This document shows, one piece after another, positions 1 to 64,000 of a stretch of 64,000 bases of DNA. The stretch covers positions 88,575,191 through 88,639,190 of the forward strand of contig JASCQW010000081.1 in NCBI GenBank assembly GCA_030264375.1, given 5' to 3'. The notes under the pieces were generated by a model, which saw only the letters and a program-made list of their open reading frames with translations, was not told the DNA's origin and ran no database searches. The DNA comes from Carcharhinus longimanus. Taxonomy: Eukaryota. The number at the start of each line of letters is the position of its first letter. Within the stretch, counting starts at the first letter, position 1. A program made the translations under genes and the position numbers.

Positions 1-930
1 GATCCCATGCGACTTCACCTTCTGCACCAGTCTGCCATGAGGGACCTTGTCAAAGGCCTTACTGAAGTCCATGTAGAAAACACTGCCCTACCCTCATCAA
101 TATCTTCATCACTTCCTCGAAAAACTCGATCAAGTTCGTGAGACACGACCTCCCCTTCACAAAACCATGTTGCCTCTCACTAATATGTCCACTTATTTCC
201 AAGTGGGAATAAATCCTGTCTCGAAGAATCTTTTCCTTTAATTTCCCTACCACTGATGTAAGGCTCACTGGCCTGTAATTACCTAAATTATTTTTGCTAT
301 CCTTCTTAAATAAAGGAACAATATTGGCTACTCTCCAATTGTCAGGGACCTCCCCTGTTGCCAGTGAGGATACAAAGATTTCTCTCAAGGCCCCAGCAAT
401 TTCCTCCTTGCCTCTGTCAGTATTCTGGGGTATATCCCATCAGGCCCTGGGGACTTGCCTGCCTTAATGTTTCTCAAGAACCCCAATACCTCCTCCTTTT
501 TGATCACAACATAACTCAAACTATGTACACGTCCTTTCCCAGACTCAGCATCCACCAAATCCTTCTCTTTGGTGAATACTGACGCAAAGTACTCATTTAA
601 TACCTCAACCATTTCCTCTGGCTCCACGCATAGATTTCCTCCCTTGTCCTTGAGTGGGCCAACCCTCTCCCTGGCTACCCTCTTCCACTTTATATATGTA
701 TAAAAAGCCTTGGGATTTTCCTTAATCCTGCTGGCCAATGCTTTTTCATTACCCCTTTTAGCCCTCCTTACTCCTTGCTTAACTTTCTTTCCACTTCCCT
801 TTATTTCACACTTGCTTTGTGTGTTGCCAGCCTCCTAGCTTTGACAAATGCTTCCTTTTTTCCTCTTTGACTAGGCTCACAATATCTCTCATAATCCAAG
901 GTTCCCAAAAACTTGCCATACTTATCCTAA
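1..930 (-). mobile_element. CR1-type LINE ORF2 fragment (RT region), frameshifted
   Basis: ORFs 385-738 and 59-388 read KSPGPDGIYPRIL, VPDNWRVANIVPLFKK, NYRPVSLTSVVGK and QHGFVKGRSCLTNLIEFFEEV, all typical CR1 ORF2 motifs. Confidence 0.93.
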
Positions 931-1829
931 GTGTATTGAATCCAATTCATGGTTTCCATAAGGAAGACAAACAAGCTGACAAGTAAAGGCCTTGCAACCC
1001 ATCTTGATCCTGATCCAATGTTTGATCTTAGCTAAAAGGCTGAGAAGCAATCTGCTCGAACGTCAGAGAATCTCACAGCACGTAGAGAAGCCATTCAGCC
1101 CATTATATCAATGCTGGCTCTTTGAAAGAGCTATCCAGTTTGTCAAGCTACCCCCTGCTTTCTCCCCACAACATTGCAAGTTTTTTTTTCGTTTACGAGG
1201 ATTTATTCAATTACCTTTCGGTAAGCTATTGCTGAAATTGCTTCCACGTTCCTTTCAGGAAGAACATTCCGGATCACTACAATTCACTGTGCAATAATAA
1301 AAAAAAATCTTCTCTTCTCCCAGTCTGTTTCTTGTACCAATTATCTTCAATCTGTGTCCTCTGGTTGCCACCCATCCCCCCTTTCCCCCGCCACAGGAAA
1401 GTGCTTCAAATTAAAAGACACTTTCTCATTAACTGGACAGTTTGTAGAAAATGGAATTTATCCTCCAGGGATTTCAGGATTTTAATTTGTTTTTCTCACA
1501 TGCTGGAGATTGACAGAACAGTCACTGCTACAGTTAGTGTCGGGGGCGGGGGGAGGGGAGTAGGGCAGAACCTGGGCTAAGGGTGTCTGTGAGAACAGGA
1601 GCATCACAAATAAGGATTCCTAAAACAAAACCTTCCTCAATGCTGCAACTTTTCAATCCCATTTTAACAGAAACTATCTTTCCCCCGAGACGCTGACCCC
1701 CCCGACATTTACTGTTGTTCGGGAACTGCAATTGTTGTCAGGTGGAAAAAAAGGAGGTCGGCATCGTTTCACAATTATTTAACTGAACGATTAAATCAAT
1801 TAGTTAAGAAGTGGTAGGCATGCACAGAG

Positions 1830-2290
1830 GAAGAGTGACAGTGCCTAGGGCAGGATTGGGAATAGTGACGTTAGGAGAGGCAGGAGTCAGGGAGATAATG
1901 GGAATGGTGAAGTTAGGCAGAGCCGGAATCAGGGAGAGAACAGGAATAGTGAGGTTCGGAGGAGCAGGAGTCAGGGAGAGAATGGGAATAGTGAGGTTAG
2001 GAGGGACAGGAGTCAGGGGGAGAATGGGAATAGCGAGGCTCGGAGGAGCAGGAGTCAGGGACAGAATGGGAATAGTGAGGTTAGGAGGGACAGGAGTCAG
2101 AGAGAGAATGGGAATGGTGAAGTTCGGAGGGACAGGAGTCAGGGAGAGAATGGGAATAGTGAAGTTAGGAGGGGAAAGTGTCAAGAGAAAATGGGAACAG
2201 TGTTGTTCTGAGAAGCGGCTGTCAGGGAGAGAATGGGAATAGTGATGTTCGGAGAGGCAGGAGTCAGGGAGAAAATGGGAATAATCAGGG
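1830..2290. repeat. 42-bp minisatellite (consensus AGGGAGAGAATGGGAATAGTGAGGTTAGGAGGGACAGGAGTC), about 10-11 units
   Basis: Tandem units are visible directly and give a 14-aa periodicity in ORFs 1811-2242 and 1804-2352. Confidence 0.92.
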
Positions 2291-2929
2291 CTTTGCTGAT
2301 TCCAAAGTAACATATTCACTAAACAAATAAATGGCCCTGTTTTTGCTGCCAATGAAGAGATGTGGATTCAATTTCCCAGGATTAAGAATTCAGCTGCTGG
2401 ATACAATCTGTCGGGAACACTCGGCCACGTTATTCCAAATTATATTTTTAACTGCATTACTTTATCAAAGTTAGACCTTGAATACTTACTTCCCTGCTGT
2501 CAAAAAAAAAACAGGATTGGTGTCAAGGAAAAAATTGTTTGGCTTGGTATTGTTACAAAGTGCCTCATAAATTCCAAAATTAGCATTAGAGATGGTGTTT
2601 CCAATAAACCTGGGCACCAGGATTCCTGCCAGACTGGGCTGAGGAGATTTGGGCTGGTCATCTGTAGTGAGCTTTGCTCAGTGATTGCAGTCTCTGGACC
2701 AGAAACACAGTTTGAACAAGATTATTATCGGAAATCATTAAACTGTATCTAGGAGGCATGGCTGATGGTTGATGGAAAATTCGTTTACATTAAGATTCAT
2801 TCAGTCTACATTTTGGTGATTTGTATTCACAGAGAATAAATTGACGGAAGAAGATCTTAATGTGTGAGCACCGAGATAATTATGAGGCAATAAATGGAGA
2901 TTACTTAACTCATTACTGGTTAATCAGAA

Positions 2930-4776
2930 ATGATATATAGCTGAAACGTGACAGAGATATAATTACCCAGAACTGATATGCAACTGGAATGTGACAGTGG
3001 TACGATTACTCAAGACTGATATATAACTGAGACATGACAGTGATAAGATTACCCAGGACTGATACATTACTGGGACATGACAGTGATAAGATTACCCAGG
3101 ACTGATACATTACTGGGACATGACAGTGATACGATTACTCAGGACTGATACATTACTGGACATGACAGAGATATAATTACCCAGAACTGATCTGCAAATG
3201 GCACATGGCAGTGATAAGATTACCCATGACCACATTACTGGGAATGACAGTATAAGATTACCCAGGACTGATTACCGGGGTATTGAAAGTGAAAAGCTTA
3301 CCCAGGACTGATCTATTACTGGACATGACAGAGATATAGTTACCCAGATCTGATCTGCAACTGGCACTTGACAGTGACAAGATTACCAAGGACTGATATA
3401 TTACTGGAACATGACAGTGATAAGATTACTCAGGGTTGATATATTACTGGAACTGGAATGTTGAAGTTGGAAAGATTACCCAGGACTGATATATTTCTGG
3501 ACATTAAATATGATAAGATTACCCAGAACTGATAGATTACAGGAAATGACAGGAATAAGCTTAGCCAGGATTGATGAATTACTTTTCGTGACAGTGATAA
3601 GATTACCCAGGACTGATTTATTACTGGGAAATGTCAGGCAAAAGATTACCCAGGACTGACATATCACTGGAATATGACAGTGATAAGATTAGCAAGAACT
3701 GATTCATGACTGAATATGACAGGAATAAGATTACCAAGATATATTACTGGGCATGAGAGTAATAAAATTAACTGGAACGGATAGATTGTTGGACATGGTA
3801 GTGTTAAGATTACCCAGGATTGATCTATCCGCTGACATGAGACTGTTAAGATTACCCACAACTGATGTATTATTGGAAATGACAGTGGTAAGATTGCCCA
3901 GGACTGATATATAACTGGGATATGACAGTGATAAGATTACACAGAAGTGATATATTACTCAAACACTGCAGTGGTAACGTTATCCTGGATTATTATTACT
4001 GGTTCAAGGTAGTGATGAGATTACCCGGGGTTGATATATTACTGGACACAACAGTGATCGGTTTACCCAGGACTGATATTTGCTAGGCACTAAATGTGAA
4101 AGATTACCCAGGACAGATACACTACAGGAAATGACAGGTTAAGCTTAACCAGGACTGAGAAAATACAAGACATGATGGTGATAGCATCAGCATGGATTGA
4201 TATATTACTGGACATGACGGAGATAAATTACCCAGACCAGATACATTACAATAAATGACAGGGGTAAGTAAGCTTAGCCAGGGCTAATATATTACTGGCA
4301 CATGAAAGTGATATGGTAACCCGAGACTGATATATTATTGGACATGACAGAGATAAGATTATCCAGGACTGATTTATTACTGAATATCATAGCGATAAGA
4401 GCACCCAGTACTGAAATATTACTGGGACGTGACAGTGATAAGATTAACAAGGGCTGACATATTACTGGACATGATAGTGGTAAGATTACCCAGGATGGAT
4501 ATATTACTGGGACATGAGAGTGATAAGACTACACTGGACTGATACATTATTATGAGGTTAGGAGGTGCAGGAGTCAGGGAGAGAATGGGAATAGTGAAGT
4601 TAGGAGGGACAGGGGTCAGGGTGAGAATGGGAATAGTGAGGTTAAGATTACCCAGGATTGATATATTATTGGGACATGGCAGTGATAATATTAACCAAGG
4701 CTGGTGTATTACTTTAGATGACAGTGATACAATTACCCAGGACTGATATATTACTAGACATGACAGTGATAATAGT
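2930..4776. repeat. 43-bp degenerate satellite (GACATGACAGTGATAAGATTACCCAGGACTGATATATTACTGG), left part
   Basis: Units start at 3031 and 3074 (43-bp period), with dozens of diverged copies. Two 42-bp units of the other family are embedded at about 4552-4642. Confidence 0.92.
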
Positions 4777-4971
4777 TTTTTCCATTCATTCGTGGGACAT
4801 GAGCATCGCTGGCTGGCCAATATTTATTGCTCATTACTAGTTGCCCCTTGAGAAGCTGGTGGCAAGCTGTCTTCTTGGATCGCTGCAGTCTTAAGTGCTG
4901 TTGGTTGACCCACAATGGAAGAGAATTCCAAAATTTTGACTCAGTGACTGTGAAGGAATGGTGACATATTT

Positions 4972-5250
4972 AAAGTTTATTTGTTAGTCATAAGTAAGGC
5001 TTACATTAACACTGCAATTAAGTTACTGTGAAATTCCCCTAGTCACCACACTCCAGTACTTGTTTGGGTCAATGCACCTAATCAGTACATCTTTCAGACT
5101 GTGGGAGCAAATCAGAGCACCTGGAGGAAAACCATACAGACACAGGAAGGATGTGCAAACTCCACACATTCAGTGACCCAAGCCAGGAATCGAACATTGG
5201 CCCTTGGTGCTGTGGGGCAGCACTGCTAACTACTGCGTCACCGTGCCACC
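4972..5250 (-). mobile_element. V-SINE with tRNA-derived head and MER6-like 3' tail, nested in the LINE
   Basis: Reverse strand shows the head GGTGGCACGGTGACGCAGTAGTTAGCAGTG and the tail TTCACAGTAACTTAATTGCAGTGTTAATGTAAGCCTTACTT. Confidence 0.75.
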
Positions 5251-6865
5251 AATTTCCAAGTCAGGATGGTGAGTGGTCTGGAGATGTACTTCCAGGTGGT
5301 AGTGTTCCTATTCAGCTGTTACCCTTGTCCTTCTAGATGGAAGTGGCCGCGGGTTTGAAAGGTGCTGTTTAGGGATCTTTGGTGAATTGCTGCAGTGCAT
5401 CTTGTAGGTGGTACACACTGCTGCTACTGAGCTTCAGTGATGGAGAGCGTGGATGTTTGTAGATGTGGTGCCAATTAAGTGTCCTAGATGGTGTCAAGCT
5501 TCTTGAGTGTTGTTAGAACTGCACCCATCCAGGCAAGTTGTGAATATTCCATCACATCCCTGACTTGTGTCGTATAGATGCTGAATAGGCTGTTGGGAGT
5601 CAGAAAGTGAGTTACTTGCTGCAGTATTCCTAGCCTCTGACCTGCTCATGTAGTCTCAGTGTTTATGTGGTGAAACCAGTTGCGTTTCTGCTCATTGGCA
5701 ACCTCCAGGTTGCTGACAGTGGGGGATTCAGTGATGGTGGCACCATTGAATGTCAAGGGGCGGTGGCTAAAGTGTCTCTCACTGGTGATGTTTATTGCCT
5801 GGCATTTGTGTGGCACAAATGTTACTTGTCAATTGTCAGCCCAAGCCTGGATTTTGTCCAGATCTTGTTGCACTTGAAAATGGACTGCTTCAGCATCTGA
5901 GGAGTTGTGAATTCTGCTGTATATGTGTGCAGTCATCAGCAAATATCCCCATTTCTGATCATATGATGGATGAAAGGTCATTGATGAAGCAGGTGGAGAT
6001 GGTTGGGCCTAGGACACTACCCTGAGGGACTCTTGCAGAGATGTCCTGGAGCTGAGATGACTGACCCTCCACAACAACAACCATCTTCCCATGTACCAGG
6101 TATGACTGGAAACAGTGGAGAGTTTGCCCCCTGATACCCATTGCTTCCAGCTTTGTGAAGGCTCCTTGATGTCACACTCGATTGAATGCCACCTTGATGT
6201 CACTCTCACCTCACCTCTGGAATTCAGCTCTTTTGTCCATGTTTTAACCAAGGCAGTAATAAGGTCCGGAGCTGAGTGATCCTGGCGAAACCCAAACTGG
6301 GCATCACCGAGCAGGTTATTGCATAGCAGGTGCTGCTTAATAGCACTGTCGATGACCCCTTCCATCACTTTATTGATGGTCGTGAGTAGACTGATTGGGC
6401 GGCTATTGGCTAGGTTGGATTTGTCCTGATTTTTGAGTACAGGACATATGTGGGCAATTTTCCACATTATTGATTAAATGCCAGTGTTGAAGAGTTTGAA
6501 GAGTTTGGCTTGGGGAGTGGCAACTTCTGGAGGACAAGTCTTCAGTACTATTGCTGGAAAGTTATCAAGGCCCATTGCCTTTGCAATATCCAGTTTCCTC
6601 CGACCATTTGTTGATATCACGTGAAGTGAATTGAATTGGCTGGAGGCTGGCATCTGAGGTGCTGGGGACCACTGGAGGAGGTCGAGATGGATTGTCCACT
6701 TGGCACTTGTGGCTGAAGATTGCTGCAAATGCTTCAGCCTTATCATTTGCGTTGATGTGCTGGGCTCCTCCATCATTGAGGATGGGGATATTTGTGGAGA
6801 CCACTCCTCTACTGAATTGCTTCATCGTCCACCACCATTCACGACTGGCAGGACTGCAGAGCTCA

Positions 6866-7280
6866 GAACAAAGAACAAAGAAAATTACAACGCAGGAACA
6901 GGCCCTTCGGCCCTCCAAGCCTGCACTGACCATGCTGCCTGACTTAACTAAAACCCCCTACGCTTCCGGGGACCATATCCTTCCATTCCCATCTCATTCA
7001 TGTACTTGTCAAGACGCCCCTTAAAAGTCACTATCGTATCCACTTCCGTAACCTCCCCGGCAACAAATACTAGGCACCCACCACTCTCTGTGTAAAAGAT
7101 CTGCCTCATACATCTCTTTTAAAACTTGCCCTTCACACCTTAAATCTATGCCCCCTAGTAATTGACTTTTCCACCCTTGGAGAAAGCTTCTGACAATCCA
7201 CTCTGTCCATGCCTCTCATGATCTTGTAGACTTCTATCAGCTCTCCTCTCAACCTCCGTCGCCCCCGTGAGAACAAAAGA
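6866..7280 (-). mobile_element. CR1 3'-end fragment nested in the LINE
   Basis: (AGAACAA)n tail followed by CAGGCCCTTCGGCCC, the reverse of the CR1/HER1 3' stem. The host LINE resumes at about 7281. Confidence 0.75.
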
Positions 7281-7855
7281 GATCTGAGCTGTTGACTGTG
7301 GGATTGCTCANNNNNNNNNNTGTATATCAGTGCTGTTTATGCCATTTTGCATGCAAGTAGTCTGGTTTTGTAGCTCAAAAAGTTGACACTTCATTTTTGC
7401 ACTAGCCTGGTAGCACTCCTGACATGCCCTCTTGCACTCTCATTGAATCATGGAATCATAGAATTCCTACAATGCAGAAAGAGGCCATTCAGCCCATCAA
7501 GTCTGCACCAACCACAATCACACCCAGTCTCTATTCCCATAATCGCATTTATTTACCCTGCTAATCCTCTGACACTAAGGTCAATTTAGCATGGCCAATC
7601 AACCAAACTTGGACATTTTTAGACTGTCCATTGACTGTCCATGTCTTTCCATTGTACCAGGGTTGATTCTCTACTTGATGGTAATGGTTGAATGGGGAGT
7701 ATGGCATGAAGTTACAGATTGTGCTGGAGTTCAGTTCCGCTGCTGTTGATGTCCCACAGTGACTCATGGATGTCCAGCTTTGAACGGCTAGATTTGTTCA
7801 AAATCTGTCCCGTTTAGCACGGCGTTAGTGCTGCCACACAACACAATGGAGGTTA

Positions 7856-8775
7856 TAGCCCAGGACTGATATATTACTGGGACATGATATTGATAAGATT
7901 ACATTTCTGAGCATTAAATCAAATAAAACTACCTAGGACAGGTACACTTCAGGAAATGACAGGGATAAGCTTAGTCAGAATTCAGATAATACCAGGACAT
8001 GACAGAGATAAATTACCTAGAATTGATATATTACTGGACATGACAATGATATGATTGTGCAGGACTGATAAATTACAGGAAAATACGTTGATAATCTTAG
8101 CCAGGATTCATAAAACACTAGCACATGATGTGAGAAGACCAACCAGAACTGATATATAATGGATGATTGACTGATACAATACTGGTACATGATAGTGATA
8201 ATAGTAACCAGGGATGATATATTGCTGTGAGATGACAGTGATAAGATTACCCAGGACTGATATATCACTGGGACGTGACAGTGATTAGATTACCCCGTAT
8301 GATATATTACTGGAAGATGATAGTGATAAGCCTATCCTGGACTGATATTATTTTACTGACAGTGGAAAGGTTACCCAGGACTGATATATTGCTGGACATT
8401 GACAGTGACAAGTTGTCACTCGTATATTACTGGACATGACAGTGACAAGACTACGCAAAACTGATATATTACCGGGACATGATGGTGACAGCATTACCCA
8501 GGATTGATATATTAATGGACATGACAGTGTTAAGGTTATCCAGGACTGATGCATAGTGGAAATGGCAGTGTTAAGATTACCCAACACTGAAATATTACTG
8601 GACATGACAGTGATAAATCTACACAGGACTGATATATTACTGGGACATGACTGTGACAACATTACCGAGGACTTATTTATTACTGGGCATGACAGTGATA
8701 GGATTACAAAGCACTGACATATTACTGTACACGACAGTCTTAAGATTTCACAGGACAGATATATTACTGGAATGT
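7856..8775. repeat. 43-bp satellite, right part
   Basis: Same unit as 2930-4776, e.g. GATGACAGTGATAAGATTACCCAGGACTGATATATCACTGG at about 8231. Confidence 0.9.
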
Positions 8776-9473
8776 GAGAGAAATTATATTACGGTCTTCT
8801 GGCACAGGTAACTGCAGACCATTTTGACTGTCCAAATCATGGAAAAAGTGTTTTTCTCCTTGACTGCATCTTTTTAACAGAGGATGAGCAGGTGCAGGGT
8901 GTCAGGTCTTCATTATGGAGCAGAGAGAGGAGAGTGGGGAGGCAGGGTGTAAGATAGAGAGTGAATGTGGGCACTGGGTGCGGCAAGGACAGATTGGGAA
9001 GCAATATCCTCAGTGTTCGTCTGTGTTCCCGATGCACTGTGTACACATGGATGCATTTGTGTTTGAAAAGTAGTTTATTCAGAAATCGCTGTTTAAAAAG
9101 TTGCGTAATGTGAAACAGATAGAAAGAAACATATAACTGTTGAGAGTTGAGAGTGGCTTCCTGATCTCAGAGGATTGTGCTGGATGAATGTTGATCTTTG
9201 TATCTTGTGGCAAGCATCTGCTTTCCAACTGAAGTTTTCAGAATCCCTTGTTGACCTTCCTCCACCTTCCCTGGTCATCTAGTTGCGTCTGAATATTATG
9301 GATACTCCCCGTCCTTCAATCTGAGCACTTGCAAATGTATTTACTTCTAAAGAAATGTTAAATTTCCTCTGTTAATCAATTATTTCAGCAGCCCTGGCTG
9401 ATGTCCAAAGGGCCGAAAGTACCAAAGGTGTCAGCTCACCCCACCCTCCCCATCCCCCCACAATCATCACCTG

Positions 9474-9806
9474 GGTCGCACTCAGGCACAGTGGTTGGTG
9501 CTGCTGCCTCACAGCGCCAGGGACCCAGATTTGATTCTGGCCTCGGGTCACTGTTTGTGTGGAGTTTGCACGTTCTCCCCGTGTCTGCAGAGTTTTCCTT
9601 CAGGTGCTTCGGTTTCTTCCCTTCCTTCCTTCCAGAGATGTCTGCGTTATGTTGACTGGCCATGTCAAATTGATCCCTTGTGTGGGGGATTAGAGGGGCA
9701 AGTATGCAGGTTTGCAGGAATAGGGCCTGGGTGGAACTGTGGTCGGTGCAGACTTGATGGGCCGAATAGCGTCCTTCTGCACTGTAGGGTTTTCATGGAT
9801 TCTGTG
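9474..9806 (+). mobile_element. HE1-type V-SINE
   Basis: tRNA-like head GGCACAGTGGTTGGTGCTGCTGCCTCACAGCGCCAGGGACCC, V-domain GTGTGGAGTTTGCACGTTCTCCCCGTGTCTGC and tail GGGCCGAATAGCGTCCTTCTGCACTGTAGG. Confidence 0.88.
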
Positions 9807-10044
9807 TAGCACTTTGCCTTGGAGGTCACCTTTCTGCTTCTCACTTGCTGACTGTCTTTAGTTGACCCCAGCCAGACACTCAGATACAATTGCAAGGACA
9901 CAATAAGGTGACACAAGTGTCCCTGACAACAGCATTCTGTGCAGCTCCAATCATTGGTTTCCCTCAGTCAGTGACTGTTTATGGGTTTTATTTCACTGAG
10001 AGGACAGAGAAAGAGACTTTCCACCAGATGGTGCTACATACTCA

Positions 10045-10457
10045 TGATGTGGAGATGCAGGCATTGGACTGGGATAAGCACAGTAAGAAATCTTTCAACA
10101 CCAGTTTCAAGTCTAATAGGTTTATTTGGCAGCGCAAGCTTTCAGAGTCTCAGGCTCCTTCTTCAGTGAGTGGGGAATTGTGTTCACAAACAGCACATAT
10201 ACAGTCACACACTCAATTTACAAGATAATGGTTGGAATGTGAGTCTTTACAGGTTATCTATGACCCCCACACCCTGCCTGGGCTTGCAAAATATCACTAA
10301 CTGTCCTGGCTGGAGACAGTACAAACCTCTTTAAACTGTGCTTGGCCATCTCTCCACTCAAATTGCCTGTACCTTTAAGACATCTTGTCCCATTGCCATG
10401 AATGTTATGTTGTGCAAGTGTTTACCCAGATACTTTCTGAAGGATGTGAGGCAACTC
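10045..10457. mobile_element. Penelope-like (PLE)-derived fragment with a minimal hammerhead motif
   Basis: The terminal motif GATGTGGAGATGCAGGCATTGGACTGGG...TTTATTTGG recurs at ~40.9, ~43.9, ~44.2, ~51.3 and ~60.9 kb. Minus strand 10136-10166 reads CTGAAGA-AGGAGCCTGAGACTCT-GAAAGCTT. Confidence 0.6.
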
Positions 10458-12278
10458 NNNNNNNNNNNNNNNNNNNNNNNNNNNNNNNNNNNNNNNNNNN
10501 NNNNNNNNNNNNNNNNNNNNNNNNNNNNNNNNNNNNNNNNNNNNNNNNNNNNNNNNNNNNNNNNNNNNNNNNNNNNNNNNNNNNNNNNNNNNNNNNNNNN
10601 NNNNNNNNNNNNNNNNNNNNNNNNNNNNNNNNNNNNNNNNNNNNNNNNNNNNNNNNNNNNNNNNNNNNNNNNNNNNNNNNNNNNNNNNNNNNNNNNACTC
10701 TGGCACTGGGTTCGAAACTCAACACAGCAGATAAATTTGAATCCAAAAGTGACCTGGAATTCAAAGTCTAATGCCCTCAGTCCCACCCACTCTTCACAGC
10801 CTCAATAGAATAAACACTGTACTGGCAATTCATCCATCTTGCACAGAGTTATTGTCACTGGTCAAATAATCTGGTGATGTTCTGGGGACAAGAACAGAAA
10901 ATGCTGGAAAATCTCAGCAGGTTCAACAACATCTGTGGAGAAAAAAGAGAGCCAATGTTTCGAGTCTGGATGACTGTTCATCACAAGTAATACTCTGGCA
11001 CTGGGTTCGAAACTCAACACAGCAGATAAATTTGAATCCAAAAGTGACCTGGAATTCAAAGTCTAATGACCATCAAACAATTATTGTTAAAAACCCCACT
11101 GAATGTCCATTCCTGCCTGATCATGTGATTCCAGGCCCACAGCAATGTAATTGACCCTTAAATGCACTGCATTTGCTCAGAATAACATTTAACATTGAGA
11201 GGTGAAAGCAACAACTGCAGTAAAAATGTTCTGATCTGACCCTTCCTGTTTCAATGGATTCCCAGAACATTGGGAGAGTCAAAGATTCCACTTGAACGGT
11301 CCCAAACTCTGGAAAATTCCAGATCACTACAGAGGATATAACAATTCCAAGGGACTTGAGGAAAATTATAATCACCAGGGAAAATCTACTGAATAAGTTG
11401 TTGAAACTGTGGGCTTACAAATCCCCAGGTGAACATTGACCTAGGTCTTTGAAATAATTGGTGAGTGAGTTTTGAAAATCTTTCATGGGCTCTGAGTGTC
11501 GCTGGCTGGATCAGCATTTATTGTCCATCCCTGAGGGCATTTCAAATTCAACCATGTTGCTGTTGATTTAGAGTAACATAGGCCAGACTGGCAAAGGATG
11601 GCAGATTTCCGTCTCTACAGAGAAATAATAAACAATGTGGGATGAGATTCTTTGGCCTTCCAACCACTTTGTTATGTGAGGTCTTCATTATGGAGCAGGG
11701 AGAGGTGACTGGGAAGGCAGGATGTAAGAGAAAGAGTGAATGTGGCAGTAGATGTGTCAAGGGCCTATGGAGAAGCAATATGCTCAGTGTTTGGCTGTGT
11801 TCCCGATGCACTGTGTACACATGGCAGTTAGATGCTTTACTGTTTGAAAAGCATTTTATTCAGGGGCCGCTGTTTAAAAAATTGCCTCATGTGAAACAGA
11901 TAGAAAAAGGATTTGACTCTCCAGAGTTGACAATAGCTTCCTGACCCCAGATGATTAACAGATGGATTGTGCTGGGTGGGTATTGATCTCTGTACCTTGT
12001 TGCTTTCTTGGTGAAGTGTTAGGAACGTCTTGTTGATCTTCCTCGCTCTTCCCTAGACATCCAGTTGCATCTGATTTTAATGTATTCTCCCCCACCTTCA
12101 ATCCCAGCACTTGCTGTTCAATTTCATTTCTACAGAGGCATTTCATTTCCTATGTTAATAAACTATTTCAGCAGCTCTGGCTGATGTCCAAAGGGCCAAA
12201 AGTACCCAGGGACTCAGCTCCCCCCACCCTATAACCACCCTCTCCCCCCCACACCCCGACTCCCAGTCATCACCTGGA

Positions 12279-12602
12279 AATGCACTGTGGCACAGAGGTT
12301 AGCACTGGTGCCTCACAGCGCCAAAGACTCAAGCTCAATTCCAGCCTCGGGTGACTAAGTTTGTGGAATTTGCATGTTCTCCCAGTATCTGTGTGGGTTT
12401 CCTCCAGGTGTTTCTTTCTTCCCTTTCTTCCTTCCAAAGACGTGTTGGGCAGGTTGATTGGCCATTTTAAATTGGTCCCTAGTATGGGAGGATTAGAGGG
12501 GTAATTATATGGGGTTGTGGGAAAAAGGGCCTTGATGGGATTGTGATGAATGCAGACTCAAAGGGCAGAATAGCTTCCTTCTGCATTGGAGGGATTCTAT
12601 AT
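12279..12602 (+). mobile_element. HE1-type V-SINE (paralogous copy of 9474-9806 within a local duplication)
   Basis: Same head, V-domain and tail, with flanks homologous to the 9.5-kb copy. Confidence 0.85.
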
Positions 12603-13016
12603 ATTCCGTGAAGGATTTTGCCTTGAAGGTCACCCTTCTGCTTCTCGCATGCTGACTGTCTTTTTTTTGACTCCAGCCAGACATTAATTTGCAATCACAG
12701 GGACACAACATTGTGATACAAGTGTCCCTGAGAACAGCATTCTGTGCAGCTACAATCATTGGTTTTCCTCATCCAGTGACTGCTTCTTTTTTCACTTGGG
12801 GAACAGAAAAAGAGAATTTCCACCAGATGGTGCCACACATTCAGCCAAATCTGAAAGAATGCTCTCTCATTATGAAAAGGAGCATTTTTACAAGAACAAG
12901 GGATTGGGGCAGAAAAAGGGAAGGTCACATTTTGAGGTGGGAGAAGGAAATGTATGGCTCTGTTGGTGAGGTGGGGGTTTGTTTTAAGAGGGAGTGTGTG
13001 TAGGTGTTTGCTGTCG

Positions 13017-13870
13017 TAGAATCATGGAATCATTTGGCACAGAGGAGGCCCTTCAGCCCATCGGTTCTGCACTGATGCATTAAAAANNNNNNNNNNNNNN
13101 NNNNNNNNNNNNNNNNNNNNNNNNNNNNNNNNNNNNNNNNNNNNNNNNNNNNNNNNNNNNNNNNNNNNNNNNNNNNNNNNNNNNNNCCTTCCCAGGCAGC
13201 ACAGTCCAGACCATCATCACCTTCTGGGTAAAAATTGTTTCCTCACATCCCCCTACAGATCCTGCCCCTCTATTTGAACCTACGTCCCCATGTGACTGAC
13301 CCTTCAACTAAAGGTAACAGCAGCTCCTTATATACTCTGTCCATGTCTCTCATAATCTTGTACACCATGGTCAGGTCATCCCTCTGTCTTCTCTGCCCCA
13401 ACAAAAACATCCCAAGCCTACTCAACCTTCCTTCATAATTTAAATGTTCGATTGCAGGCAGCATTCTGGTGAATCTCCTCTGCATCCCCTCCAGTGCAAT
13501 CACATCCTTCCGATAATGTGACAGTCAGAAATGCACACAGTATTCTAATTGTGGCCTCACCAAAGTCCTATAGAACTCCAACATGACTTCCCTACTATTC
13601 TAACCTGTGCCCTAATTGATAATGGCAAGTGTCCAATAAGCCTTTTTCACTACCCTACTGAAATGCCCTTCCGCTTTCAAAGGTCTGTGGCCAAACACAC
13701 AAGGTCCCTTTGTTCCACAGAACTTCCCAGTGTCCTATCATTTATTGAGTGCTTTCCTGTCAAATTACTCCTTCCATATTGTATCGCTTCACACTTTTCA
13801 GAGTTAAATTCCATTTGCCCCTTATCCACCCATCTGAACATTCTGCCTATATCTTCTTGTCGCCCAAGAC
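13017..13870 (-). mobile_element. CR1 LINE 3' portion
   Basis: Minus-strand ORF pieces QMEFNSEKCEAIQYGRSN and ALEGMQRRFTRMLPAIEHLNYEGRLSRLGMFLL. Tail AGAATCATGGAATC at about 13017. Confidence 0.88.
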
Positions 13871-14899
13871 ACATCGCCTCCCCCCCTGTTGGGTTATAGG
13901 GGCAGGGTGTAGAGGTAGGGTGAGGGAAATGTGTGGCCGAGTTGGAGGGGGGGGAGATTGCTTTATCAGGGAGTGGATGTAGCTGCTTGTTCTTTTCCGC
14001 TCTCCCTGTAGGGTTGTGGGGACAGGGTGGAGAGCTTTGGAAGTAGTGGTGTTTGGGGAAAGAGATGTCAGGTGACTGCAGCTCCCAGAATGTTGCACTG
14101 CTCAAGTTCTCCATGGATGGAGCCCTTTCTCCGCTGCTCTGGATTATGGGAAGGCAGGTCCATCTTGGGTTGGAGCAGAGTTTATTGCACCAAACATTCC
14201 CAGTCCCACCCACTCATCACAACCTCAATACAATAAACACTATACTGGCAATTCATCCATCTTGCACAGAGTTATTGTTACTGGTCAAATAATCTGGTGA
14301 TGTTTTGGGGACAAGAGCGGAAAATGCTTGAAAATCTCAGCAGGTCTGACAGTATCTGTGGAGAGAAAATAGAGCCAAAGTTTTGAGTCTGGATGACTTC
14401 ATCAGAAGTAATACTCTGGCACTGGGTTCGAAACTCAACACAGCAGATAAATTTGAGTCCAATAGTATCCTGGAATTCAATGTCTAATGACCATCAAACA
14501 ATTATTGTTAAAAACCCCACTGAATGTCCATTCCTGCCTGTGATTCCAGACCCACAGCAATGTCACTGATTCTTAAGTGCACTCCATTTGCTCAGAACAA
14601 CACTTAACATTGAGAGGTGAAAGCAACAACTGCAGTAAAAATGTCCTGATCTGATCCTTCCTGTTTCAATGGATTCCCAGAACATTGGGAGAGTCAAAGA
14701 TTCCACTAGAACAGTCCCAAACTCTGGAAAATTCCAGATCACTAGAGAATACAGCTACCCCAAGGGACTTGGGGCAAATTATAATCAGCAGGGAAATTCA
14801 ACTGATCAAATTATTGGAATTGTGAGCTGACAACTCCCCAGTCCTGGTGGTCATCAACCTTTATCTTCAAAGAAGTGGCTGGTGAGTTTTGAAAAAAAA

Positions 14900-15410
14900 C
14901 CTTTCATGCGTTCTTTCTGTGTTCCACTGGCTGGTTCAGCATTTATTTCCCATTCCTGAGGGCATTTCAGATTCAACCACATTGTTGTGGATTTGGGGTC
15001 ACATGTAGGCCAGACAGTGAACGGATGGCAGATTTCCTTCCCTACAAGGCATTAGTGAGCAATGTGGGACAAGACTTTTTGTCTTTCCAACTGCATATCT
15101 CCCGCTGACGGGAGGTTGTTTGCCAGGAGCAGGGTTTTTTGCTCCCGCTGCTGTTAATGGAAATTCCCATAGATGTCACCCCATACCGGTGGGAAATCTG
15201 CGGGCGGGTTTGCTCTGTTGGCGGGAGCAGAGAATCCCGTCGGCATGAATGGCCGGAGAATTCCGTCTGTGGATTTTTAAAATAAAAATTGACAATGGTC
15301 ATCATTAAACTTTTATTTCATTTTTATTGAATTCAAGTTTCCAACCCAGGACCCCAGGGCATTTCCCTAGGTCTCTGGCTTCACTAGTCCATGACAATGC
15401 TATGACACCA
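14900..15410 (-). mobile_element. Deu-domain SINE (SacSINE1-like) interrupted by a GC-rich MITE-like insert (~15065-15268)
   Basis: Reverse Deu-like core GGCAGATTTCCTTCCCTACAAGGCATTAGTGA. The insert has imperfect internal inverted repeats. Confidence 0.55.
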
Positions 15411-16050
15411 TAGTCTCTGTGTAATAGATGATATGTTGCTTTTAATTTTCGAAAACTCTCTCAATTCAAAAACGGTTCCATTAGTTTGAAAGCAGTGAAT
15501 GTAACACAAACGTGAGGGGAAAAGAAAACAAGAAACAACAGGCCAATTAAACCTGTCACACGGTAAAATAATTGAAGCCATTATTACAGATGTTGTGTCA
15601 AGGCACTGAAAATATATAAGGCAATCAGGCAGAATAAACATGGTTTGGAAAGGAAATTATGTTCAACTAGTTTATTGGTGTTCTTTAAATGAGTAACATT
15701 TTCTGTGTACAAAGGGGGAACGGGCCGATGTCATGTATTTAGATTTCCAGCAGGTATGTGATAAGATTATTGTGGAAAATAAAAGGTCATGCTTTAGGGT
15801 GTAACATATTGGCATGGATAGAATACTGTTAGCATGAATGAGTTTGGCTGGCAGCATGTTTTTCAAACAGGCTTAGTACTGGGATATCAATCTTATATTA
15901 TTCATTTAAATGAGTTGGATGAATGAGCCCAATGGATGGTTACAATTTGCCAGTGATGCAAAGAAAGGTAGGATAGTAAGCTGTGAATAGGACATGAGAA
16001 GGCTGCAAAGGGAGATTAATCAGTAAAGTGAGTGAGACAAGATCTCTCCA
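15410..16050 (+). mobile_element. Degraded CR1 RT fragment
   Basis: Recognisable pieces CATGGTTTGGAAAGGAAATTATGTTCAACT (QHGF..G.SCLTN-like), GATGTCATGTATTTAGATTTCCAG (DVMYLDFQ) and TTTGCCAGTGATGCAAAG (FADD-like). Confidence 0.7.
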
Positions 16051-17214
16051 TGGCATTTAATAGAAATGCTCAGTAAGATAGTAAATTTAACTGGGAGAGC
16101 AGTGAATCATTGAAAGTTTTTTTGAGTGGGGTTTCTGATTGTTCACATTGTCTGGCCTCAATGGTTCAGTTATTTTACTGTGAAACAGAACCAGAGCAAT
16201 ATGTGTGTATGGGTGCTTATGTGTTNNNNNNNNNNNNNNNNNNNNNNNNNNNNNNNNNNNNNNNNNNNNNNNNNNNNNNNNNNNNNNNNNNNNNNNNNNN
16301 NNNNNNNNNNNNNNNNNNNNNNNNNNNNNNNNNNNNNNNNNNNNNNNNNNNNNNNNNNNNNNNNNNNNNNNNNNNNNNNNNNNNNNNNNNNNNNNNNNNN
16401 NNNNNNNNNNNNNNNNNNNNNNNNNNNNNNNNNNNNNNNNNNNNNNNNNNNNNNNNNNNNNNNNNNNNNNNNNNNNNNNNNNNNNNNNNNNNNNNNNNNN
16501 NNNNNNNNNNNNNNNNNNNNNNNNNNNNNNNNNNNNNNNNNNNNNNNNNNNNNNNNNNNNNNNNNNNNNNNNNNNNNNNNNNNNNNNNNNNNNNNNAGCA
16601 TTATGGAGGTATCTGTACCACTGTAGCAGTTTGTGAAGGAAGCTCACCATCACTTTCTCAGGGGAGATTAATGATGGATAGAAAATGCAGACCATGCCTG
16701 TGACATGACGTCAAGCTGCCAGTCAGTGCCACATTCTGAACTGCAAGTGTGAGTGAGCTTTGATTTCAGGCCTTTCCAGTGACAGTCACATCCTGTGAGT
16801 GAATCTCAGTGAGCTAGTGCTGGTTCAACTCTTGGAATGGAGTTGAACAAAAACTACGTTACAAACCCATTACCCCACATAGATTACCCCAGTCTTGTAA
16901 TCATTACCCCCTTCCTATTGCTGATTCCACATTACTCAATACACATTATCCCTCCCTCATTATCTCTCCCCAAATTCCCCTTTCCTTATCTGCCCATTGA
17001 GTGCCTGATCCTGGAGAGAGAGAGAGAGAGACGGCATTTAATGATATCAAAAGACATGGGGGGCCAGAAAAGGACTCAACTCCATCTCAGTTAGCAGCCA
17101 GCATGCTGAGACAGCAAGGCTGTGGGAAGTTATGTTGTCCTGATGCACTCGTTCTGCTTGAGTCCCACATCCCAATCTGATCCCCAGCCTAGACTTTGCA
17201 AGTCATGGAAACCC

Positions 17215-17600
17215 TAAGCAATAGGCAGATCAAGGAAGGGAGAGAGGCACAGAATCAAAAGGAGAGCTAAGTAGACAGAAAGACATGGAGAGAGATAAGG
17301 GCCGACAAAGAGAGATAGGCAAAGGGAAGTGGGGGTCGTGGGGTGCGGCAGGGATGGTGGAGTGTTCGGGGTGGCAATATATAAAGAGAGATGGAAAGAG
17401 ATAGAGAGAGTGAGACAGAGAGAAAGATAGCTTGAAAGAGAGAAAGAGAATGAGCAATAGACAGATAGAGAGATAGACAGCTGGAGAAAAACAGAGAGTG
17501 AAAGACTGAGCTGTAGAGAGAGTATGAGAAAGAAAGAGAGCAAGAGAGAGACAGAGGTAGTGACTGAGATATGTAGCAAGAGAGACAGAGCAAGAAAGAT
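17215..17600. repeat. Degenerate (GA)n / GAGA-rich simple repeat
   Basis: Purine-rich low-complexity tract next to a gap. Confidence 0.85.
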
Positions 17601-17759
17601 NNNNNNNNNNNNNNNNNNNNNNNNNNNNNNNNNNNNNNNNNNNNNNNNNNNNNNNNNNNNNNNNNNNNNNNNNNNNNNNNNNNNNNNNNNNNNNNNNNNN
17701 ATTTTCACATGGCAGGCTTGGTTACTCCGGGAAGATGAAATTTACTGTAAATTTCCATG

Positions 17760-18800
17760 ACATGTACTGTAAAAAGAAAAGATGCATTTTGAAGGAGACC
17801 ACAGCAGGTATTTAAAAGACAATAATTTGACTAAGCAGAGCTAACTTGCTTTTGTGCAAAGGAAATAGTGTTTAACCTTTTTTTAAGAATAAAAATATTA
17901 CGTGGACAAGGAGGGATTCAGTAGATATGGGGTATCTGGAATTCAAAAACGGTGCAAGATGCAACGTCAACTATTACCCGCAGGATATGGCTGCATGGTG
18001 TGGCATGTAACATATTAATATGGGTAAAGGATTGGTTAACTAATAGGCATGAATGGGTATTTTTCAGGGTGGGCAGTGGAGTGCCTCAGGGGCCAGTGCT
18101 TTTAACTATTTACCATCTGCGTTGATTGTTCGGATGAAGGGAAAAAATGCATGGGTGATAAATGTGTCAACAACACAAAGAAAATTAGGAACATTAGTTG
18201 CCGTGAGGAGGTAGAAACCTTGGAAAGGGACACAGGCAGGTTAAGTGAGTGTGCATCAAATAGCTAGAGTACATTGTGGGAAATGGGACCTCGTTCACGT
18301 GGCAGGATACAATTTGAAGGGAAAAGGTTTGCAAAACTTAGTGGCACCGAGAGACCTGGGTGTCCTGCTAAATGAAAGGCTAAATGCCAAGAAAAGGTAA
18401 CCTGCAGGTCCAGCAGGAAGACAAATAAAACGTTTGTGTTCATTGCGAGGGAAGTGGAATATAGAAGTAGGAAAACATCATTGTGGGCTGGACACGGCAT
18501 TGGTGAGGCGGCACCTGTGGAGAGATTAGAACAAGGGGATAGAATTTACAAATACACGGTCTACCATTTAAAATGGAGATGAGGGAAATTTGCTTTCACT
18601 AAATTTGTCATTTTTATCTGGGGTGCTTTTCACCAGAAAACAATGGAATCTGAGACATCAAATGTATTTAAGACAGAACTGGAGACTTCTTTATAGAAAT
18701 TGAGTCGAGGGTTATAGGAGTGAGTGGGCAGTGGGCAGATGGCAAAGTGGAGTTGAGATCCCACTATGATCTTATTGACTGCCGGAGCAGGCTCTGAGAC
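17760..18800 (+). mobile_element. Degraded CR1 RT and 3' fragment
   Basis: GTAGATATGGGGTATCTGGAATTC (VD..YLDF-like), AGTGGAGTGCCTCAGGGGCCAGTGCTT (SGVPQGPVL) and a CR1-like 3' end near 18780. Confidence 0.7.
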
Positions 18801-19752
18801 CTGCATGCCCTACCCCTGAAGGTCTATGTTCCCATCCACAAAAAGCATTCAATCTGCCAAATAATCTACGTCCTCAGCAATGATTGAAGATGTTTCTTAC
18901 TTTGGCTGAGAAGTGGCTAAAACTATTATGACGCACAAGTGCCAGGCAATGGCAATCATTTTGGAAGTGTCTCTTAACTGCCATCGTTCTGTGGATACAT
19001 GTGCAGCTATAGATGGATATGCTGCAGGGATCATAGCCTGGCTCCTGAAACACTGCCCACTCTCTGCAAGGCACAAGTCAGCAGTCTGATTGAACAATTT
19101 CCATTTCCTTGGGTGAAAATGATTCCAACAACATCCAAGAGGCTTCACACCCACACAGGATGTGACCCATTCTGCCACCATAAAGATTCAATCCCTGCTC
19201 ATCAGCGCATGGTTACTGCAATGTACACATGTATACGATGCACTGGAACAACTCTCTTAGAAAGAGAGAACAATCTCTCCTTCCACAATTCCAAACTTGC
19301 GACCTTTACTGGAATGAGAAGGGTAGCAACTACATGGAAACAAATCATCTTTAATTACATCTTAAAACATCAATGCATATGGATCGGTTCCTATTTCACT
19401 GTTCCTGTGGTCACTACATTAACATCCTGATATTCCCTGCCTAACAGGCAGTTGGACTGCAGTAGCTCCATATGATGACTCAACACACCTGCTCCTGACC
19501 AATGAGGAACATGTTGGACGTGCTGTTTAGCTTGAGCTTTGTATTATTCTGAGGGACAACATTGCTTGGAGCTTTTGAGTAAGTTTGAGAATACATTGAA
19601 TCAATTTCCCCAGTTGACTTATTTAACAAATTGCAGCAGATGAAGAGGGCAGCTACATTCAAGTTCAAATTACTGCTAACCAGAGAGCCCATCTCAACCT
19701 CAGAAGTCAATTCCTGATTGAACGCAATAGAGTGAAGTGCAGCTGGACTGAA

Positions 19753-20033
19753 GGTGTGGCACAATGGCACAGTGGTTAGCACTGCTGCCTCACAGCACCA
19801 GGGATCCAGGTTCGATTCCTGGCTTGGGTCACTAAATGCATGGAGTTTTCACATTCTCCCCAGTTCCATATAGTTTCCAAAGATGTGCGGGATATGTTGA
19901 TTGGCCATGCTAAATTTCCATTTAGTGTCATGGGGATTAGCAGGGTAAATACATGGGGATAGGGGCTGAGTTGGATTGTTGCCAGTGGAGGGCCGAATGG
20001 CCTCCCTTTTGCACTGTGGTGATTCTATGATTC
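19753..20033 (+). mobile_element. HE1-type V-SINE
   Basis: Head GTGGCACAATGGCACAGTGGTTAGCACTGCTGCCTCAC and tail GCACTGTGGTGATTCTATGATTCT. Confidence 0.85.
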
Positions 20034-20629
20034 TCTTTGATCTGCCAAGGTATTGGGGTGAAAGGTGACGGTGTGTGTGTGTTTTGGGGGTGTTGCACGG
20101 GAGTGGGGTGTGAGTGGGGTTTGTTTAGAACCAGCGCCTCAGTCTTGGAACAAAAGTTATACCATTCATCAACGAGGTGAGAAGGAGCGCCTTCAGACAG
20201 ATGGTGTAGACCTTTTGGTGTTCACTGCCTCAGAGGGGACTGTGAATCTTTGGTGGTTGTGAATGTTCAAAGCAGAGGTTGATAGACTCTTGGGCGGAAA
20301 TGGCATCAAACAATATGAATATAGTGCAAGATAGTGGCATTGAGGTAGAAGATCAGCCATTATCTAGTTAACTGGTGGACAAGGCTTGACGGTCCGAATA
20401 GTGGACCAGGCATGATGGGTTCATTGGCCTTTCCATGTTCTTTTATTCCCATCTATGAGATTTAGAGATGGACCTTTGAATATTCATCACTGTTGCTAGA
20501 ACAATTGAGCTTCCAATTTTCATCAATTAATTAATGTAAATAAAGTTGCTCTATTTTTAAGGTTTTCTAATTAAGTCTCCAACAACAGGGACCTAACATG
20601 GGTGTCATCATCTGTTTACAACTTCATGG

Positions 20630-20738
20630 TCTCAGTGGAAATCCCACATGATAGAAGTTATAAGTCCTATGACTGCATCAACTCAGAAGTTAATTCCTAG
20701 TGATTGCCAACGTAGTGAAGGGACAGACACGGGGGAGT
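20630..20738 (+). promoter_or_regulatory. Putative core promoter / 5' UTR of GPR139-like gene A
   Basis: GTTATAAG at about 20657 and ACTCAGAAGTTAATTC at 20681. A similar motif lies upstream of gene C (50381-50396) and relic D (57868). Confidence 0.45.
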
Positions 20739-20802
20739 ATGGAATCCCTTGATAGTTTTGGGAAAGTGTACTACACGACTCTTGCTGTCATTGGTGTTCC
20801 TG
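20739..20802 (+). CDS. GPR139-like: GPR139-like GPCR gene A, exon 1 (MESLDSFGKVYYTTLAVIGVP, phase-1 donor)
   Basis: ATG at 20739 and donor G|GTGCGT at 20803. Splices in frame to the acceptor at 24903 (G+TT = Val). Homologous to exon 1 of gene C. Confidence 0.88.
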
Positions 20803-22819
20803 GTGCGTAGCTACGACAAGTGAATTTAAGTAAATGTGTGCATGTGAGCTGGTTTCTGGTTTTACACTGTGCCTCATAATATTACTTGCTGATCTAGTGT
20901 TCTCCATCATACTACCATCAGTTAATTCTCAGATGGAAAGTATTACTGGCGTATCTGTCACTGTAGAATTGAGTGTGGGATAGTAGCTGATTCATTTTTT
21001 GTATCATTGTTTGAGGTGACTGATCTTTCTCTCCACTTTGTGGATTTGTCTTTGTAGTTATCAAAGTAAACAATGGTAACACTTTTCCAGTTGTTTCATT
21101 ATATGTTTCCAGTGAAATGTATTGCTATTGATCTATCTATTTCAACTTACATGAAGAGAAATAGATCTCCACTATTTAATAGCAGATAAGGAGTGGATAA
21201 CATATTTAATTCATTCCACCAGTCTGTTTAATGAATTGCTATTACAGTGACCGTGCAAAGTTGCACATTCTCACATGTTTTTGTGTGCTTTCTCCGGGTG
21301 CTCCATTTTTCATCTGATTTGATTTATTCTTGTTAGATGCATTTGGAAACGATGTAAAGTATTGCCTGTTACACAGACAAAATACAACATTCATAGAGTG
21401 CATAGGGGGGAAGGAAAGGAGTGGGTGTTGCATATAGTCTTGTCTTAACAGCTAGGTTGCAGAGAAAGAAAAGCTTAATATATGGTAGTTCCACTCAAAA
21501 GTCTGATTATGTGATGCTCAATTGTCCTTAGCGTCCAAAGATGGATTGGCCATTGTTAATGGGGTTAAGGGAAAAGGGCAGTAGGATGGGGGATGAGGTG
21601 TTGCGGGTGTAAGATGTTCCATCAGAGAGTCTGCATAGACTCAATGGGCTGAAGTGTCTACTTCTGCGCTGGAAGAATTTTGGGGTTCTAATAATTATGA
21701 TTGCTGTAAACACTGTGCGAATCAATTCAGTACTGGTTATTTTTTTCCAACAAAGTTCTGTGCTTATGAGTATTGTATTTGATAGTCTGTATGTTGCATC
21801 GGGCACTGGGTATCCTTTCCTGTAATGGATTAATTGACAGACCAGTAATTATCTATTTAACATATGTAACCAACACCAATCTCCATCCTTAATGAGGTGT
21901 TTTCTCTCAGGACGAGCAAAGAAATAGACCTTCATAGCACAGATATCAGCCCGAGGACAGTAAGAATTAACAAATTATAGTGCTAATATTTTCTGCAATA
22001 TTATGAAAGAACTGTTGACTTCTTAAATAAAAATCTAGCAACATAGGACAACATTACATGTACAGCTCTGAAACTGTCCGTCCAATTGGTTTCAGTCTGT
22101 ATTTATGCCCCATAAGATGGGCCAAATGGTCCTTAATCCCTCTTAATCTAACTCAATTAGTATTTTATTGAATGTCAACAATGCAGAGGAGGCCACTCGG
22201 TCCATCTTCAGATGATTCATCTCATTTGCTTTCCAACTTATAAATTCCATTTCAGGGGAATGGCCGTTCAGCAATCTTCACTACACACTGACTCCCCCAG
22301 TTCACTTGATTAGGTTTTCATCCACCCTACTCCCTGGACTTGCATCATTTTCTTTCTCCCTGTTTCTCAGTCTCGGATTCAGCTTTGATGATGATGACAC
22401 ATTCCTCACCTTGAACATTCAATGGGCCTCCCTTTGCTTTTCCACCAGCTCCAGTGTAATTCCACCACCAAACTCATCTTCGTCTCCTCCCCTGCCTTCA
22501 CCCCTTGCAAGACATTGGCCCGCTCTTCCATCACACCCTCTAACCATGCTCATTCCCTACAGACCTCATCATCCAAACACACAGGTGCATCACCGAACCT
22601 TTCACCTTCTTACTTCATAAAATGTATACCCATGGAGAAACAATTTATTTGTATTCCTTTGATGCTAACAGCTGTATTCCCTGCTCATGATGTGTTCCCT
22701 TTTTCATGGGAAACAGCAAACGCAGTTTGAGGGATCACTTTGAAGGACATTCCCATCCAGGCTTAAAGTGTGACTCACAGCATTTGGTCACATCACTATT
22801 TGAATTCTGAGACTAGTTA

Positions 22820-23290
22820 TTCTCCGGTGCTTGTCACATGTATTAGTATACAGTGGAAAGTATTTATCCTTACGTAGTATACAGAAAAAGCATACCGTTC
22901 ATGGACTACAGAGGGGAGAAGGAAAAGAGTTGGTGCATAATATAAGTTATAGCTAGCTAAGTCGGGAAAGATCAGCTTAATAGGTCCATTCAAAAATGTG
23001 GTGGCAGCAGGGACAAGATTTGGTTGGTATGTGACCTCAGACCTTAGTATCTTTTTCCTGATGTAAGAAGGTGGAAGAGAGTGTATCTAGGGTGTGTGGC
23101 GTCCTTGATTTTGCTGGATGTTTTTCTGAGACAGCGGGAAGCATGGAGGGAGTCTGTAGTGGGAGGATTCTTTGCCTGATGGATTGGACTTCACTGGGCT
23201 TTTTAATTTATTGCGGTCTTGATCAGAGTAGGGGCCATACCAAGCTGTGATACATCCAGAAAGGATGCTTTTTGTGTTGCTCCACAAACA
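22820..23290 (-). mobile_element. Rex1/Babar-like LINE 3' fragment in the gene A intron
   Basis: Minus ORF SILSGCITAWYGPYSDQDRNKL, matching the 3' end of the element at 32167-33641. Confidence 0.7.
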
Positions 23291-23715
23291 GAGAACATAT
23301 CGACCAGACCAAGTAAGAGTGGCAGTATTCCTACCCTAAAGGATATTAATGAAGCAGATGTGTTTCAACAACGATCGGTTGCAGTTTCTTGGTCACCATC
23401 ACTGAGACCCTCTGAAACTCTATTCATATTCCACACCTATTACTGAGATTTATTATATTAGATATGCTCAAAATATTAGAGGAGCTGGATTGATGATCAA
23501 GATGGGGGCTCATTCGTGGCACATGGACTATGGGCTGGAAAACATCCATAACTATCTCCATCGTGTTCCCTAGCTATTGGACACATCTTCACCAGCCACT
23601 TCCTAAGCACTTACTCCTTCTTTGGAACCATCTTCAGTTTTTTTCATTGCACCATTCACATTACACCATTATAACTTTGTCATTCAATCAATGCTGCTCT
23701 CCAGTCAATCAAAGA

Positions 23716-24045
23716 TCATAGAATCATAGAACCGTAGAATCCATGCTGAAGAAGGCCATTCTGCCAAGCAAGCCTGTACCGACAGCAATCCCACCCAAGA
23801 CCTTTGCAGGTAACCCCACGTATTTAACTTGCCAATCTCCCTGACACTAAGGGTCTCTTTCCCACGGCCTATCAACCTAACAAACACATCAATGGCGTGT
23901 GGGAGGAAACTGGAGCACCCAGAGGAAGTCCATGCAGACAGGGGGAGAATGTGAAAGCACCACACAGTCACTTGAGGCCTGAATTGAATCCCAATCGCTG
24001 GTGCTGTGCAATAGCTGTGCTAGCCACTGTGCCACCGTGCCACCC
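23716..24045 (-). mobile_element. HE1-type V-SINE in the gene A intron
   Basis: TCATAGAATCATAGAA tail and GGGAGGAAACTGGAGCACCCAGAGGAAG...CCACTGTGCCACCGTGCCACCC head on the reverse strand. Confidence 0.85.
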
Positions 24046-24264
24046 AGCTTCCCCTCTGTTCTATCCTCCCTATATTTCATATTTCCCTGGCTCGCTAATT
24101 GCTTGGAAACCCTATAATTTCTAACTGCCAGTGAAAGATAATCGACCTGAAGTGTTAACTCTAGTTTTATATTCACGCATGCTGCCTGGTCCAAGGAATA
24201 CTTTAGGTATTTCGCTTTCATTTATACATTTATTCAGTCACTTCATTTTACTTAGGTGATGAGA

Positions 24265-24602
24265 AGGTGTGATGTTGTCACTGGACCAGAGACCAGTTAG
24301 AATCCTGCCATCATAGATGATGGAATTTGACTTCAAGAAATATCCGGCATGAAAAGTGTAATGATAACCATGAAAAGATTGTGTTCAGAAAAAAAAGCAT
24401 CTGGTCCCCTTATGTCCTTTATGGGAAGAAATCTGTTGTCTTTACTTGGTTGAACATATATAACGCCAGCATTGCAGTAATGTTGTTGACTCTTAAAATG
24501 CTCTCAGATGTGGCCTATCAAAGTGTCAAGTTCAAGGGCAATTAGTGATGGGCAATAAATGCTAACCCAGTAAATAATGCTCTCATCCCATGAATGAATA
24601 AG
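24265..24602 (+). mobile_element. Deu-domain SINE (SacSINE1-like)
   Basis: Core ATCTGGTCCCCTTATGTCCTTTATGGGAAGAAATCTG, tail GGCAATTAGTGATGGGCAATAAATGC...CCCATGAATGAAT. Further copies at ~30.7-31.0, ~41.2-41.45 and ~52.15-52.5 kb. Confidence 0.7.
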
Positions 24603-24902
24603 AAGTAGATAGACATGTGCATTAATGCACTGGAATGCAACAGGGAGGGTGAGGGCTGTTTCATTGTATGAGGCTTGGGGACCATGACCACTTATACCTG
24701 TGGGACAGATTATATTACTGTTTGCCAGCCTCATTAAAATGTTGAATAGTTTAGGCTGTTTTGCCTTTCAACATCACCAAGATAACCAAAAGTTGACGGA
24801 GATAGATTTGAAATGTAATAATTAACATCTAAACACTAGATTCGACTCCAACTATCGGGTACAGAGACTGATCAATATATTTTGTCCATCTTTCTTTTGC
24901 AG

Positions 24903-25813
24903 TTAATCTAATAGCGATTTTGATCCTGTCCCGGGGAAAATGTGGCCTCTCCACCTGCACCACTCGCTACCTGGTCTCTATGGCAGCAGCGGATCTACTG
25001 GTCATTATCACTGCGGTGATACTGTATCGGATTGGTTCCTATTATTTTGCAGCATCTTTCCTGGAAATCACCCCCGTGTGTAGTATTACCTTCATTCTGC
25101 TTTATGCAGCTGCGGAATGTTCTGTCTGGTTCACGGTCATGTTCTCATTTGATCGATTTGTCGTCATTTGTTGTCAGAAGTTGAAGATAAAGTACTGCAC
25201 TGAGAAAACAGCAGCTGTGGTTCTAACAACAACTTGCATTCTGCTCTGTTTAAAAGATATTCCCATGTACTTTAGATTTGAACCTGGAGAGATAATTGAT
25301 AATGTTCCCTGGTTCTGTATTGAAAAGTCAAATTATTATACCGATCCTGCATGGGTGGCATATGGTTGGCTTGATAAAATCTTAAACCCATTGATGCCAT
25401 ATGTTTTAATTCTGTTGCTCAATGCTCTGACAGTCAGGTATATTCTGGTGACCAGTCAAGCCCGTAAGGCATTGAGGGGTCAGAACAAGGGAGAAAATGG
25501 CAGTGACCCAGAGATGGAGTGCAGAAGGAAATCTATGATCTTACTCTTCACCATATCTGGCAGCTTTATACTTTTATGGTTATTGTATGTTATACATTTC
25601 TTGTATTATATTATTATAGGAATTAACCATGTGTATTACAGTGATCTGATATACATCCTTGCAGATGTGGGAGTTATGCTTCTGAATTTAAATTGCTGTA
25701 CAAATGCATTTATTTATGGTGTAACTCAGCCCAAGTTTCGGGAACAGTTCAAGAGTGCGGTGAAGTATCCATTTACATCCATTATTCAACGACTTAATAA
25801 ACAAAACAATTAA
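24903..25813 (+). CDS. GPR139-like: GPR139-like class A GPCR gene A, exon 2 (end of TM1 to C-terminus); spliced protein 324 aa
   Basis: Acceptor TTTCTTTTGCAG at 24891-24902 and an uninterrupted frame to TAA. Motifs MAAADLL (TM2), CSVWFTVMFSFDRF (TM3), PWFC (ECL2), NPLMPY (TM5), RRKSMILLFTISGSF (TM6), LNCCTNAFIY (TM7) match the GPR139/GPR142 family pattern. Confidence 0.93.
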
Positions 25814-27819
25814 GAGCAGACAGAGGTGAGTTCAAGAGCTTATGTTTCATGAACGGAACATTTGTCAGTCAACATGATTCACTGAGGATATAAAAATGCC
25901 TGCAATGGTGGTGATGGGACTGGTCATGCTGAAGGGGTGGAGGTCAGTATTTGGATTGTGGGAGAAAGAGAGTTACAAGGTCTCTGATAGAACATGATTG
26001 TTCTATCAGAGCAGTGATAAGGCTGTAGGAAGTATCCCTTCCCTTTGGTGAGACCTTCCAGTCACAACAATGTAAATGGAGGGGGGGGGGGGGTTAAAAG
26101 AATCACATGGCTTGCTTTGTTCCACTTCCACTCAGCTACTCATACCTGCCCAGATAGAAACAATATTTGTTTAAAAGACTGGATGTTGCGAACTATTTTT
26201 TTACATGGATTATCCTGAGTAGTTGATATTTGGAGATATTTGATTTAGCCTATATTCCACCCTCACCCTACCTCACTGCACACTCTACACACTCTACCTG
26301 CTATCTCTATTTCTCTTGCTCCTTCCCAATCACTCCACTGGGGATGGAGCAGTGTGTTCCTGTCTGCATAAATCCTGCTAGTGGCCCACACATGAAGAGG
26401 AGAGCTTGAGTAAGATGGAGGGGTTGGTGCCATGGTATTCACCAACCATGGCATCACAGCTTAGTGGCTGATTAGTGGATAGGAATGAATCTCTCCCTGG
26501 TTTCAATGTCAGCTGGTATTTGATATTGTAGATGAGTTTATCTCCTCATGGTTTTTCCATCCTTCCTTGAAATCCATGAACATGCACCATAGCTGCTGCA
26601 GAGTCAATTTTGTGTGGAACAGCATCTTCAGGGGAGTGAATCCATATTTCCATTGTATGGTTCCATCTGCTGTAAATCTGTAACTTCCACCCACTTTGAC
26701 AGGCGAGATTTTAAGTATGTAAGATAAGTAGGGAGGATGAGTCGGTTGATTAGGGGCCATCAGGGAATGGGGGTGGTGGAGGCTAGTCAAACAATTTAGG
26801 GGGTTGTGTATTCAGGGATTTGGTAGTTAGAGAGGGCAGGGATGTGAGATTTTGTGGGAGTCAGATGGTCAGGGTCTCATGTAGAAGAGACAAAAACATG
26901 GTGTTGTCGGTGGGAATAGGAGTCACATTGTCACAGGGTTGGGAAGTGGGGAATCGTATCACTGTTGCTGTGAAGAATTGGAAGTGATAGTGATTCGTCT
27001 AACATTTCCTAGGTGACTATTCTGCTTCTAAAATCTGAACCACCTGAAGACTCTGATTCAAAATGGAGATTGAGATGGTCCCAGGTGTGGGCCAATTGAT
27101 GGTTGGGAGTTTAAAAGTAATGGGCGTTTCATGTGCCGCTCTTGGGTGTTGATCCAGAAGGAACTCTTCCAGTGCTGACAATAAAAATATATATGTAACA
27201 ATTCCCACTACAATTCTTTAAATCGAAGGAAAGGTTTAATGAAAAAATTTCATTACTCCTAACTTGAGGCCTCACACTGGGTCATTACAAGCAATTTTAC
27301 AATTTGCAACAGGTTCTTATTTATACTAAGTTAGCTAATCAGCTGAATGTAACATCATTCTGTCATTGGTTACATGGCTTACTGGGTCAGCTGACCCTTA
27401 CAGTTTGTTATCATATGTCACATTCCAACACGTATAATGTTACCACCGGTTACATTCTAACATTGGGGAAGTTGGGAAAGGGGGCATTCTGATCTCCAGC
27501 ACATGTTTTCGGGTATTGCAAGTGTATGACACTCCTGAAAATGCACTTTTGGAGCCATCCTGTTACTCAATGATGGGGTGGATACGCAAAGGATAAGAAT
27601 CTGTGCAAAGGATAAAAATGAATAATTTGCAATCATCTTCACCCCGATCTGCCTTATGGACATTCGATCTCGATCTCACCTTTGAAACTTCGGTGTTGTA
27701 TGTATGAGTCCTTGGCCAATTCAATTCACAGAAAGGATGTCAGCAAACATGCTGAATGTATTTGATAGAACAAAGCCTCTGTGTCCTGTTAAATCCCAGC
27801 AGTAGAAAGAAGACTGTTT

Positions 27820-28410
27820 CTCCTGAACAAACTGCACATCCCAGCCAAACTGTTCGACTGCAGCTACAATACTGCCAAACAACAGACCAGGTGGGAAATT
27901 GCCTAGGTATGTCCTGTGTATGGAAAGCAGGACAGATTGAATCTGATGAACTCATTGGCATGTTCTCTATCATCACAAATGTGATAGAAGGTGTCAAAAG
28001 CAGTCCTATCAGGCAGCATTTAGAAATGAACAGCTTAGTCAATGATGCACGCTAGGATGCTGCCAGAACCATTCAGGTTCTGACCTCATTACTGACCTCA
28101 TGTAGACAGAGACAAATTCCTCATTAATTGGAGAGCTGCAAGAGATTGCACTTGACGTCAAGGCAGCATTAAACTGAATAGGATATCAAGGAGCAGTAAC
28201 AGAACTGGAGTAATCGGAATCAGGGGGAAACCATCTGCTGGTTGGAGTCAGACCTGACACAATGAAAATGTTTGGAGACCAATCTTCTCACACCCACAAT
28301 ACTGTTCTGTGTGTTCATCTGATTAGTTTCCAAGACCCAACAATCTCTAACTGATTTGCAATAGAAGTGGGGATGTTCTTTGATAACTGCACAATATTAG
28401 GCACTGTTTG
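27820..28410 (+). mobile_element. Degraded LINE RT fragment (same family as 4777-7853)
   Basis: GATTGCACTTGACGTCAAGGCAGCA (ALDVKAA) and IEGVKSSPIRQHL, similar to VMEGVIDSAIKQHL. Confidence 0.6.
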
Positions 28411-29386
28411 NNNNNNNNNNNNNNNNNNNNNNNNNNNNNNNNNNNNNNNNNNNNNNNNNNNNNNNNNNNNNNNNNNNNNNNNNNNNNNNNNNNNNNNNNN
28501 NNNNNNNNNNNNNNNNNNNNNNNNNNNNNNNNNNNNNNNNNNNNNNNNNNNNNNNNNNNNNNNNNNNNNNNNNNNNNNNNNNNNNNNNNNNNNNNNNNNN
28601 NNNNNNNNNNNNNNNNNNNNNNNNNNNNNNNNNNNNNNNNNNNNNNNNNNNNNNNNNNNNNNNNNNNNNNNNNNNNNNNNNNNNNNNNNNNNNNNNNNNN
28701 NNNNNNNNNNNNNNNNNNNNNNNNNNNNNNNNNNNNNNNNNNNNNNNNNNNNNNNNNNNNNNNNNNNNNNNNNNNNNNNNNNNNNNNNNNNNNNNNNNNN
28801 NNNNNNNNNNNNNNNNNNNNNNNNNNNNNNNNNNNNNNNNNNNNNNNNNNNNNNNNNNNNNNNNNNNNNNNNNNNNNNNNNNNNNNNNNNNNNNNNNNNN
28901 NNNNNNNNNNNNNNNNNNNNNNNNNNNNNNNNNNNNNNNNNNNNNNNNNNNNNNNNNNNNNNNNNNNNNNNNNNNNNNNNNNNNNNNNNNNNNNNNNNNN
29001 NNNNNNNNNNNNNNNNNNNNNNNNNNNNNNNNNNNNNNNNNNNNNNNNNNNNNNNNNNNNNNNNNNNNNNNNNNNNNNNNNNNNNNNNNNNNNNNNNNNN
29101 NNNNNNNNNNNNNNNNNNNNNNNNNNNNNNNNNNNNNNNNNNNNNNNNNNNNNNNNNNNNNNNNNNNNNNNNNNNNNNNNNNNNNNNNNNNNNNNNNNNN
29201 NNNNNNNNNNNNNNNNNNNNNNNNNNNNNNNNNNNNNNNNNNNNNNNNNNNNNNNNNNNNNNNNNNNNNNNNNNNNNNNNNNNNNNNNNNNNNNNNNNNN
29301 NNNNNNNNNNNNNNNNNNNNNNNNNNNNNNNNNNNNNNNNNNNNNNNNNNNNNNNNNNNNNNNNNNNNNNNNNNNNNNNNNNNNNN

Positions 29387-29610
29387 TTGAATGGCGGGGC
29401 AGGCTCGAAGGGCCAGATGGCCTACTCCTGCTCCTATTTCTTATGTTCTTATGTTCAAAACAAGGTGGATATTTTGAAGCCACGAATAGAGATACATTGG
29501 TATGATTTAGCTGCCATTGCAGAGATCTGGTTACAGGTAAACCGGGTTAGGAAATGAACATTCAGGCATATTCGTCATTCAGCACGGATAGGTGGAGAGG
29601 TAACGGGCGA
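29387..29610 (+). mobile_element. CR1 3' tail followed by a CR1 endonuclease fragment
   Basis: GGGCCAGATGGCCTACTCCTGCTCC(TATGTTCT)n, then NKVDILKPRIEIHWYDLAAIAEIWLQ (APE-type 'TETWL'-like motif). Confidence 0.7.
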
Positions 29611-30469
29611 TGGGAGTTTTGCCAAAGAATCAAGGTCGAATAGCAAGAGCTTTCTTAAGAGTAGCACATATTGGATGTCAAAACTGATTGTGACCATCAT
29701 TCGCTCACTCACAGGATGTATGGAGGAAACCATTGAGGCCTCCTGCCAGAATGCTCAGTCGTTCTTTTGACCGCTGAAAGACAAACGAGAAATGTGGATC
29801 TCCAGCTACAAATGAAGAAGATATTGGTTCTACTCTGTTGGATCAATGATCCAAAGTGAATCATTTCAGATTTCCAGGTGGATTTAGTTGAAATGACCAA
29901 AATTGATCCAAATCAGTGATGAGTGTTCAGGGCAGATTTGAGATTAATATATTTCTGATCCTTGGATTTCTCCTATCCTGCCCCAATATATTCGATATCA
30001 GTCAGATAAGGGGTCCTAATCTGAACCATGGCAGGTAACACCAGGCAATGCCAATCAGACCCTGAAATGGGAGCAGCGTTGTTTTGTGATGCCTATGTTG
30101 AAGGATGAGTGCTGGATGTGGAAGGTATTTGGAAATTTTACAATGAACAACAGAAATATATGTCAGAATAAGACATTGTGATCATCGTAGGGTGAATATT
30201 TGAGTAACCCCAGCGTACAATGTCCAGTCACAAACTATTGGCAGCTTCTTTGCAGCCCTGCAGTCTTCCCAAGACATTCAATTCCACTACTTCAAATATT
30301 TATCTGACACTCCAATAAAATAGACCATGCCCTTTGCCTTAACTTTGCCTCTGTAACAAAGCATACATGAGAGTCTATGGGGATAATAGTTGTGAACTAT
30401 TAGTTGAAAAAAATAAGCTAAAGGATGTAGACCTGGGATTAAGAAATAGATGGGACAAAGGGGGATGTC

Positions 30470-33400
30470 AGAGCAGGATTTCAGTAACTCCGCTCACTCC
30501 TTTGCTGTATCTGCACTCCCACTGATTTGCGATCAGAATTCGCTNNNNNNNNNNNNNNNNNNNNNNNNNNNNNNNNNNNNNNNNNNNNNNNNNNNNNNNN
30601 NNNNNNNNNNNNNNNNNNNNNNNNNNNNNNNNNNNNNNNNNNNNGTATGTAGCTTGATACAAAATAAAACCCTCTCTGTCATCCTGACAGTCACTGGCAG
30701 ATCGGAGCATGCATTGGCACAGTGGCATTGTCACTGCACAATTAATCAGGAGACTTCTTGCAATAGTCTGGTAAAGCCGGGTTTGAATCCTACTGTGCCG
30801 TATGGTGCATTGGAAATTTGCTATCACAATATGGAGATAAACATTTAATGGTAGCCATGAATCAATCGATGGTCAAAAAAATCCAACTGGGTCATGACTG
30901 CCATTCAGGGAAGGAAATCTGCCATCTCATTTGGTCTGGCTGACATATAACTCTAGACCCAAAGCAATGAAATTGATTCTTAACCAATTTGTGAGTACAA
31001 TTAATTGGCTTGTCCTTGTCACATTTTTTTGGAATGTTACAGGTGCCAGTTTATAAAGACAACTTCAAGTCAAAAGATAGCTTTTGGAGTTAGACAACTT
31101 CTCCAACACATTATACACTTTCTGTCTCAAAAGCTTTAACCATCCATCAGCAGGATTTGGCCAACTCCCTGCCCATAATACTTCAAGTCTGAGCCCTGAG
31201 CTCTCAAGGCTGTGGACAATCTAAGAAGCTTATTGTTCACTTGATCACACCTTCACTTTCAGACTCTGCCCCTGTTGAGTTATTCATCCTAACTCAAAAC
31301 TACACTCCACACCAAGCAGTGCTCTCAATAAGAAGGTTCCAAGCAACATGAGGGTGAGTCTTCCGCTGTGTTGTCATGGGTTGTCTCATCCAGTGTCAAG
31401 GCATCAATTTGATCAGAGTGTTTGGCAGACAAGCTTGACTTTATTTGGGCAATGGCTGAATACACTGTGACACACTGAGCAAGAATCTGTAAACAGATTG
31501 CTATGTGATTGCAACAGAGAACAGGGTTCAACAACAAACTGCTGTGATGGGATTGACACACGTCTCCCTACCCCTTGTTCCTGCAGAAGGATGATCCCAA
31601 TATTCCAATATGTTTCTGAAACTAAGATTGTCATTCTTAGGTTTGGAACACTGTAGAGCTAGAGCCTCCAGATCATCAACGGTGCTGAATAGCAGAGATC
31701 AGGAAGCAGTTAATCAGGAGCAAGTAAGCCAATGCTTGCAGTCCAGGGCCAGATCTAATTCCAACTCTCCCATGTGTGCTGAGACCAAGCCATTTCATCA
31801 AGTGATTGTTTGAGACCTGGTTGATTAACCAGTTCTTTAAGCTTTGACATGTACACAATGGCAGCAGGCGCTTGGCTAAATCCACAAGTACATGGGACTT
31901 GATCATGGGGCCACTGAACAGTGGTAATTACTGGCAACATTAAGACCAGCCGCAGCAGTATGAAATGAAGTCAGTGGCATTGAGGAGTTATATAGCTTGA
32001 CAGAGCAGAGCGATAGCAGAAATCCTAGGAAGCATGTCAGATGTTCAACAAAGGAGACCAAAGGAGATCATTGGCTTGGGCTCAGTAATCCCCATTAGCC
32101 AGACTGTGCGATTAAGACTATCTATGGGGCTGCTTTCAAAGATCTTCCGTGGGAATAATTTAAATTTTCGTTTGATTTGATTTGATTTATTATTGTCACA
32201 TATATTAACGAACAATATTGTTTCTTGCGCGCTATACAGACAAAACATACTGTTCATAGAGAAGGAAATAACAGAGTGCAGAATGTAGTGTTGCATTCAT
32301 AGCTAGGGTGTAGAGAAAGATCAACTTAATGCAAGGTAAGTCCATTCAAAAGTCTGACACCAGCAGGGAAAAGACTGTTCTTGAGTCAGTTGGTACGTGA
32401 TCTTAGAATTTTGTATCTTTTTCCCAAAGGAAGAAGGTGGAAGGGAGCATGCCCAACGTATGTGGGATCCTTAAAAATGCTGGCTGCTTTGCTGAAGCTT
32501 CGGGAAGAGTAGACAGAGTCAATGGATGGGAGGCTGGTTTGCATAATGGATTGGGCTACATTCATGACATTTTGTGGTTTCTTGCAGTCTTGGGCAGAGC
32601 AGGAGCCATACCAAGCTATGAGACAATCAGAAATAAAGCTGTCTATAGTGCATTTGTAAAAGTTGGTGAGAGTTGAGGCTGACATGCCACATTTGCTTCG
32701 GCTTCTGAGAAAGTGGAGGCGTTGGTGGGCTTTCTTAACTATAGTGTTAGTATGGAGGGACCAGGACAGGTGATCTGGACACTAAAAAAACTTGAAGCTC
32801 TTGACAGTTTCTACTTTGTCCCCATTGATGTAAACGGGGGCATGTTCTCCTTTACGCTTCCTGAAGTCAATGGCAATTGCCTTCATTTTGTTGACATTGA
32901 GAGAGAGATTATTGTTGCCACACCAGTTCACCAGATTTTCTATCTCATTTAGTGTACTCTGTCTCATCATTGTTTGAGATCCAACCCAACACAGTGGTGT
33001 CATCAACAAACTTGAAAATCGAATTGGAGGGGAATTTGCCACAAGTCATAGGTCTACAAAGACTATAGTAGGGGGCTGTGAACACAGCCTTGTAGGGCAC
33101 TGGTATTGAGAACAATCATGGAGGAAGTGTTGTTGCCTTACTGATTGTGGTTTGTGAGTTAGGAAGTTCAGGATCCAGTCACAGAGGGAGGTGCTGAGGC
33201 CCAGACCATCGAGTTTGGAGATGAGTTTTGTGGCAATAATAGTGTTGACGGCTGAGCTGCAGTCAATAAATAGGATTCTGATACAGATGTCCTTGTTACC
33301 TAAGTGTTTCAGGGTTGAGTGCAGGACGTCTGCTATAGACCTGTCGCAGCAGTAGGCAAACTGTAATGGATCAGGTAGTCCAGGAGGCTGGAATTGATTT

Positions 33401-33800
33401 GTGCCATGATCAACCTTTCGAAGCATTTCATTATGATGGATGTCACAGCCATTGGCCGATTGGCATTAAGGCACACTGCTTGGTCTTTTTCAGGCACTGG
33501 GATGATGTTCATTGTCTTGAAGCAGAGAGGGGCCTCAGATTGTTCTAAAGAGAGGATGAAGATATCTGTGAAACCTCTGCCAGCTGATCTGCGCAGGATC
33601 TGAATGTTCATTCAGGTACTCAATCTGGTCCAGTTGCTTGCTAAATTCATCCAAACTGCAAATATTAATGAGTTTTTATACAGGTCACATTGTTCGTTAG
33701 AATGTTAACAATATATCAAACAAGTTATATATTTATTTCTATTCATTCAAGGGATAGTGGCATCGATGGCTGAACAAACATTTACTCTCCATCCCTAATT
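30470..33800. repeat. Segmental duplication block, paralogous to about 41020-42860
   Basis: Shared runs such as CTCAAAACTACACTCCACAC and GAGACCTGGTTGATTAACCAGTTCTTTAAGCT in collinear order. Confidence 0.85.
32167..33641 (-). mobile_element. Rex1/Babar-like LINE, 5'-truncated, with TAAATT target-site duplication
   Basis: RT pieces PLCFKTMNIIPVPEK...[23 protein letters not shown] and [16 protein letters not shown]. (TTTGA)n tail. TAAATT at 32161-32166 and 33642-33647, with an empty site in the paralog at about 42690. Confidence 0.9.
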
Positions 33801-34689
33801 GCTCCTAAATTGCATTTTTTAAAAATGTATTTGGTGAATTTGTGGATCTGGAACTCCTGCCTGCTTTGATTATATCATTCCTTATCTCCCTGTTAATAAT
33901 TATAATTTCCCAAAGTTGCTGATATGTTCATTCATTATTTACCAATTTGCTTCTGCTCATTAGAAATTATTCTCTTTTCTCTCTCTCTCTCTTGTGCACT
34001 GATTTATTTTTGTTCCAGAGTATTTGAGTATAGGAGTAAGTATGCCTTTCCACACTTGCATGGCACATTGTTGATGTTGAACCTGGATCATTTTGTACGG
34101 TTTCTCTCCCTTTACCAAAGGATCGGTACATTCACCATAGAAGGAGTTTATTTTTTCATTCATGGGGTGTAGTTTTCTCTGCTTGGGCCAACATTTATTG
34201 CCCATCCTAAATAGCCGGTAGACGGCATGCTATTTCAGAGGGCATATTAAAGTCAAGATTCAACTGTGGCACTGGAGTCACATGAAATTCCATTCCTTAA
34301 AGGGTATGAGTGAATCTGTGGCACTGTGGGTCAATCCACAGCATGTGGGCAGCAGTGTTTCAAGAAGGAAGCTCACCACCACCTTTTCAAGGCAAACTAG
34401 CAACAGCATTAAATGTTGTCCAGCTATATCCCACCAATGAATAAAAAAAAAGAATCAGATCAGGTTTCATAGGAATTGATAATGCTTTCATAATGCCAGG
34501 AATGGAATTTTACTGCCCTGCCCAACATAGGAATCGAAGCTGGTGAGGAGTGGACAATAAGAATGTCTGTTGACCTCAGGTATGATTTTGTGGTTTCGGG
34601 ACAAGAGAGGCCATAAAATCCCACTCCAGTCATTTGTTGACACATTGAATCTCTGAAACATAAATTCCATTCTTTGTCCTCTCTTACAG

Positions 34690-35572
34690 TTAATTTACAT
34701 GCAATATTAATCCTGTGAAGCAAGTGCGAACTGTCCGCCTTCACCTCTCATTAACTGGTGTCCATGGCGACATGTTGTTCATTATCAGTTCAGTCTTACT
34801 GTGTCAGAACAGTCCTTATTATTTCCCTGTATCTTCCCTAGAAATCACTTCTGTATGCTGTGTTACCTTTGTACTGCTTTATGCAACCACAGTGTGTTCT
34901 GTCTGGTTCACAATTGTTTTTTCTTTGATCAATTTGTGGCCATTTGTTGCCAGAAGCTCAATATAAAATATTGCACCGAGAAAATTGCAGCTGTGGTTCT
35001 TGCAGCAACTGGCATTCTGCTCTGTTTAAAGAATGTTCCCTTTCTACATTAGATTGGAACCTGGAAAGATAATCAATAATGTCCCCTGGTTTTGTAAGGA
35101 AAAACCAAGCCATTATACTGATCCAGATTGGTGATATTTGACTGGTTTGATAAGGATTTAAACCCATTGCTCCCAATTTTGTTGGTTAATGTTCTGACGG
35201 TCATATACATTTAGTGACCAATCATGTCCGTAAGCGACTTAGGGGGTCAGAGCAAGGGAGATAATCACAGTGACCTAGAGATGGAGAACAGAATGAACTC
35301 TATGATTTTACTCTTCACCATATCCAGCAGCTTCATACTTCTTTGGCGTTCACCTATTACAAATTACTTGTATAATTACAGGAATGAGCTCTGAATCTTA
35401 TAATGATTCCTTATATACCTTGGCAGAAGTTTCAGGAATACTGGTGAATTTAAGTTGCTGTATAAACACACTCAGTGACTCAATCCAAATTCAGAAAACA
35501 GTTAAAACATGCAGTGGAATATCCAATTGCATCACTTAATTAATTGTATTAATTAATAAAGAAAATAACTGA
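34690..35572 (+). pseudogene. GPR139-like: GPR139-like pseudogene B (exon 2 only)
   Basis: Acceptor CTCTTACAG|TTAAT and collinear with gene A exon 2 (LEITSVCC, FDQFVAICCQKLNIKYCTEK, NVPWFC). Early TGA at about 34716, several frameshifts, DRF changed to DQF and the FIYG of TM7 deleted. Confidence 0.92.
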
Positions 35573-38500
35573 AACCGACCCGGTGAAGGGCCAGTGTTTC
35601 TGCTTCATACATATAATATTGATCTCCAAATTTTCACCAACTGAAATTGCCAAGACGCTAAAAATACCCCAGTAGCAATAGACATGAGGGGAAGTGTGGA
35701 GGGGAAAGAGCAGTGTTAGTGATCATCAGAGTTCTTAAGGGCAGGAGACGGCAATGGTAGCCACCATCTATCCTTCATCTCTGCCAGGTCAACTCTCATC
35801 TCATCACATCCGATCAGAAAGCAGAATACATCTTTGGAAAAGACAAATCCACCAAATGCTCACATTTTCCTGTGTCAATAAACTACTGGCTGAAATCTTA
35901 ACTGTGAGCCAGTCGGTGAGATTTTCTGTTCCCACCATGGACAATGGGCATGTGTGTGTCTCTTCATAATTTCAGACCCTGTCCTCACCCGTGACGGACA
36001 CTAAAAATCCACCATCAAGTAGATAGAGAGATTTAAGCAGGGAGTTCCAGAGATTGGGGCCACAAGGCTAAACCGACCAATTGTCAGAGGGGATTGAAGA
36101 AAATTGCTTTTTACTTGCAGAGCCTTTCAAAATTGCAGATCATCCTAAATTGGTTTATGTTGGAATTTATGGCACAGAAATGGACCTTTCAACTTGGCAC
36201 GTCTCTGAAGGAGGTGATGTTGCAAATGTCCTCCCACCCCTCTTCATCTCAGCATATCTGTCAGCATATCTTCTTATTCCTTTCTCTCTCATCAGATTAT
36301 TGAACTTCCCCTTGAATAAAGATGAGATTTTGGAATCCAGCTCCCTTCCCGGTAGAAAATTGTATCTTTTCATGCACACATGAAGTTCTCAAAAAACATC
36401 AAAGAGGCATTGACCAGATCAGCTGAACGTTTGCTTGAGGTGTTATTAATTGAGGTGAGTTATCAGCCGGGATACCAGGAAGGAATTCGCTCAGATTTGT
36501 TCCAAATTGTGTCCACCTTATATTCCCCCTCTAGGTTCTTCCTCCATTAGTCCATCTCTGACCTTCTCTCACTCTCGTGTTCTCTCTCTCTCTGCCCCCA
36601 TTCTCTGTGTAGCGTTCATTGACTCTTTCAAGTTCACTTCAGAGTTCAGACAAGATCGCAGTTCATTTCTCAAGTATAGCTATCAACAACAAGCACAAGG
36701 TGCTATAACGTACCTGAATAATTATTGAACATGTTTCAACACTGAGACAGGAAATAAGATACTAGTGCAGTGACGGTGATTAAATGCTTACTCAAAGTGG
36801 TTAGTTAGGATCAATATCCTGAATTGGGGAAGAGATGTGGCGGCGTATAATGTGAACATTGATAACATGACAGCTGAGGCAACTGAAGACATGGTCACCA
36901 CTGGTGGAGGGATTAAAAACAAGATGAACAAAAAAATCACAACTGGCGAAACTCTGCGGTCAGGAGAGGCGCTTGGACTGGAGGAAGGTACGGAGATAGG
37001 GAGGAATGCATCCGGAGGAAGTTACACAGATGGAAAGGGTGTGGTACTGGAATTTGGTGCAAATCTCCGCTAATCTACAGAATCCCCATGCCCCCTCACT
37101 TAGCATTATGGACCACCACCAGTAATCTTGTTGCTATTGACAGTACTTGCCCAAACATTACTATCCAAGGAAGGCAAGTTGTTCCGGGTGTGTGATTCTT
37201 GCTTTTGATGTTACTGAGCAAATGTGCAAGAGGTGTATGTACAAACCCCAAATGAACTGGAATTGTTTGCTATTGGTGGGAGATCAGTGGCGCAGTGGTG
37301 ATTACTATGTTTCACTGTGCGAGGGTTCAATGCTCTTTCGCGAGTCAGTGCGGCATTGATGGACCGAATGACCAGCCTCGTCATCCATTTGTCCGGACTT
37401 TATATTCCTCAGGCACGTTACCCGCCCTTCGACAAATTCACTTTTGGCAGTGTTCATTTCCATTTCAGCTGGCTGTAGTTCTGGTAACAGGCCTTCCAGT
37501 TGCTGCAAGTGGTCTTTCCAAGTGTCATTGTATATCAATATCATCCGAGTAAGTCATACGGTGAAGACACACCGGCTACCACATGGTTCATTGTAAACTG
37601 AAAATCTGTTTCGAGTGTTTAGTTATTTTTACGTGAAAGGTATCATTGGGTATTGGAAAAAACCGCCTGGTGTGACAAAGGCTGAATTATTTTTTATCTC
37701 TGGCTGTTAAAGTAATATATCAATTTCCCTAAAGCAAGTTTATTTTAGCAAGATTCCAAAACAAAACAGGATGTGCTGGAAAATCTAAGCGGGTCTGACA
37801 ACACTTGTGGAGAGAAAATACAACCAGTGCTTTGACTCTGGGTGACACCTCCTCAGAGCTGTTACCTTTGTCAATGCAAACTTCCAAGTCAGGAATTAGT
37901 TTGGAATCTATCTGTCTTTGTCAGTGCTTTGACGCGTCGGTAACCAATCCAGGATCTGGCCAAACCATCTTGTTTTAGCACGAACACAACTGGGGAAATC
38001 CAACTGCTCTGGCTGGATTCAATGAGGTGATATTCCAACATCCACTGAAGCTGTGCTTTCACCTCAGTCTTTTTCTTTGGATTCATACAATAAGGGTACT
38101 GTTTTACAGGACAGGATCCACATCACGTGCAGCTAACATCCTAGATTATCACTGTATACTCATTGTGATTCTGTGAGAGACCTTGTTAGGTGTTTATGTT
38201 TTCCACATTGATCCAATCTCCCTAATATTCAGTATGAGCTAACCGGATTTCTGCCTCATCCTCACTATCTCCTTTGCCCTCTGCTTACCCTCCTCCCCCA
38301 CACTGATATTGCATCATTAGATTGAGTGGCATTGCCAAAACTTCTCTCTTCGATCTGGGGTTTCAATCAACTAATGGCCTGCCAAACCCAGCCCTGACAC
38401 AGTGGATTCATTTACACCACGGAGTCATAGGGTTTTACAGCACAGAATGAGACTGTCGCCCTTTCATGGCTGCGTTGGCCATCAAGCAGCATCCCATTTT

Positions 38501-38824
38501 CGAGCACTTCGTCCGTGACCTTGCATGGTGTTTCAAGTAATTATCTAAGTGTTGCTTAAATGTTGTGACGGTTCCTTCCACTACCACCCTTACTTCCAAT
38601 TTCTCACCATCTTCTTGGTAAAAAAAGTATTTCTTGAAATCTGTTCCCAGTTTCCTGCCCCTCAACTTATATCAATGCCCTCTGGTTATTGAACCTGCTA
38701 CTAAGGGCAATGCACTGCACGGAATGCAGTGGTTCATGAAGGCAGCACACCACTACTTTCTTCAGTTCAGTTAGGATGGGCAATATACACTGGCCTAGAA
38801 TATATTTTTTAGAATTTGTTTGAC

Positions 38825-38920
38825 TACTTTATATGGATCACTGCTTTATATGGATCATTTATATGGACCACTACTTTATATGGACCATTTATATGGACCA
38901 CTATATTTGGACCATTTCTA
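38825..38920. repeat. Short tandem repeat (TTTATATGGACCA)n
   Basis: About 6 diverged 13-19-bp units. Confidence 0.8.
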
Positions 38921-39300
38921 GAATATGTACATCCCAAGAATATATTTTTAAATTAGATTGTCTACATTAGATGGAACACTCAACAGAGCTCAAAGCATTT
39001 CCTCCGATATTCGAGAGCCATATTAACACACAACTCCCAAAATGAAAGGGTTGAGTCTTGGCTTGCTTGTCCCACCATTTCTTCATGGCCATTTTGAATG
39101 TTTTATGGCATTGCAGAGGGGCAATGCAGGCAATTGTGAGCCTCTCCTACAATCTAGATCAAAATTCTACAAGGGGATATTTGTCCTGAGGTTCTAAACT
39201 GATTGAATAGATTCAGAACAGCTCTCATGTGCATTGACATGCAAAAAAAATAAACCCCCAGGCATAGGTGCATCCCAAGTGGCAAACAAATAAAATCCTA

Positions 39301-39598
39301 GTGGCATGTTGGCAAGTCTTTAGCACTGCTGCCTCACAACACCAGAGACTCAGGTTCAATCCCAGCCTTTGGTGACTGTGTGGAGTTTGCAAATTTTCCC
39401 TGACTGCCAGCGCTTCCTCCAGGTACTCCCGTTTCCTCCCACATTCCAACAACACACAGGTTATATGTGTTAGCTTTGGAAAATGCAAGGGATGAAGCAG
39501 ATGGGAGGAGGGGGCTGTGTGGGGTGTGTTTTTGGAGCGCTGGTGCTGACTCAATGGGCCAAATAGCCTCGCTCTGCACTGGAGGGATTCTCTAGTTC
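39301..39598 (+). mobile_element. HE1-type V-SINE nested in the Gypsy relic
   Basis: TTAGCACTGCTGCCTCAC head, V-domain and GCACTGGAGGGATTCT tail. Confidence 0.8.
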
Positions 39599-40114
39599 TG
39601 CGGTTGACAGTATGCCCTAGTCATTGTTTTAAGAGCCTGTTGTTATCATTCCACTTCTCCATGAGTGTGTGGGTGGTATGCTGAGGACTTCAATTGCTTT
39701 AGATCTAAACCATTAATTCCCTGGGAAATGTCAGACATGAAGTTGGAACATTGATCCGGCTTGGGTAATACATAACGAGTAAAGAATTGGATCAACTTCT
39801 GCCAAAAAGTCTCAGTGTTCTCATCCCACAATCTAACTAACTTTGCTTTGCTTTTCAAATTTGATATAAGCTCCACCCAGGCTACTTGCAGAGACTGCAA
39901 ATTAACAGTGATTATCACAAATTGCCTTTTTTTTTGCCATCACACAATCCATCGATTCAGAAAACAAGGCCAATATTGAGATCAGCCATCAATCTGCTTT
40001 GGATAAGTAATGTTCAGTTTACATTCCACCAGCCTAATAACCACCTTTCCAAAAGAAATGCAAAATATCTCTGTGTCCCTTTCCTCAAAATTAGGGGGGG
40101 CTTGCACTAATGTA

Positions 40115-40457
40115 GGGCAGCAGGGTGGAATAGCATTCAGCACTGTCATCTGACAGCTCGAGGGACCTGGGTTCGACTCTCAGATTGGGTCACTGTCTGT
40201 GTGGAGTTTGCACATTTTTCCCGTGTCTGCGTGGGCTTCCTCTGGATGCTTTGGTTTCCTCCCACAGTCCGACACGTGTGAATTGCATGAATTGGTAATG
40301 CAAAATTGCCCATCGTGTCCTGGGATGTTTCGCTTAGAGGGATTAACGGGGAAAATATGTGGGGTTACGGGGATAGGACCTGGGGGTGGGATTGTTGGTG
40401 CAGACTCGATGGGCTGAATGGCCTCCTTCTGCACTGTAGGAATTCTATGATTCTATG
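40115..40457 (+). mobile_element. HE1-type V-SINE
   Basis: GGGACCTGGGTTCGA B-box, V-domain and GGGCTGAATGGCCTCCTTCTGCACTGTAGGAATTCTATGATTCTATG tail. Confidence 0.88.
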
Positions 40458-40619
40458 TAACAGTTGCCCGCTTGTTCTCAGGTTAAAATCAGGATTCTCC
40501 CCATCAATATTTGTACTGCAGTCAAGATCATCCTTTTGTTTTGTTTCCAGCTGTCTAAGTTAATGGTCACTTATTTCTTTACTGAAATGGCTGAATTCCA
40601 AAGAAGACGAGAATAACAG

Positions 40620-41010
40620 AAGATTTTGCCATTTACGTTCAACCAACTCTCCCACACGGATGGGATGGGCTTCGAAGTGGGGATGAGTGAGAGTGTGAAT
40701 GCATCATCAATACTGAGGAGGCTTCAACAACTCGAAGGAGGGCATTGGTTTAAGTTGAAGAGTGAAAAGAATTGGAAGTTGAAATCTAATTCACATAAAT
40801 GTGTAGCGGACTATTTGGAATCACGAGCTTTTGGGGTACTGCTCCTTGATCACTGACCTGAAGAAAGAGCAGTGCTCCAAAAGCTCATTATTTCAAATAA
40901 ACTGTTGGGCTTTAACCTGGTGTTGTGAGGCTTCTTAATGTGACAGCCCCAGTTCAACACTGATATCTTCACATCGTAGAATATTTTGACAGGAAGAATA
41001 GAGAGCACAC
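40620..41010. repeat. Duplicated block (paralog of 43610-43980) containing an inverted PLE-type pair
   Basis: Both copies start TTTAYGTTCAACCAACT and end AATATTTTGACAGGAAGAATAG. Confidence 0.8.
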
Positions 41011-43829
41011 TTATTACTCAATAAAGGATTTCAGTAGCTCTGGACACTACTTTGCCGTGTCTGCACTCCTGTTGAATTGTGATCGCTTTTTTGTTGTCTA
41101 AGATCCACTTATCCTTTTGACCCATTTGTAGTTTGATACACAATAAAATCTTCTCTGCCATCCTGACATCCACTGACAGGATAGGCAATGAAATGGCACA
41201 ATGGTCTTGTCACTGGAGGTTAATCAGGAGATCCCTTGCAAAGCTGTGGTAAGCACGGTTCGAATCCCACCATGGCAGATGGTGAATTGGAAATTCAATT
41301 TCAAAATATCGAATTAAACATCTCATGGTATCCATGAGTCAATCGAAAATTCGGGGTCACAAGTGCCATTTAGGGAAGGGAATCTATCATCCTCACCTGA
41401 TGTGACCCATATGTGACTCTAGACCCAAAGCAATGAAGTTGACTCTTCCCTGATTTGGGTGTACAACTGATTGGCTTGTCCTTGTCTCGTTCTGTGGGAT
41501 GTTACTGGTGCCAGATTTGTATTAAAGATTATTAAAGAAGATTCCACCGAGGTTGGAATTGGATACCTGACAACATCTCAAAACCCATTTCACACTTTCT
41601 ATCTCAATACCTTAATTCATCCGTGAAGGATTTCTCCAACTCCCTAACCTTTATACTTCAAGTCTGAGTCTGAGCTCTCAGGGACCTGGATAATCGAAGA
41701 AGCTAATTGTTCACCAGGGCACTCCCTCACTCTCAGTCTCTGCACTGTTGAATTATTCATCCTATCTCAAAACTACACTCCACACTAAGCAGTGCTCTCA
41801 AGAAGAACTTTCCAAGCAACATGAGGGTCAGCCTTCCTTTGTGTAGTCACGGGTTGTTTCATCCAGTGAAAAGGCCTCAGTTTGATCAAATCTTTGGCAG
41901 ACACCCTTGGGCTACATTTGGGCAATAGCAGAATACACTGTGACAGAATGAACAAGAATATAAAAACAGATCGCTATGTGATTGCAACAGAGAACAGGGT
42001 CCAACAGCGGTGGGCAGTGATGGGATTGACACAGTTCTCCCTACCCCTTGCTCCTGGAGAAGGATGATCCCAATNNNNNNNNNNNNNNNNNNNNNNNNNN
42101 NNNNNNNNNNNNNNNNNNNNNNNNNNNNNNNNNNNNNNNNNNNNNNNNNNNNNNNNNNNNNNNNNNNNNNNNNNATTCCAATATATTTACAAAATCAAGA
42201 TTGCTTTTATTAGGTTTGGAACACTATAGAGCTAGACCCTCCAGGTCATCAATGGTGCCAGAAAGCATAGATCAGGACCAAACCCAGTTCCAACTATTCC
42301 GCGTATGCTTCGACCAAGCCATTTTGTCAAGTGATTGTTTGAGACCTGGTTGATTAACCAGTTCTTTAAGCTCTGCCATGGACATGATGGTTGTAGGCAC
42401 TTGACTAAACCCATAAGCAGATGGGACTTCATCATGGGACAAAAGAAGAGTGGTAATTACTGACAACATTCAGACTGACCCAGGGAGCATAAAATGAAGT
42501 CAATGGCATGAGGGGCTATATAACCTTACAGAACATAAAGGGGGCAGAAATCCTAGGAAGCGTGACAACTGTTCAATGAAGGACACCAAAGAAGGTCATT
42601 AGTTTTGGCTCAGTATTTCTCATTAGCCAGACTGCATGACTAAGGCTACCTACTGGGGTGACATCAAAGAGTTTCCAGTGGGAACAATTTAAAATCATCC
42701 AAACCGCAAATATTAATGAGCTTTTATACAGACCTCATTATTCATTAGGTCATTGACAATTTATTAAACACGTTAATTATGTATTTCTATTCTTTTGAGG
42801 AATATGCGCATTGATGGCTGGACAAGAATTATTTGTCATTCTCTAATTTCTCCTGAACTGCGGGCATTTCGGAAGGCATATTAAGAGTCAAGAGCATTTC
42901 TGGGGATCTGAAGACACAGATAGGCCAGATCAGGTAAGCATGGTAGACGTTTCTCCCAAAATGAGATTCTTTTTTCCAAAATGTACCTGGACTAACACTG
43001 CGGTACATTTCTTCTGGGGTCTTCCCATGCTGGCTTTCACTCAAATAGCACCAGAGTGGAGTAGAGTTGGAGAAAGTTAGGAGACATCCAACTTTTTGTT
43101 ACACTAGCTGCCATATGTTGAGTTTCAATACCCTGTCTTAATATTGGTGAAAGGATGAGTAAATGGGTGAGTGAGTAGATGAATAGATGTGTGAGTGAAT
43201 GAGCGAGGGACTAGATGGATAGGTGAGTTGGCCAGATGGTTCGACAGTCTAGCCATACTTTCATTTTGTTTCTAAAAACATAAGTTTTTTAATTAAAACA
43301 TCTAGATTGTCTCCATCGCTGATATGAACACTTCCTCCTGGCTGGGTTAAGGAGACACTGTGATCCAATTCACATCTGTAGGTAGCCATGTAGTGGAGTG
43401 AGGGTGGGTGATTTGGCCGTTAGTTAGGTGGGTTCGCATTGGTAGTTTGTGTAGGTGGTCGGGTTTGTGAGTGGGGTATTGTGAATGGGAAATTGGATAG
43501 GTGAGCAGTTGTTTATATTAGTCAGGAGATTAATTGGTACTTGGGCGAGGAGGTCTTGTGAGTAGATAGTTGTCCTGAGGGTTGGTTGGGTTGAGGAATA
43601 TGGTTCGTCAGTTTATGTTCAACCAACTTTCCCACACAGATGGGATGGGCTTCCAATGGGAAAGAGTGTTAGGGACAGCGTCACTACTGAGGAAAACTGC
43701 AACAACTTATAGGAGGGCATGCATTTAATGTAAAGAGCAGGAAACATTTCGAAGTTGAAGGCTGACACAAATGTGCAGTAGAATATTTGGAATTACAAGC
43801 TTTCAGAGCGCTGTTCCTTCTTCATTCAC

Positions 43830-43858
43830 CTGATGAAGGAGCAGTGCTCTGAAAGCTT
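43830..43858 (+). ncRNA. Minimal type I hammerhead ribozyme motif of Penelope-type pLTR
   Basis: CTGATGA-A-GGAGC-AGT-GCTCT-GAAA-GCTT: conserved catalytic boxes, 5-bp helix II, palindromic AGCT helix III and CUU cleavage triplet. Activity untested. Confidence 0.6.
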
Positions 43859-45261
43859 GTGATTCCAAATAAACAGTTGGGCTTTAACCTGAAGTGGTGA
43901 GACTTCTTACTGTGACCACCTCATTCCAACATTGACATCTCCACATCAGAGAATATTTTGACAGGAAGAATAGGGAGCTTTTTTCATACTTGGACGTTGC
44001 AAGTTTCTGCGGCTTCAATGTACAAATTGATCTTGGAGAACAAATACATCAAAAGTTGTAGCATCATTTAGCAAGCCCATAAAACAAACAAAGCAAGCAT
44101 GGAAGACAGAACTGAAAAGTAGAGAAGTTATGTTCAGACCATATCCAAGATTGTTTGGACCACGCTTAAAGTGCTAAATAAGACATCTCACAACACAAGG
44201 TTAAAGTCCAACAGGTTTATTTGGAAGCATGATCTTTCTGAACGCTGCCCCTTGAAGGAGGAGTGCTGTTGTGAGACTTCTTACTCTGCTCACCCCAGTC
44301 CAATGCCAGCATCTCCACATCCAGTGTTAAGAGTAGCGAGTACAAAGTGGCAGACTACTGTGAGAAACTCTTGGTGCCATGTGATGAAGAAAATGCCGAG
44401 GGCATGGAGAAGGTGCAGAAAAGATTTCCAGAGATTATTGCTGAAATCCGTGTGTGGATATTAGAAAGATTTTTGACAAGTTGGATCTTTGCTGTCTTGA
44501 TAAAATGGTGAATGATAGCAGTATTTAAAAGAGCAAAATGTTCAAAGATTCTGCTTCCAGTCCCCAAGTGTAACATTGATCACACGATTCATATCAACAA
44601 ATGTTCATCAGAAATCACCCCTATGGTGGTGGGATGTTCAAGGGTAGAATCAGAGCACCCCACACCCCCACCCCCCACCCCCACCATCCGGACAGCAGTC
44701 AAGCAGCGACCACCGTCACTCTTCAACAATCATTGATTTGATTCTCAACTCAGGAAGATAAACACAAATTAATAAAATTAATCATACATTTCCAAGTGGT
44801 TGCAAACGTTTTTTTCTGAACATTGATTTTTTTTTACCTTTTGGATACATTTTCTTGGTGTTCTGTTTGTTGGTCATTGCTGTCTCTCTCCCTCCAGCAT
44901 TGTTGGGGATTATTTGTGTCTGGACATGTCTGGCCCGGTGCTGTGGTGGGCGGCTGGGGACTAGAAGGAGGGATCAGAACTGGAACAGAATTGGATAGAA
45001 TTGAATCTGTGAAAATGGGTGGCTGCTCAGGTAAGCAAGGGTCACTTCCTGCTTGGTTTCCAATGGTAGCCAACATTGTTAACTGTTACCGGGCACTGAG
45101 TAGTGTCAGTAAGAGAGCCCTGAGGGGTGACACTTGCAAGTGGCTAAGCCAGACTGTGTTGTGGTAGGTGGGAGGGGAAGGGGGCTCAGCATATGAAGGT
45201 GGGGACTGATGTGGGAAGGGGGTCCAGGACTTCTTTCATTCAAAATGATTCTTAGCACAAT

Positions 45262-46202
45262 TCAGTTGATTGAAATATGGAGGGGGTTCTTTTTTTTGCT
45301 TTGTTCATTCATAAATTGAATAATTTGTGTAATTGGATATTTCACTAAACTCTTGAACTGCTCCCTGAAATTGGGTTGAATCACCCCATAAATAAATGTG
45401 TTTGTGCAGCAGTTTAATTCCACCAGCATAAATCCAACTTCCTCAAAGATATATAAAGAATCATTATAATATTTGGGATTATTTCTTGTAGTCATATAAT
45501 ATAGGAAGTTTATAACATATATAAGCCACAGAACTATGAAGCTGCCGGATATAGTGAAGAGTAAAAGCATAGACTTCCTTCTGCTCTCCATCTCTGGATC
45601 ACTGTGATTCTCTCTCTTGTTCTGACCCATCAGTCCCTTACGGATTTGACTGGTCACTAAAATGTATCTGACGGTCAGAGCATTGATCAACAGAATTAAA
45701 ATATATGGAAGCAATGGGGTTGAAACCTTATCAAACCAGTCAAATGCCACCCAAGCAGGATCAGTATAATAGCTTGGTTTATCCATACAGAACCAGGGAA
45801 CGTTGCCAATTATCTCTCCAGGTTCGATTGTAAAGTAAAAGGCAATGTATTTTAAACAGATCAGAATGCAGGTTGTTGATAGAATCAAAGTAGCAGTTTT
45901 CTTTGTGCAATATTTTGTTTTCAACTTCTGGCAACAGATGGCCACAAATCGATCAAAGGAGAACATGACAGTAAACCATGTGGAGCAGTTCGCAGCTGCA
46001 AAAATCAGGACAATGATAACACTACAGACAGGAGTGATGTCCAGAAAAGATCCTGGGAAATAAAAAGAACTAATTCGATACAGTAACACCTGAACGAAAA
46101 CAAACAGTAGATCTGCCAATGCCATGGCGAGCAAGTAACGAGTGGTGCAGATGGAGAGGCCACACATTCTCCGGGACAGGACAACAGTTGTCAGTAAATT
46201 GA
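45262..46202 (-). CDS. GPR139-like: GPR139-like class A GPCR gene C, exon 2; 334 aa if spliced to exon 1 at 50290-50353
   Basis: Acceptor CTCTCTTACAG|TC AAT TTA at 46203/46202 and an open frame to TGA. Motifs MALADLL, FSFDRFVAICCQKLK, PWFC, PLLPY and ELNCCTNTFIY. Confidence 0.93.
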
Positions 46203-46649
46203 CTGTAAGAGAGACAATGGAAAAGAAATAAGACGTTATTAACTAAACGTTCTTGGTGTGCGAAGTTATTCAGTGTGTGCATGATTTCACAACCCAAAAG
46301 AAGATTATTTGTCTGTGTGTGAGAGAGTGTGTGCTGTTCAGGGGATAATGATTAAGAAATGGCAATCCCATCTTCAAACTGCAGTCTGGGGATTATAAAG
46401 AGATTGGGTTAGAGAGAAGGAACAACAGTAAGTGTCAGTAAGAGAGCCCTGAGGGGTGACACTCACCAGTGGCCAAGCCAGACTGTATTGGGGTAGGTGG
46501 GGAGGGAAGGGGGCTCAGCATATAAAAGTGGGGACTGCTGTGGNNNNNNNNNNNNNNNNNNNNNNNNNNNNNNNNNNNNNNNNNNNNNNNNNNNNNNNNN
46601 NNNNNNNNNNNNNNNNNNNNNNNNNNNNNNNNNNNNNNNNNNNATCCAA

Positions 46650-49600
46650 TTGGGCAGTTAAGCAAACAATCACCATGATTGGATCTCTTGATGGCCTGGA
46701 GGAATTATTGGATCTATTGAGATCTGCCAATTGCGTTATTAAGTGGTAATTGGAGCCCCATGACTGAATGTCCTCTGGGGTTGTAATGGGATTGTGGTGA
46801 AACTGTGGGCTTTAATGCCATTTCAAGTTTTGTGCGGGCATTGCAATGGAACATCCTGGGAATAATCCCACAGCTCTGGGTTGTGGTGTATTTGGGGAGC
46901 CTGTCCTCAGATCCGTTGCAATTACAACCCCTGCCTCCCACCTAATGGTTTGTAGAAATGGTTGTAACTCGACTGCCAAGGTTGGAACGTATGTCAGGTC
47001 TTGGATCAGAAAACAACCTTTTTCCCTCACTATTCAGGCAAGGTGAAGGCTTGGAAGCAATCATTTGAATGTCAATAGTGAACTTATGCAGTCAGAAATG
47101 ACAGGGAAGGAAAAATGAAATTGATGAACTTCTCAATTCAACGTTAAACAATAGTGAATACATTGAAGGAAGAATCTTAATAATAATTAAATGTTGGTAA
47201 GGGAGGAAATATTTGATAATGAGAAGGTAAAACCTCAGTTGGAGGCTGAAATATCTGTTCATTAATAATAATCAAAATAGGCAATCGTGCCAGTGCTGCC
47301 CTGCTGTGTACCTCCCTGTAAACAGTTACCATCATCTTCTGTTGATGAAGTTCATAATGGAACAGGGCAGTACCAATATAAATAGTCAGCTGGCAGCAGA
47401 GAACTAAACTGTTGTGAAGAATATGAAGTGATGAAGCTTTTGTCTCGTAGATATCAGAGCATAGTCCTGAGGTAGATATTGATGCAAAGGGTCCTGAGGA
47501 GTGCAAAACAAAAACGCTCCATATGTCTCTTCTTTCAGCAATACCAATATATCCCATTTTATGCAACTATTAGAAAATATCACCCAGCAGCAAATATTTC
47601 CTCCATTGCCATCGGTTACATTCATGAAACAGCAGTTTCAGAAGAGAAATCTGCTGGATACAGTCCCGTTGGTGACTCAATCTGTACAATTCCGCAATGA
47701 TAAATACTCCCACTAATGCATGGTCACTGGAGTCAGGAGTTTCATTCCAGTTAGAAACCTGCACTCAGTACACTTCCACAGTTGAAGATACTCCCAGTAA
47801 TATATGGTTACTGGGGTCATGCGTTCCACTCCAGTTAGTCACCCACACAGTTCAGTTCTCTAGAGACACATTTCCCAATAATACATGTACACCAGTGTCA
47901 GTATTCTATTCCAGTTAAGACCCACACTATGAAACAGATACTCCCAGTAATACATGGTTGGGATCAGGCGTTACACTCTAGTTAGTGATGCATATGCAGT
48001 ACAATTTTTCTGTGACAGACACGCCCAGTAATACATGATCATGGGATCATGCATTCCAGAGTAGTTTGTGACCAACATGCAGTACAATTCTACAGTGAAA
48101 GAGACAAACAGTATACTGGCACTGGTGCCCATGTATTACTGGCAATAGTGTTACTGGAGAATTGACCACTGGGGGTCAAGTGGTCCATCTAGGTTAAGAT
48201 CCACACTCAATACAATTCTACAGTGAAAGATACCCCCAGTATTTGCTTCATGTTGTTAGTTCATGGCGCTAATATCTATTCTGTTTTGCAAAGTGAACGA
48301 TAATGAGCAATGGTTGTACTTAATGACCCTTGGGTTTGAACTACTCCAACCCTGGGGTAAGATGCCAATCAGATCCTTTGGAATCACCACTGCTCCAAAC
48401 TTTCCGGCTCCCCCCACCGCATCCCCCCCCCCCCCACCCCCCCCAATCTCCCTCAGCCTCCACAGCAATTGGACAGTTAATTCAATCCACACTGTGACTG
48501 GATCCCTTCATGCCCTGGGGGAATAATTGGATTACCCGAGGTTTGAAAATTACATTATAAAGTGGTAATCTGAGCCCCATGGCTGAGCCTCCTCTGGGGT
48601 TGGAATAAGGTTGGGATGACACTATGAGGTCCAGTACCAACTCAAGGTTTATTAAGATATCCTGACATGTTGGTTTTTCCGGGCATTGCATTGAAACACC
48701 CCGGGAAGAATCCCACACCCCTGGGTTAGTGATACATTTGGGAAGCCTGTCCTCAGGTCCTTCGCAACGTGGGTTTGTGGAGACAGTTGTAACTGGACTG
48801 TCTAGGTCAGAATGCATGCCAGGTCTTGGATCAGCAAACAGCATTTTTGCCCCACTATTCAGGCAGGAGAAGGGTTGGTAATAATCCTTTGAGTGTTGAT
48901 AATGAACTTATGCAGTCAGAGACAGCGGGGAAGGAAAATTGAACATTATGAACTTCACCAATTCAGTGTTCAACAATTGTGAATACCTTGGAGGAAAAAG
49001 TCTTCGTAATAATTAGAGGTTAGTAAGGGAGGAAAGATTTGATAAGGTGATAACAAGAAGGTAAAACCTCCATTGGAGGGTCATTAATAATCATCAGAAT
49101 AGTGAATAGTGCCAGTGCTGCCCTGCTGTGAACCTCTGAGTAAACAGTTACCATGAGATTTTGTCAATGCAGTTCAGGATGAAACAGAGCAGTGCCAATA
49201 AAAATAGTCAGCTGGCAGTACAGAACTAAAATGTTGCTAAAAAAAGTAAGATGATGAAGCCTTTTGTCTTGCAGACATCATGGCTTAGTCCTGATGTTAT
49301 TAATGATGCAAAGTATCTGAGGGGTGCAGCACATAAATACTACACATGTCTCTATCTCAGCAACACCAATGTTTTATACAAGTATAAGAAAATAGCACCC
49401 AACAGTAAAGATTTCCTCCATTGCCAGCGACAACATCTGTGAATCACAGAGACTGGAGAGGTTATTCATTGGATTGGAGAAATCAATCACCTAAAACAGC
49501 AGTTTCAAGAGAGAAACCGGTTAGTTCCATTCAGATGGGTAACCTAGTGAGTAAAATTCCACAATGGCAAATACATCCAGTAGTGCGTGGTCTCTGTCAT

Positions 49601-50110
49601 CAGGAGTTCCATTCGAGTTAGAGATCCGCACTCAGTACAATTCCAGAGTGAAAGATGCTCCCAGTGATACATGGTCAATGGGGTCAGGAGTTCCACTCCA
49701 ATCAGTGACCCACACAGTTCAATTCTCTAGTGACACATTTCCCAGTAATACATGGTCACCAGAGTCAGTATTCCATTCCATTTAAGACCCACAAGCTAAG
49801 ATAGATATTCACAGTAATACAGGGTTGGGATCAGGAGTTATACTCTAGTTAGTGATCCATATGCAGTACATTTCTTCAGTGACAGGCATGCCCTATAGTA
49901 TATAATCACTGGGATCATGTGCTCCTCTCCAGTTAGTGACCCATGCACAGTGAAATTCCACAGTGAATGAGACGCCAAGTAATTCATGATCATTGGGGTC
50001 ACGTACTACATTTCAGTTAAGAACCACCCTCAGTGACAAATGCTCCCAGTATTTGTTAGTTCACGGTGCTAACATCTAAGGTATTGTACAAAGTTTTCCA
50101 CTATGAGCAA
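46650..50110. repeat. Two tandem copies (~46650-48310 and ~48320-50110) of an intronic unit of about 1.7 kb; third copy at about 61780-63500
   Basis: Shared anchors GTGCCAGTGCTGCCCTGCTGTG (47288, 49109, 62524) and TGAACTTATGCAGTCAGA. Each unit ends in a ~81-84-bp tandem array. Confidence 0.88.
47705..48245. repeat. ~81-84-bp degenerate tandem repeat (CCCAGTAATACATGGTCACTGGGGTCAGGAGTTCCATTCCAGTTAG...); sister arrays at 49570-50050 and 62975-63430
   Basis: Unit starts at 47709, 47793 and 47874. Confidence 0.85.
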
Positions 50111-50289
50111 TTACTCTATGTCTCACTTCCAGCTGAAGTAAAATAATAAAACCAGAGGTGTAATTCAGGATACTTAACTAAAATATCATTGATTTTGTGC
50201 TTATATAATGGTGACCACCAAATCAGAGTAAAACAAGAGATGAGCTCATACTCATAGATAAAAAAAAATCAAAGGTCACACTCACTTAC

Positions 50290-50353
50290 CAGGGACACCG
50301 ATGACAGCAAGAATCATGTAGTATATTTTTCTGATCATCTCAAATGTTTCCAT
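50290..50353 (-). CDS. GPR139-like: GPR139-like gene C exon 1 (METFEMIRKIYYMILAVIGVP, phase-1 donor)
   Basis: ATG at 50353 and canonical donor G|GTAAGTGAG at 50289. Same 64-nt length and phase as gene A exon 1. Confidence 0.9.
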
Positions 50354-50380
50354 ACTTTACTGTGATGTGACCTATGCTTT

Positions 50381-50445
50381 GAATTAAACTCTGAGTGATA
50401 CATCCTCAGAACCTTTCATTTATACCCCCATGGAATCCCCGCAGG
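50381..50445 (-). promoter_or_regulatory. Putative TATA promoter of gene C
   Basis: GTATAAAT at 50425-50418, about 65 nt before the ATG, followed by ACTCAGAGTTTAATTC, similar to gene A and relic D. Confidence 0.55.
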
Positions 50446-51359
50446 GAGAAGAGGGTTACATCAATCTACAAGTTGTTTTCATTAATTCTTAAGTAGCAGA
50501 AAAAAAAACAGACTTGGAAAGCAGAGTCAGGCCCCTGTTATTGCAAAATGTGTTTGCTATTGCAATCCCCTTGGAAAATCCTAAAATCCAAACAATTTTG
50601 ATAACACAAACTGGTTAAAGGAAATGGACACAGAAATTTCAAAGCATAAGGTACATGTCTTCAAACTCTATCAGTCTCATATCTAAAATTTATTGTTGTT
50701 TCACTGGTTTCCTTCATCTGATATGTTCATTCAGTCAAAATACTCCAAACTTTAGAATGTCAACTTTAGTCATTCGGTTTCAGCATTTAATAAATACAGT
50801 ACTCGAATACAGGGCTTGAATCTAATGCAGAACTCCAGCTAATATTGCTTCAATTTAACTGTGCGATTCAAACTGATAGGGCAGTTCAAAGTATACAACA
50901 ATCAAAATTACATTGGCCAGTCAAATCAGGACCACCTTTCAATGAATACAAACTGGGACATAACCTTAATCTGGTATATACTCGAGTATATTACTCTGGT
51001 AAGTTCCGCACACATGAGGATGGTCTCAACAGGGATCTTGGGTTCATGTCACACTATCTGTAACCCCCGCGACTTGCCTGGGTTTGCAAAACCTCACTTA
51101 CTGTACTGTCTGGAGACAATACACACCTCTTTAACCTGTGATCAGTGCTCCTTCCACACACATTGTCAGCCACTTTAGGACTNNNNNNNNNNNNNNNNNN
51201 NNNNNNNNNNNNNNNNNNNNNNNNNNNNNNNNNNNNNNNNNNNNNNNNNNNNNNNNNNNNNNNNNNNNNNNNNNNNNNNNNNTCGGTTGGACTGAAACCT
51301 GGTGTTGTCAGACTTTTTACTGTGTTTACCCCAGTCCAATGCCGGCATATCCATATCAT

Positions 51360-51630
51360 CACATATACTCTCAAACCAACACAGATCCTCAATCTGAAAC
51401 AGTCCCTCAAACAAAGAGAGACCCTCAAACAACTGCAGACCCTCAAATGCTATAGTCCTTAAAACTAATAAAGAAAATCAAATGAATAAAGACTCTGAAA
51501 CCAAAATAGTCTCTCAAACTAATGCAGTACCTCAAAGTAATATAGACGTTCAGCAATTGCAGATGCTGAAACTAATGCAATCCCTTAAACTAACACACAC
51601 CCACAAATTAACAAAACCACTAAAACTAAT
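51360..51630. repeat. 19-bp degenerate minisatellite (CTCAAACTAATGCAGTCCC); reverse complement of the array at 60390-60880
   Basis: Repeated CTCAAAC/CTAATGCAG units. Confidence 0.75.
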
Positions 51631-53031
51631 TGATCTCAGCCACTGTAATTGGGAGCAGTGAGCCTTGCATTTACTAACTGAGGCCAGGTCTCAGAAGGTT
51701 TCATTTTTGCTAGAGGGCAAAATGGATTTTCTGGAGGAACATGCAATCTTTGTTACTCATCAGGAAAAAAAGAGAAAAGAATAGGAGAAATGTCCTCTTT
51801 GAAGACAACAAAGTGAGAGTTAGATCAAACAGGAGTTCAAGCTTGATAATATCTTGATTACTAGCCGAGTCACATGAAAACTAGTAGAGTGATCAATAGT
51901 TTATCCAGGCAAAAGTGTGGCTGAGGGAGTGGTTTTTGAAAGTATTATCTCATTTCATGGGGTACGGGCACTGGATTTCAACAGCCTAGGCTGCACTGTT
52001 GAAGGGTCTCCACATGAATGGAGCTGGGAGTTGTGTCCTCGTGGAAAGGTTAAATAAGGCTGTTACAAAGAGATGAAACCAACAAGTGACAGAGAGAGCC
52101 CAGGTGAAAAAATTAGAACAGAGTATATGAGAACAGAGAATATGGCAGGAACAGTCTAGCAATCTGATGGCCTAAGTTAATGCTGTGGTCATATCGACTG
52201 AAGTCCAACCATGGTAGCTGGTAGAAATAAAATTCAATTAATTACTAAATCTGGAATTGAAAGCTTGTCTAAGTAATGTAGTCCACTGAATGATCATAAG
52301 TTGTCACAAAAAGCCCATCTGGTTCACTAATGTCCTTTTTGATGAACAACTCTGCCGTCCTTACATCATCTGTCCTTTATGTGAATCCAGATTCACAACA
52401 GTGTGGTTGATCCTTAAGTGTCCTCTGAAATGGCAGGAATGCAGAAATCAAATTGAAGGCAATTAAAGGTAAGCAATAATGGTCTAGCACCCTTGCCACA
52501 TCTCATTACAAAATACACATTACGAAATATACAGGAAACATTGATGATAAAAAAGTGTTGTCCAAAAATGAAGGAAGGGGAACAGAGGAAAATGACAGTT
52601 AGAAAGTGTGCTCTGAGCAATACTGTTAAAAGTGAAACTATTGGATGTAAAGTAATTGACCCGGGCAGAGGAATTGGAAATAGGTGAAAGAAACTTGACT
52701 GTAGAAGGACAAGTTAGGCTTTTTGGTCCAAATATACTTTCTTTGTGAAAATGTTTGGAGAATAAGAAAAACATTAAATGCAGGCACGTACATAAATTGG
52801 AGGGCATTTAAATTGTTTATGGGATGTGGGCATGGTTGACTAGGACGCAGTTATTAGAACATAGAACACTACAGCACAAACAGGCCCTTCGGCCCACGAG
52901 TTGCGCCGATCACGTCAACACCTACCAACCTNNNNNNNNNNNNNNNNNNNNNNNNNNNNNNNNNNNNNNNNNNNNNNNNNNNNNNNNNNNNNNNNNNNNN
53001 NNNNNNNNNNNNNNNNNNNNNNNNNNNNNNN

Positions 53032-53160
53032 CGTATGAAGCTACATGAATCCCAGACAGATTGATGAAGGTAGTCTTGCAATAGTCAGTAATGGGGAACT
53101 CATTAGTAGATTCCTCAACTAGCACATTGAGAAAAGGGAGCATGTTGCTCTGCTCCATCC
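53032..53160 (-). mobile_element. Penelope-like RT fragment
   Basis: MEQSNMLPFLNVLVEES..F.ITDYCKTTF resembles the PLE RT motif E.E...LPFLDV.V......T.VYRK.T. Confidence 0.7.
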
Positions 53161-54023
53161 ACTAACAGGTATGCAAAGTGCAATGATAATAGTGCAATTA
53201 CAATGTATTATAAATATATTTATTTATGTTTTAGGGGAATGTTTAACAATTCAGGCGATCATCAATGGAAGAGGATTCCTTCTTGAGCCAAATCTGAGAT
53301 AAATTAGTCACTGATGGGTGGTGAAAAAGCATTCAGTGATTACAATAAAGGTATTTAAACAGCATGTTCTAACATAAACACTTGAGAATGAAAAACATTA
53401 AGGTGCTTAAAGATCTATCTAACTAGTGCAGCCCTTCACCTGTGCCATCTTAGTGCAACTACAACTTCCTAATCTTACGTGGCCTACCACTACGCCTCAG
53501 TGACTCCCCAGGATATACGTCAAAAGTGGAGGGGGCCAGCTGTCTACCTCGCCCCATGGCCTGTGGTATGCTTGGCTGGTGTCCTCTGGAGGCCCTGGAC
53601 CTTGAGGGCCCTGGCCAGCTCCAGGTGTCTGGAATGTTTCCATGACACCCTCTTCATTCCACTACCCCTGAGATGCCCCGGTGTCAGGAAGGGGGTATCA
53701 GAAGGTATCACCACAATCGCAGTCTTCTGGGTGGAAGGCATGGGCTTGAGCCCTTTCTCCTTTGGGGTTCCTGTGGGTCCCTGGGTCACTCTATGGATGG
53801 CAGTGCTTCTGCAGTGAGCTCCAGAAGCTCTGGCATCACCTGGCCCTGCGTCAGTCCTGGAGGACTACTTGCATACTACCCATGGTGGTTGAGCCTCTGC
53901 GATGGCCACCTGAGTTGGGAGCCACTTGTCAATGGCCACAGCAAGTGCCCTCAGAGACTGGGCCATGCTCTGCAGCCCTCAGCCATGATCCTCTGCAAGT
54001 GGGCCACATTCCCAAGGGCTGCT

Positions 54024-54175
54024 TTGAACTGTGGAGGGAAACCAGAGCACCCGGAGGAAACCCACACAGACATGACGAGAATGTGCAAGCTCCACACAGA
54101 CAGTGACCCAAGCCAGGAATTGAACCCAGGTCCCTGGAGCTGTGAAGCAGCAGTGTTAACCACTGTGCTGCCGTG
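54024..54175 (-). mobile_element. V-SINE head and V-domain fragment
   Basis: GAAACCAGAGCACCCGGAGGAAACCCACACAGAC...GCAGCAGTGTTAACCACTGTGCTGCC. Confidence 0.8.
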
Positions 54176-54580
54176 ACGCCCTCGGATTGGATATGGGAGC
54201 GATTTCACCGTCCCTATGGTTACTACATTAGCATCCTGATACTCCCTGCCTAACAGCTAGCTGAATTGCAGTAGCGTTTAAAAATGGTTCAACACCACCT
54301 TTCCCTGAACAACAAGAATCGGCTGTAACAATGTGAGGTGAGTTGTGTTTGAGGTTCTGTATTAATCCGAGGGACAGTATTGCTTGAAGTTGTTGAATCA
54401 TTTTAAAAATACGTTGAATCAATTCCCCCTGGTGACTTATTTCACAATTTGCAACATGTGAAGAGGGCAGGACATCCAAGGCCACATTGCTGTCACCCAG
54501 AGAGGACTACTGAGCTTCAGAAGTAATTTCCTGGCTGAACAGTAGAATTAAGTGAGCTGAAGTGAAGGAGCAGCAGGATT

Positions 54581-54900
54581 TCACAGTGGTTAGCACTGCT
54601 GCCTCACAGCGCCAGGGAGTCGGGATTGATTCCAGGCTTGGTCACTGTGTGCACAGAGTCTGCATGTCCCTCCGCCCCCCTCAGCTGCCCCCATATCTGT
54701 GTGTGTTTTTGCCGGGTGCTCTGTTTCCTCGCACAGTTTCAAATACTTGGTCGTTAGGTTCCGTTGGGAAAGCAAAATTCTCCCTCAGTGTATCCGAGTG
54801 GGCAACTGTGTGTGGTGACCAGGCGATTTTCACAGTAACTTCATTGCAGTGTTATTGTAAGCCTGCTTGTGACACTAATAAAAATAAAACTTTAAATAAA
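54581..54900 (+). mobile_element. V-SINE with MER6-like 3' tail
   Basis: CACAGTGGTTAGCACTGCTGCCTCACAGCGCCAGG head and tail ATTTTCACAGTAACTTCATTGCAGTGTTATTGTAAGCCTGCTTGTGACACTAATAAA. Confidence 0.78.
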
Positions 54901-55049
54901 GTTCACAAAGACACAGGTTGAGACAAGAGGAGGAGAAATGAATGAGTAAAGATAAGGAGATTAACGTTCCATTTTCAGAATTGTTTTTTGACTAAATGGT
55001 TGAGAAAGTACAAGAGCTGAAGGATGAAGTGGATATCTTTCGTTCAGGA

Positions 55050-55718
55050 AGGGTGGCAGAATGACACCAGAAAAATGAAGAGATAAAACGGTTGCAAGAG
55101 GAATCACACACAGAAGATTAATCTGATGGTTTGCTAGTGCTATTTTGTTAAAACTAATGTCCGAGTGATGAAGCCGAGACATTTAAATGTTCAGGCGGAT
55201 GAAAATGGGTAGAGATTCATCAAGTTATATTACTGGCGGTTTAAACAAAGGAGGTGTTTGCAGGTCGTGCATGAGGTTCCAGTAGGAGGTCATTTAGCAG
55301 TTAAAGTTACTCAGGGAAGTTATGCAATGCTTGGAAGTCAAGGAGTTTCAACCAACTCTGAGCCGCCAAAAGCACAGGGAGTATTGGAATGGGATCATCA
55401 AACTTCAAAGACAATGTTGAGATACTTTAGTCAGGATTACACCATCGATGGAAAAGGAAATACGGAGATTACTGGGTGGGAATGGTTTTTACCGTAAATT
55501 CGTGTTAATCTTAGCCCTGTTTTGGTTCCATTGACAGACCTGCTGGAAAATCACCGAAAATGTCAGAGCACAGCTGTGTGTCAGCAGACATCTGACAGTC
55601 TGAAAGATGTTTTAACCACTGCACCCGTATCGTCGACACCGAGTTAGACAAAAACATTCCATGTGGCCATTGATGCAAGCGATTTGGGTGTTGCTGCGGT
55701 TTAAAAGAAGATGAAAGA
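55050..55718 (+). mobile_element. Internally deleted Gmr1-like Gypsy relic (integrase followed by RT connection / RNase H)
   Basis: QVVHEVPVGGHLAVKVTQ (H2C2 region) and AQGVLEWDHQTSKTMLR (integrase core), then GFYRKFV, PLTDLL, LTTAPV and FHVAIDASDLGV (RT-RNH). Confidence 0.8.
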
Positions 55719-56219
55719 NNNNNNNNNNNNNNNNNNNNNNNNNNNNNNNNNNNNNNNNNNNNNNNNNNNNNNNNNNNNNNNNNNNNNNNNNNNNNNNNNN
55801 NNNNNNNNNNNNNNNNNNGACCTGTTCTTTTTGCAACAGTATTTGTATGGCTCAATCTCATCAATGGTAACTCAAGGATGTTACTAGTGGGGGATTCAGG
55901 GATGATAATACACTGAATATAAGGGCCGATGGTTAGATTAACTCTTGTTCGCGATGGTCATTGCCTAGAAATAAAGACAGCCAAATCTTACTTACCAGCT
56001 GTCGGCTGAAGCCTGGATATTGTTCAGGTCTTGCTACATTTAGGCATTAATCTCTTCAGTATCTGCAGAGATCTTAATGGTGCTGAGCACTGTGCGGTCA
56101 TCAGCGAATAATCCCAGTTTGATGGAAGGAAGGTGACATCTGAAGGCAGCTGAATGTTTTTAGGCCCAGAAATCTACCCTGAGTACCCAGAGATACTGAG
56201 ATGACGTGGACCTGATGGT

Positions 56220-58990
56220 TACATTCTGACTCCTCAGACGCTGTCCACCATCTGCAAGGCACAAGTCAGGAATCTGATTGAACAATCTCCATTTGCCCAG
56301 ATGAAAGTGATTCCGCCAATGCTCAAGGAGTTCCACATAACACAAAATGTGACCCATTCAATCTCTCCTCACCAGTGCACGGTTACACCATGGTGTGTAC
56401 ATGTACAAGATGCACTGGAACAACTTTCATCTCTCTTTCCAAACCTGCGACCTTGACCATCTGGAATGAGAAGCCAGAAACTGCATGGAAATAAATCACC
56501 TTTCATACATCTCCAAACCACACACCATATGGATTGGGACCTATTTCACTGTTCGTATGGTCACTGCATTAGCATCCTGATACTCCCTGCCTCACAGTCA
56601 GTTAGACTGCAACAGCTCCAAAGTATGGCTCAACATCTCCTTCTATTGGGCAATAATTAATGGGCCTGTTACAGTGCGAAGTGATGTTTAGTTTGAGGTT
56701 CTGTATTATTCTCGGGGACAATATCGTCTGCAGTTGTAGAATCAGTTTGAAAATACATTGAATCAATTTCCCCACTTGAATTATTTAACAAATTGCAACA
56801 GTTGAAGAGGGCAGCTGCACCTAGGGCCACATTACTGCCACCCAGAGGGGAAATCTCAACTTCAGAATTCAATTCCTGACTGCCGGCAGCAGAGTGAGGT
56901 ACAATGAAGTGAAGGGGTGGCAGGGTAGCACAGTGGTTAGCACTGCTGCCTCACAGCACCAGAGATCCGGGTTCGATTTCTGGCTTGATCCACCACATGC
57001 GTAGAGTTTGTACTTTCTCCTCGGGTCTGTATGGGTTTCTCCCGGGTGCTCCGGTTTCCTCCCACAGTCCAAAGATGTGCGGGATAAGTTGATTGGTCAT
57101 GTAAAATGGCCACTTAGTGTCAGAGGCAATAGCAGGATAAATATGTGGGACTATGGGCTTAGGAGCCTGGTGGGATTTTGCAGACTCGATAGGCCGAATG
57201 GCCCCCTTCTGCACTGTAGGTATTCCTACCATGATCCTCCAAGGTGATTTTGATAAAGATGAGGGTGTGCATGTGTTCGGGGTGGTGGGGTTTGGGGAAA
57301 GGGAGTACGGCGCGGATGGTTAGAACTGGGATCATAGTCTGACAACAGGTATGCCAATTGTCAATGGAGTGAGGAAGAGAGTCTTCAGAAAGAAGGTGGT
57401 GACTTTTTTGTGCTCACAACCTCCAACGAGGCTGTGAAGGCTCAGTGGTTGAGTATGTTCAAAGCAGAGGCCCATAGATTACTAGGCCGAAATGACATCA
57501 AGCAATCTGAGTGTCATGCAGTAAGATGGAAGATCAGCCATTATCTAGTTTATTGGTGGACCAGGTTTGATGGGCCGAATGGCAGATCAGGCATGACGGG
57601 CTCATTGGCCTTTCCCTGCTCAAATCTTCCCATCTATGTGACTTAGAGGTGGAACTTGAGATCTTTACATGTTCAACACTGTTTCAAAATCAGTGAGCTT
57701 CGAATTTTCAGCAATTAATAAATGTAATCAAAGTTGCTCTATTTTTAGGATTTACCAAATAAGTTTCCCACAACAGTGATCGAACTCCGATGTTGTCATC
57801 TGTTTGTAACTTCATGGTCTCAGTGGAAATCCCACATTATATCGGTTTAATGTCCTGAACTGCATCAACTCAGAATTTAATTCCCAGAGATTGTCAAACA
57901 GTATGAAGGGACAGAGACAGGGAAGCTTTGAAACCCTTGCTCCAGTTTTCATCTGATTTGATTTATTTATGTCAAGTATATTGGGATATAATGTGTTGTT
58001 TCTTGCACGGTATACAGAAAAAGTATACCATTCATTGGGTGCATAGTGGAGGGAAAGGAAATATAGTCTTTTCGTAACAGTACAGTGTAGAGAAAGATTA
58101 GCTTAACATGTGGTGGGTCCATTCAAAAGTCTGATTATGGGGGTTGGTGATGCTTAATTGACCTTAGTGTCCAAAGATGTGCAGATTAGATAGATTAGAC
58201 ATTCTTAATGGGTTTAAGGGAAAAGGGCAGAGGATGAGGACTGGAAGATATTCCATCAGAGAGTCTGTACAGGCCCGATGGGTCGATTTGACTTCTTCTG
58301 CACTGGAGGGATTCTGTGATGCTAATAAGTACAGCTGCTGCAAACGTTGTGTGCTAATCATTATAGTGCTAATTATATTTTGCAACAATGTTCTGTGGTT
58401 ACAAGTGTTGTATTTTATTTTCTGTACTTTGAATGTGGCAGTGGGTATCCATTCCTGTGATGGATTAATTTGACACACCAGTAATTGTCTCTTTCAGACA
58501 TGCAGCCGACACCAATCTCCACCCTTTGAGGCATTTTCTCTCAAGACACGCATACATATAGGCTGTCAAAATACAGATGTCAGTCTGAGGACAATAAGCA
58601 TTACCAATATTACACTGTTAATAATTAGATGAATGGTAGTGCACTTCTTCATAAATAAGACATTTTAATATCTGCAAAATTATGAAAGAACTGTTGACTT
58701 CTTAAATAAAAATTCAGCTACTTAGAACAACATTGCATTTACAGCACTGAAACTGTCAAATTGCTTTCTGTCAATATTTATGCTCCACAAGATGGGCTGA
58801 ATGGCTCCGAATCCCTCCTAATCTAACCTGATTAGTAGTTTGTAGAATATCTTCAATGCAGAGGCCCAGATTCACATGATTCATCTCATTTGCTTCCCGA
58901 CTTATCTATCCCCATTTTAGAGGAATGGCTATTCACCAATCTTTACTACGTACTGACGTCCCCAACTCTCTTGATTAGGTTTGCTCCCAC
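56220..58990 (+). pseudogene. Relic D: paralog of the gene A upstream region and intron (19000-22330) with exon 1 deleted
   Basis: Collinear with gene A, including an HE1 SINE (56915-57232) and the promoter. ATG context mutated (AGCTTTGAAACCCTTG versus AGTATGGAATCCCTTG) and joined directly to the intron sequence CTCCAGTTTTCATCTGATTTG. Confidence 0.82.
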
Positions 58991-60389
58991 CCAACAAGGG
59001 CCTATTTCCACCCTATAAACCTCTCTGACTCGATGACTCTAATTGACATATTTGAAACAGCCTCATTGCCTCTCCTGCCTGTCAGTTTAGCTGAGAGGAA
59101 CTTTTTGCTTCATTTTCAGCTCTGACATTGGTGACTTGGCTTCCTTCCAATAATCAGAGAGCGAGTGCACAAGTCAGTTACCTACGATCTCTGCAGGGGT
59201 GATTGCTGCTGTTTTCCCTTCCTTCTCTGCCAAACACTTTGGCGCACTCAAACCTAGTCTGCACTGAATAGCTTTGCAGCTGAGTATCCCCATGTCTTGT
59301 GCATGCTTATAAAGTAGAGAACCCACAACAGGAGGCCGTAACTTGCAGGATGTGATTTGTACTGAGATGATAATCAGCTTCTATAATCTCCACAAGAGAG
59401 TACAGTTCCGAAATATATTGCTTTGTGTGTTTGGTATGACTCTTTCTGGAAAAATAATGTGGTATTCCAAATTCTTTTGGGACTGTGGGACATAAATTTC
59501 CCAGACAGCTCCTGAAACAAAATTCGAAGAATTTCCATCTTCGCTCATCTTTGACACAGATGTCATTGTTGAAAAACACAAGTCTTAATTAAAAGTTTGA
59601 TATGTTTGTTCATAACTTAAGGTTTTGACCTGTATCCTGACCATCTGTGTCATGAGAGAGCCATTCATTGACCATCTCCAACAAGAGAAAATCTAGCCAT
59701 CTTCTCTCAACTTCCACTGACATTACCACAGCCTAATAGTCAGCACCAACACCTTGTGGTGTGTGTGGGTGTTGTAGCAGTTAACATTGACCAGAAACTA
59801 GCTGGACAAGTTAAATAAGCACCGCAGTTACAAGCTTCTGTCAGAGGATGGGTGCCATGCAATGGGTAACTCTCCATCACAAAGCCCATCTACGATTTAC
59901 AAGGAACAAGCCAGGAGTGTGATGGGATTCTCAACACTTGTCTGACCGAATGATACTGAACCAACACTCAAGAAGCTGCAAACCATCCAGGGCAGCATAC
60001 TGTTCACCTACCTTACATACTCACTCCCTCCACCACCAGTGCACTGTGGCTGTATTGTGTACCATACACAAGATGTAATGCAGCTACAGCTCAAACCTCC
60101 TTTGACAGCACTTTCCAAATTTATGACACCTACCACCTGGAAGAACAAAGCTGTAGGTGTAGGAAACGGCACCACCTGCAGGTTCCACTCCAAGTCAGAC
60201 AGATTTGTGATTTGGGAACATATCACTGTGCCTTCATGACCATTGTGTCAAAACCATGGCACTCTCCCTCCCAAACAGTAGTGTGGGGGGAACATCTTAA
60301 CCAGATGCAGCATTTCAAGAAAACCAACGTCTCCCCCATTACATGAATCAATTAAAAGAGGCAATAATTTGGGTCACAATGTTAATTTG

Positions 60390-60880
60390 AGGTTGGAATT
60401 ACTCTGAGGGATTGTATTTATTAATGAACTGTATTAGTTTAAGAACAGTATCAATTTGAGTGTCTGTATTAGTTCAAGAGGATGCAGTTGTTTGAGGGAC
60501 TGAATTAGTTTGAGAGAATTTAAGAGTTGAGGGAATGTACCAGTTTGAGAGAATGCCTTAGTTTGAGGGACTGTTTCAGTTTGTGGGACTGCATCTGCTT
60601 GTGGGACTGCAACAGTTGTGGGATTGTAACAGTTTGAGAGAATATATTAGGTGAAGAGAATGCATTCATTTGAGGGACTGTATTAGTTTGAGTGATTATA
60701 ACAGTTGATGGATTGTACCAGTTTGAGAAGTTGTATTGTTGGATGGAATGGTACCAGTTTGGCGGCTGCATTAGTTTAATGGACAGCACCAGTTATAGTT
60801 TGTACCAATTTGAGAGAATCTGTTCATCTTGAGGGACTGTATCAATTTGAGGGACTGTATCAATTTGAGGAATTGTTTTC
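60390..60880. repeat. 19-bp degenerate minisatellite (GGGACTGTATTAGTTTGAG)
   Basis: About 25 diverged units. Confidence 0.85.
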
Positions 60881-60935
60881 TTTCAGAGAAAGTCCTCATC
60901 TGATTTATTGAGTGGACTGGTACGTGTTAAAAAAT

Positions 60936-61090
60936 GATGTGGAGATGCCGGCGTTGGACTGGTGTAAATGCAGTAAGCGGTCTCACAACACCAGGTTAAA
61001 GTCCAACAAGTTTATTTGATAGTAAAAATGACCCTTTTTACTATCAAATAAACTTGTTGGATTTTAACCTGGTGTTGTGAGACTTCTTAC
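60936..61090. mobile_element. PLE-derived fold-back element (48-bp inverted repeat)
   Basis: Arms 60981-61028 and 61035-61082 with one mismatch and a 6-nt loop. Confidence 0.75.
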
Positions 61091-61554
61091 GTGTTAAAGA
61101 AGGCAGCCACATCTCAAAGTGCAGCCACACATTCCTGAGAAGACAGCTTATATTTGAAATGGTAATTGCTGAATAAACACAGCAGAGAAAATGGTCATTG
61201 TAATATTGTGAGATCTGGGGAAGGACATGATGCTGTGAGACTTATCAACAACATTGCTTGGAGAATAGAACTTCCAATTATTACTCGGTGAATTAGTGTG
61301 ATTAAAACTGATCAGTCTTCAGTTTATCCCAATGTGATCTCAGATCTAAACATGGTCTTTCACAACAGGCAGTGAACTCAGCTGTTGCAAAATACTGACT
61401 TGTTTATTTTCAGAAACACATTTGAAAGATGTTGTAACTTCAATGCCCCCATGGAGATGTCACTGTGTATAAAAACAGTGAATATATCACACACGTATTG
61501 AATTCAGAGAGATTGCCTGTACCACCAAGGACAGATCACACCGTACAGAAAAAT

Positions 61555-61602
61555 ATGGAACCATTTCAAAGGATTCTAAAAATATACTACACAATTCTTG
61601 CT
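61555..61602 (+). CDS. GPR139-like: GPR139-like gene E exon 1, truncated by an assembly gap (MEPFQRILKIYYTILA...)
   Basis: Aligns with exon 1 of C (METFEMIRKIYYMILA) and A. TATA GTATAAAA at 61467. Confidence 0.82.
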
Positions 61603-61779
61603 NNNNNNNNNNNNNNNNNNNNNNNNNNNNNNNNNNNNNNNNNNNNNNNNNNNNNNNNNNNNNNNNNNNNNNNNNNNNNNNNNNNNNNNNNNNNNNNNNN
61701 NNTACAAGTGTTACTTTGGCCAGGCAAGTTTTTTTCCTGGTGATTCCACTTGAATACTCCCAGCTTTAGCAATCCATGG

Positions 61780-64000
61780 ACACTTGGGTTTGAGTTCCTC
61801 CAACAATTGGGTAAGATGCTTTTGGATCCTGCCCCCCACCCCGCCCTGCCACTGCAGTGTGCAGTTAATCCGATCCTCACTATGAGTGGATCTCTTCACG
61901 GTCTGGGAGGATTATTAGATCAACCGAGATCTGACAATTGTAGCATTAAGTGGTAATGGGAGCAACAGGTCTGAACCTCCTCTGGGGTTGCAATGAGACT
62001 GTGGTGAAACTGTGCGCATCAGATGTCACTTCAAGGTCTGTGAGGATATCCCGATGGGCTGATATTCCGGCAATAACAACGGAACACTTGCGGAACAGTC
62101 CCACACCCGGTGTGGTGCATTTGGGAAGCCTGCCCTCTGGTCTTTTGTAACTACATCAATTGCCTCCCACCCAGGGGTTTGTAAAAACGGTTGTAACTGG
62201 ACTGCCTAGATCAGAACGCACGGCAGGTCTTGGATTAGAAAACAACCTTTTTGCCCCACTATGAAAGCAGGGTGAAGGGCGGGTAGCAATCCTTTAAATG
62301 TCGGTAGTGAACTCATGCAGTCAGAGGTGACAGGGAAGGAGAATTGAAATTGATGAACTTCTCCAATTCAGCGTTAAACAACAGTGAATGCATTGAAGGA
62401 ACAATATTAATAACAATTAAATATGGGTAATTGAGCAGACATTGATAAAGTGATGATGTAAAGGTAAAACCTTAGTTGGAGGCTCAAATATCTGTTCATT
62501 AATAACCATCAGGATAGTGAATAGTGCCAGTGCTGCCCTGCTGTGAACCTCTCAGTAAACAGTTACCATGAGCTCTTGTTGATGCAGTTCAGAATGGAAC
62601 AGAGCAGTTAAAAATATAAATTGTCATCTGGCAGTATAGAACTAAAGTGTTGCTAGAAAAAAATGAGATGATGAAGCTTATTGCCTTGCAGAATCAGGGC
62701 ATAATCCTGACGTGGATATTGATGCAAAGTGTTCTGCAGAGTGCAGCACAAAAACACTCCACACGTCTCTTCTTTCAGCAATACCAATATATTCTCTGCA
62801 AGCAGAAGAAAATATCACCCAGCAGCAAAGTTGCCATCGATTACATTTGTGAATCACAGGGACGGCTCCATGGACTGGAGAGTTCATTCACCCAAAACAG
62901 CAGGTTCAAGGGAGAAACTGCTTGGTTCCACTCGGACAGGTAACCCACTCAGTATAATTCCACAATGACACTTACTCCCAGTAATGTGCGGTTACTGGCA
63001 TAAGGAGTTCCAATCCAGTTAGAGACCCACACTCAGTACAATTCCACAGTGAAAGTAATACTGGGGTCAGGCGCTTCACTTCAATTAGTTACCCACACAG
63101 CTCAATTCTCTAGTGACACATTTCCCCGTAATACAGGTCACCAGGGTCAGTATCCCATTCCAGTTAAGACCCACACTGTGAGAAAGATCGTCCCAGTAAT
63201 ACGTGGTTATGATCAGGTCTAGTTGGTGATCCATATGCAGTGCAGTTCTTCAGTGACAGGCATGCCCAATAAATAAAATCACTGGGATTGTGTGTTCCAC
63301 TCGTTAGTGACCTACATTCAGTGCAATTCTATAGTGAAAGAGATAACCAGTAATACCACTGGGGGTCAAGAGGTCCATTGTTAAGATCCATACTCGGTAC
63401 AATACTACAGTGACAGATACTCCCAGTATTTATTTCACTTTGCTATTTCACGATGCTAATATTTATTGTGTTGTACAATGTGTTCCACTATGAGCAATCA
63501 TAGAACGCAGAACATTACAGCGCAGTACAAACCCTTCGGCTCTCGATGTTGCGCCGATCTGTGAAACCAATCTAAAGCCTACCTAATCTACACTATTCCA
63601 ATATCATCCATATGTTTATCCAATGACCATTTAAATACCCTTAATGTTGGCATGACCACTACTGTTGCAGGCAAGGCATTCCATGCCCTTACTGCTCTCT
63701 GAGTAAAGAACCTACCTCTGACATCTGTCCTATGTCTATCACCCCTCAATTTAAAGTTATGTCGCCTCGTGCTAGCCATCACCATCCGAGGAAAAAGGCT
63801 CTCACTGTCCACGCTATCTAATCCTCTGATCATCTTTTAAAAGAATCACTCGGCATCTTACTTTCAGTTGAGGTAAAACAATAAAGCCAGAGTTGTGATT
63901 CAGGTCATTTGACTTAAGATATCATTGATTTTGTGCTTGTATAATGGTAACCATCAAATAAGCATAAAACCAGAGACAAACTCATACTGACAGATAACCA
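61780..64000 (-). other. Intron of a predicted sixth GPR139-like gene (F), paralogous to the gene C intron 48320-50265
   Basis: 63855-64000 matches 50122-50262, which in gene C lies about 30 bp from the exon 1 donor. Confidence 0.7.
63501..63843 (-). mobile_element. CR1 3' fragment with AATCA target-site duplication
   Basis: ORF MIRGLDSVDSESLFPR..FFTQRAVRAWNALP. AATCA at 63496-63500 and 63844-63848. Absent at the paralogous site near 50110. Confidence 0.88.

Follow-up and report, generated by a model that had tools for sequence, protein, structure and literature searches.

A family of more than 400 receptor gene copies in a shark genome and its candidate chemosensory role

The receptor cluster and the family to which it belongs

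The window, a stretch of 64,000 nucleotides from the shark Carcharhinus longimanus (contig JASCQW010000081.1, positions 88,575,191 to 88,639,190), holds a cluster of six receptor loci in both orientations: two intact genes (A and C), a decayed exon 2 (B) and the fragments D, E and F. Their features are:

20630..20665, + strand: gene A promoter, with an O/E-like site at 20630 (1 mismatch to the published core) and a TATA-like box at 20659
20739..20802, + strand: gene A coding exon 1, 64 nt, phase 1, GT donor
24903..25813, + strand: gene A exon 2, open from TM1 to the stop; A has 324 aa
34691..35573, + strand: exon 2 of pseudogene B, 75% nucleotide identity to A with 13 indels, acceptor kept
46202-45262, - strand: gene C exon 2, open; C has 334 aa
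50353-50290, - strand: gene C coding exon 1, 64 nt, phase 1
50418..50447, - strand: gene C promoter, with an O/E-like site (2 mismatches) from 50447 and TATAAAT at 50424
56226..58995 (also delimited as 57751-58995), + strand: D, paralogous to A in its upstream, promoter and intron regions
61446..61602, + strand: E promoter, these coordinates including exon 1; O/E-like site at 61446-61457, TATA at 61468
61555-61602, + strand: E exon 1, cut by N at 61603
61858..64000, - strand: F intron (intron match 61858-63997), paralogous to the C intron at 74-82%

The sequence-only reading had described A and C as intact, B as frameshifted, D as lacking exon 1 and E and F as cut, and this picture holds in part, the cluster being real but sparser than described: both A and C are open and match Pfam (7tm_1 only), B carries its indels, D has lost 549 nt across exon 1 relative to A, E stops at the N stretch and exon 1 of F, itself intact, starts 90 nt past the window end. 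The count of six copies stands for the loci, although only three of them have exon 2 in the window, with none inside it for D, E and F; exon 1 of B was not found in the window, and N stretches lie upstream of B. The exon 1 length of 64 nt in phase 1 is correct for A and C but proved to be the value of one subfamily, 67 and 70 nt being commonest in the wider family. A and C differ at 103 of 324 residues overall: among the first 126 exon-2 residues our recount gave 43 differences in place of the 37 counted earlier, and instead of being concentrated in TM2, ECL1, TM3 and TM4, as had been stated, the differences track the whole extracellular half and are densest in ECL3 (9/13), with merely 1-3 per 12-17 residues in the inner TM halves.

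Together with related receptor genes elsewhere in this one shark genome, the cluster makes up a family with more than 400 copies: a family motif present in 90 of the 111 intact copies sampled has 414 exact matches in this genome and none in the control. Some of the matches on small contigs may be duplicate haplotypes. Around the window there are 24 exon-2 loci in 659 kb (14 open, 10 broken or cut by N), and 14 of the 43 sampled clusters lie within 1 Mb of a scaffold end, where 3.1 were expected. The large birth-and-death expansion proposed from the window alone is thus borne out, and the clustering resembles that of olfactory receptor repertoires. Family members were also found in chimaera, skates, ray and sharks, and an assembly artefact is ruled out by paralogue identities of 34-88%, with divergent subfamilies kept intact at a median of 50% identity. 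The intron acceptor lies before N1.50 in the 76 unique intact copies and was absent in 2 of 92 rows. No description of this family was found in the literature searched.

Relationship to GPR139, GPR142 and the GPR210 lineage

The family carries the automatic label 'probable GPR139', which is wrong, and the close kinship with GPR139 and GPR142 assumed in the sequence-only reading was not upheld. The same shark genome contains separate single GPR142 and GPR139 genes (L097, 92% identical to white shark GPR142, and L098), to which the family shows about 21-23% identity (range 17-26%); in the whale shark supplements there is one GPR142 orthogroup line and no GPR139 entry. In our trees, which took in no OR or TAAR rows, GPR139 and GPR142 form their own clade (support 100/99), whilst the family groups with the low-copy fish genes X1, X2 (L100, L128) and X3 (L129) at 99/98 in one tree and 100/97 in a 27-row tree; the AU test against a grouping of the family with GPR139/142 gave p=0.039. 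Together with a salamander gene the family forms a separate branch (100/100) that is sister to the X3 group (96/93), and X3, which remains one gene, is 25-33% identical to family members. On these trees the family branches from a fish orphan lineage and not from GPR139. The proposal that its members are copies of GPR139 was consequently rejected, given the separate orthologues, the different lineage and the low identity.

This orphan lineage is likely to be 'GPR210', for which Rinne et al. 2019 (PMC6504862) reported three small sets, from coelacanth, gar and teleosts; the text on the GPR210 dataset names no cartilaginous fish. Of two coelacanth proteins, P0476 falls in with X3 and P0255 with X1; their UniProt identifiers lie 1393 apart on the assumption of one unused letter (1433 if none is skipped), and 1393 is also the gap between the GPR210A and GPR210B identifiers in PMC6504862. 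The taxa of X1 and X3 fit published GPR210A/B, the match being judged by taxa and identifier offsets rather than by sequences. A phase-1 intron in TM1 is common to the X genes and the shark family, although the small sets of bony fishes contrast with hundreds of copies in the latter. An amphioxus protein is placed on the GPR210 side (95/88), and thus the split between GPR139/142 and GPR210 likely predates vertebrates; the wider clade includes invertebrate neuropeptide receptors.

Several likenesses to GPR139 and GPR142 remain: they are the best PDB sequence match of the family (E 1.3e-9) and the sister clade of its side among the vertebrate receptors tested, and shark GPR142 shares the position and phase of the intron (phase 1, before N1.50 in TM1). 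The GPR139 ligand residues given in PMC5430874 (F109, H187, W241 and N271) were mapped onto the family via shark GPR139. W6.48 and an aromatic residue at 3.33 are mostly kept, whereas the equivalents of H187 and N271, as well as P6.50, are mostly replaced (n=111: 3.33 Y46/F13/R13; 5.42 D69/H21; 6.48 W98/Y13; 7.39 F37/Y24/N13). Since two of the four ligand residues are replaced, aromatic amino-acid sensing, which the sequence-only reading had cited for mammalian GPR139 and GPR142, cannot be transferred by descent.

Extracellular diversification and the promoter signature

Diversification of the pocket, suggested earlier from A and C, is supported across the family and is combined with purifying selection overall. 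Among 76 genes the outer TM halves have an entropy of 1.88 compared with 0.86 bits for the inner halves (p=3e-12), and pocket-facing positions gave 2.28 versus 1.71: a variable pocket with a conserved signalling face, as in olfactory receptor repertoires. Omega is 0.33 overall, 0.25 at inner and 0.52 at outer positions; the small genome-wide copy number and neutral dN/dS named beforehand as arguing against a chemosensory family were therefore not found. In a grid omega test the peak fell on the edge of the scale range, and M7, M8 and M8a were used instead: with 111 genes M8 versus M8a gave an LRT of 22.7, with 3.2% of sites at omega 1.34 and the 8 flagged sites lying without exception in the extracellular half, while M2a versus M1a in a 30-gene subset reached just p=0.039. 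The codon models, run with purpose-written code, fixed branch proportions and gene conversion uncontrolled, point to modest positive selection.

An acidic residue occupies 3.37 in 99 of 111 and 5.42 in 73 of 111 copies; in fish TAARs, Asp5.42 binds amines. P6.50 is kept in only 7/111 and P7.50 in 12/111, so that activation may not follow the canonical route. An ECL2 hairpin is present in the predicted fold, whose best structural matches were generic peptide receptors at 15-21% identity, GPR139 not being among the matches listed.

The published O/E core is TCCCYNGRGA (PMC3247239, Table 1). In a target promoter window that was picked after the sequences had been viewed, 24 of 52 promoters carry the core, with at most one mismatch, immediately 5' of TATA (control windows: 0.38), the core counted in this way but without TATA anchoring is present in 30 of 60 (0-4 of 56-60 in seven other windows), and identity between distant subfamilies is 0.53 compared with 0.42-0.45 in six flanking windows. 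The distance from the site to TATA is 19-24 nt. The exact core occurs in 1 of 52 promoters only and many have T for G at one core position, hence the binding factor may not be EBF. In 16-18 of 52 promoters a TGTTTGT element, which we take to be a FOX-like motif, is placed 60-80 nt upstream of TATA. Homeodomain-like motifs are enriched over shuffles in the 60 promoters (YTAATTR, 29 against 14.2+-3.7; TAATKR, 49 against 37.7+-4.1), as is a loose C/EBP-like pattern (49 against 36.3+-4.2). Genome-wide, the strict O/E-plus-TATA pattern gave 110 matches and the control 104. All three shark V1R/ORA genes showed no O/E-like site within 600 nt, at least two of them apparently having a 5' intron that leaves the promoter outside view; the upstream regions of X3 and GPR142, where promoters were not placed, contained no O/E-TATA pair. 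For comparison, O/E sites mark 78% of mouse OR promoters and were present in 39 of 39 V1R promoters examined.

A chemosensory reading and its alternatives

We favour the chemoreceptor-like reading, which has gained support from a promoter signature that had not been noticed before: the family is more likely than not a chemosensory repertoire of olfactory or similar sensory neurons (probability roughly 0.55). A several-hundred-copy family of two-exon class A GPCRs, descended from the fish orphan lineage, would have each receptor tuned to different water-borne, probably cationic, molecules such as amines, basic amino acids or short basic peptides. EBF/Olf-1 would bind the O/E-like site and drive expression in sensory neurons, presumably sparsely, with one or few receptors per cell, and, as the analogy with GPR139 and the microvillous neurons of sharks would suggest, all members may feed one shared pathway from Gq or Go to PLC and TRPC2. 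Read coverage in four of six runs was alike over intron and exons, that is, DNA-like; no GPCR was among the 50 genes most specific to a catshark brain-plus-nose library, with known V2Rs missing there too, and an OMP profile search matched neither the shark genome nor any control genome.

Another reading makes the genes sensors of metabolites or peptides in other EBF- or FOX-positive cells (solitary chemosensory cells of skin or gill, endocrine cells of the gut, other neurons, or else gonad or sperm). A few endogenous ligands would hardly explain hundreds of diversified paralogues, and octamer sites, typical of tuft-type cells, are at 2/60 against 3.3 in shuffles. We consider this reading unlikely, despite the FOX-like element, the predicted ECL2 hairpin with its peptide-receptor matches, the invertebrate neuropeptide receptors in the wider clade and, in catshark, the expression of several v2r genes outside the nose as well. 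Somewhat less probable still are immune sensors, namely receptors of leukocytes or B cells that would detect molecules from microbes or damage and, like formyl peptide receptors, have diversified under pathogen pressure. EBF is required for B cells too, according to a title cited in PMC3247239, the C/EBP-like pattern is enriched, and birth-and-death turnover with extracellular positive selection fits immune families as well; however, immune-type motifs show no enrichment in the 60 promoters over shuffles (ETS 14 against 23.8, IRF 3 against 2.1, NF-kB 1 against 1.0, RUNX 13 against 13.4, octamers as above), and at a host-pathogen interface stronger selection would be expected than omega 1.34 at 3% of sites. 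Subtelomeric duplication and drift, with most copies redundant or barely expressed, would account for the broken or N-cut loci near the window, the many clusters at scaffold ends and the possible haplotype duplicates, but the omega values at inner and outer positions, the intact divergent subfamilies, the promoter element conserved across them and the presence of the family from chimaera to sharks already largely refute such an expansion at the level of the whole family and make it very improbable.

A bolder form of the chemosensory reading, to which we give somewhat less than even odds, is that several hundred GPR210-derived receptors are the cartilaginous fishes' own main olfactory receptor family, a neuropeptide-receptor lineage independently recruited under the Olf-1/EBF promoter logic of ORs and V1Rs. 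In sharks, large olfactory organs go with a known set of only some 10-50 olfactory receptor genes, which has been put down to a trade of discrimination for sensitivity (PMC10116579), and sharks have been described as GPCR-poor (PMC8455134). The published counts were mined with four known families as queries, keeping just those hits that grouped with these, a procedure that would discard the present family. If the bolder form is correct, vertebrates would gain a new family of olfactory GPCRs, some ten times as large as the known shark repertoire, and the trade-off view would be overturned; the paradox of shark smell becomes directly testable with existing catshark RNA-seq. Whatever the function, more than 400 copies hidden under one label alter the shark GPCR inventory.

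Amongst known repertoires, OR, TAAR, V1R/ORA, V2R/OlfC and FPR genes likewise show clustered birth-and-death evolution, a short N-terminus and a variable outer pocket, and share with the shark family clusters at chromosome ends and, apparently, the O/E-like plus TATA promoter; no sequence kinship with them has been shown, and the shark family differs in having a coding intron. In Pfam, A and C match 7tm_1 only, which gives no sign of membership in the OR, TAAR, V1R or V2R families, and a V1R profile search of the shark genome matched only three other genes and no family member. Nematode srw genes are a chemoreceptor expansion out of the FMRFamide/MIP-type receptor clade from which the shark family also comes. 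Four of six matches to the Srw profile (PF10324), all weak, include family genes or GPR142: with srw an independent expansion in another phylum, we regard this as an analogy rather than as membership.

Gene copies and family size

Two complete genes, A and C, lie in the window (88575191–88639190 of contig C81; genome size 2.68 Gb), with their exons placed as follows in window coordinates:

20739–20802, A exon 1 (coding, 64 nt), followed by a 4.1-kb phase-1 intron
24903–25813, A exon 2; A product of 324 aa
50353–50290, minus strand, C exon 1
46202–45262, minus strand, C exon 2; C product of 334 aa

The sole Pfam match of both proteins was 7tm_1, and the database relatives of the window sequence were from sharks. 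The sequence-only reading had described a cluster of at least six copies: A and C are indeed complete and the family is far larger than this, but tblastn identified only three exon-2 copies in the window (A, B and C). B exon 2 exhibits 13 indels relative to A, with no exon 1 for B detectable in the window; D is a copy of the A upstream region and intron from which 549 nt across exon 1 are absent, E is an exon 1 truncated by N, and F is present as an intron only, its exon 1 lying 90 nt beyond the window edge. Over the first 126 exon-2 residues, A and C show 43 differences, rather than the 37 counted previously, and these are spread along the entire extracellular half instead of being concentrated in TM2, ECL1, TM3 and TM4.

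Comparison of A exon 2 with the genome gave identities of 52–100% for all of the 130 candidates scored, out of 1193. Exact DNA patterns for two TM3 motifs returned 191 and 414 genome matches (reversed controls: 0), the second motif being carried by 90 of the 111 intact exon-2 copies examined. The 659 kb surrounding the window (17% N) contain 24 exon-2 loci, 14 of them with open frames of at least 308 aa, and 10 of 12 TM3-motif matches in this neighbourhood fall inside intact frames. This suggests some 400 intact exon-2 frames genome-wide together with many relics, an extrapolation from one cluster in which an intact exon 2 does not make the whole gene intact and duplicate haplotypes may account for some small contigs. 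The large birth-and-death expansion proposed from the window is supported in this one genome: the family is real, much larger than first reported, and misnamed. For comparison, a V1R/ORA profile search of the same genome gave 3 genes. Clusters lay within 1 Mb of a scaffold end in 14 of 43 cases versus 3.1 expected, a count based on hand-picked positions, 22 scaffolds of known length and partial match lists; on the 5.9 Mb scaffold G000:C191, many family copies extend over 2.2–5.7 Mb, more than half its length.

Several further features of the window were observed. A non-coding duplication (30475–32164 and 41025–42861, 73–80%) may be a seventh relic, since its 3' end resembles DNA that precedes a nearby gene of the family by 1.3–1.7 kb. 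C exon 2 is flanked by a 113-nt direct repeat (45102–45214 and 46431–46543, 90%) that could allow the exon to be lost or duplicated, and the C intron (46647–49973) contains an internal 1.5-kb duplication (73%) and degenerate 81–83-nt repeats common to the F intron. Degenerate tandem arrays of 42–43 nt and 18/36/89 nt occupy 1857–4774, 8169–8783 and 60421–60870; broken LINE-type reverse-transcriptase fragments, judged by eye from their translations, lie at 62–834, 6012–6957 and 32389–33465 (minus strand), one of them upstream of B exon 2; and a dispersed repeat end makes up the 56-nt inverted repeat at 60973–61090, which is 95% complementary around a 6-nt loop.

Relationship to GPR139, GPR142 and GPR210-type receptors

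The 'GPR139' label arises because human GPR139 is the best, though weak, PDB sequence match (E 1.3e-9). The genome holds true GPR142 (L097, 92% to white shark GPR142) and true GPR139 (L098) as single genes with 17–26% identity to family members, and three further single genes:

X1 (L100), G000:C27:20.41 Mb, GPR210-type orphan, single copy
X2 (L128), C146:3.2 Mb, GPR210-type orphan, single copy; long branch
X3 (L129), C142:45.84 Mb, GPR210-type orphan, single copy

The family has clusters on the X3 scaffold too, at 42.4 and 47.4 Mb. In a 61-row tree, with the family represented by 30 own-genome and 6 database rows picked for spread, the family was monophyletic (100/100) with X3 as its sister (97/83), and family plus X1–X3 formed a clade (99/98) separate from GPR139+GPR142; a constraint uniting the family with GPR139/142 was weakly rejected (AU p=0.039). 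The closeness to GPR139/GPR142 claimed earlier is not supported, and identity with GPR139 itself is ruled out by the separate single genes, the low identity and the distinct clade. The phase-1 TM1 intron of the family is also found in shark GPR142 and X3.

In a 39-row tree, the family had as its sister a salamander gene on a long branch (100/100), X3 was joined by coelacanth and teleost genes, and an amphioxus protein was basal to the whole group of family and X1–X3 (95/88). The salamander gene (cluster P0483) was found in three salamander genera and is possibly the surviving bony-vertebrate orthologue, and hence a handle on ancestral function. X1 is kept in chimaera, rays, coelacanth, lungfish and ray-finned fishes. 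Rinne et al. 2019 (PMC6504862) gave the names GPR210A and B to genes of this kind from fish and coelacanth, and from taxa and accession offsets we infer a tentative match of these names to X1 and X3.

Of the 3139 candidates from a protein search, 1880 were relatives at E<=1e-10; among the 120 matches listed, all were from sharks and 118 were named GPR139. Clustering at 50% identity gave 150 representatives, of which 20 were looked up: 12 were at least 36% identical, and 11 of these came from sharks, two skates, a stingray and a chimaera, so that every cartilaginous fish lineage has the expansion or its seeds. In databases the family is obscured further by other labels given to its members: capa receptor-like, vasopressin V2 receptor-like, tachykinin receptor-like or uncharacterised. 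No description of the expansion was found in the accessible literature searched: the main text of the catshark genome paper contains neither 'GPR' nor 'receptor 139', sharks go unmentioned in a 2025 GPR139 review, and the whale shark paper (PMC8455134) describes a paucity of GPCRs. Specialists may have noticed these genes, since they stand in NCBI under an automatic name. Our comparisons also draw on PMC11979771, PMC8514136, PMC12208981, PMC3247230, PMC12294341, PMC10116579, PMC6367278 and PMC4695389.

Conserved cytoplasmic face and variable pocket

Modelled with AlphaFold2 (mean pLDDT 80.5), a homologue from the basking shark, 74% to A, has seven helices, an ECL2 beta-hairpin and nearly no N-terminal tail, its structural neighbours being peptide receptors at 15–21% identity. 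Across 76 genes, entropy was 0.86 bits in the cytoplasmic halves versus 1.88 in the outer halves, with DRF, the TM5-ICL3-TM6 segment 'E..RRKS.LLF.IS' and helix 8 conserved on the cytoplasmic side. Four residues are described as important for GPR139 activation (F109, H187, W241 and N271; PMC5430874): W6.48 and an aromatic 3.33 are mostly retained in the family, whilst H187 is usually replaced by Asp and N271 by Phe or Tyr. P6.50 and P7.50 are mostly absent. Acidic residues occur among 111 genes at 3.37 (99), 5.42 (73), 5.39 (69) and 7.36 (58), in a numbering that depends on our in-house alignment; in fish TAARs, Asp5.42 is an amine-binding residue, and on that analogy the family may bind cationic ligands.

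Codon models, run with in-house routines, gave an omega of 0.33 across 111 genes (inner 0.25, outer 0.52), and M8 was favoured over M8a (LRT 22.7; 3.2% of sites at omega 1.34). M8 flagged 8 sites: ECL1, TM3 3.29, ECL2 (four), the TM6 end and ECL3. A 30-gene subclade gave a weaker signal (M2a p=0.039; M8 vs M8a p=0.008).

Promoters and the nature of the expansion

DNA upstream of approximately 70 exon-2 matches and the local cluster contained 61 family exon 1s (control 0), 60 with usable upstream sequence. TATAWA was present in 40/60 promoters versus 11.4 in shuffles, and 52 were aligned on a TATA-like box, the other 8 being without one. In this alignment of 52, a palindrome-like element with column tallies TCCCYNGRGA emerges 19–24 nt upstream of TATA; it was scored with an EBF pattern. 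The published Olf-1/EBF (O/E) core was matched exactly in 1/52, with at most one mismatch in 24/52 (controls 0.38, maximum 2), with at most two in 41/52 (controls 3.5, maximum 11) and, without TATA anchoring, in 30/60 versus 0–4, figures qualified by frequent core mismatch, by the post hoc choice of window, by a comparison that includes no positive control from the shark, and by the roles of EBF elsewhere. The element occurs in both subfamily groups (9/20 and 15/32) and its identity between them exceeds that of the flanks, so it is maintained by selection and is not residual similarity. TCCCYNGRGA equals the Olf-1/EBF matrix core as published (PMC3247239), and mouse OR promoters, like V1R promoters, have O/E sites as their hallmark. 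Homeodomain-like, FOX-like and loose C/EBP-like patterns are also enriched in the family promoters.

We consider it most likely, at a probability of about 0.55, that a GPR210-type lineage has been amplified in cartilaginous fishes into independently expressed, pocket-diversified sensory receptors. This lineage would date from the jawed-vertebrate ancestor, and a compact O/E-TATA promoter would travel with each copy, so that tandem or chromosome-end duplication could yield new receptors that are expressed independently; the signalling face would stay fixed whilst the pocket drifts and is now and then selected. The promoter clue points to the nose, and sensory-neuron expression, G protein and ligands are predictions of this scheme. 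Olfactory neurons of the catshark are uniformly microvillous and positive for TRPC2 and Go, which would make this the expected cell type.

A sensor repertoire of another, non-olfactory tissue is a possible but unlikely alternative. An immune sensor repertoire appears somewhat less probable again: we found no enrichment of ETS, IRF, NF-kB, RUNX or octamer motifs in the 60 family promoters. That the expansion is largely non-adaptive seems very improbable. The nematode srw chemoreceptors offer a parallel to the favoured sensory expansion.

Other conserved promoter elements are TCTGTTTGTT (FOX-like), 60–80 nt upstream of TATA, and TTGYAAC (RFX-half-site-like), 30–40 nt upstream in 14/52 promoters; CTCAGAG lies 20–40 nt downstream of TATA, near the likely start, in 17/52.
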